From an uncultured Oscillospiraceae bacterium (GTDB lineage Bacteria > Bacillota > Clostridia > UMGS1810), in contig CAZSIY010000001.1 of NCBI GenBank assembly GCA_964606825.1, positions 1-37,590 of the forward strand: DNA of 37,590 nucleotides. Direction: 5' to 3'. A program made the translations under genes and the position numbers. This document shows, piece by piece, positions 1 to 37,590 of the stretch. The notes under the pieces are model-generated. The model saw only the letters and a list, made by a program, of their open reading frames with translations. It was not told where the DNA came from and did not search any database. Every line of letters starts with the position of its first letter. The stretch's first letter is position 1.

Positions 1-2
1 AA

Positions 3-788
3 TTGGACACCGGCATGGGGCGTATAGGCTTTGTTTGCGGAGATGACGACGAAATTACTGCCGATGAGATATTTAATATTTCCGAGCTCGGCGCAATTTG
101 CGTAAAAGGTATTTTTTCGCATTTTTCAAAGGCGGACGAAGAGGATTTGAGCTATTGCCGAATACAGTTTGAACGATTTGAAAAAATGTGCTCTTTGCTT
201 GAAAAAAGAGGACTTCATATCCCCATAAAGCACATTTGCAACAGTGCGGGAATTATGAATTTCCCTCAGTATCACATGGACATGGTGCGTTGCGGAATTA
301 TAACATACGGTCTTTATCCCTCGGATTGCATTGCAAAAGATAAGCTAAATCTTATCCCGGCAATGACGGTAAAGGCAAAAATCGTAAACATAAAAACAGT
401 TAAGCACGAAAGTCCCATAAGCTATGGCGGAAATTACGTCGCGGAGACGGGTAAAAAAATTGCCACAATCGCAATAGGCTATGCCGATGGCTTTTCAAGA
501 ACATTGTCGGGCCAAACAAGCGTCCTCATTCGCGGAAAGCGCGCAAAAATTGTGGGTAATATATGCATGGACCAGTGCATGGCGGACGTCAGCGAAATTG
601 ATGACATAGATTTAAACGATGATGTTATAATATTCGGCTCTGACGGCAATAATACAATTACCGTAGAATTTGTTGCTTCCCTTTTGGGCACGATAAACTA
701 TGAGGTTGTATGCTCCATCGGCAGACGAATTCCCCGTGTTTACATACAAAACGGGAAAACCGTAAACATCCTGAACTACCTTTTGTGA
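3..788 (+). CDS. alr: Alanine racemase, C-terminal part (5' end lies outside the window)
   Basis: The ORF is open from the window edge. Motifs PISYGG, IAIGYADGFSR, GNICMDQCM and INYEVVC are typical of PLP-dependent alanine racemase. It is followed by mazEF, as in B. subtilis alr-ndoAI-ndoA. Confidence 0.9.
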   Translation: MDTGMGRIGFVCGDDDEITADEIFNISELGAICVKGIFSHFSKADEEDLSYCRIQFERFEKMCSLLEKRGLHIPIKHICNSAGIMNFPQYHMDMVRCGIITYGLYPSDCIAKDKLNLIPAMTVKAKIVNIKTVKHESPISYGGNYVAETGKKIATIAIGYADGFSRTLSGQTSVLIRGKRAKIVGNICMDQCMADVSEIDDIDLNDDVIIFGSDGNNTITVEFVASLLGTINYEVVCSIGRRIPRVYIQNGKTVNILNYLL

Positions 789-811
789 TTTTTGTATGGC
801 AAAATATACAT

Positions 812-840
812 TTGACAATGCGGCTTAAAAATTATATAAT
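812..840 (+). promoter_or_regulatory. Sigma-A type promoter for mazEF: TTGACA, 17-nt spacer, TATAAT
   Basis: TTGACA at 812-817, an exact 17-nt spacer, and TATAAT at 835-840, in the alr-mazE spacer. Confidence 0.6.
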
Positions 841-856
841 TGTACTATATCAATTT

Positions 857-868
857 TACCGTACGGTA
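857..868. promoter_or_regulatory. Perfect 12-bp palindrome TACCGTACGGTA, a candidate MazE/MazEF autoregulatory operator
   Basis: Perfect palindrome about 17 nt downstream of the -10 box and upstream of the mazE RBS (GGGGG at 882-886). The operator role is inferred. Confidence 0.3.
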
Positions 869-887
869 GTTTACACGGATAGGGGGC

Positions 888-1172
888 ATGATTATTTTGT
901 CACGGCAAAAAAAAATACTCATAAGTTTACCCGATACACTGCTTACAGAAGTCGACAGCCTGGCGCTTGCTCGGAATGTCAACAGAAGTGAGTTTATACG
1001 CGAGGCTATGAGGCAGTACATTCACCAAAAGAAAAAAGCCGATTTGAATGATGAACTTAAAAAAGGCTATGAGGCAATGTCGGAAATAAATCTTGAAATT
1101 GCGGAGTTTTGCTTTTCGGCAGATGATATCCAGCAACGAAGCTACGAGGAAAAACTTGCGGAGTGTGAATGA
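888..1172 (+). CDS. mazE: Ribbon-helix-helix (CopG/MazE/EndoAI-type) antitoxin
   Basis: [37 protein letters not shown] is an RHH fold signature. Its stop overlaps the mazF start (ATGA at 1169-1172). The ATG at 888 lies only 1 nt after the GGGGG RBS, so the TTG at 897 is an alternative start. Confidence 0.8.
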
Positions 1173-1522
1173 TTTTGATGGTAAAAAGAGGAGATATTTT
1201 CTACGCGGATTTAAGTCCCGTTGTCGGTTCAGAGCAGGGCGGAGTGCGCCCGGTTTTGGTTATTCAAAACGACGTGGGAAATAAGTACAGTCCAACCGTA
1301 ATAGTAGCCGCCATAACGTCGCAGATAAACAAGGCAAAAATGCCCACTCACCTCGAACTTCCGGGCGACGAGTACGGCCTCAGCAAAAATTCGGTAATAC
1401 TTGCCGAGCAAATAAGAACCGTTGATAAAAGAAGGCTTAAAGAAAAAATAGGTCATCTTGACGAAATTCTTATGAATAAAATCAATATCGCGCTGAAAAT
1501 CAGTTTCGGAATTGACGATTAA
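1169..1522 (+). CDS. mazF: MazF/EndoA (PemK family) mRNA interferase toxin
   Basis: [31 protein letters not shown]...[21 protein letters not shown] closely resembles B. subtilis EndoA (NdoA). An alternative ATG is at 1178. Confidence 0.92.
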
Positions 1523-1545
1523 GTTGCAAAAGGAGATGCAGACAT

Positions 1546-2034
1546 ATGAAATTTTCAAAATCAAAAATACTTATACCCACGATTGTTGTTTCGGCGGTAA
1601 TTGCCGCTTCGACTTTCATGGCAATTGCTTCCCCCGGGAGCGAAGACGACCCGCTTATAACTCTTTCTTATATAAACGAAAAGGTTATTCCGTCGCTTAA
1701 AGAGTACATTGACTCAAAAATATCCGATGCGCCTCAAAAGGGTGAAACCGTGAATTCCGCATCGCTGGGTTATACTCTTGTAAACGTGAAAGCAAATCAT
1801 AAAATCATAGGTGCCGAGGGCACGGAGTTTGTTTTGAGAATGGGCTCGGGCACAATAGTTGCCACGGAAAACGGAGGTGTTGCCGATCTTACCGCAGGCG
1901 AAGACCTTGCAAACGGAACACCAATTCCCTCAAATCATAACCTTCTTTCGCCCAAAAATGACTCAAGAGGCCTTAAAATGACTACCGACGGAATTGTGCT
2001 TATAAAGGGAACATACACCGTTATTCCTGAATAA
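1546..2034 (+). CDS. Hypothetical secreted or N-terminally membrane-anchored protein (162 aa)
   Basis: AGGAG RBS upstream. N-terminal hydrophobic segment ILIPTIVVSAVIAASTFMAIASP. No family recognised by eye. Followed by a strong terminator. Confidence 0.6.
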   Translation: MKFSKSKILIPTIVVSAVIAASTFMAIASPGSEDDPLITLSYINEKVIPSLKEYIDSKISDAPQKGETVNSASLGYTLVNVKANHKIIGAEGTEFVLRMGSGTIVATENGGVADLTAGEDLANGTPIPSNHNLLSPKNDSRGLKMTTDGIVLIKGTYTVIPE

Positions 2035-2048
2035 AAAATTGCGTTGCC

Positions 2049-2092
2049 GCGAAGCAAATATCTCTCAAATGGGGAATTTGCTTCGCTTTTTT
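2049..2092 (+). terminator. Rho-independent terminator between convergent genes
   Basis: 11-bp perfect stem GCGAAGCAAAT (2049-2059) / ATTTGCTTCGC (2076-2086) followed by TTTTTT (2087-2092). It also lies just past the stop of the minus-strand kinase gene, but that direction has no adjacent U-tract. Confidence 0.75.
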
Positions 2093-2117
2093 CTTTGCGG
2101 GAAAATTGCTTTCAAAC

Positions 2118-3839
2118 TCAGTATTCATCGGGTGTTCCGTGATAGAGTATCAAATTTTTCGGGGGGGGGGGTAGACCTAAACAAATTCGCACGTGAGTGC
2201 CGTTTTCGCCCGTATCCACAAAGCTTATTTTGCCGCTGTTTCCGTATTCGAAGCGAAGCCTTTCGGATATGTTGAAAAGTCCGTATCCGATTTTGTCATC
2301 ACGATCTTTAAATACGTTTTTCAAAGTGTCGTCATCTATCCCGCAACCATTGTCCGTTACGTCAAAAACTATGGTATTATCGTGAGAAAGATATCCGATG
2401 ACATGAATTATGCCTTTGTGCGAAATGTTCTTAAATCCGTGTTTTATGCAGTTTTCCACCACGGGTTGAAGAATGATTTTCAGCATTTTCATCTCCATAA
2501 TATCTTCTTCAACGTCAAACTCAATGTCAAACATGTCGTTAAATCTCATTTTTTCTATGAAAACATAGTTTTTTACAAGTGATATTTCGTCGCGCACGGT
2601 TATATAGTTTTCGCCGCGGCTGAGAGATATTCTGAAGTAAGAGGCAAGGGCAAGCACGATTTTTTCGATTTCCGTTTGGTTTGTTTCTCGTGCTTTCCAG
2701 CATACAATGTCTAAGGCGTTGTAAACAAAGTGGTGTTTTATTTGCGCTTGAAGTGTGCAAAGCCGAGCGAGGTGCTTTTGCTCGCGTTCGTCCTCGTTCT
2801 TTTTCATAAGGTCTTTAATTCTTATAACCATGTCGTTAAATTGGTTTTCAAATGCCGCAATTTCTCCGCCGCACTTTTTGGGACGATAAGTTTCGGGAGA
2901 ATTTGCAAAGGCCGTTATGTCGGCATTTGCGTTTCTTATACTCTTTAAGCAGTTTTTCGAAATTATTGTGCTTATTGAAAGTGACAGCGCAATAGATGCC
3001 AAAAGCATAAATGCGTTAAACTTTTTGAGCATGTTTGTAATGGCAAAAAGGTTGTCGTAAGAGGCAACCGTGGTAAGTTTCAAATTGCCTGTAAATGCCG
3101 ATGACACTTCAAATGTGCGCACCAAGTTTTTAAATATTTTGTCATCTCCCGCGGAAAAATCGGGAATAAAAAGCTCTTTTCCCACAACGCTTTTGTCCGT
3201 GCATGAAATAACCCTGTCGGAAAGAGTTATGTAGCACGAAATACTATCTATTTGCAAGTTTGAATAAAGCGAATTCACATAGTTTTCGTCGGAATAAAAC
3301 AATATATAGCCTACGGCGTTGCCGGTGTAGTAGTTGTGAAGCTTCCTTACGGAAACAACGCATTTTTTGTTGTTGCACTCAATAATTTTGGGCAATATTT
3401 TAAATTCCTTGTTGTCTACAGTGCTTAAAAAATCCTCTGTTACCTCTGCGGGGAGCTCTTCTATGCCGTAGCCATAGGAATATACGTTTGATGCATATAT
3501 AATTTGCGCGCCGGTTATACATTCGCTTCCCGAAAAGCCTTCTTCCATTATTTTTTTAATGTCTTTTCCTTGCTGAACACTGCTTATTTTCTCGGGGTTC
3601 ATTGTGATATACAGGTAGTTTGATGTGAGCTGTTCTTCAAAAAACGAAAACTCGTATTCCACTTGCTTTGAAAGCGACATGAGATATTCGTTTATGTATT
3701 TGTCGGCAACTATGTTTACCGTGTATGTTCTAAAGCAAAAGTAAATGGCGAGGGTGGGAACTAACGAGAAAATCACCATAAACGCAAACAGCACGTTTCT
3801 TATGGAGCATGTTTTGCAAATATAGCGTACAATGTGCAT
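2118..3839 (-). CDS. Sensor histidine kinase, YesM/LytS-like (TM, extracytoplasmic domain, TM, HAMP, His_kinase, HATPase_c)
   Basis: LQAQIKHHFVYNALD is the H-box of PF06580-type kinases. The ATPase motifs are QPVVENCIKHG, DNGCGID and GYGLFNISERL. There are two hydrophobic segments. The start overlaps the response-regulator stop (TAATG). Confidence 0.9.
   Translation of the reverse strand: MHIVRYICKTCSIRNVLFAFMVIFSLVPTLAIYFCFRTYTVNIVADKYINEYLMSLSKQVEYEFSFFEEQLTSNYLYITMNPEKISSVQQGKDIKKIMEEGFSGSECITGAQIIYASNVYSYGYGIEELPAEVTEDFLSTVDNKEFKILPKIIECNNKKCVVSVRKLHNYYTGNAVGYILFYSDENYVNSLYSNLQIDSISCYITLSDRVISCTDKSVVGKELFIPDFSAGDDKIFKNLVRTFEVSSAFTGNLKLTTVASYDNLFAITNMLKKFNAFMLLASIALSLSISTIISKNCLKSIRNANADITAFANSPETYRPKKCGGEIAAFENQFNDMVIRIKDLMKKNEDEREQKHLARLCTLQAQIKHHFVYNALDIVCWKARETNQTEIEKIVLALASYFRISLSRGENYITVRDEISLVKNYVFIEKMRFNDMFDIEFDVEEDIMEMKMLKIILQPVVENCIKHGFKNISHKGIIHVIGYLSHDNTIVFDVTDNGCGIDDDTLKNVFKDRDDKIGYGLFNISERLRFEYGNSGKISFVDTGENGTHVRICLGLPPPPKNLILYHGTPDEY
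2161..2171. repeat. Homopolymeric G11 tract (C11 on the coding strand) inside the 3' tail of the histidine kinase gene
   Basis: 11 consecutive G at 2161-2171, encoding LPPPP in the last 20 codons of the kinase ORF. Confidence 0.9.
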
Positions 3840-5416
3840 TATACATCATCTCCCGAACAGTAGAAACTGGGAGAATGACCGGTATTTTTCTTAAAAATTC
3901 GGCTGAAATATTTCGTGTTTGAATACCCCACCATTTGCCCCACTTCGTAAATTTTGTATTCGTTTGATTTTAAAAGCGTTATGGCGGTTTTTATTCTGTG
4001 GTCGGTAAGATATTGACCGTAGGTTTTTCCCGTTTCTTTTTTAAATATTCTCATAAAGTGGTTTGTGCTCACGTACAGCTGGTTTGCCACATACGCCGCC
4101 GTGAGAGGCTCGGCGTAGTTCGTCATGGTGTATATTATCGCATTTTGAACCATTGGCGAAAACTTTTGCGACATTATTATCTCGGGATTGTCTGCCAGCA
4201 CCGAGATGAGGTTGTTTATCCAAATGTGAATGTCCGATATCGTTTCAAGCTGCTGAAGTTCGCTTGATGGCACAAGATTTCTTCCGAGAACTCCGGTAAG
4301 CGCCACGGAATTTTTTACACATTCTTTGATTATATATATCGAAAGCTCCAAAATGTTGTTTCTTATGTCTTCTAACTCAACACGATTGCTTCCCGAAAAT
4401 TTTTCGAAATAAGAGCTTACAAATGCCGTTGCGCCGGTTTTGTCAAACTTTTTAATCATGTTGCAAAGAGCATATATCTCTTTTTGGGTAAGCGGCGGCA
4501 CGCGACCTGAATTTTTAATGCTCACGTGGGAGTAGTCTATTATGCAGTCGTTTCCGAAATACGATATGCTCTCAAGCGCCTTTAAAGATTGCTTGAGCGC
4601 GTGAGATATTGCGGTGATTTTGTTGAAAATAAGTGAAATTCCTATGGTAAGGCTAACGCCGGTCAAGGTTTTAAATTCGCTTCTTATTCTGTTTAAAACT
4701 TTAAGTATGCATTCAAAGCCGCTGGAACGATTTTCAAAAATCAAAATAGGCACGTTTTTGCTTGAAAGTGCGTTTACAATTATAAAATGCTTGTCTGTAA
4801 GAGTGATATTGTTTAAAATATCCACAAGCGCAAAGTGAAGATTGTCAAAATTCGAGTTTTCTTTTAAATCTATGTGTACAAGTGCAACAAGGTAGTTTCT
4901 TTGGGGCAAAGTTACCTTGAATTTTTCGCATATTTCGTTAAATTTTTCGGTGTTTAGATTTTGCGTGTTTAAAAGTGTGTGTAAAAACTGGGAGTTGTTG
5001 TAATTTGTGTATGTTTTCATTATTTTTGAATTCATTTTGTGCATGTCTATTTTCTTGCGTACATTTTCGAGTGATTTTAAAAATTCGTCTTTTTCAAGAG
5101 GTTTTAAAAGGATTTGGTGCACGTTTTGTTCAATTGCCGCTTGAGCTACGTGAAAATCTTCAAATCCGGTAACAATTATTATTTCGGTTTGTATGTCACA
5201 GCTGCGTATTGAATTTATAAGAGCCAACCCGTCGCCGTCGTTCATTCTTATGTCGGTGATGAGAAGCTCGGGTTCCAAACGTCGGCACACCTCAAAAGCC
5301 TCGTTTCCGCTTTTGCAACGCGCAACGATTTTAAATCCCAATTCTTCCCAGTTTATAAAGCCGGCAAGGCCTTCAAGAACACTGCTTTCGTCATCAACAA
5401 GTACTACACTATACAT
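3839..5416 (-). CDS. Response regulator, YesN-like (REC plus AraC-type HTH)
   Basis: N-terminal VVLVDDE...LLITDIRMNDGDG...LLKPL receiver motifs. C-terminal AraC HTH (YVSTNHFMRIFKKETGKTYGQYLTDHRI...GYSNTKYFSRIFKKNTGHSP). Confidence 0.9.
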   Translation of the reverse strand: MYSVVLVDDESSVLEGLAGFINWEELGFKIVARCKSGNEAFEVCRRLEPELLITDIRMNDGDGLALINSIRSCDIQTEIIIVTGFEDFHVAQAAIEQNVHQILLKPLEKDEFLKSLENVRKKIDMHKMNSKIMKTYTNYNNSQFLHTLLNTQNLNTEKFNEICEKFKVTLPQRNYLVALVHIDLKENSNFDNLHFALVDILNNITLTDKHFIIVNALSSKNVPILIFENRSSGFECILKVLNRIRSEFKTLTGVSLTIGISLIFNKITAISHALKQSLKALESISYFGNDCIIDYSHVSIKNSGRVPPLTQKEIYALCNMIKKFDKTGATAFVSSYFEKFSGSNRVELEDIRNNILELSIYIIKECVKNSVALTGVLGRNLVPSSELQQLETISDIHIWINNLISVLADNPEIIMSQKFSPMVQNAIIYTMTNYAEPLTAAYVANQLYVSTNHFMRIFKKETGKTYGQYLTDHRIKTAITLLKSNEYKIYEVGQMVGYSNTKYFSRIFKKNTGHSPSFYCSGDDV

Positions 5417-5442
5417 ACTTGCACCTCCGTTAAATAATTGTG

Positions 5443-6396
5443 TTACTTAAAGTGTTTCATTTTAATGTTTATAGTTTCGAGCGGCTCCATCATGTATTTT
5501 ACAATAAGGCGCGCACATAAAAAACATAGTGTTCCCACTATCAAAATTATTGCAAAAGCTATCGGTTTTATCATGTTTATAAAAAGCGAGTTATCGCTTG
5601 AGCCGGTTTTGGCTACCGTAAATACGTTGTAATTTCTGTTGTATTGCCTGGTTGTAAAGGTGTTTTTCTCGGAAAAAGGCGGGTGGTTTTTGCTATCTAA
5701 CGTGGAAGAGCTTACTCTTTTTCCGTCGCTTAGGTTGTAAGCATTTTCACCGAAATCCAGATAAACAGTGGTTTCTTTTGTAAAATATTCGTCCGTGCTT
5801 AAGATGCTTTTTAAATAATTCATGTTTATAAGCTCAAACACGTAAAACACGGGACTGCCCTCGGCGGAATACACCGCTTCGCCGTATACGAAAGACGATG
5901 GCACGGCACACTTTTTCCCCTCGGGATTTATATAAATCTTTTCGTCGGGCGTGTAACATATAAAGCGCTTTTTTTCTTTAAAATTTTTAAGTATTCCGCA
6001 TTTTTTCAAAGCCTCGCCGTTTAATCTGCCAAGATGGGAAGCATATTCACCCGAGGTGTTAAAAATAACAATGTCGCTCAAACCCGAATTTGAGCGGTAT
6101 TTGGCAATATTTAGCATAACGTCCTTAATTTGAGCGGAAGAATAGGTTCGTATTCCCGCGGCGGTGTAATCGTCTTTGCAGTCGTTAAAAAACAAAGACG
6201 TGCTCATGGAGAGCTGGTTAAAGTAGGAATCTATGTTTTCCGCGTGCATTTTCGAAAGGGTAGACACTTTTGAAACGTAGTCGGCGTACAAAAGGTGCCT
6301 GTATGATATATAATTTACCAGCAAGTAGCATGTTATTATAAGTATTACCGATAATGTGAGCATGGCTGTCGAACGCCGTTTTAAATTCTTAAACAT
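5443..6396 (-). CDS. Membrane protein consisting only of a YesM-type sensor module (TM1, extracytoplasmic domain, TM2, first HAMP helix). No kinase core.
   Basis: The layout and local motifs parallel the N-terminus of the adjacent kinase (ADYVSKVSTLSKMHAENIDSYFNQL vs ADKYINEYLMSLSKQVEYEFSFFEEQL; PVFYVFELINMNYLKSIL vs AVGYILFYSDENYVNSLY). It ends 26 nt before the regulator gene. I prefer the ATG at 6396 (RBS GGTGA); the TTG at 6447 used in the ORF track lies inside the predicted promoter. Confidence 0.6.
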   Translation of the reverse strand: MFKNLKRRSTAMLTLSVILIITCYLLVNYISYRHLLYADYVSKVSTLSKMHAENIDSYFNQLSMSTSLFFNDCKDDYTAAGIRTYSSAQIKDVMLNIAKYRSNSGLSDIVIFNTSGEYASHLGRLNGEALKKCGILKNFKEKKRFICYTPDEKIYINPEGKKCAVPSSFVYGEAVYSAEGSPVFYVFELINMNYLKSILSTDEYFTKETTVYLDFGENAYNLSDGKRVSSSTLDSKNHPPFSEKNTFTTRQYNRNYNVFTVAKTGSSDNSLFINMIKPIAFAIILIVGTLCFLCARLIVKYMMEPLETINIKMKHFK

Positions 6397-6437
6397 CAAT
6401 TCACCGTTTTCGTCATTTAATGTTGTTTTACGATAAA

Positions 6438-6466
6438 ATATTATCAAAGTTTTTTACCAAATTCAA
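6438..6466 (-). promoter_or_regulatory. Candidate sigma-A promoter for the sensor-RR-HK operon
   Basis: On the minus strand: TTGAAT (6466-6461), 17-nt spacer, TAATAT (6443-6438). Confidence 0.4.
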
Positions 6467-6540
6467 TAAATCCGATGTCGAATGTCCTCATTTGAAACCA
6501 TTATGGTGTAAAAATGCACCAAAATGTCAGTTTTGTTATG

Positions 6541-6569
6541 TTGTCAATTTAAAGGCTGTACGTTAAAAT
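6541..6569 (+). promoter_or_regulatory. Candidate sigma-A promoter for the ABC transporter and surface-protein operon
   Basis: TTGTCA (6541-6546), 17-nt spacer, TAAAAT (6564-6569), about 40 nt upstream of the binding-protein start. AAAATG direct repeats at 6511-6516 and 6521-6526 lie just upstream. Confidence 0.5.
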
Positions 6570-6607
6570 ATATTTACAGTACAAAAATAAAACGGAGGTA
6601 TATTTTT

Positions 6608-7996
6608 ATGAAAAGGATACTCACAGCAGCACTTGCCGCGATACTTGCTTTTTCGGCGGTAGGATGCGGCAAAGAACAAAAAACATCATCTTCCGACAAA
6701 ATTCAAATTTCAGTCGGAGCGTGGCCGTCGGAAGAAGGAAATCCCAAAGGCTATGCACAGTACATGGACGTAAAGGAACGTTTTGAGGAAAAATATCCCA
6801 ATATCGAAATTATTCCCGATACATGGTCTTTCAGCTTGGATAACTTCCTTGCAAAAGCCGCAAGCGGAAATCTTCCCACAGTGTATGAAGCATATTTTAC
6901 CGAGGGCAAGAGAATTATAGAGGCGGGTTATTGCTCGGATCTTACAAAGTATTTTAAAGAATACGGCTATGAAGACAAAATTAACCCCGCACTTAAAGAG
7001 CTCGTTTCCAAAGACGGAAAATATTACATGATACCGAAGTCAGCTTATACAATGGGTCTTTATTTAAGCAAGTCTTTGTTTGAAAAGGCAGGCGAAGTAA
7101 ATGCCGACGGAAGCCTTAAAATTCCTCAAACATATGAGGAACTTGCCGAAACCGCAAAGAGAATTAAAGATAAAACAGGTCAGCGCGGACTTGTTGTTTG
7201 TACGGCAAACAACACCGGCGGTTGGAACTTTTTAAACATTGCTTGGTCTTATGGCGTAGAGTTTATGAAACAAGACAAAGACGGAAAGTGGAAAGCTACT
7301 TTCGATACAAAAGAATGTGTCGATGCACTTCAGTACATGAAAGATTTAAGATGGAAATACGACGTTATTCCCGAAACAACATTTGCCACAAACACAGAAC
7401 AGCAGAAGTTCTTTGGAACGGATCAGGCGGCAATGTTTATAGGAACTCCTCCCCAGGACGAACTTATCACAATGTACGGCATGAACCCCAACGACATTTG
7501 CATTTCCTCGCTTCCCGCTGGCCCCGGTGGAAGATATGCCCAGGTTGGCGGCGTGTTTAACGTAATTAAGCAAGGGTGCACCGACGAAGAAATAGATGCG
7601 GCAATCAAATGGATAGAGTTCAGCAACGCCGGCATGTCCATAGATGACGATGCCAAAAAGACAATGGAAGACTCTTACAAAGTAAGACAGGAAAAAGGCC
7701 TTCCCATAGGTTTCTATCAGTTCTCGCCTTGGACAGACAGCGCCGAGAGAAACGAATACGAAAAAGCTATCGTAGATAAATACGCAAATATCGATGCAAT
7801 AAATGTAAAAGAGTTCAACAATCCTCCCGCCGAGCTTAAATTAAAGCCGGAAGAGCCGATTAACTGCCAGGAGCTTTACGCAGTGCTCGATGCATGTATT
7901 CAGGAAGTAATAGCAAATAAAGATGCGGATTGCGCGGCACTTATAAAGAAAGCGGCAAAAGACTTCCAAAAAGATTATCTTGACTCAGCAGAATGA
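6608..7996 (+). CDS. ABC transporter extracellular solute-binding lipoprotein (CUT1 / family 1, LplA-like size)
   Basis: GGAGG RBS then the ATG at 6608. Signal peptide with a lipobox-like AVGC (MKRILTAALAAILAFSAVGCGK). Typical sugar-SBP content, followed by two permease genes. The ORF-track start at 6524 adds an implausible N-terminal extension. Confidence 0.9.
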   Translation: MKRILTAALAAILAFSAVGCGKEQKTSSSDKIQISVGAWPSEEGNPKGYAQYMDVKERFEEKYPNIEIIPDTWSFSLDNFLAKAASGNLPTVYEAYFTEGKRIIEAGYCSDLTKYFKEYGYEDKINPALKELVSKDGKYYMIPKSAYTMGLYLSKSLFEKAGEVNADGSLKIPQTYEELAETAKRIKDKTGQRGLVVCTANNTGGWNFLNIAWSYGVEFMKQDKDGKWKATFDTKECVDALQYMKDLRWKYDVIPETTFATNTEQQKFFGTDQAAMFIGTPPQDELITMYGMNPNDICISSLPAGPGGRYAQVGGVFNVIKQGCTDEEIDAAIKWIEFSNAGMSIDDDAKKTMEDSYKVRQEKGLPIGFYQFSPWTDSAERNEYEKAIVDKYANIDAINVKEFNNPPAELKLKPEEPINCQELYAVLDACIQEVIANKDADCAALIKKAAKDFQKDYLDSAE

Positions 7997-8003
7997 TTTG
8001 TAG

Positions 8004-8032
8004 ATATGCGGCGGTGGTTATCCGCCGCATAT
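8004..8032 (+). other. GC-rich perfect hairpin (11-bp stem, 7-nt loop) without a U-tract, directly after the binding-protein stop
   Basis: ATATGCGGCGG (8004-8014) / CCGCCGCATAT (8022-8032). Followed by ATCAACGG, not a T-run. Either an intercistronic stabiliser or a partial terminator. Confidence 0.5.
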
Positions 8033-8054
8033 ATCAACGGAAAGGAAGTACATA

Positions 8055-8969
8055 ATGACTAAGAAAAAATCAATCTTGCATGCCGCTTCTCTCGGCAAGC
8101 TGAAAAATGATTTTTCGGCGTATTGGCTGTTGTTGCCGTCGCTTTTGTGCCTGTTCTTTTTTGTTTGGCGCCCCATAGTTTCGGGAATGTATATGTCGCT
8201 TTACAAAATGCAAGGCTACACTCCCACGGAATTTGTCGGTCTTGAAAACTTTAAGGCGGTTATCGGAGAAACCGTGTTTAAAACCACCGTGGCAAATACG
8301 TTTAAATTTGTGGCTTATTCAATAGTCGTAGGTTTTATACCGCCTATATTTTTCGCAATTATAATGAACGAAATAAGATATTGCAAGAGCTTTGTTAAAT
8401 TTGCGATTTATTTCCCGTCAATGTGCCCGTCAATTATCACATCGCTCATGTGGGCTCTTATTTACGACCCGAGCGCCGGCGGCCTTTTAAACAGTATTCT
8501 CATAAAGCTCGGCATGGAACCCGGCATTTGGCTGAACGACCCAAACAAAGTTATTTTGTATATTATAATCTCAATGACATGGGCGGGCTTTGGCGGTGCG
8601 GCGATTTTATATCTTTCCAGCCTTCAAAGCATAAGCAAAGAGCTCTATGAGGCGGCGTATATCGACGGTGCGGGCCTTTGGCAGAGAACATGGCATATCA
8701 CACTCCCTCAGATTTCCAGCATAATTTTACTTATGCTTATTAAAAACATTTCGGGTGTTTTCCAGGTGTTTACAGAGCCTATGACGATGACAGGCGGCGG
8801 CCCGAACAACGCTTCGCTTACAATTTCGCTTTTAGGTTACCGCTACGGATTTGTAACATTTAAAATAGGCAGAGCGCTTGCAACGGGCGTTATTACATTT
8901 ATAATACTCTTTGTTATGACGCTGTTTTATTTTTGGGTAGAAAAGAGGGTGAACAATGACGCTGCTTAA
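8055..8969 (+). CDS. Sugar ABC transporter permease (MalF/LplB-like)
   Basis: Multiple TM segments and the EAA loop EAAYIDGAGLWQRTWHITLPQI. Confidence 0.9.
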   Translation: MTKKKSILHAASLGKLKNDFSAYWLLLPSLLCLFFFVWRPIVSGMYMSLYKMQGYTPTEFVGLENFKAVIGETVFKTTVANTFKFVAYSIVVGFIPPIFFAIIMNEIRYCKSFVKFAIYFPSMCPSIITSLMWALIYDPSAGGLLNSILIKLGMEPGIWLNDPNKVILYIIISMTWAGFGGAAILYLSSLQSISKELYEAAYIDGAGLWQRTWHITLPQISSIILLMLIKNISGVFQVFTEPMTMTGGGPNNASLTISLLGYRYGFVTFKIGRALATGVITFIILFVMTLFYFWVEKRVNNDAA

Positions 8970-9852
8970 TAAAAAACAACCCGAGCTTACGGGCATGATT
9001 TTTCAAATGGAATACAAAAAGCGCTATGTTCGCATAGTTCACGCAATATTTCTCACAGTGGCACTTCTTGCAAGCTGCGTGGCGCTTTTGCCGGTGCTTT
9101 GGATTATACTTTCGGCGTTTAAAGACACAAAGGAATTTTTGCAAATTCCCCCTACGTTTTTGCCGAAAAAGATTGAATTCGGTAAAATATGGAGCGTATG
9201 GCAAGACTACGACTTCGGTCCCATATTTTTGCGCACGTGCATTATGGCGGCAGGCGATATAGCGTTTACGGTTACTTTGAACGGCCTTGCGGGATATGTA
9301 ATCTCAAGGCTTAAACCCAGGGGCTCAAAGCTTCTGTTTATGGTGATTTTGTGGACGATGCTTTTGCCGTCCAGTGTAAGCTCGGTACCTCTTTTTATGA
9401 CATTTACCGACTTCCCCGTTACCCACTGGAACTTGTCAAACACCTATTGGCCGATGTGGCTCATGGCGGGCGCAAACAGTTACTACATACTTCTTTTTAA
9501 GAGCTTTTTCGACTCGCTTTCGATTTCATTTTTTGAGTCGGCAAAATTGGACGGTTGCACGAACTTTAAAATGTTTTACAAAATAGTGCTTCCTCTTTCA
9601 ATTCCCGTTGTTGCGGTAATTGTTATATTCCAGTTTAACGGCGCCTGGGGTAATTTCTTCTGGCCACTTCTTCTTTTAAATAAACCGGGTACATCGGTTA
9701 TCGGCCAGACGATATATGCTCTAAAAGGAAGGCTCACAATAGATAAATACGTTGTGGCAATGCTTATAGTAATTATTCCTCCGTCAATTATATATATAAT
9801 ATTCCAAAAACAAATCATCGGCGGTCTTACAATCGGCGGTGTGAAAGGATAG
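8956..9852 (+). CDS. Sugar ABC transporter permease (MalG/LplC-like)
   Basis: Multiple TM segments and the EAA-like loop ESAKLDGCTNFKMFYKIVLPLS. RBS AGAGGGTGA precedes the ATG. 14-nt overlap with the upstream permease gene. Confidence 0.9.
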   Translation: MTLLNKKQPELTGMIFQMEYKKRYVRIVHAIFLTVALLASCVALLPVLWIILSAFKDTKEFLQIPPTFLPKKIEFGKIWSVWQDYDFGPIFLRTCIMAAGDIAFTVTLNGLAGYVISRLKPRGSKLLFMVILWTMLLPSSVSSVPLFMTFTDFPVTHWNLSNTYWPMWLMAGANSYYILLFKSFFDSLSISFFESAKLDGCTNFKMFYKIVLPLSIPVVAVIVIFQFNGAWGNFFWPLLLLNKPGTSVIGQTIYALKGRLTIDKYVVAMLIVIIPPSIIYIIFQKQIIGGLTIGGVKG

Positions 9853-9865
9853 AGGTGGTTATGTA

Positions 9866-12800
9866 ATGAAAAAAAGCTTTTTAAAATCCGCTTTCAGTGT
9901 GTTTCTCGCACTTGCGGTAGTCGCTCCTACGGCATCTTTTGCCGACAGCACGCCGGATACGAAAAATATTGCCTATGCGGAATTTTCGGGCAAAACGCCT
10001 GTGCAAAGCAATCTTACAGCCGTAATGGCAAGCGGAGACGTAAAAACCGCAACTTACGAGGGAAGAACAGGCTGGATATTGGGAAACAAAGACGCAGGCG
10101 AAGCTGCATCTACTATCAACGTGGATTTAAGTAACTATTTTGCCTATAAAGTTTCCGACGGATCTGTTTTTGAAATCGATGTGGATTATTACGATGCAGG
10201 CGGTGCGGTTTTCTCTGTTGTATACAGCGCCCAGGATCGCCCTAACCGATGGGCGGGCATGCAGAAAACGTCTTTCGGCGCAAAAGCCGCGAGAAATTCC
10301 ACAATTAAAGCTTGGCGCACAAAGACGTTTAGAATTCAAGACGCAAAGTTCGCAAACGATTTAAGTGATGTGGATTTTAAGATTTCTTCAAATATCTTAA
10401 ACGAAAACCACGATTTGGATAAAGTGACCACTGACTATGGTACAAAATACAGCACGTATTACCTTAATAGATATCCGCGGGTGTCATCTCCGGATGAAAT
10501 TGTAATAGGCGCCGTAAGAGTTCGCAAACTTGAAGAGAAAAATCCCCTTTCGGGAAAAATAACAACGTCCGCCTACGGTAATGTTTTCTATGATAACGAG
10601 GCGGCAACCTACGATGTAGCTCTTACAAACAATACCGATAAATCTTATGAGTTAAACGCGAGATATTATGCGGTGGATACCGAAAGCGGACTTATCGTTG
10701 ACGAAAAGAAAGATACACTCATAATCGGCGCCTCAGAGAGCAAAACCGTAACCGCGGTGCTCGATGATTTGCCCTACGGCGTGTTTAAGCTCTATGCCGA
10801 ATACACGGCAGAGGGAATAAAATCGCAATTTGTAACGGACACCTCCCGTGCGAGAGAGTCTAAAACGGCAAACCCCAGAGCCGGCACAAATATTCACTTT
10901 GACGGTGCTCAAAATTATCCGTCGCCGATAGATGCGCAGATGTCGCTTGTTAGGCGAAGCGGATATTCCTCGGTTCGTGACTCCGTGCGTTGGGCACAAA
11001 ACGAACCCGTAAAAGGTCAATATAAATTTAACCTTCCCACAGGCGATGCAATAGAGGGCGCCAAAAGATGGGGATTGGATTTCTTTGCCACATACAGCAG
11101 TGTCAACATGACGAATTTTTACCCGAATTCCGCTCCTATAAATGACGAAGAGGCATGGCAGGCATATAAAGATTATTGCCATTGGATAGCACATCAACTC
11201 GGCAATTGCGGCTATGCCGTAGAGTCCGACAATGAGTGGAACTTGCAATATCCCAACGGAACGGGCGAGCAATATACGTATATGTTAAAGGCGATATACG
11301 AGGGTACAAAAGCGGCAAATCCCGACATGAAGGTTATCGGCGTAGATATGGGTCTTGTAGACATTGACGTTATAAGAAGCTATGCCGAAGCGGGCGCACT
11401 TGAGTATATGGATGGTCTCTCTTTCCACCCTTACGATTGGATGCGTTCATTTGAAGCCGGTAACCAGATGCTTCAGGTAGCACGTGTTAAAGAGCTTTTA
11501 AAGGAATTCGGTCACGAAGATAAGGAAATATGGTGTACCGAAACCGGTTGGCATCAGCAACTCGATAACTGCTTTGTTACCGATATGGATAAAGCAAACA
11601 ACCTTTCAAGAGCTCTTCTTCAAAACGATGCCTTGAAATGGTACGACAGAATATATTTCTATGAATTCATGAACTCGGGAATAGAGCCTTCATACGGCGA
11701 GGCTACCTACGGAACAATTTATTCCGCATACGACGAAACTCCTTGCGCGGCTCTTCCGGCGTATATCGCCGCGGCGTGTGCAAACTGGGTGGTAGGCGAC
11801 GGTAATAACTTTGTAGATGCCGCTGACGGAAAAGGTGCCGACCTTACCGCGGGTGTTTACGCATATCGCTGGAACAGAGAAAATGACGACAACCTCGGAA
11901 ACCAAGTAATAGGCGTTTGGACGTCAAAAGATAGAGAGCCTTATGCGCTTGATCTCGGCGTAGACGAAGTTACCGCGCTTGATATCTACGGCAATGCGAG
12001 AACCATGAAAGCCGTAAACGGCGTGTTTAATTTCATGCTTACCGACAGCCCCATGTATTTGATAGGCGATTTTAAAAAGTTCGTATCTGCCGAACCTACG
12101 GTAAAAATCGACGAGATAATTTCCGTGGCAACGGTAAACGACACGGTTGTTGCAAATATCACAATTCCGAATTCCGACAAAATGACAATCGTTTCCAAAA
12201 ACGCGGATTTTGAAGTTGTTCAAAACGCCGGCTTTAAAAACGGCACCGCAAAATATGTTGTTTCAACTCCCGCACTTCGTTTTTATAACAAAAACGCAAT
12301 GTTTGACGTAATGGAAGGCGATAAGCTCATATACGCGGGAAGCATAAAAGTAAATAACGATAAAACCGTTACAATAAGTGAAAACCACGGCATGAGCGAC
12401 ACAAACAGCCTAAACCGTTGGTATATTGATTTAAATGTAACAAACAACAAAAACAGCGGCCCGATTTCGGGAACGCTGAAAATAAAAGCTCCGAGCGAGC
12501 TTACAAAATATGTGGGCGATATCAAAATAGAAAATTTGGCTCCCAAGGCAACGTACCGCCAAAGATTTTTCCTTCCGGAAATCGTTACCAAGGAAATGAG
12601 AAGCTACGACGTTGACCTAACCCTTGACAACGGCGAATATTTTTCCGACGGTCATACGCTCTTTTTTACCACCGTGCCCTATGCTTACGATAAACCCACA
12701 ATCGACGGAAAAGTTTCTCACGGAGAGTACAGAAATGATACCTGGTTCCCGATATCTCCAGGCGAAAACAGCGAAAACGTGCAGATTTTAGAGGCAAACA

Positions 12801-13324
12801 CAGTGTACCTGGGCGATGATGATTTGAGCGGAAAAGCTACGGCTACCTATGATGAAGAAAACCTCTACTTCTTTATAGAAGTTACCGACAATCAGTTTGT
12901 TCAAAATAATACCGGCTCTAACATTTGGGATGGCGACAGTATTCAGATAGGCCTTGCCGACGAAGATGCAAGTTCAAGCGGCTCTTACAATGAGCTTACC
13001 GTTGCGCTTACAAGAGAAGGCCCGCAAATGTGGAGACACTTGAGTAACAATGCCGCTCTTCCCACTGGCCCTGTTACCGATTGCGAACTTGCTATTGTCC
13101 ATGAGGGCACAAAGACATATTATGAAATAAAAATCCCCTGGGCGCAGTGCTTGTTAAAACCCGAAAACGTAAAAGCGGGATATGCTCCGAAATTCGCCTT
13201 CCTCATAAATGATGATGACGGCGTGGGAAGAAATATCTACATGGAATACTCTCAGATTTTGGGAGCCATAGGTACCTACAAGAACATAGGCTATTTTTCG
13301 GATATGTATCTTGCGGATAAATAA
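9866..13324 (+). CDS. Secreted multi-domain glycoside hydrolase-like protein (1152 aa): unassigned N-terminal beta-domain, Ig-like domain, clan GH-A (beta/alpha)8 barrel, beta-sandwich region, CBM9-like C-terminal domain
   Basis: Signal peptide ...APTASFA. TIM-barrel signatures GTNIHF, VRDSVRWAQNEP, an acid/base-type DNEWN (Glu codon 11234-11236) and a nucleophile-type WCTETGW (Glu codon 11540-11542). The C-terminal YDKPTIDGKV...YDEENLYFFIEVTD...WDGDSIQIGL resembles CBM9-like sugar-binding domains (about 12686-13321). Confidence 0.75.
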   Translation: MKKSFLKSAFSVFLALAVVAPTASFADSTPDTKNIAYAEFSGKTPVQSNLTAVMASGDVKTATYEGRTGWILGNKDAGEAASTINVDLSNYFAYKVSDGSVFEIDVDYYDAGGAVFSVVYSAQDRPNRWAGMQKTSFGAKAARNSTIKAWRTKTFRIQDAKFANDLSDVDFKISSNILNENHDLDKVTTDYGTKYSTYYLNRYPRVSSPDEIVIGAVRVRKLEEKNPLSGKITTSAYGNVFYDNEAATYDVALTNNTDKSYELNARYYAVDTESGLIVDEKKDTLIIGASESKTVTAVLDDLPYGVFKLYAEYTAEGIKSQFVTDTSRARESKTANPRAGTNIHFDGAQNYPSPIDAQMSLVRRSGYSSVRDSVRWAQNEPVKGQYKFNLPTGDAIEGAKRWGLDFFATYSSVNMTNFYPNSAPINDEEAWQAYKDYCHWIAHQLGNCGYAVESDNEWNLQYPNGTGEQYTYMLKAIYEGTKAANPDMKVIGVDMGLVDIDVIRSYAEAGALEYMDGLSFHPYDWMRSFEAGNQMLQVARVKELLKEFGHEDKEIWCTETGWHQQLDNCFVTDMDKANNLSRALLQNDALKWYDRIYFYEFMNSGIEPSYGEATYGTIYSAYDETPCAALPAYIAAACANWVVGDGNNFVDAADGKGADLTAGVYAYRWNRENDDNLGNQVIGVWTSKDREPYALDLGVDEVTALDIYGNARTMKAVNGVFNFMLTDSPMYLIGDFKKFVSAEPTVKIDEIISVATVNDTVVANITIPNSDKMTIVSKNADFEVVQNAGFKNGTAKYVVSTPALRFYNKNAMFDVMEGDKLIYAGSIKVNNDKTVTISENHGMSDTNSLNRWYIDLNVTNNKNSGPISGTLKIKAPSELTKYVGDIKIENLAPKATYRQRFFLPEIVTKEMRSYDVDLTLDNGEYFSDGHTLFFTTVPYAYDKPTIDGKVSHGEYRNDTWFPISPGENSENVQILEANTVYLGDDDLSGKATATYDEENLYFFIEVTDNQFVQNNTGSNIWDGDSIQIGLADEDASSSGSYNELTVALTREGPQMWRHLSNNAALPTGPVTDCELAIVHEGTKTYYEIKIPWAQCLLKPENVKAGYAPKFAFLINDDDGVGRNIYMEYSQILGAIGTYKNIGYFSDMYLADK

Positions 13325-13345
13325 AAAATAAAAGGGAGTGCAGTT

Positions 13346-14923
13346 ATGAATAAAAAAATACCTTCGCTGGTTCTTGCGTGCACCGTAGCTCTTGCTTCAA
13401 CGGCAAGCGCCGCGGTTAGCATAGACAGCATCGGAACCAATATAAACTCAAGCACAGTTACCGTTAAGGGAAGCACAGACTATCCCAACGAAAATATTAT
13501 AATAACGGTAAATTCAAAGGACGTTTCCGATAGTGAGTTTTTCGATAAACTTGCTTATCAAAACCAAATTAAAACCAAAGATGACGGAAGTTTTTACCTC
13601 AGCTTTAAAATGAAAGGCGCAGATGCTTACACTCTTACTGTTTCCGCCGAAGCAGAAGATGCCGCAAAAGATTTTGTTTTTGCGGATACCGCAAACGTCA
13701 AAAGCGCTCTTGAACGCTTGAATAAGTCGGAAGATGTTGCCTTAGCTTTAAAAACAGACAGATACAACCTCGGTCTTTTTGTAAACGGCATAGACTCAGA
13801 GCCTAACTATTCTTCGCTTGCCACAAGAGTAAAGCCGCTTTTGCCCCTTAGCGTAACAGAGGAAAATGCATCTGTTTTAGCTCTTCAAAGACAGCTCATC
13901 TATCAGTATATAGCCGAGAAAAAGGTTGAAAATGTTTTTGATTATGACGAATATTTCGATATTTTCAAAGTGAACGGAAACGATGTTTTCACTCGTGAAA
14001 TTTTCAAACAGAGCCATGAGCTTGACGCAACGGCGCGCATAAGCGGCAAAGTAATATTGAATTACGACGATTTTTGCAGTGAAGTTACCGAAGCTATGAT
14101 TTTATCACTTGTAAAAAATGCAAACGGTTTCGGAAATGTGAAATCGGTGCTCGAAACTCATGCGAATTTCATAGGCATAAATACAGCAAATACGCCTGAC
14201 AGCGTGTATAAAAACCTCGCCGAAAACGATTTTGCGACTAAAGGCGCGCTTAAAGATAAGTTTAATTTTTTAAAGTCGCCAGACGACAGCGATTTCGGAA
14301 ACTCGGGCGGCGGCAAAACAAGCGGCGGCTCCGGCGGAAAACTCTCCGGTGGCAACGTAAATATCACTACCGACAACAGCACATTAAATGCTCCTTTTAC
14401 CGACCTTTTCGGTTACGACTGGGCAAAAGAGAGCATTGCAAAACTTAAAAACAGCGGTATTGTATCCGGTAGCGGCGACGGAAGATTTCTTCCCGCAAAA
14501 AGCGTAACACGTTCCGAATTTGTAAAAATGATATGTCTTGCTCTCAAGATTTCCGGCGGCGGAAATGTTACTTTCAATGACGTATTCAACGGAAGCTGGG
14601 ATGCAGAATATGTCAAAGCGGCATTCGGCGCGGGAATTGTAAACGGCATAAGCGGTACGCAGTTTGGCGGCAGCACAAACATTACCCGTCAAGATATGGC
14701 AGTTATCATAGTGCGCGCTTTAACATACGCTGGACGTGCACCTATCGGCACTTCAAACGAAAAATTTGCCGATGATGCGGGAGTTGCATCTTATGCAAAA
14801 GATGCCGTATATGCACTTCGCGCGGCAGGTATAATGCAAGGTGACGAAAACGGCAATTTTAATCCCACAGCACCCGCAACCCGCGCCGAAGCGGCAAAGG
14901 TTATATGTGCTGTACTTAACTGA
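13346..14923 (+). CDS. Secreted SLH-domain cell-wall-anchored protein (525 aa) with three C-terminal SLH repeats
   Basis: Signal peptide ...ASTASAA. Gly/Ser linker GNSGGGKTSGGSGGKLSGG. SLH repeats start at FTDLFGYDWAKESIAKL (about 14396), FNDVFNGSWDAEYVKAA and FADDAGVASYAKDAVYAL. Confidence 0.85.
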   Translation: MNKKIPSLVLACTVALASTASAAVSIDSIGTNINSSTVTVKGSTDYPNENIIITVNSKDVSDSEFFDKLAYQNQIKTKDDGSFYLSFKMKGADAYTLTVSAEAEDAAKDFVFADTANVKSALERLNKSEDVALALKTDRYNLGLFVNGIDSEPNYSSLATRVKPLLPLSVTEENASVLALQRQLIYQYIAEKKVENVFDYDEYFDIFKVNGNDVFTREIFKQSHELDATARISGKVILNYDDFCSEVTEAMILSLVKNANGFGNVKSVLETHANFIGINTANTPDSVYKNLAENDFATKGALKDKFNFLKSPDDSDFGNSGGGKTSGGSGGKLSGGNVNITTDNSTLNAPFTDLFGYDWAKESIAKLKNSGIVSGSGDGRFLPAKSVTRSEFVKMICLALKISGGGNVTFNDVFNGSWDAEYVKAAFGAGIVNGISGTQFGGSTNITRQDMAVIIVRALTYAGRAPIGTSNEKFADDAGVASYAKDAVYALRAAGIMQGDENGNFNPTAPATRAEAAKVICAVLN

Positions 14924-14934
14924 AACTTACGGAG

Positions 14935-17580
14935 GTGATTGCATTGAAAAAAACATTATCATTACTTTTGGCAATTTTAATGCTTTTCGGCGCTGTTCCC
15001 GCTTTTGCGGCAGATGCCGATATAAGCGAAACTTCGGCAACCGTTCAAGCAGATGAGGAAGTTTTACATCAGCAGGAAGTGCTCAAAGCGCTTGACCTTA
15101 TAAGCGCCGACTCTTACGGCGAGCTTGACAATTCAAAAGAGGTAACAAGGGTTGAATTTGCCTCTACCGTGGGAAAAATTTTGGAAATAAACCCTACAGT
15201 TTCCGCCGATACTTCGTATTATGCGGACGTTACGACCGACCACTGGGCAACCTACACTTTGAACAATCTCGTTGAAAGAGGTGTGCTCAGCGTTCCCGAG
15301 GATAAGAAATTTCGCCCCAATGACGTTATTTCTTACAGCGAAGCCGTAAAAATCTTTGTTTCGCTTTTGGGGTATGATGATTATGCAAAGGCAAACGGTG
15401 GCTACCCGGGCGGATATATTTCTGCGGCAAATCGTATTAAACTTTTAAACGGCGTTTCCGCAAATGAAAATGTTACTACGGGAATGCTTACCACACTTAT
15501 GTATAACGCTATCCATACAAAAGTGCTCGAAGTTGAAAAAATGGGAGACTCGGTAAAATATTCAAATGACAACGAAAGAACGCTCTTGTCGCTTTACAAA
15601 AGCATCTATTTTACTGAGGGTATCGTTGAAGCCGTAAACGGCCTCACACTCACCGGAAACAAAATAGGCGAGAATAAGTGCCTTATAGACGGAAAAATTT
15701 ATCAAAACGGCAAAATAAACGTTACGGACATGCTCGGATATTTTGTTACCGCTTATTATGAGGATAACGGCTCGGGCGTTAAAACACTTGTGCATTTAGA
15801 CGATACCGATAACAAAGTTTTAACCGTAAGAGCAGAAGATTTTAAATCTTACGAGGGTAACAAAGTATACTATTATAATGAAAACTACAAAGAAAAAAAC
15901 GTTAAGACAGACGGCTCTTTAACCGTTGTAAAAAACGGAAGCGTTGTAACAAAAGGACTTTCCGAGGCGTTTAAAGTAACAGAGGGCGAAATTCGCCTTA
16001 TAGATAATGACGACGACAATTCCTACGACATTATCTTTATAGAAGATTACAGAGTTGTGGTTGTAAAGAGCTTAAATAAAACTGACGGCGTAATCACAGA
16101 CGACCTCGACGTTAAAAATATCATCGACTATTCGAAAATAGACAGCGATAGCATTTGGGTGTACGGTTCAAACGGTGTTCTCATGGGCATAGATGCCATT
16201 ACCGCAGGTTCGGTTATAGATGTTGCGCTTTCCGAAAACGGTATGGTGGTGCATGTTTCAAGCAATGTGTTTGAAGGCACGGTAGAGGCTGTAAGTGATA
16301 GGGAGAAAAAAGTTACAATCGACGGCGTGGAGTATGAATACGTAGACAAAGCTATTAAAAAATATTCCGTTTCGGTTGGAAAACACGGTTCGTTTAAAAC
16401 CAATAAATACGGCAAAATAGCTTATTTCTCGGAAACAACATCGGCACTTAAAGGCGGATTTTTGGTTGATGTTTCAAACGACCAAAACGGTGTAAGCAGT
16501 GCCTTGAAAGTTAAAATTTTAACTACCGAAGGCGAAGTTAAAATTTATAACGTTTCCGACAAGGTGATAATCGACAGAGAGCGTGTTAAGAAAAACGTGT
16601 TTAAAAATCTCTCGGAAGTTAAAAATACCGTTGTGATGTATTCGGTAAATTCCAAAGAAGAGGTAAGCGAATTTGATACAATCAATTTAAACACTTCCGC
16701 CGGTGAAGACGAGTCTACACTTCAGCGCGTAGCAATATTGGACGACTCGGCTCAAGACCAGAGATATTATAAAGAGGACTCTAAGTTCGGAAGAAAGTAT
16801 TACATAAGTTCCGATGCGGTATTTTTCAGAGTGCCAACTTCCGGAAACGGTGCCGATGACGAATACGGCCTCGTTGATAAATCCGGTCTCGGCTCAAACA
16901 AAGGCTACGCGGCGGTTATCTATAAAACGGGTACCTCGCTTGAAAGCAATTTTGTTACTATGAAGCAAACAAAATACGACATAAACGACTGGTCACCTTA
17001 TTACTGGATAAAAGAAGTTCGCAAGGGCATCAGCAAAAACGGCGACGAAGTGTTTAAGCTCATTGCATACACCGAAAAAGGCCTTGAAACCACGCTTGAT
17101 TTAAGTGTAAATTACCCCGCAGAGGGTATTCCCGACACGGGCGACATTATCCGCATAGGTAAAGATGCTCAGGGCGTTGGCGGCTATATAGAAACCCATT
17201 ACGATTACACCACAAGAAAAGCCGGCTACTTTGACGTAGACGACGAGTGGGGTCACCGTGATATGGATAAATATTGGTATAATTTCTCCGACCTTTATAA
17301 CTACGACAGACTATGCTTTAGCAGTGCCGTTACAATTAACGGAAATATCATTGGAGTAACCAGAGAAGCAAGAGGTGCGGAAACAACCGACGAGTATTTT
17401 AAGGTATCGTCAAAAACGGCTGTTGTGGTTTACGACGCCGTAGAAGACACCTTCCGCTCGGGAACAATCGGCGATATAATGCCGGCAGACGTATACGGCG
17501 ACATGTGCTCAGAACTTATAGTTCACACTCGCTACGGAGCGCCGATATCCATTTTCGTAATTAATAATCGTGCAAATTAA
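14935..17580 (+). CDS. Secreted SLH-domain protein (about 880 aa) with an N-terminal SLH region and a large unassigned beta-rich body
   Basis: Signal peptide LLLAILMLFGAVPAFAADA. One clear SLH repeat, YADVTTDHWATYTLNNLVERGVLSVPEDKKFRPNDVISYSEAVKIFVSLLG, is flanked by degenerate ones. The start is either the GTG at 14935 or, better spaced from the GGAGG RBS, the TTG at 14944. Confidence 0.8.
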   Translation: MIALKKTLSLLLAILMLFGAVPAFAADADISETSATVQADEEVLHQQEVLKALDLISADSYGELDNSKEVTRVEFASTVGKILEINPTVSADTSYYADVTTDHWATYTLNNLVERGVLSVPEDKKFRPNDVISYSEAVKIFVSLLGYDDYAKANGGYPGGYISAANRIKLLNGVSANENVTTGMLTTLMYNAIHTKVLEVEKMGDSVKYSNDNERTLLSLYKSIYFTEGIVEAVNGLTLTGNKIGENKCLIDGKIYQNGKINVTDMLGYFVTAYYEDNGSGVKTLVHLDDTDNKVLTVRAEDFKSYEGNKVYYYNENYKEKNVKTDGSLTVVKNGSVVTKGLSEAFKVTEGEIRLIDNDDDNSYDIIFIEDYRVVVVKSLNKTDGVITDDLDVKNIIDYSKIDSDSIWVYGSNGVLMGIDAITAGSVIDVALSENGMVVHVSSNVFEGTVEAVSDREKKVTIDGVEYEYVDKAIKKYSVSVGKHGSFKTNKYGKIAYFSETTSALKGGFLVDVSNDQNGVSSALKVKILTTEGEVKIYNVSDKVIIDRERVKKNVFKNLSEVKNTVVMYSVNSKEEVSEFDTINLNTSAGEDESTLQRVAILDDSAQDQRYYKEDSKFGRKYYISSDAVFFRVPTSGNGADDEYGLVDKSGLGSNKGYAAVIYKTGTSLESNFVTMKQTKYDINDWSPYYWIKEVRKGISKNGDEVFKLIAYTEKGLETTLDLSVNYPAEGIPDTGDIIRIGKDAQGVGGYIETHYDYTTRKAGYFDVDDEWGHRDMDKYWYNFSDLYNYDRLCFSSAVTINGNIIGVTREARGAETTDEYFKVSSKTAVVVYDAVEDTFRSGTIGDIMPADVYGDMCSELIVHTRYGAPISIFVINNRAN

Positions 17581-17608
17581 AAAACATCTGATGAAAGGAA
17601 GAATTTCT

Positions 17609-18535
17609 ATGAAAAAGATTTCAATTATGGCATCGGTTCTCGCTCTTTCTTGCTCAATGTCGGCTTTAGCCTACATGGGCGCTTCCGATTGGGCAAATGC
17701 CGAACTTGAAAAAGCCGAAAAGTATGCGCTTATTCCCAACGTGCTTTCAAGTGCTGATGTTTCAAAGCCTATTACAAGAAGTGAGTTTGCGTCGCTTTCG
17801 GTAAAGCTCTTTGAGGCTCTCGGAAAAACCGAAATAGCCTCTCCCGATGTAAATCCATTTACCGATACTTCCGATGAGCAAGTTCTTAAAGCATATGCCG
17901 CAGGTATTACCACCGGCACAAGCGACACAACGTTCGAGCCCGATGCTCTTTTGTCAAGAGAACAAGCGGCAACAATGCTTGCAAGAACATACGCAAAATC
18001 TATGAACGCAGAAGCAAAACCCACGGGAGCCGCTCAAAAGTTTACAGATGATGAAAATATTTCCGACTGGGCGAAAGAAAGCGTTTATTTCATGGTTGAA
18101 AACGGTATAATCAACGGAATAGGGGAGGGCGTGTTTGCTCCTCAAAATGTAACGCTCGAGCAGGAAACCGAGTTTTATGCCAATTCCACAAGAGAGCAGT
18201 CTGTGGCTATTGCGGTTAGAATGTATGAAAAATTCAGTAAAGCCGAAGCGGAAAACACTTCTTCCGATTTGCTTAAAAACATGCCCGCTCATGCTTTCGG
18301 TGACTCTTTAAGCGAGAGTGTGAACGAGAAAAAAGCCGAGTATAAGTTTGAAAACGTTGCAGTAGAAAGCTATGATGCATACGCCGCCACAGTACGCTCA
18401 ATGTTCCCCGAGGTTTCCTATGAGCTTAATGAGGCACTTCAAAAAGCTCTTAAAGCCTCAAACGGCGAGTATCAAATTTTTATTCAATGGTCAAACGATG
18501 GTTCGACTTCCATTAAGTTTGAAAAATTGCAGTAA
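17609..18535 (+). CDS. Secreted SLH-domain protein (308 aa) with three N-terminal SLH repeats and a small C-terminal domain
   Basis: ATG at 17609 after a GAAAGGAAG RBS. Signal peptide ...SMSALA. SLH repeats are SDWANAELEKAEKYALIP..., FTDTSDEQVLKAYAAGITTG... and FTDDENISDWAKESVYFMVENGIING... Confidence 0.85.
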   Translation: MKKISIMASVLALSCSMSALAYMGASDWANAELEKAEKYALIPNVLSSADVSKPITRSEFASLSVKLFEALGKTEIASPDVNPFTDTSDEQVLKAYAAGITTGTSDTTFEPDALLSREQAATMLARTYAKSMNAEAKPTGAAQKFTDDENISDWAKESVYFMVENGIINGIGEGVFAPQNVTLEQETEFYANSTREQSVAIAVRMYEKFSKAEAENTSSDLLKNMPAHAFGDSLSESVNEKKAEYKFENVAVESYDAYAATVRSMFPEVSYELNEALQKALKASNGEYQIFIQWSNDGSTSIKFEKLQ

Positions 18536-18578
18536 AATCTGTGTCGGATAAAATCCGCATAAAAACAGGAGGATTGGC

Positions 18579-21215
18579 ATGAAAAAAATATTTTCATTAA
18601 CATTGGCTCTCGTCATGCTTGCATCATCATCTATTCCGGCATCGGCAAAATCGTTTAAAGCCGATAGTTTGCCGGAAACAGGTGTTATTATAAGCGATGA
18701 CTTTGAGTCGTACAACGTAGGCAGTACCCCACCTCTCAAGAGCAGTGGCGGTATCTTGTACAGAACCCATGTTATAACCGAGCAAGAAACAAACGGCAAC
18801 AAGTATGTTGAGTTCCCGGGAAAGAACAAGCAATACATCACCAGCTTGGAAGACCTCTACGGTGACAAGGTAGGCGTAAGAAGCGGAAAAGTAAAAATAC
18901 AGTACGATGTAAGGCTTCCAAAGCCTACGGTGACTTTGGGTTTTAACGAAAAAGGAAATCCCATCGGGCAAACTCTTTACCTTGTGTCTTACGGTTCAAA
19001 CGGCGGTTGGAGTAATGATGCAGCGGATAACAGAGCGTATTTGAGCGCGGTAAAAATTTATTCTTCAACAGATGAAAATTTGGACAACAAAGCCTATATA
19101 TGCTTTAACGATGAAGCCATTTCCGGTTCTGCCGCTTCTATAAATTCCGACGGCTCCAACTACCGTATTATTGACTTTGACAAATGGTACACCGTTACCA
19201 CAGTTATAGATTACGACTCAAAAGAGGCGTTTCATTACATAAACGGTGAAAAAATTACTTATTACAAGGGCACGGCAGATGCCGCAATGGCAAAAAGCTA
19301 CGAGCACTCTTGGCTCTCGTTCAACAGTGCCGATGACTTAAACACCGGAAGCGCTTTCCAAATGGATAATTTTCTCACAGAGCGCCTGGGAGAGGGCACA
19401 CTTTCGGCTTCCTTTGCGGGTGCGGGAAATAATTATGTAGATGTTGACTTTAGCGGCGTAATCGAGCAAGACGGTGCGATAGACTCTGAGTATTTCACCC
19501 TTAAAAAGCTTGGTGAAGATGACGGTGTAATCCCCGCTTCTATTAGCTATACAAACGGTAAAACAATGCGCTTTACCTTTGATAACGAATTGGAAAAAGG
19601 CATAAACTATCAGCTTTTTATAAATGCTCCTATTCACGAAGTTGGTAACAATCTTATAAGCCTTCCGGAAAACACGGCAATTTTCTTTGCCACCGAGGCA
19701 GATGTTGAGCATGCGGAGCTTGTAGAGCAAAATTTTGAAGACGTGTCTTTTCCTGAATCGGCGGAAGAGGGCGAGAATTTTGAAGATTTTACCTACTATG
19801 GTAAAAAAGACGGCGAGTCTGCCGAATTTGTCAAAGTTCCTTCGCTTACTTCAAAATACATATCAAAAGAAAGCGACAGATTTTCAGCCGTTGAGGGCAA
19901 GGCAAGCGTTATGAAAATTTCTCATAACGACTCGGAACCTGCAAATACCGCTCATAAAACTGTTTTCTTCCCATTTGCTGATGGCAGAGAAATCACAAGC
20001 GGCACACTTACCGCAGAGTTTGATATGTATGTAGACGGCGACGACATGCCCTGGCAAACATCTTTTGCTTTCGGTTTGCACGACTCTTCAAGAACAGGCA
20101 CCTCGTTTAACAGAACAGACAATTGGTCGGACGCAACGCTTTTCTTCGGTCTTACCGATTGGTCACACAAAAAGAAAAAAGCGGTAGTGCCGGCACTTGC
20201 CGATAATAAAGCATATATACCGAGCTATTATTTAGATAACGGCAAAAGAGATGAAACCTGGAGCGACAGATACAAGGCGGCGGAAATAGGCTATTCCGCA
20301 ACTATAACCGATAACCTTGCTGCATGGCACACATACAAACTCGTTGCCGATATATCCGAGAGCAAATTCGAATTGTATTTAGACGGCAAAAAGCTCGGCA
20401 CTTACAATTATTTCCCCGGAAATGCCACGCGCGGTACTTACGACGGATTTGTAATAGAGTCTGTAAACGCCGCTTCGGTAGACAGCGAGCTTAACAATTG
20501 CTACTATATAGATAACGTAAAGGTTAGCTACGACTCCCTTGCACCCATGGTTGTAGAGGCTGTTGACTTTGAAGATTGCGAGGGCAAAGAAAAAGTTTTG
20601 GCTTCCACGCTTCCTGCGGGCGTAAAGAATGTAAATATTACTTTCTCAAAAGAACTTGATTCTTCAATGGATTATTCATCATTTGTTGAGGTAGAAGGCG
20701 CAAAAGACGGCTTTACTTGCTCGTCAAACGGCAAAGTGCTCACTATAGACCTTACAAATTGCCTGCTTCCCTCAAACGATTGCAAAATAGCTTTAAAGAG
20801 CGGAATTGAAGCGGCAAAAGGCGCACTTCTCGCAAATGACGTAACATTTAAGTTTGCAACTGACGGCGGTGCTGTAAAGTTTTTTGCACCTGTTATCAAA
20901 AAGAATGATGCAAAACTTTCTTCCGTGGCAAACGTTTCAGCCGGAGACAGTATCACAGCCGAGGTAAATGTAATAAATACCACAGCCGATGGCGTTGGCG
21001 CTTATGTGGTTCTCTTAGCATATAAAGACGGCTACCTTGCGGGTATTGCCCACACAGGTTATGTGCCTACGGTAGACAGACTTTACAGCGAGAACATCAC
21101 AGCCTCAGTTACCGCCTCGGATGGTTTTGTGGGCGCAGACAGCTACAAAGCTATCGTTTTCGACACACTCTCGGGTGTGCATCCCCTTGCCGATGCTTGT
21201 GAAGTTTTAAAATAG
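18579..21215 (+). CDS. Secreted non-catalytic multi-domain protein (878 aa): LamG/ConA-like, Ig-like, LamG/ConA-like, Ig-like, shared C-terminal module
   Basis: Signal peptide ...IPASA. The jelly-roll-like units end in QMDNFLTERL and YIDNVKVSY. SbsA-type Ig-like segments are present (VDVDFSGVIEQ...FTLKK...). I see no catalytic motifs. The C-terminal module is shared with the next two genes. Confidence 0.7.
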   Translation: MKKIFSLTLALVMLASSSIPASAKSFKADSLPETGVIISDDFESYNVGSTPPLKSSGGILYRTHVITEQETNGNKYVEFPGKNKQYITSLEDLYGDKVGVRSGKVKIQYDVRLPKPTVTLGFNEKGNPIGQTLYLVSYGSNGGWSNDAADNRAYLSAVKIYSSTDENLDNKAYICFNDEAISGSAASINSDGSNYRIIDFDKWYTVTTVIDYDSKEAFHYINGEKITYYKGTADAAMAKSYEHSWLSFNSADDLNTGSAFQMDNFLTERLGEGTLSASFAGAGNNYVDVDFSGVIEQDGAIDSEYFTLKKLGEDDGVIPASISYTNGKTMRFTFDNELEKGINYQLFINAPIHEVGNNLISLPENTAIFFATEADVEHAELVEQNFEDVSFPESAEEGENFEDFTYYGKKDGESAEFVKVPSLTSKYISKESDRFSAVEGKASVMKISHNDSEPANTAHKTVFFPFADGREITSGTLTAEFDMYVDGDDMPWQTSFAFGLHDSSRTGTSFNRTDNWSDATLFFGLTDWSHKKKKAVVPALADNKAYIPSYYLDNGKRDETWSDRYKAAEIGYSATITDNLAAWHTYKLVADISESKFELYLDGKKLGTYNYFPGNATRGTYDGFVIESVNAASVDSELNNCYYIDNVKVSYDSLAPMVVEAVDFEDCEGKEKVLASTLPAGVKNVNITFSKELDSSMDYSSFVEVEGAKDGFTCSSNGKVLTIDLTNCLLPSNDCKIALKSGIEAAKGALLANDVTFKFATDGGAVKFFAPVIKKNDAKLSSVANVSAGDSITAEVNVINTTADGVGAYVVLLAYKDGYLAGIAHTGYVPTVDRLYSENITASVTASDGFVGADSYKAIVFDTLSGVHPLADACEVLK

Positions 21216-21549
21216 TATGTTTTCTTGCCGTCGGTAACGCGGCAGGAAAAAAACTTACACAAAGTGCAAAAAGTGTCGGCGGGCAGGGTTATATGCCGCA
21301 TTTTCAGAGCTTTTGCAAGAAGATAAAATTCTCGTACTGGCAAACCGCAAAAAAAGAAACAAAGGTTTCTCCGGCGGCACCTATACACTTTTTGTCTGTA
21401 TGAGAACGAAGTTTTCTTGCAAACAGCAAAAGAAAATTCGGCAAAATCCTCGCCTGCGGGCATGATTGAGAAAACGTAATTATCACCGATTGCAACATGC
21501 TTTTCTCCGTGCGCGGTGTTAATAATAAAAATTTTAGGAGGAATAAAAA

Positions 21550-23367
21550 ATGAAAAAATTGTTATCAATGTTGTTAGCTTGTGCCTTGCTGGTATCTTGT
21601 GTGCCGGCGATGGCAAGTATTGTAAATCCGGTTCCATATCCCGAAACCGGCGTACTTTTTCACGAAGATTTCAGCGACTACGATGTTGCGGATAATAGTG
21701 AAACTAGTGTTTCGAATATGACAACTTTGAATACCAATTGGAATTATACCAATACCAATTATGGCGGATATATTACAAATAACAATTCGGGTCATGGAGT
21801 TGGCGATCCTTGTTTTTATTGGGGAACTCTTTGGTATCAAGTTCCGGCTAATGCAGGAATTGTAAATACCGGAGTGATCGAATACTCTTTTGATATGAAA
21901 TTACGCAATTGCGCCGATCCATCGAGATATGATGTAAGTTTCGAAAAATCCAATGTAGGACATCATGTGTTTACAGCTGTTAAAACCGGCAATAAAGATG
22001 CTCCCGATGGCGCTTTGAAATATTACTTTTCAAGCTATGACCATACCGGAACAAACGCAAGCGCTTCTACTAATCCGATTGTAGTTGACGGAACTTTGGA
22101 AAATTGGGCTAACATAAAAATAAAGGTTGATTTTTCAGAAGGCTCGGTTGAATATTATGTTGATAATATCAAAGTTGGCGGCTGGAACGGAAATGTAAAT
22201 TGTTACGCTTTAAGTAATTACATAGGCTTTATAAATACTGCTCCGACAAATAAGTACCTGTATCTTGATAATTTTAAAATTGAAAGATTCAAAAAGACGA
22301 TAGAACCCGAAAAACAGAGTTCTTATTCGATTAACGGAACAGTTCCCGCAACCGGTCTTATCATGAAAGAAACATTTGATGGCATATCCGAAACAAAGGA
22401 ACTTTCAAAGGCAAACGGCGGTATTTTTTACGGTGGAATAACAGCTGATATTGTAAATGTTGAATCAAATAAACATATTAAAGTCACCGGAAATAACGCT
22501 TATTTAGCTTATGAACTTTGCAAACATTTGACTACGCAAGAAGATATATCTTCAGGTCAGCTTGCTTTGTCGTATAAAGTTATGGTTCCGAAATGCGATG
22601 AGGAAATGACATCAGGAAAGCAGAATTTACTAGCGATGTGTGTTCAATCACATGCAGGTTGGTGGGGTGATGCAACCACAGCTACTAATGGAAGAGCTTA
22701 TTTAAACAGCGTATGTTATGGAAACACGAATCCGTATGTTCAATATGCGACAACAATAAGCGGTGGTGGTTTTGTATCAGATGATACAAGTGCAGACGTA
22801 AAAGTAACAAAAAATATTGCTTTTGATACTTGGTATACAATAAAGGTTGTTATTGATTATGATAATAACGTGGTAAAGCAATATTTGGATAACGAATGTG
22901 TATGCACTGTGAATTATGCTGACAGTAATGAGAATAAATTAAAGTTTGATGTTATGCAGCTTACAAAACGTAAAGATGATAACGAAAACTCAAACTTTGG
23001 CATTTGTATGGATGATTGGAGAATTGAACGCTTAGACACCACAACCGTAGCTTCTTCCACCAAAATCACAAAAGGTGGAACAGAACTTACAAAATCCGAT
23101 GTTGCTTCTCTTGCGGGTACTGAACTTTCCGTAAACTTTACAGCGGCAAGCTCCGGAAAAGGCAATGTTGTTGTAGCAGCATACAAAGGCAATGAACTTA
23201 TTGGCATTGTTTGCTCGCTTGACAACACTTTAAAAGCAGGCGAAAACAGCGTAAGCGTTACCGCAAGCAGTAATTTCAACGGCGCTGATACGGTTAAGGC
23301 ATTTGTTTTTGATAACTTTAACAACATGTACCCCGTAGCCGATGCTGCTGAATATTTAGCAAATTAA
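21550..23367 (+). CDS. Secreted non-catalytic protein (605 aa): two LamG/ConA-like domains plus the shared C-terminal module. Paralog of the 878-aa protein.
   Basis: Signal peptide ...VPAMASI. PETGVLFHEDFSD and PATGLIMKETFDG mark the domain starts; LDNFKIERF and MDDWRIERL mark the domain ends. The second domain matches the first domain of the 878-aa protein (GWWGDATTATNGRAYLNSV / FDTWYTIKVVIDYD vs GGWSNDAADNRAYLSAV / FDKWYTVTTVIDYD). Confidence 0.7.
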   Translation: MKKLLSMLLACALLVSCVPAMASIVNPVPYPETGVLFHEDFSDYDVADNSETSVSNMTTLNTNWNYTNTNYGGYITNNNSGHGVGDPCFYWGTLWYQVPANAGIVNTGVIEYSFDMKLRNCADPSRYDVSFEKSNVGHHVFTAVKTGNKDAPDGALKYYFSSYDHTGTNASASTNPIVVDGTLENWANIKIKVDFSEGSVEYYVDNIKVGGWNGNVNCYALSNYIGFINTAPTNKYLYLDNFKIERFKKTIEPEKQSSYSINGTVPATGLIMKETFDGISETKELSKANGGIFYGGITADIVNVESNKHIKVTGNNAYLAYELCKHLTTQEDISSGQLALSYKVMVPKCDEEMTSGKQNLLAMCVQSHAGWWGDATTATNGRAYLNSVCYGNTNPYVQYATTISGGGFVSDDTSADVKVTKNIAFDTWYTIKVVIDYDNNVVKQYLDNECVCTVNYADSNENKLKFDVMQLTKRKDDNENSNFGICMDDWRIERLDTTTVASSTKITKGGTELTKSDVASLAGTELSVNFTAASSGKGNVVVAAYKGNELIGIVCSLDNTLKAGENSVSVTASSNFNGADTVKAFVFDNFNNMYPVADAAEYLAN

Positions 23368-23377
23368 TTTTACTTTT

Positions 23378-23408
23378 ACAATGCGGCAGAGGTTTTCTGC
23401 CGCATTGT
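23378..23408 (+). other. GC-rich perfect hairpin (13-bp stem, 5-nt loop) without a U-tract, directly after the 605-aa gene
   Basis: ACAATGCGGCAGA (23378-23390) / TCTGCCGCATTGT (23396-23408). Followed by GGGTAAAC. It has the same ATGCGGC...GGTT...GCCGCAT architecture as the hairpin at 8004-8032. Confidence 0.5.
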
Positions 23409-23446
23409 GGGTAAACAACTTAAATTCTACAAAAGGAGAACAGCTA

Positions 23447-26263
23447 ATGAAAAGAAAAATTTGCTCACTTGCGCTCGTTTTTGCGTTTTTTACATCTTTT
23501 GTGCCGTCGTTTAGTGCTCTTGCGGCAGTAAATTCGGCTTCGGCTGTATTTTCGTCAAAAAGCGCGGCAACAGAAAATATGAGCGTTTCCATGGGCAACG
23601 GAAGTACGGGCACCATTACCGAAGCAGGCGGGAAAAACGGATGGCTTTTGGACGCTTCGGATAAATCATCATATATTAAGTGTGATATTGACGACAGTGT
23701 TTTAAATCAGCTTGAAAGCACTGCGAAAATAAAAATGACCGTTGAATATTACGACGGTGGCAGAGGCGGTTTTGCAGTGTATTACGATAGCCGCGAAGAA
23801 GACGAAAACAGTGTTTTTACACAGCTTTATAACTCGGGTGAGTGGAAAACCACCACGTTTTATTTAAACGATGCGTATTTCAACAACGGCATAAAGCTAA
23901 ATGACTTTGTAATTATTGCAAACGACACCTTGTTTAAGACTTCCACAAATCAAATAATGGGCGTATCTTCCGAAGACGTGATAATAGGTGGGGTAAGCGT
24001 GGAGCTTGCAGATGAGCTTGCGCCCTACGATGTTACCATTGCCACGGACAATTTCGGAAATATATTCTTTGAGGGGGATACCATAGAATTCGGCGTAACG
24101 CTTGCCGATGCATCGGGAAAATATCCTTCGGGGATAATTCAGTACAACGTTAAAGATGTAAATGGAAAAAGCGTTCTAAAAAAAAGCGTGCCTTTTTCAA
24201 AGAATTTCAGCTCTTTTGAGATAGAGTCGCTTCCTTTCGGAACATACACCCTTGAAGTTGCGATTACAAATTCCGACTCAAATATTAACCAAAAAGAGAT
24301 TGCCGATTTTTCCTATTCGAAAAAGGCGGCAAATCCCAATCCGATTTTCGGTACGAATATTCACTTTGACTGGTCGGGTTACGACAGAACCGCTATAAGA
24401 GGTTTTGCCGACCTTGCAAAAAATGCGGGATATTCCATAACGCGAAGCTCTATAAGATGGAACCTCATAGAAACAAGCGAGGACAATTTCAAACTTCCCG
24501 ACAATATCGAATATTCAAATAAATATATAGATCAAATAGGTCTTGAGATGCTCGGAATTTTAACGGCTGATTGCACATATAAAATAGACGGCGAAACCAT
24601 AGGTTGCGGCGGCCCCGTAAAACCTCATACCGAAAATCAAATAAAAGCATATGCGGATTATTGCGCATGGACTGTGGATGCGCTTAAAGATTATACCGAC
24701 TATTGGTCATACATAAATGAATTTAACTTAACTCCCGGCGGCGGACACGACGATAGCACAAAAGAGCCTTATATGGCAATTTTGCCCCAAGCTTATGAGG
24801 CAATAAAGGGAGCAAATCCTCATTCCGTTATTGTTTCCGGAGAAGTGGGATCGTACTGGTTGGCAAACCGCGATTGGATTGATTATTGCTTAAATCACGG
24901 CGTTTTGGCTTACAGCGATGTTTTCTCTCTCCATGCATACGACCAGGTGGGCGGCCCCGAAACATGGTATATTTATCCGGCAATAGAGCATTTTAACGAC
25001 AAAATTCATGCCAAAAATTCTTCAAAGCGTGCGTGGATGACGGAAACAGGTTGGCCTTCTAAAGATACCGGTGTAAGCTATGCCACACATTCCATGGTGC
25101 CTTATGAAACTCAGGCGGCGTTTTATGCTCGCTCAATGGGCTTGAATTCCGACCCGGAGAGAATAGACAAAGTGATTTATTATTCGTTTATAGACAATAA
25201 CCGCGGCTATTTTTACATTGAAGATAACTACGGAATTGTACATTCTCACGATTGGCGCACACCCTTTGCGGCAAAGCCGGCTTATGTTGCGGTAGCGGCG
25301 TCGAATGCTATTTTGGACGGCTACACCTTTAAAGAGGAACTTAGCGGCGCAAATCACGACACTCTCCTTGATAATGGTTGGGATACCGATGAATACGGTG
25401 CTGTGCCGATAGATTACACCGATGCATATTTTATGCGCCGATTCGAAAATGCCTACGGTGACGAAATTCTCATGGCTTGGCAAAGCGAAGACACAAGCGC
25501 CGGCTCATTTACCTACGACAGCGACAAAGCATATTTTGAAGTGTATGACATGTACGGCAACAAAACCATTGTAGAAAACACAAACGGAAGATATGAGGGC
25601 AATTACTCTTCTCGCCCCGTGTATATTCATCCTACGGACAATCCCGATTATACGGGAATTAACGCTGAAAACTTAAGCAGTGCTTGGAAAGTGGGTTCTG
25701 TTGGAAAAGTGAGCGTAAAAGTAAATCTTCCCAAAGATACTGAAAAAGGCTCCTCTTTAAAGGTGGTTGCGGCAGCATATGATGAAAACGGCGCTCTTAT
25801 GAACACCCAAATAAAAGACGCTACATATGCCGGAGGCGAAATTGAAATAAATTTTGCCGGTGCAAAAATGAAAAACTGTAAAAATATAAAGATTTTTGCT
25901 TTAAACAGCTTCGGAAGTCTTATTCCGCTTTTGGAAAACGAGGTAATACCAGAGTTTGGCGATGAGGCGAGCGTGCATTATTCTTCAAGCGGAAAAACCG
26001 TTACAATAAGCGGAAAACTTCCCGTTGAAAAAATACGTACAAACGTCATCATGACAGCATATTCGGGAGATACCAACCGTGCGGATATAAATACCGCCGA
26101 GGGATTTTTAAGCTCTGTTGTGGCTCAGGATATGACAATAACCGACCTTGACGGCAAATATTCCTTTGCTTTTAAACTCCCCGATAGTTTTGAGGGCGAC
26201 AGTATAAAAGTACATATCGGCGCAAAGAACAATTCACTCCAAAAAATTGTATATTTGAAATAG
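23447..26263 (+). CDS. Secreted multi-domain glycoside hydrolase-like protein (938 aa), paralog of 9866..13324: N-terminal beta-domain, Ig-like, clan GH-A barrel, beta-sandwiches including the shared module
   Basis: ATG at 23447 after an AAAGGAG RBS. Signal peptide ...SFSALAAV. GTNIHFD, TRSSIRWNLIE, YINEFN (Glu codon 24719-24721) and WMTETGW (Glu codon 25043-25045) all align with the 1152-aa paralog. Confidence 0.75.
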   Translation: MKRKICSLALVFAFFTSFVPSFSALAAVNSASAVFSSKSAATENMSVSMGNGSTGTITEAGGKNGWLLDASDKSSYIKCDIDDSVLNQLESTAKIKMTVEYYDGGRGGFAVYYDSREEDENSVFTQLYNSGEWKTTTFYLNDAYFNNGIKLNDFVIIANDTLFKTSTNQIMGVSSEDVIIGGVSVELADELAPYDVTIATDNFGNIFFEGDTIEFGVTLADASGKYPSGIIQYNVKDVNGKSVLKKSVPFSKNFSSFEIESLPFGTYTLEVAITNSDSNINQKEIADFSYSKKAANPNPIFGTNIHFDWSGYDRTAIRGFADLAKNAGYSITRSSIRWNLIETSEDNFKLPDNIEYSNKYIDQIGLEMLGILTADCTYKIDGETIGCGGPVKPHTENQIKAYADYCAWTVDALKDYTDYWSYINEFNLTPGGGHDDSTKEPYMAILPQAYEAIKGANPHSVIVSGEVGSYWLANRDWIDYCLNHGVLAYSDVFSLHAYDQVGGPETWYIYPAIEHFNDKIHAKNSSKRAWMTETGWPSKDTGVSYATHSMVPYETQAAFYARSMGLNSDPERIDKVIYYSFIDNNRGYFYIEDNYGIVHSHDWRTPFAAKPAYVAVAASNAILDGYTFKEELSGANHDTLLDNGWDTDEYGAVPIDYTDAYFMRRFENAYGDEILMAWQSEDTSAGSFTYDSDKAYFEVYDMYGNKTIVENTNGRYEGNYSSRPVYIHPTDNPDYTGINAENLSSAWKVGSVGKVSVKVNLPKDTEKGSSLKVVAAAYDENGALMNTQIKDATYAGGEIEINFAGAKMKNCKNIKIFALNSFGSLIPLLENEVIPEFGDEASVHYSSSGKTVTISGKLPVEKIRTNVIMTAYSGDTNRADINTAEGFLSSVVAQDMTITDLDGKYSFAFKLPDSFEGDSIKVHIGAKNNSLQKIVYLK

Positions 26264-26268
26264 TGTTT

Positions 26269-26306
26269 TCCCCGAGAAAAGCGTTGCTTTTTTCGGGGAA
26301 TTTTTT
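26269..26306 (+). terminator. Rho-independent terminator ending the surface-protein gene string
   Basis: 14-bp stem with one mismatch, TCCCCGAGAAAAGC (26269-26282) / GCTTTTTTCGGGGA (26286-26299), followed by ATTTTTT. Confidence 0.75.
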
Positions 26307-26377
26307 CGATGAAAAATATTGACACAACCCTTAAAAAGTATTATACTTATGTTACTAAAAAGAACAGGAGAAATAAA

Positions 26378-27538
26378 GTGCAAACAAATACCATAACTTT
26401 GCTTTTTGCCCTTTTGCGTTCCGCAGTTTGTGAAAAAGAGCTTGCGGATAAAGAAAGGGCGTTATATTCTTCGGATTTGCTTTTAAAAATTTATGAGGAA
26501 GCTCAGCGCCACGATGTTGCACACTTACTTGCTTTGGGTTTGAAAAAAAGCGGCATGACGGAAGAAGGCACGGCGCTTGAAAGCGAGATTTTAAAGGCGC
26601 TTTACCGCACTGAGCTCCGCCGCCACGAACTTGAAATTCTCACTGCGGCGCTGGAGAAAGCCGAGATAGCTTTTTTTCCGCTTAAAGGCTCTGTTATTTG
26701 CGAATATTATCTCGAGCCATGGATGCGCACAAGTTGCGATATCGACGTTCTCGTGCACGAGGAAGATACTTTAAAGGCAAAAGATGTGCTTACAAGCGAA
26801 TATGGCTATGAGTATCACGGAAAAAACTCGCATGATTTTTCATTTTTCACGCCGAACAAAATGCACATAGAGCTCCACTACGACCTTGTTGAAAGTAAGC
26901 TCGCAAATGAGGCGGCGGAAGTTTTGAAAAGTGTGTGGCAACATTCGGAAGAACGCCCAGGGTATAAATTTTGTAAAAACATGTCCGATGAGATGTTTTA
27001 CTTTTATCACGTTGCCCACATGGCAAAGCATTTTGCAAACGGCGGTTGCGGCATAAGGCCTTTTATAGACCTTTATATATTAAATAACAATGTGACCTTT
27101 GATGCCGAAAAACGCCAAGCTCTTATAGAAAAGGGCGGGCTTGCGATTTTTGAAAAAAATGCCGTGCTTCTTGCCGAAATTTGGCTCGGAGGCAAAGTGC
27201 ACACATCTGTTACCCAAAAAATGGAAGAATATATTTTAAACGGGGGCGTGTACGGTTCTACGGAAAATCTCATAACTGTGCAACAAAATAAAAAAGGCGG
27301 AAGATTGCAGTACGCCTTGTCTAAATTCTTTATTCCCTATGACACCATAAAATATCACTATCCCATTTTGGAAAAACATCCGTTCTTAACGCCCGTTATG
27401 GAAGTTAGGCGCTGGTTCAAACTCGTTTTTTGCGGACATTTGAAAAGGACGGTACGCGAGCTTAAATATAACAGCAATGTTTCTTCCGATACGGTGAACG
27501 AAGTAAAAAATCTCTTTGAGGATATTGGATTGAAGTGA
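26378..27538 (+). CDS. Uncharacterised nucleotidyltransferase family protein (PF14907 / NTP_transf_5-like)
   Basis: FFPLKGSVICEYYLEPWMRTSCDIDVLVHEED and the following helical region are typical of this family. I prefer the GTG at 26378, preceded by an AGGAGA RBS. The ORF-track ATG at 26309 overlaps the terminator T-run. Confidence 0.7.
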   Translation: MQTNTITLLFALLRSAVCEKELADKERALYSSDLLLKIYEEAQRHDVAHLLALGLKKSGMTEEGTALESEILKALYRTELRRHELEILTAALEKAEIAFFPLKGSVICEYYLEPWMRTSCDIDVLVHEEDTLKAKDVLTSEYGYEYHGKNSHDFSFFTPNKMHIELHYDLVESKLANEAAEVLKSVWQHSEERPGYKFCKNMSDEMFYFYHVAHMAKHFANGGCGIRPFIDLYILNNNVTFDAEKRQALIEKGGLAIFEKNAVLLAEIWLGGKVHTSVTQKMEEYILNGGVYGSTENLITVQQNKKGGRLQYALSKFFIPYDTIKYHYPILEKHPFLTPVMEVRRWFKLVFCGHLKRTVRELKYNSNVSSDTVNEVKNLFEDIGLK

Positions 27539-27583
27539 GGGGTAAGGTAAGATAATATCGAGCGAGAAGAGAGAGTTTTATGT

Positions 27584-27882
27584 GTGATACGTTATACAAC
27601 AGATGAAATAAAAACAGTTCTTGTGCCTGCTTTTTATGCGCTATAACGTAAAGAAAGTTGTTCTTTTCGGGTCATATGTAAAAGATCTTGCAAATTCCGA
27701 AAGTGACGTTGACTTGCTTCTTGACGGCGGATCAAAGGGATTGAATTTTGTAGGATTGATAGAAGATGTTCGCTAAGTGCTTGATAAAGAGGTTGATGTT
27801 TTTTGACGATACTCATATAATCGCAGGTTCGAAAATTCAGTCGGAAATTTTAAAGTACGGAGTTGTGATTTATGAAAAATAA
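27584..27882 (+). pseudogene. Decayed MNT-type (Pol-beta superfamily, MntA-like) nucleotidyltransferase antitoxin gene
   Basis: Three frames join into IRYTTDEIKTVLVPAFYA / YNVKKVVLFGSYVKDLANSESDVDLLLDGGSKGLNFVGLIEDVR*VLDKEVDVF / DDTHIIAGSKIQSEILKYGVVIYEK. The reading frame is broken by a +1 shift near 27636-27645, an in-frame TAA at 27774-27776 and a +1 shift in the T6 run at 27799-27804. The GS...D.D motif is the minimal NTase signature. Confidence 0.6.
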
Positions 27883-27945
27883 GGTAATCGTTGAAAAAAC
27901 ATATCGAAAAAATCAACTTTTTAAACACTTTTTTATAAAAAACAC

Positions 27946-27974
27946 TTGCATTTAATGCCAAAGTGTGGTAAAAT
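27946..27974 (+). promoter_or_regulatory. Sigma-A promoter of the rimP-nusA-infB operon, with an extended -10
   Basis: TTGCAT (27946-27951), 17-nt spacer ending in TGG, TAAAAT (27969-27974). Confidence 0.65.
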
Positions 27975-27980
27975 ATAGAA

Positions 27981-27998
27981 TGTCAACAAATGTTGACA
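27981..27998. promoter_or_regulatory. 18-bp palindrome TGTCAACA-AA-TGTTGACA at the predicted 5' end of the rimP leader
   Basis: Perfect 8-bp arms separated by 2 nt, starting 7 nt after the -10 box. Either an operator or a 5' stem-loop. Confidence 0.35.
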
Positions 27999-28021
27999 CA
28001 TTTTCACAGCATCGTAACAGC

Positions 28022-28056
28022 AGAGTGGGTTTAAGACCCACTCTTTCGTATTATTT
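28022..28056 (+). terminator. Leader hairpin with an interrupted T-rich tail, a candidate attenuator upstream of rimP
   Basis: 9-bp perfect stem AGAGTGGGT (28022-28030) / ACCCACTCT (28036-28044) with loop TTAAG, then TTCGTATTATTT. About 45 nt before the rimP start. Confidence 0.45.
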
Positions 28057-28089
28057 AAGAACAAATTACATCAAGAAGGCGGTGTTATA

Positions 28090-28560
28090 ATGGCAGGAAA
28101 CAAAAAAGCGGCGGAAATTGTATATTCTCTGGCGCTTCCCATTGCCAACGAGCATGGGTGTGATATTTACGAGGTTGAGTACAAAAAAGAGGGTGCCGAC
28201 TACGTTTTGCGTGTTATCCTCGATACAGACAAAGAGGGCGGCATATCAATGAATATGTGCGAAAATGTAAGCCGGGCGCTCAGCGACGTGCTTGACGAAA
28301 AAGACCCCATCGCGGGTGCTTACATGCTTGAAGTCACATCTCCCGGGCTTGATCGCCCGCTGAAAAAGCCTGAAGATTTTACGCGTTTTTCGGGAAAGAT
28401 GATAGACATTGGCTTGTATAAGCCTTTAAACGGCACAAAAACGATTTGCGGAACGCTTTTGTCGTATGACGGCGAAAACGTTACAATAGATTGCGACGGC
28501 GAGAACATCACCGTTAAAATCGCAGATACGGCCTACATCAGGCTTGCGGTAATATTTTAA
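28090..28560 (+). CDS. rimP: Ribosome maturation factor RimP
   Basis: YVLRVILD...LEVTSPGLDRPLKKPEDFTRFSG signature, positioned immediately upstream of nusA. Confidence 0.9.
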   Translation: MAGNKKAAEIVYSLALPIANEHGCDIYEVEYKKEGADYVLRVILDTDKEGGISMNMCENVSRALSDVLDEKDPIAGAYMLEVTSPGLDRPLKKPEDFTRFSGKMIDIGLYKPLNGTKTICGTLLSYDGENVTIDCDGENITVKIADTAYIRLAVIF

Positions 28561-28590
28561 ACAACAATTCGAAAGGAATGAGTATAAAAA

Positions 28591-29622
28591 ATGAACAGTG
28601 AATTTCTTAATGCATTAGACGAGATTGAAAAAGAAAAAAACATCAGCAAAGACATACTTTTAGACGCAATTGACGCGGCTTTGGTTTCCGCTTACAAGAG
28701 AAACTATAACACAAGCCACGGAAACGTTGCCGTAAACATCGACCGTGACAATGGTGAGGTAAAAGTGTTTATTCAAAAAGAGGTTGTGGAAGAGGTTGAA
28801 GAAGATCTTACGCAAATTTCCTTTGAAGATGCAAAAAACATCAGTGGAAAATATGAGCTCGGTGACATTGTAAACATCGAAGACACTCCGGCGGCTTTCG
28901 GAAGAATTGCCGCGCAAACCGCAAAACAGGTTGTTATGCAAAGAATTAAAGAGGCGGAAAGAAACCTCATATTTGACGAATTTTCCGAAAAAGAGCACCA
29001 AGTTGTAACAGGCGTTGTGCAAAGAATTGAAAAGAGAAACATATATCTTGACATCGGAAAAACCGAGGCTTATTTGGCACCCACCGAGCAAATACCCACC
29101 GAGAGCTATACTTTCCACAAGAGAATGAAAGTGTATGTTTCGGAAGTAAAAAGAACCACCAAAGGCCCGGTTGTAAACGTTTCGCGCGCAAAACCCGCAT
29201 TTGTGGCAAAATTGTTTGAAGACGAAATTCCCGAAATTCAAGACAAAATCGTAGAGATTAAGAGTATTTCGAGAGAAGCGGGTTCAAGAACCAAAATGGC
29301 GGTTTTCTCAAACGATGAAAACATAGACCCCATCGGCGCTTGCATAGGTGCAAGAGGAATGAGAGTTCAAAGTATCGTTGATGAATTAAATGGCGAAAAA
29401 ATAGACATAGTAAAATACAGCGAAGACCCGCGCGAATTTATCACCGCAAGTTTAAATCCCGCAGAGGTTTTGAGTCTTGAGGTAGACACCGAATCAAAAG
29501 AAGCATTTGTTATAGTGCCCAACAGCCAGCTTTCCCTTGCGATAGGTAAAGAGGGTCAAAATGCGCGTCTTGCGGCAAGGCTTACCGGCTACAAGATAGA
29601 TATAAAAAGCGACGCTATGTAA
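28591..29622 (+). CDS. nusA: Transcription termination/antitermination factor NusA (343 aa, no AR1/AR2 extension)
   Basis: N-terminal LNALDEIEKEKNISKDILLDAIDAALVSAYKR, an S1 region, and KH motifs (IGACIGARGMRVQSIVDEL, LAIGKEGQNARLAARLTGYKIDI). Confidence 0.95.
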   Translation: MNSEFLNALDEIEKEKNISKDILLDAIDAALVSAYKRNYNTSHGNVAVNIDRDNGEVKVFIQKEVVEEVEEDLTQISFEDAKNISGKYELGDIVNIEDTPAAFGRIAAQTAKQVVMQRIKEAERNLIFDEFSEKEHQVVTGVVQRIEKRNIYLDIGKTEAYLAPTEQIPTESYTFHKRMKVYVSEVKRTTKGPVVNVSRAKPAFVAKLFEDEIPEIQDKIVEIKSISREAGSRTKMAVFSNDENIDPIGACIGARGMRVQSIVDELNGEKIDIVKYSEDPREFITASLNPAEVLSLEVDTESKEAFVIVPNSQLSLAIGKEGQNARLAARLTGYKIDIKSDAM

Positions 29623-29637
29623 TCACGGGGTGAAACG

Positions 29638-29904
29638 ATGGCAAAAAACATTGTTCCCACGAGAATGTGCGCAGGCTGTATGAGAAGAGGCCCGAAATCC
29701 GAGCTTTTAAGAGTGTTTAAAACAAAGGACGGCACGGTGGAAGCCGACGGCAAAAGAGCTTTTGTCGGCCGCGGAGCCTACGTTTGCAAAAACAAAGAAT
29801 GCGTTTTAAAAGCACAAAAGAAAAACGGATTGTCGAGAATTCTTAAAACCAAAGTGACGGACGAGATATATGAGCATCTTGCCGCCCTTGTTGATGAGGA
29901 GTGA
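29638..29904 (+). CDS. ylxR: YlxR/RnpM family (DUF448) RNA-binding protein
   Basis: PTRMCAGCMRRGPKSELLRV...GRGAYVC motif. Conserved position after nusA. Confidence 0.85.
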   Translation: MAKNIVPTRMCAGCMRRGPKSELLRVFKTKDGTVEADGKRAFVGRGAYVCKNKECVLKAQKKNGLSRILKTKVTDEIYEHLAALVDEE

Positions 29905-30227
29905 TTTTTACGGATAAAGTTTTTGGACTTTTGGGGCTTGCCAAAAAAGCCGGCAAGGTTGTGAGCGGAGAAAGTGCGGTAAAGGAAAGTGTTCGCTTTT
30001 CAAAGGCGCACCTTGTGATAATAGCGTGCGATGCAAGCGAAAATACCGAAAAAGGTATTACGGACAGTTGCAGCTATTACGGAGTAAAACACTTTAAATA
30101 TTCGACCAAAGAAGAGCTCGGCCACGCAATAGGAAATAATTTCAACGCGGCGGTGGCAGTTACGGACAAAGGGTTTTCAAACAGCATAGAAAGATGCCTT
30201 GCGGCAAATATTAATGGAGGTGAATGA
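29901..30227 (+). CDS. ylxQ: L7Ae-family K-turn-binding protein (YlxQ-like)
   Basis: [40 protein letters not shown] pattern. Conserved position between ylxR and infB. Overlaps the ylxR stop. Confidence 0.8.
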
Positions 30228-30229
30228 TT

Positions 30230-32494
30230 ATGACCGGACCGAGAGTACATGAATTGGGTAAGGACATAAACGTTTCAAGCAAGATTTTAATAGAACTTCT
30301 TGAAAAATATGACATAAAAGTAAAAAATCACATGACTACTTTGGAACTAGACCAAACAGATGTGATTTTAACGTCATACTTAAATCAATATGACGACGGC
30401 TCCACAATTGAGGAGTATTACGAAAAACTTCATGCAGAAGCCGAAAAAGCGAAGCCTAAGGCTAAAAAAGAAGCGGCTCACGTTGAAAAAGAGGCGCAGG
30501 AAGTGCCCGTAGAGGAAGTTGAAATCGTAAAAGAAGACAACAAAACCGTTGTAGATACAAGGCAAAACACCGTTGACCTTGAAAAGCTCGATACCGACAA
30601 AATAGAAAAACTCGTTGATATCGATATGGGAGTAAAAGAAGAGAAAAAGCAAAAAATTAAGAAAAACAATCAGCCGTCCAAAAAGGTTGACAAAAAGGCA
30701 GAAACCGCTCCTAAAGCCAAAAAGCAGGAAGCAGAGCCTGAAGAACCGAAAGAGGTGGAAATTCCCGAAGAAATTTCCGTTGGCGATTTTGCCGCAAAAC
30801 TCGGCGTATCTCCTACGGCTGTAGTTAAAAAGCTTTTTGAAATAGGCGTAATGGCATCTGTGAGCCAGGCGATAGATTTCGACACCGCGGCTCTCATAGG
30901 CGATGACATGGGATTTGTGATAAAGCAGGAAATCATTGTAACAGACGAAGACCGCCTGTTTAACGACGTTGAAGACAAAGAGGAAGACTTAAAGCCGCGT
31001 CCGCCCGTTGTTGTTGTAATGGGTCACGTTGACCATGGTAAAACCTCACTTCTTGACACCATAAGAAAAACAAACGTAATCGCAAGAGAAGCCGGCGGAA
31101 TTACTCAGCATATCGGTGCATATAGAGTGCGTATTCACGACAAAAAGATAACATTTTTGGATACACCGGGTCACGAAGCGTTTACTTCAATGCGTATGCG
31201 CGGTGCCCAGGTTACCGATATTGCAATTCTCGTTGTTGCCGCAGATGACGGAATCATGCCTCAAACGGTAGAGGCCATAAACCACGCAAAAGCCGCAGGC
31301 GTAACAATAATCGTGGCGATAAACAAAATAGATAAAGAGGGCGCAAACCCCGACAAAATCAAACAGGAATTAACCGAGTACGACCTTATTCCCGAAGAGT
31401 GGGGCGGAGATACAATTTGCGTTCCGATTTCCGCAAAATACAACCAGAATATAGACGAACTCCTTGAAATGGTTATCCTCGTTGCCGAAATGAAAGAGCT
31501 CAAAGCAAACCCCGACAGACGTGCAAAAGGTACCGTTATCGAGGCACAGCTTGACAAGGGCAGAGGCCCTGTGGCAACGGTTCTTGTTCAAAACGGTACT
31601 TTAAAAGCCGGCGACATTGTGGTAGCGGGTACCGCAGAGGGTAGAGTAAGAGCTATGGTAGACGACAGGGGCAACAAAGTTAAAAAAGCAGGTCCTTCCG
31701 TTCCCGTTGAGATAATAGGTCTTAGCGAAGTTCCCGAAGGCGGCGACACTTTTTACGCCGTTGACGACGAAAAGAAAGCAAGAGCCGTGGTTGAAAAGAG
31801 AAAAGAAAAAATCAAAGAAGACCACATCAAAGCGCGCTCAGTGGTATCACTTGATGCGTTGTTCGACCAGATTAAAGAGGGCGAAGTAAAAGACCTCAAC
31901 ATCATAGTAAAAGCAGACGTTCAAGGTTCCGTGGAAGCTGTTAAGCAGTCGCTTACAAAGCTTTCAAACGAGGAAGTTCGCATAAATTGTATTCACGGCG
32001 GAGTAGGCGGAGTTACCGAAAGTGACGTTATGCTTGCTGCGGCGTCAAATGCGATTATCGTAGGATTTAATGTTCGCCCCGACAACGGCGCTGTATCTTC
32101 AGCTAAGCAAAACGACGTAGATATAAGGCTCTACCGCGTTATCTATCACGCAATAGAGGAAATAGAGGCCGCTATGAAGGGTATGCTTGCGCCCAAGTTT
32201 AAGGAAAATGTTTTGGGTCATGCCGAAATAAGAAACACATTTAAGGTAAGCGGCGTTGGCACAATCGGCGGTGGATATGTGCTCGACGGTAAGATTTCGA
32301 GAAATTCCCAGGTTAGAATTGTGCGCGACAGCATAGTTATCCATGAGGGTATACTCTCCAGCCTCAAGCGCTTTAAAGACGACGTAAAAGACGTTGCCTC
32401 CGGTTACGAGTGCGGTATCGGCATAGAAAACTTTAACGATATAAAAGACGGAGATATTGTGGAGTCCTTCATAATGGAAGAAATTAAAAACTGA
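30230..32494 (+). CDS. infB: Translation initiation factor IF-2
   Basis: G-domain motifs ([28 protein letters not shown]) and a charged Lys/Glu-rich N-terminal region. The ATG at 30230 is 9 nt from the GGAGG RBS. The ORF-track ATG at 30224 is only 3 nt from it. Confidence 0.95.
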
Positions 32495-32505
32495 GAAGGT
32501 GTGCT

Positions 32506-32862
32506 ATGGCTTTTAACAGATTGGAAAGAATTAAAGAAGAAATGAAACGCGAAATGTCGTCAATTATTCGCGAGCTCAAAGACCCGCGCATGTCGCCCAT
32601 GGCAAGCATTGTTGCGGCAGACGTGAGCAAAGATTTAAAGTATGCCAAAATCTATGTGTCGGTAATGGGCACCGAAGAGGAAAAAAGCGATACTATGGCG
32701 GCTCTTAAAAGCGCCACGGGATTTATAAAGCGCGAAATAGGCAATCGCCTTAATTTAAGATGCGTGCCTCACCCCACTTTTGTGCTTGACAACACCATTG
32801 ATTACGGTATGCACATAAACGACATTATTCACAAAATAAATGCCGGCGGTGACGAAAAATGA
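32506..32862 (+). CDS. rbfA: Ribosome-binding factor A
   Basis: RLERIKEEMKREMSSIIRELKDPR...YAKIYVSV signature. Conserved position after infB. Confidence 0.9.
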   Translation: MAFNRLERIKEEMKREMSSIIRELKDPRMSPMASIVAADVSKDLKYAKIYVSVMGTEEEKSDTMAALKSATGFIKREIGNRLNLRCVPHPTFVLDNTIDYGMHINDIIHKINAGGDEK

Positions 32863-33809
32863 GCCTTTCTGCCATTGCCGAAGTGATAAAAAATAACAAT
32901 AATTTTGCAATTGCCGTCCATGTAAATCCCGACGGCGATTGCTTGGGCTCTGCCGCCGCGCTTTGCGATACCTTGCATCTTATGGGTAAAAATGCGCAAA
33001 TCGTGTCGGAAAGTCCTATTCCGGAGAGGCTTGCGTTTATAGTAAACCCCGAAAGCGTAAGAAAATCGCTTGAAAATTGCGATGTTTGCATAGCGGTGGA
33101 CGTGGCATCAAAAGAAATGATGGGTTCCGTGTACGAAAGCACGTTTTTATCGGCAAAAACCACTTGCTGTATAGATCACCACGGCACAAACGAAGGCTAT
33201 GCCGACTGTAACTTTATAGATGCGGTATCTTCCGCCGCGGGTGAGCTTGTTTATTTGCTCACAGCGGGGGAGCTTAAATTGCTCTCCGACAAGGGCGCAA
33301 TGTTCCTCTATGCGGCAATTGCAAGTGATACGGGAAGTTTCCGCTATTCAAACACAACTTCAAGAACCCATTTTATAGCTTCAAAACTTCTTGAAAAAGA
33401 TTTTGATGCGCCGCTTGTTATGCGAAAATTATTTGAAGTGAAAACTTTAAATCAGTTGAAACTCAAAAGCGACGTTGTTTCAAATTTGCGTTTTTGCTTT
33501 GACGGTAAGGTGTGTATTTGCACTCTCGATAAAAAAATGCTCGACAAATATTCCATGAATTTTGAAGATGCCGACGATTTGGCATCGCTTCCGCGCTCAA
33601 TTGAGGGTGTTGAAGTTGGCGTTTTTGTGAAAGTAAAGGGCGAAAACGAAGTAAAAGTGAGCCTGCGCTCCAATGCGTGCGTAAATGTAGCTCAAATTGC
33701 CGCAAATCTCGGCGGCGGCGGTCATATCCGCGCGGCAGGTGTTACAATTTTTGCAAACAGCGAAACCGCAGAGAAAAAAATATTGGACGAATTAGAAAAA
33801 GTGATGTGA
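32859..33809 (+). CDS. nrnA: DHH/DHHA1 family phosphoesterase (NrnA-like oligoribonuclease / pAp phosphatase)
   Basis: HVNPDGDCLGSA, IDHHGTN, SDTGSFRYSNT and GGGGHIRAAG motifs. ATGA overlap with rbfA. Confidence 0.8.
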   Translation: MSLSAIAEVIKNNNNFAIAVHVNPDGDCLGSAAALCDTLHLMGKNAQIVSESPIPERLAFIVNPESVRKSLENCDVCIAVDVASKEMMGSVYESTFLSAKTTCCIDHHGTNEGYADCNFIDAVSSAAGELVYLLTAGELKLLSDKGAMFLYAAIASDTGSFRYSNTTSRTHFIASKLLEKDFDAPLVMRKLFEVKTLNQLKLKSDVVSNLRFCFDGKVCICTLDKKMLDKYSMNFEDADDLASLPRSIEGVEVGVFVKVKGENEVKVSLRSNACVNVAQIAANLGGGGHIRAAGVTIFANSETAEKKILDELEKVM

Positions 33810-33813
33810 CAAA

Positions 33814-34707
33814 ATGGCAGATTTAAACGGCATAGCCGTTGTTTACAAGGAAAAAGGATATACCTCGCATGACGTTGTAAGCGTTATGAGAAAAATTTTG
33901 CAAACTTCGAAAATCGGGCATACGGGCACCTTGGATCCCAATGCCGAAGGCGTTCTTCCCGTGTGTGTGGGCAAAAGCACAAAACTTGCCGACATGCTTA
34001 CCTTTTCCGACAAGGAGTATGTGGCAAAAGTAAAACTCGGCTTGGAAACCGATACTTACGACATTTGGGGCGATGTAACGGGTGAAAGCGAGCATATTGT
34101 AAAAAAAGACGAGCTTTTGAGCGCAATTGGAAAATATACAGGAGAGATTGAACAGCTTCCGCCCATGTACAGCGCAATAAAAATAAACGGAAAAAAGCTC
34201 TACGAACTTGCCCGAAAAGGAATTGAAGTGGAGCGAAAACCGCGAAAAGTTACAATTTATGATTGTGAGCTTTTAAGTTTCGACGGTTCGGAGTTTGAAA
34301 TAAGGGTGAGCTGCTCAAAGGGCACCTACATTCGCTCCCTTTGCCACGATATAGGCAAAACCTTGGGTTGCGGCGCGTGTATGACGAGCCTTATAAGAAC
34401 AAAATCATCGGTTTTTGATTTAAAATCCGCAAAAACTTTGGATGAAATAAGAGCTCTTGTAGAAAAAAACGGTGCCGCTTCGGTTTTAATGCCGCCGGAC
34501 AGCGTGTTTGAAGATTATCCCAAAATAAATGTTACCGAAGCCGTTAAAAAAAGGCTTTTAAACGGTGCTTTGTCACGCATTGAAGCACCGCTGGGAAAAT
34601 ATCGCGCATACGCACCAAACGGCGAATTTGTGGGCATTACCGAAATTTTCGTGGGCGAAAAGGGCAATATTATAAAAATAGTAAAGGCTTTTTGCGAGCA
34701 GGTGTAG
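33814..34707 (+). CDS. truB: tRNA pseudouridine(55) synthase TruB
   Basis: NGIAVVYKEKGYTSHDVV...IGHTGTLDPNAEGVLPVCVG catalytic Asp motif, plus PPMYSAIKINGKKLYELAR. Confidence 0.93.
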   Translation: MADLNGIAVVYKEKGYTSHDVVSVMRKILQTSKIGHTGTLDPNAEGVLPVCVGKSTKLADMLTFSDKEYVAKVKLGLETDTYDIWGDVTGESEHIVKKDELLSAIGKYTGEIEQLPPMYSAIKINGKKLYELARKGIEVERKPRKVTIYDCELLSFDGSEFEIRVSCSKGTYIRSLCHDIGKTLGCGACMTSLIRTKSSVFDLKSAKTLDEIRALVEKNGAASVLMPPDSVFEDYPKINVTEAVKKRLLNGALSRIEAPLGKYRAYAPNGEFVGITEIFVGEKGNIIKIVKAFCEQV

Positions 34708-34708
34708 T

Positions 34709-35599
34709 ATGGTGAAAAGTGTAAAAAATGTAATAGCCATAGGTAAGTTTGACGGCGTGCACATCGGCCACCGCCGACTTATGGAAGAAGCCGCGAAAAT
34801 TGCTCGAAATTGCGATTTTAGCTCCCTTGTTTATATCATATCGCCGTCGGAATTCAAGAGCATCACCTCAAAGGAAAGCCGCGATGAAATAATTCGAGAA
34901 ATAGGCATAGACAGAGTAATATCCCAGCCTCTCACCGCGGAGTTCAAGGCACTTACGCCGCGGGAGTTTGCCGAAAATATTTTGGTTGAAAAGCTGAATG
35001 CCGCTCATGTAGTGGTGGGATATAACTTTAGGTTCGGCATAAACAGAAACGGAGATGCCGCACTTCTTTGCCGAATTTTAAAAGATTACGGTGTTAAGGT
35101 AACCGTAATAGAGAGCATCGACGTAAAAAATGCGTCGGGAGTTTTGGAACCCGTGAGCTCCACGAGAATAAGAAACCTTGTGGAAATGGGAGATATGCCC
35201 CTGACAAAAGAGTGCCTCGGCAGGTGGTTTTCAATGTGGGGCGTGGCATCATGTGGAAAGCACCTGGGCGCAAAGATAGGTTTTCCCACAATTAATTTTT
35301 ACCCCGAAAAAGATGAGCTTATTCCGCGCCGCGGAGTGTATGTTTCAAAAGTTCTTTTAGATGGCAAAAACTACGTGGGTATTACCAATGTGGGGCTTAA
35401 TCCCACGGTGGAAAGCGGGGAAAACATAAAGGTTGAAACGCATATTCCACTGCTCGAAGCGGGCGATTTGTACGGCAAAAAAGTAAAAGTGGAATTTGTT
35501 GAATACATTCGCTCGGAAACAAAATTCAAAAATGAACTTGAACTTAAAAATCAGCTTGAATGTGATAAAAAATACGCATTGTCAAAATTGATTGTTTAA
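34709..35599 (+). CDS. ribF: Bifunctional riboflavin kinase / FMN adenylyltransferase
   Basis: IGKFDGVHIGHRRL (FAD synthetase HxGH-type motif) and a C-terminal riboflavin kinase region (GFPTINF...GVY...NVGLNPT). Confidence 0.9.
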   Translation: MVKSVKNVIAIGKFDGVHIGHRRLMEEAAKIARNCDFSSLVYIISPSEFKSITSKESRDEIIREIGIDRVISQPLTAEFKALTPREFAENILVEKLNAAHVVVGYNFRFGINRNGDAALLCRILKDYGVKVTVIESIDVKNASGVLEPVSSTRIRNLVEMGDMPLTKECLGRWFSMWGVASCGKHLGAKIGFPTINFYPEKDELIPRRGVYVSKVLLDGKNYVGITNVGLNPTVESGENIKVETHIPLLEAGDLYGKKVKVEFVEYIRSETKFKNELELKNQLECDKKYALSKLIV

Positions 35600-35625
35600 A
35601 ATATATTAAATGGGAGGAATACAAA

Positions 35626-36450
35626 ATGAGTGAAGAATGTACACATGATTGCAGCAGTTGCTCGGCAAATTGCTCTTCAAGAGAAAAAGAAAGCCTTATC
35701 GAAAGCCTCAACCCGGCAAGCAGTGTAAAAAAAGTTATCGGCGTTGTAAGCGGTAAAGGTGGCGTGGGAAAATCCATGGTTACCGCTATGCTTGCGGTTT
35801 TGATGAAAAGAAAAGGTCTCAATACGGCAATTTTAGATGCCGATATAACAGGTCCCTCAATCCCAAAAGCCTTTGGAATAAAAGAAAGAGCGTATGCGGA
35901 TAATCGAGGCCTTATCCCCGTTTCGTCAAAAACGGGAATAGATATTATGAGCATAAACCTTTTGCTCGATGACGAAACAACTCCCGTTGTTTGGAGAGGT
36001 CCCGTAATTGCGGGCACAGTAAAGCAGTTTTGGACGGACGTAATTTGGGAAGACGTAGACTTTATGTTTGTGGACATGCCTCCGGGAACTGGCGATGTGC
36101 CGCTTACGGCGTTTCAGTCGCTTCCGGTAGACGGAATTGTAATTGTTACCTCGCCCCAACAGCTTGTTTCCATGATTGTTGAAAAGGCGGTAAATATGGC
36201 GAATATGATGAACATTCCGATTTTGGGAATAGTTGAAAATATGTCGTATTTTGAGTGTGACGAGTGCAACAAGCGCCACTATATCTACGGCGAAAGCCAT
36301 ATAAGCGAAATTGCCGAAAAATACGGCATAGACACAATTTGCCAAATTCCAATAGACCCGAAACTTGCCGGCGGTGCCGACGCGGGAATGATAGAGCTTT
36401 TTGACGGAAACTATCTCGATATACTTTCCGACAAAATCGAAAAATGCTGA
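35626..36450 (+). CDS. Mrp/NBP35 (ApbC-like) P-loop ATPase with a Cys-rich N-terminus
   Basis: Deviant Walker A SGKGGVGKS, DMPPGTGD, an FECDEC Cys pair and an N-terminal CTHDCSSCSANC. Confidence 0.85.
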   Translation: MSEECTHDCSSCSANCSSREKESLIESLNPASSVKKVIGVVSGKGGVGKSMVTAMLAVLMKRKGLNTAILDADITGPSIPKAFGIKERAYADNRGLIPVSSKTGIDIMSINLLLDDETTPVVWRGPVIAGTVKQFWTDVIWEDVDFMFVDMPPGTGDVPLTAFQSLPVDGIVIVTSPQQLVSMIVEKAVNMANMMNIPILGIVENMSYFECDECNKRHYIYGESHISEIAEKYGIDTICQIPIDPKLAGGADAGMIELFDGNYLDILSDKIEKC

Positions 36451-36483
36451 TAAATTCACAGTTTTCGGAAAGGAATTTTTGGT

Positions 36484-36954
36484 ATGACAAAAACAAATGC
36501 AATGCGAATTCTCGACAAAGCGAAAATAAAATACGACGTTATTGAATACGAAGTTGACGAAAACGATTTGAGCGGCGTAACAATTGCAAAAAAGGTAAAC
36601 CTTGATTGCAGTATGGTTTTTAAAACTCTTGTTGCAAAAGGTGATAAAACAGGCCCCGTGGTTATTTGCGTGCCCGTGGATAAGGAGATAAACTTAAAAA
36701 AAGTTGCCTCTGTAAGCGGCAACAAAAAGATTGAAATGGTTCACGTAAAAGACCTTCTCGGCCTTACAGGCTATATTCGCGGCGGTTGCTCGCCTGTGGG
36801 AATGAAAAAGAAATTTCCCACGTTTATAGACAGTTCCGCTCTGAATTTTGAAAAAATCACCGTAAGTGCAGGCATGAAAGGCGCCCAGCTTCTTTTAAAC
36901 CGCGCCGAGCTTGCCGATTTTGTTGAGGCAACGTTTAGCGAAATAACAGCGTAA
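36484..36954 (+). CDS. ybaK: YbaK/EbsC-type Cys-tRNA(Pro) deacylase
   Basis: TNAMRILDKAKIKYDVIEY...VFKTLV...GYIRGGCSPVGMKK signature. 156 aa. Confidence 0.85.
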   Translation: MTKTNAMRILDKAKIKYDVIEYEVDENDLSGVTIAKKVNLDCSMVFKTLVAKGDKTGPVVICVPVDKEINLKKVASVSGNKKIEMVHVKDLLGLTGYIRGGCSPVGMKKKFPTFIDSSALNFEKITVSAGMKGAQLLLNRAELADFVEATFSEITA

Positions 36955-36979
36955 GCGAAATAATGATTGTTTACATTTT

Positions 36980-37007
36980 GGCTCTCCTTACCTCAAGGGG
37001 AGCCTTT
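36980..37007 (+). terminator. Candidate terminator after ybaK
   Basis: 9-bp stem (one G-U pair) GGCTCTCCT (36980-36988) / AGGGGAGCC (36996-37004), then only TTT, so the U-tract is weak. Confidence 0.4.
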
Positions 37008-37091
37008 GGCATGGGTGAAATTTTTTCGCTCGTATCGACAAATCCCCACATTTTATTTGAATTTGCCGTATATTATTGTTAAAAACACTTA

Positions 37092-37120
37092 TTGAAAAAA
37101 ATCTCTTTTAGGTATATAAT
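37092..37120 (+). promoter_or_regulatory. Sigma-A promoter for the LytTR-domain gene
   Basis: TTGAAA (37092-37097), 17-nt spacer, TATAAT (37115-37120). Confidence 0.55.
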
Positions 37121-37147
37121 TAAACATGTAAAATCATTAAATCGGCG

Positions 37148-37590
37148 GTGAAAAAATTGCAAGGTCAAAACAGTTTAACCATATATTCCGGAAAGCGAAA
37201 GGTCTACATAAAAACAGAAAATGTGCTGTATGCTATAATGCACAAAAATGATGCCGAAATTCATGTTTTCGGCGGAAGTATATATAAAACAAGAATGACT
37301 TTTTCTCAAATAAGAGCCGCTTTTGACGATAATTTTATCACAATTCACCGTGGGTGCATAGTTTCGGCCATGGCTGTTCACGAAATTGCCGAAAAAGTGA
37401 TTTTAAACAACGGCGAAGCTCTTGCGTATTCCGCAAGAAGAAAAAAAGAAATCGTTGCAAAGCTCCATGATATTCAAAAGCGCTACATAAACAGTTTCAA
37501 CCGCTCAGGTATTCCGGCAAACGACGATGAATACAAAGAATATTATTCGAGTTTTGAAAACATGCCCTTTGCATTTGCGGATATTGAGCT
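37148..37590 (+). CDS. LytTR DNA-binding domain protein with the domain at the N-terminus (3' end lies outside the window)
   Basis: Not in the ORF track because it runs off the window. The frame is open from the TAA at 37121-37123. GTG at 37148 (TTG at 37157 is an alternative). YIKTENVLYAIMHKNDAEIHV...FITIHRGCIVSAMAVHEI matches the LytTR pattern. The antisense ORF 37175..37381 is a shadow of this gene. Confidence 0.7.
   Translation, partial: MKKLQGQNSLTIYSGKRKVYIKTENVLYAIMHKNDAEIHVFGGSIYKTRMTFSQIRAAFDDNFITIHRGCIVSAMAVHEIAEKVILNNGEALAYSARRKKEIVAKLHDIQKRYINSFNRSGIPANDDEYKEYYSSFENMPFAFADIE

Follow-up and report, generated by a model that had tools for sequence, protein, structure and literature searches.

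A gene cluster conserved among uncultured gut Clostridia joins a sugar importer to GH39-like enzymes, LamG proteins and SLH proteins, and hints at a tether between them

To our knowledge, cellulosomes and the Sus-like systems of Bacteroidota have supplied most of what has been learned about glycan capture at the surface of gut bacteria, and little is known of how the many uncultured SLH-bearing Clostridia keep enzymes and binding proteins there. The locus analyzed here, part of a 37,590-nt stretch of DNA (the window), raises the question of how secreted enzymes and lectin-like proteins could be kept at the wall when SLH repeats are carried by other products of the same gene string. The first-pass annotation had described this string as seven consecutive plus-strand genes for Sec-signal proteins. 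All seven open reading frames were recovered, and 7/7 products, here P1 to P7, begin with a Sec-type signal peptide: P1 (9866–13324), P2 (13346–14923), P3 (14935–17580), P4 (open reading frame 17570–18535, likely start 17609), P5 (18579–21215), P6 (21550–23367) and P7 (open reading frame 23381–26263, likely start 23447), all on the plus strand, the likely starts of P4 and P7 being taken from ortholog N-termini and the database gene call. As reported before, the spacers up to 21215 are short (13, 21, 11, 28 and 43 nt, in order, through the P1–P5 stretch), and the only strong plus-strand terminator in the string (26268–26300 and a T-run) stands at its end; this intrinsic terminator (26268–26306, plus strand) has a 15-bp stem with 7 G-C pairs ahead of the T-run. 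The domain calls of that earlier account of the parts also stood, but it had overlooked a CBM9 in P1, a C-terminal module common to P5, P6 and P7, and a gap of 334 nt between P5 and P6 (21216–21549). Compared with the related loci L002 and L006, this spacer carries an insertion of ~190 nt; it also contains an imperfect inverted repeat (21312–21344 / 21391–21423). No canonical terminator was found in it, and no Rfam family matched anywhere in the window, this spacer included. The proximal ~90 nt upstream of P6 are conserved, so a P6–P7 promoter is possible and, given also the length of the gap, P6 and P7 may form a separate transcription unit.

Pfam agrees with the placement of the string downstream of a sugar-binding lipoprotein and two permeases, and divergent from a YesM/YesN-like pair. 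The sensor kinase (2118–3839, minus strand; His_kinase PF06580 and HATPase_c) and the regulator (3839–5416, minus strand; Response_reg and the AraC-HTH domain HTH_18) make up a YesM/YesN-type two-component system that is syntenic in locus L001, at 65% and 80% identity. Divergent from this pair are the genes for a lipoprotein SBP (6605–7996, plus strand; SBP_bac_1, PF01547), whose lipobox AVGC/AAGC is conserved among orthologs, and for permease 1 (8055–8969) and permease 2 (8956–9852), both plus-strand BPD_transp_1 proteins. Together (6605–9852) they constitute an importer of the CUT1 type, and no ATPase gene for it lies alongside. The solved structures nearest to the SBP are generic CUT1 oligosaccharide binders, and for that reason we dropped the attempt to read a substrate from SBP similarity. 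Between the regulator and the SBP lies ORF334 (5443–6396, minus strand), membrane-anchored through an N-terminal hydrophobic segment, with zero matches in Pfam, NCBIfam or the PDB; it is kept in L001 at 52% identity, and from its position we infer that it belongs to the system. A regulator, a carbohydrate transporter and the GH39-like enzymes P1 and P7 are co-localized in the window, as in Gram-positive polysaccharide-utilization loci (PULs), and L001, L008 and L012 have kept this arrangement.

All loci compared are metagenome assemblies of uncultured organisms. Gene order is syntenic in L001, L002, L006 and L012, persisting in L012 at 30–40% protein identity, and the genes co-occur in altered order in L008, L013 and L014; P1-like, P2-like and P3-like genes are found together in at least six lineages. 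Retention of the order down to 30–40% amino acid identity indicates that the arrangement is not due to chance. The comparison of gene neighborhoods that the first-pass annotation had proposed as a check therefore came out in its favor: the cluster is a real, deeply conserved unit of uncultured gut Clostridia.

The two products singled out earlier as catalytic by their clan GH-A motifs, P1 and P7 (the latter taken as 23447–26263), are paralogs (E 1e-50), and both align with PDB 5JVK (E 4.8e-15 and 4.8e-11, respectively). This structure, GH39wh2 from Bacteroides cellulosilyticus, is the sole solved one significantly similar to them, and it shares their layout of Ig-like domain, (beta/alpha)8 barrel and beta-sandwich. 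The alignment, in which the N-E and T-E motifs correspond, indicates a clan GH-A (beta/alpha)8 fold with the N-E acid/base and the E nucleophile on strands 4 and 7. However, 5JVK is very distant, and P1 and P7 add an N-terminal domain and, at the C-terminus, a CBM9 or the pair of domains described below. P1 consists of the N-terminal domain common to P7, an Ig-like domain, the (beta/alpha)8 barrel (~10868–11815), beta-sandwiches and a C-terminal CBM9 (CBM9_1, 12785–13312, E 5e-13), and P7 repeats the P1-type core with its catalytic domain at ~24353–25330. The N-E and T-E-x-G-W motifs, which contain both catalytic Glu residues, are invariant in 25/25 family members examined. The Pfam GH39 family, PF01229, does not match P1 or P7 and is recorded for the distant P1-like protein P0020. 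From these alignments, P1 and P7 are predicted to be catalytically intact GH39-like glycanases of clan GH-A. In plasmid collections, P1 matched only remote clan GH-A proteins and the body of P3 had no match.

Sixteen homologs of P7 were found. One of them, in L007, lies within a Bacteroidota SusC/SusD PUL alongside GH31 and GH20, which speaks for this enzyme family being used in foraging. The substrate might instead be the cell's own envelope glycans (SCWP, S-layer glycan or exopolysaccharide), which the enzymes would remodel or recycle while the importer salvaged the fragments. PslG, a GH39 enzyme, trims the Psl that its own cell makes, and the closest solved structure of P1 and P7 falls in the PslG/GH39wh2-like open-groove branch of GH39. 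The presence of three SLH proteins in a single operon points the same way, as does L013, where a related cluster adjoins a CsaB-type pyruvyl transferase (PF04230), a flippase and glycosyltransferases. Nevertheless, we give this reading little credence: control is by a sugar regulator of the YesM/YesN or AraC type, the CUT1 importer is tightly linked in the window and in L001, L008 and L012, a member of the enzyme family lies in a SusC/SusD PUL, the neighbors in L014 are GH16 and GH2, and biosynthetic genes are absent from the window.

SLH domains bind pyruvylated secondary cell-wall polymer, and the SLH repeats noted earlier were verified, as triads, in P2, P3 and P4. The CsaB-type pyruvyl transferase that adjoins the L013 cluster has no counterpart in the window; its presence in L013 is counted in favor of the wall-associated reading given below. 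P2 comprises an N-terminal beta-domain (P2N, 13415–13690), a helical middle, a Gly/Ser linker and three SLH repeats (14393–14905; Pfam E 3e-35) that match SbsB and Sap in the corresponding regions (E 1e-21 to 1e-16); orthologs are present in L001, L002, L006, L008, L012 and L013. P3, of 881 aa, joins an SLH triad (~15067–15579) to a beta-rich body of ~650 aa. In its AF2 model (pLDDT 86.3), the triad superimposes with TM ~0.7 on the SLH domains of SpaA and Sap, including complexes with pyruvylated ManNAc, and the body returned no credible fold match in the PDB. Sequence and profile searches of the PDB with P2 and P3 gave matches through SLH only. The P3 family is very large (2,101 representatives at 50% clustering, E<=1e-30), and a metagenome scan with a narrower P3 alignment retrieved one locus only; this uncharacterized SLH family now has a confident structural model without a known fold match. 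P4 is small, with SLH repeats (E 9e-19) and a C-terminal alpha/beta domain of ~100 aa. Its conserved 'ALSC' is a possible lipobox, and its orthologs are 67–69% identical, falling to 34% in L012.

The remaining non-catalytic products, P5 and P6, had been read as LamG/ConA-like with Ig-like domains. P6 consists of tandem LamG jelly rolls followed by the C-terminal module (CTM, 23098–23364), and a Foldseek search with its AF2 model, of moderate quality (pLDDT 64.8), returned laminin LG, neurexin LNS, galectin and BoNT-HcN with probability ~1.0. P5 has two LamG-like domains homologous to the P6 units (E 4e-15), a Big_5 domain (E 2e-9) and the CTM (20946–21212). Pfam Laminin_G_3 appears only as weak or faint matches in orthologs, and neither protein has a PDB match by sequence or profile search. 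On the strength of the P6 model, the earlier assignment is retained with P5 and P6 as tandem LamG lectin-like proteins whose carbohydrate binding is putative.

How, then, might P1, P5, P6 and P7 be retained? The earlier statement that the enzymes and lectins have no conventional anchor withstood motif, Pfam and TM checks: the four proteins have no C-terminal LPXTG, TM tail or dockerin Ca-loop pattern and no Pfam match to cohesin or dockerin, and P2, P3 and P4, searched whole or segmented, have no Pfam match to cohesin. Pfam and NCBIfam searches of whole proteins and ten segments detected nothing besides CBM9, SLH and Big_5. A search for an overlooked anchoring domain by HMM and structure, which the first-pass annotation had suggested, likewise revealed none of a conventional kind. 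Two apparent signals were rejected. The 'LVSC' of P6 fits a lipobox but is absent in all orthologs, and the LPETG of P5 occupies residues 31–35, at the start of LamG, and is conserved as [LIE]P[EQD]TG, so that neither lipoprotein anchoring of P6 nor sortase anchoring of P5 is indicated.

What P5, P6 and P7 do have in common is the CTM, a segment of ~85 aa for which no relative was detected in Pfam or the PDB and which we regard as a previously undescribed module. An HMM of the CTM matches P5 at E 3e-32 and also an internal copy in P7 (25706–25939). The module was present in each P5, P6, P7 and P8, as well as in accessory proteins from L008, L009, L012, L013 and L014, and absent from P1–P4; every non-SLH accessory protein bears it except P1. 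It is the best-conserved segment of P5, at 95–97% identity between L002 and L006 versus ~67% overall, and the most conserved segment of P6 too. In P7, the CTM is directly followed by a terminal domain (25961–26260, E 2e-32) homologous to P2N (hhalign probability 97.9%, E 4.7e-13). The same adjacency in cis occurs a second time in L014, where a natural fusion of 1302 aa joins a P5-like protein with its CTM to the entire mature P2. Homology between CTM and P2N themselves was considered and rejected (hhalign probability 0.2%). Adjacency in cis is no more than suggestive of interaction in trans, and these arrangements hint that the CTM may hold P5, P6 and P7 on the wall protein P2. The neighbor of the CTM being a P2N-type domain, the evidence points to P2 and not to the three SLH proteins generally. 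P1, with its CBM9 and without a CTM, would need a different retention route, and P3 and P4 are left with no partner assigned to them.

The same observations could also be accommodated by an ordinary PUL, in which enzymes and lectins are freely secreted, the SLH proteins act independently on the wall as glycan binders or structural components, and the CTM, which could be a plain structural beta-sandwich, serves folding or stability. The L014 fusion would then mean that a wall-anchored lectin is advantageous, and would not imply docking of separate proteins. The failure to detect cohesin, dockerin or any other known interaction module agrees with this explanation, as do the lack of a CTM in P1, the lack of recognizable CTM relatives that would indicate binding, and the possible P6–P7 promoter, which loosens the operon argument. 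It accounts less readily for a CTM whose conservation exceeds that of the functional domains before it and which stands twice beside a P2N-type domain. Furthermore, the Bacteroidota homologs of P7 (754–768 aa), which live without SLH partners, cover only 74% of P7 and have neither the CTM nor the terminal domain. Retention of the CTM at the edge of the variable P6 sequence, described next, is a further difficulty. We consider free secretion possible, on the doubtful side.

The P6 alleles are 30–48% identical among strains whose neighboring genes are 93–100% identical. The boundaries of the allele swaps are sharp at the DNA level and mosaic, and the CTM is kept across P6 alleles that are otherwise unalignable. 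Judged from these comparisons, P6 is a strain-level allelic cassette, a hypervariable slot. An invertible promoter or shufflon as its cause was rejected, no substantial inverted repeats flanking P6, and identities of only ~30% between alleles argue against a diversity-generating retroelement. The cluster as a whole also evolves faster than the flanking housekeeping genes: between L006 and L002, SpoIIGA and SigE are 99–100% identical, and the cluster proteins 62–87%. This faster pace, together with the extreme strain-level diversity of P6 and its mosaic boundaries, would suit an adhesion function or a host or phage interface, with LamG adhesins or decoys, P6 variation driven by immune or phage selection, and the glycosidases as accessories. 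However, every lineage keeps the transporter, the regulator and two intact glycanases together with the cluster, and the variation is concentrated in one slot, not spread over all the surface proteins; we regard such a function as very improbable.

We return to a Gram-positive PUL whose extracellular part is a wall-associated ensemble, including the CTM–P2 tether and the P6 cassette, and give this reading an even chance. P1 and P7 would cut extracellular glycan, the LamG proteins P5 and P6 would capture it, and the resulting oligosaccharides would enter through the ABC importer. P5, P6 and P7 would be held at the wall by docking of their CTMs on the N-terminal beta-domain of P2, a two-part tether resembling dockerin and cohesin in function and unrelated to them in sequence, and P1 would depend on its CBM9 for retention or act in free form. 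The LamG body of P6 would be swapped between strains by recombination at the conserved signal-peptide and CTM ends, altering ligand or antigenic specificity while export and docking were kept. The broader claim, that CTM and P2N form a new, sequence-unrelated counterpart of dockerin and cohesin in a widespread SLH-anchored glycan-harvesting machine, with P6 as a plug-in cassette exchanged by recombination between a constant export signal and docking module, we hold to be unlikely. The locus offers a conserved parts list together with a binary CTM–P2N hypothesis. A docking pair, if true, would give surface display a new, orthogonal protein-protein tether. The natural swapping of lectin modules at strain level, in a machine that is otherwise constant, could account for glycan niches that differ from strain to strain or for antigenic variation at the surface of gut bacteria.

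The functional logic is that of Bacteroidota Sus-like systems, with non-catalytic binding proteins for capture and enzymes at the surface, and a sensor in control of a dedicated importer, whereas envelope, anchoring and transporter all differ and the window has no SusC/SusD. Binding proteins at the SusE/F position are variable, as P6 is here. The Gram-positive PULs of Roseburia, Eubacterium and Paenibacillus likewise combine extracellular glycoside hydrolases with a CUT1 SBP, two permeases and a regulator that is a two-component system or of the AraC type. They differ from the present locus in its three SLH proteins, its CTM-bearing LamG proteins, its hypervariable lectin slot and its enzymes without SLH or sortase anchors of their own. 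In cellulosome anchoring (SdbA, OlpB, Orf2p), separate SLH proteins likewise stand beside secreted glycan-active proteins, attachment is SLH-based, and the partners share a non-catalytic C-terminal module, as P5, P6 and P7 do. SLH triads for such anchoring are present here, but neither cohesin nor dockerin was detected, the SLH proteins have no repeated receptor module, a dedicated sensor and ABC importer are linked, several of the partners are lectins, and docking is putative. An SLH scaffold that works without cohesin and dockerin has been described in Paenibacillus curdlanolyticus B-6, where S1, a 'scaffolding-like' SLH glycoprotein whose 863 aa comprise SLH repeats at the N-terminus and then ~740 aa of unassigned function, assembles with a xylanase in a manner that depends on S1 glycosylation (PMC6823336). 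P3 (881 aa) resembles S1, by description, in size and layout only; neither of the published S1 peptides (KP723173.1) occurs in 150 P3-family representatives, and here P2, not P3, is the indicated docking partner. The experimental precedent of S1 is nonetheless counted as support for an SLH scaffold of the non-cohesin kind.

All seven of the consecutive plus-strand ORFs described at 9866-26263 (P1-P7, also used for their products) were recovered, with ortholog N-termini and the database gene call placing the starts of P4 and P7 later than first given, at 17609 and 23447. Each product carries the claimed N-terminal Sec-type signal peptide. The sugar-binding lipoprotein and two permeases reported upstream were identified as an SBP_bac_1 protein whose lipobox is conserved (SBP) and two BPD_transp_1 proteins; the divergent two-component system pairs a His_kinase/HATPase_c sensor with a Response_reg+AraC regulator. 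Minus-strand ORF334 (5443-6396), situated between the response regulator and SBP, is a membrane-anchored protein without a Pfam, NCBIfam or PDB relative; it is kept at 52% identity in the Hadza gut MAG locus L001 and might act in sensing as a third partner. No ABC ATPase gene adjoins SBP and the permeases in the window (6605-9852), L001, L008 or L012, and the importer presumably relies on a shared MsmK-type ATPase encoded elsewhere.

The short spacers were borne out, with gaps from P1 to P5 of 13, 21, 11, 28 and 43 nt, as was the single terminator, the only strong one on the plus strand being at 26268-26300 plus a T-run. Absent from the first-pass annotation was the 334-nt P5-P6 spacer (21216-21549), in which we found no canonical terminator and no Rfam match. 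The ~90 nt proximal to P6 are conserved in relatives across species, and an extra ~190 nt, missing from loci L002 and L006, include an imperfect 33-nt inverted repeat (21312-21344 / 21391-21423). Given the length of this gap and its conserved proximal portion, P6 and P7 may be driven from their own promoter.

A check of co-conservation found the gene order kept in L001, L002, L006 and L012. One related species (L001, L002, L003, L010 and L011) has the arrangement sensor kinase-response regulator-ORF334 / SBP-permease-permease-P1...P7, together with an eighth gene, P8, whose product combines LamG with the ~85-residue C-terminal module of P5, P6 and P7 (CTM). The order is the same in L006, a third lineage. 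Far more distant is L012, which retains the full order SBP-permease-permease-P1-P2-P3-P4-P5-like-P5/P6-like-P7 at identities of 43% (SBP), 40% (P1), 34% (P2), 30% (P3), 34% (P4) and 29% (P7). Its P5/P6-like gene (16350-19021) is broken into two ORFs (168 and 732 aa) overlapping by ~30 nt, and may be a frameshift or a pseudogene. In L008, L013 and L014, where P3 is 25-28% identical, a P1-like protein with CBM9, a P2-like SLH protein, a P3-like protein and CTM-bearing proteins occur in other orders. The downstream neighbours are NTP_transf_5 and then rimP-nusA-infB in the window (26309-37590), and spoIIGA-sigE in the lineage of L002 (16945-21866), L006, L010 and L011; the genomic position of the cluster thus varies among relatives. 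The Logan contig L003 (1-6000) lacks two blocks relative to L001 (5086-14663), one of about 1.2 kb covering ORF334 and the SBP upstream region and one of about 2.3 kb covering both permeases and the first ~175 codons of P1; the contig is a true deletion variant or else an artefact of assembly.

The claimed composition of two GH-A enzymes, two LamG proteins and three SLH proteins agrees with domain searches and models, and we consider these calls correct on the basis of sequence, fold and paralogy evidence. P1 (1152 aa) has a GH39-like core followed by CBM9 (E 5e-13), and P7 (938 aa) a GH39-like core, a CTM copy and a domain of the type found at the N-terminus of P2 (P2N). The two are paralogs over ~750 residues (E 1e-50), and their sole relative among solved structures is 5JVK (E 4.8e-15 for P1, 4.8e-11 for P7), the GH39 enzyme GH39wh2 of Bacteroides cellulosilyticus (PMC6933502). 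In 25 family members neither the N-E acid/base motif nor the [TS]-E-x-G-[WY] nucleophile motif varies. Because the Pfam GH39 model misses P1 and P7, matching a distant P1-like protein, we name them predicted GH39-like clan GH-A enzymes. The Bacteroidota locus L007 (1-17842) is a SusC/SusD polysaccharide-utilisation locus (PUL) with two P7-type enzymes of 756 and 754 aa, adjoining GH31, GH20, FAD oxidoreductase, DUF4973 and DUF5722 genes. Such Bacteroidota proteins end after the catalytic core, without CTM and P2N domains. Occurrence of P7-type enzymes in this setting supports a predicted glycan-foraging role, beside which remodelling of self-glycan, of the PslG type, appears improbable, and L007 may help to trace what this enzyme family acts on.

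P5 (878 aa) contains two LamG-like units, Big_5 and CTM; P6 (605 aa) contains tandem LamG jelly rolls and CTM. Pfam found nothing in P6, but its AF2 model is all-beta at moderate confidence (pLDDT 64.8), its top Foldseek matches are uniformly LamG/ConA-type jelly rolls (probability about 1.0), and its LamG units are shared with P5 (E 4e-15). The statement that enzymes and lectins lack a recognised anchor withstood HMM and structure searches, which turned up no conventional anchor in P1, P5, P6 or P7: neither SLH, C-terminal LPXTG, TM tail or dockerin loops, nor any cohesin/dockerin Pfam match. The P6 sequence LVSC was rejected as a lipobox, not being kept in orthologs, and LPETG in P5 (residues 31-35; 18669-18683) was rejected as a sorting signal, being the conserved first strand of a LamG domain. 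In P5 and in P6/P8 orthologs, a [LIE]P[EQD]TG motif comes immediately after the signal peptide, where the first LamG unit begins; it resembles a sortase motif but is N-terminal, without TM and basic tail.

Among the SLH proteins, P2 (525 aa) comprises the beta-domain P2N, a helical region, a Gly/Ser linker and three SLH repeats, P3 (881 aa) an SLH triad and a beta-rich body of ~650 aa, and P4 (about 308 aa) SLH followed by a small C-terminal domain. In the P3 model (AlphaFold2, 37-sequence family alignment, pLDDT 86.3) the triad can be superposed on the SLH domains of SpaA and Sap (TM about 0.7), whose matched structures include complexes with pyruvylated ManNAc, and structure comparison gave no credible PDB match for the body. 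An exhaustive HMMER search (E <= 1e-30) found 2,101 P3-family representatives at 50% clustering; of the 150 top-ranking ones most are full length (850-900 aa), and the annotation of the 150 reads merely 'SLH domain-containing protein [Clostridia bacterium]'. The Cys of an 'ALSC' sequence at the P4 N-terminus (17609-17680) is conserved in 4/4 orthologs and could belong to a lipobox, which would make P4 both lipid- and SLH-anchored; this reading is ambiguous because a site for signal peptidase I (ASA/ALA) comes after it. In L013 (12897-16782) the P3-like gene is followed immediately by genes for a PF04230 CsaB-type pyruvyl transferase, a flippase and an FrhB-like protein, beyond which come GT2 and acetyltransferase genes and a further SLH protein; these are genes of SLH-ligand synthesis.

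CTM was overlooked in the first-pass annotation and is without a sequence relative in Pfam or PDB. A CTM-derived HMM located the module at the very C-terminal end of all P5, P6 and P8 orthologs, internally in every clostridial P7 and C-terminally in accessory proteins of L008, L009, L012, L013 and L014, and never matched P1-P4; it is thus on all non-SLH accessory proteins bar P1. Within the P6 model it is the segment predicted with the highest confidence (pLDDT 80-93), and it is the most conserved part of P5, with 95-97% identity between L002 and L006 (whole P5 about 67%) and 65-67% between the window and L002 (whole P5 53%). L014 (6077-9985) encodes a natural 1302-aa fusion, of which residues 1-751 match the entire neighbouring P5-like protein, including LamG-like, Big_5 and CTM regions (E 1e-80), and residues 770-1298 the complete mature P2 of other lineages (P2N, helical region, three SLH repeats); L014 carries no P2 gene besides this fusion. 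P7 of four lineages has, directly after CTM, a terminal domain homologous to P2N (hhalign probability 97.9%, E 4.7e-13; HMM scan agrees). CTM itself proved unrelated to the P2N-type domain on comparison. P5, P6 and P8 thus terminate in CTM and P2 starts with P2N, while two independent architectures place the modules side by side in cis; by indirect, Rosetta-stone reasoning, we propose CTM-P2N as a tether, with a true docking pair rated less likely than not. Free secretion, with the SLH proteins independent, would accord with the missing conventional anchors, yet CTM is absent from Bacteroidota homologs, where no SLH partners exist, and we consider this reading rather unlikely.

P6 is a hypervariable allelic cassette with sharp DNA boundaries (window 21550-23367; L002 10001-11866; equivalents in L010, L011, L003 and L001). 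Between strains of one species, P2, P3, P4, P5, P7 and P8 are 93-100% identical and SigE 100%, whereas P6 alleles are merely 30-48% identical, one pair excepted (74%). DNA identity stays at 95-100% as far as about codon 20, where the signal peptide ends, falls to 20-50% in the LamG body and rises again on reaching, or inside, the CTM-coding end. In one allele pair the last 260 nt are already 97-100% identical, showing mosaicism; allele kinship departs from species relationships, and the L001 allele has a P8-like N-terminal half. Between L006 and L002, SpoIIGA and SigE are 99-100% identical and the cluster proteins merely 62-87%. A primarily adhesive or antigenic role, into which such variability might be read, seems very improbable for a string that includes an importer and predicted enzymes.

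Taken together, the cluster would constitute a sensor-controlled Gram-positive PUL with a wall-associated extracellular part, in which P2-P4 would bind pyruvylated secondary cell-wall polymer, P1 and P7 depolymerise a glycan, P5 and P6 capture it, and a CUT1 importer take in the products; we judge this whole picture, wall association through the SLH proteins included, to be about evenly balanced. The best-supported specific proposal within it is that P5, P6 and P7 are held through CTM-P2N. The searchable literature yielded no account of this combination, CTM/P2N, the P3 family size or the P6 cassette behaviour. SLH anchoring, gpPULs, GH39 and LamG lectins are each already known; what appears new is their conserved combination, the CTM and P2N modules with their split and fused distribution, the size of the uncharacterised P3 family and the cassette behaviour of P6. 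A published precedent for SLH scaffolding without cohesin is S1 of P. curdlanolyticus, which has 863 aa, with SLH repeats at its N-terminus and about 740 aa whose function is unknown, and assembles with Xyn11A in a glycan-dependent manner (PMC6823336); it is similar to P3 in size and layout.
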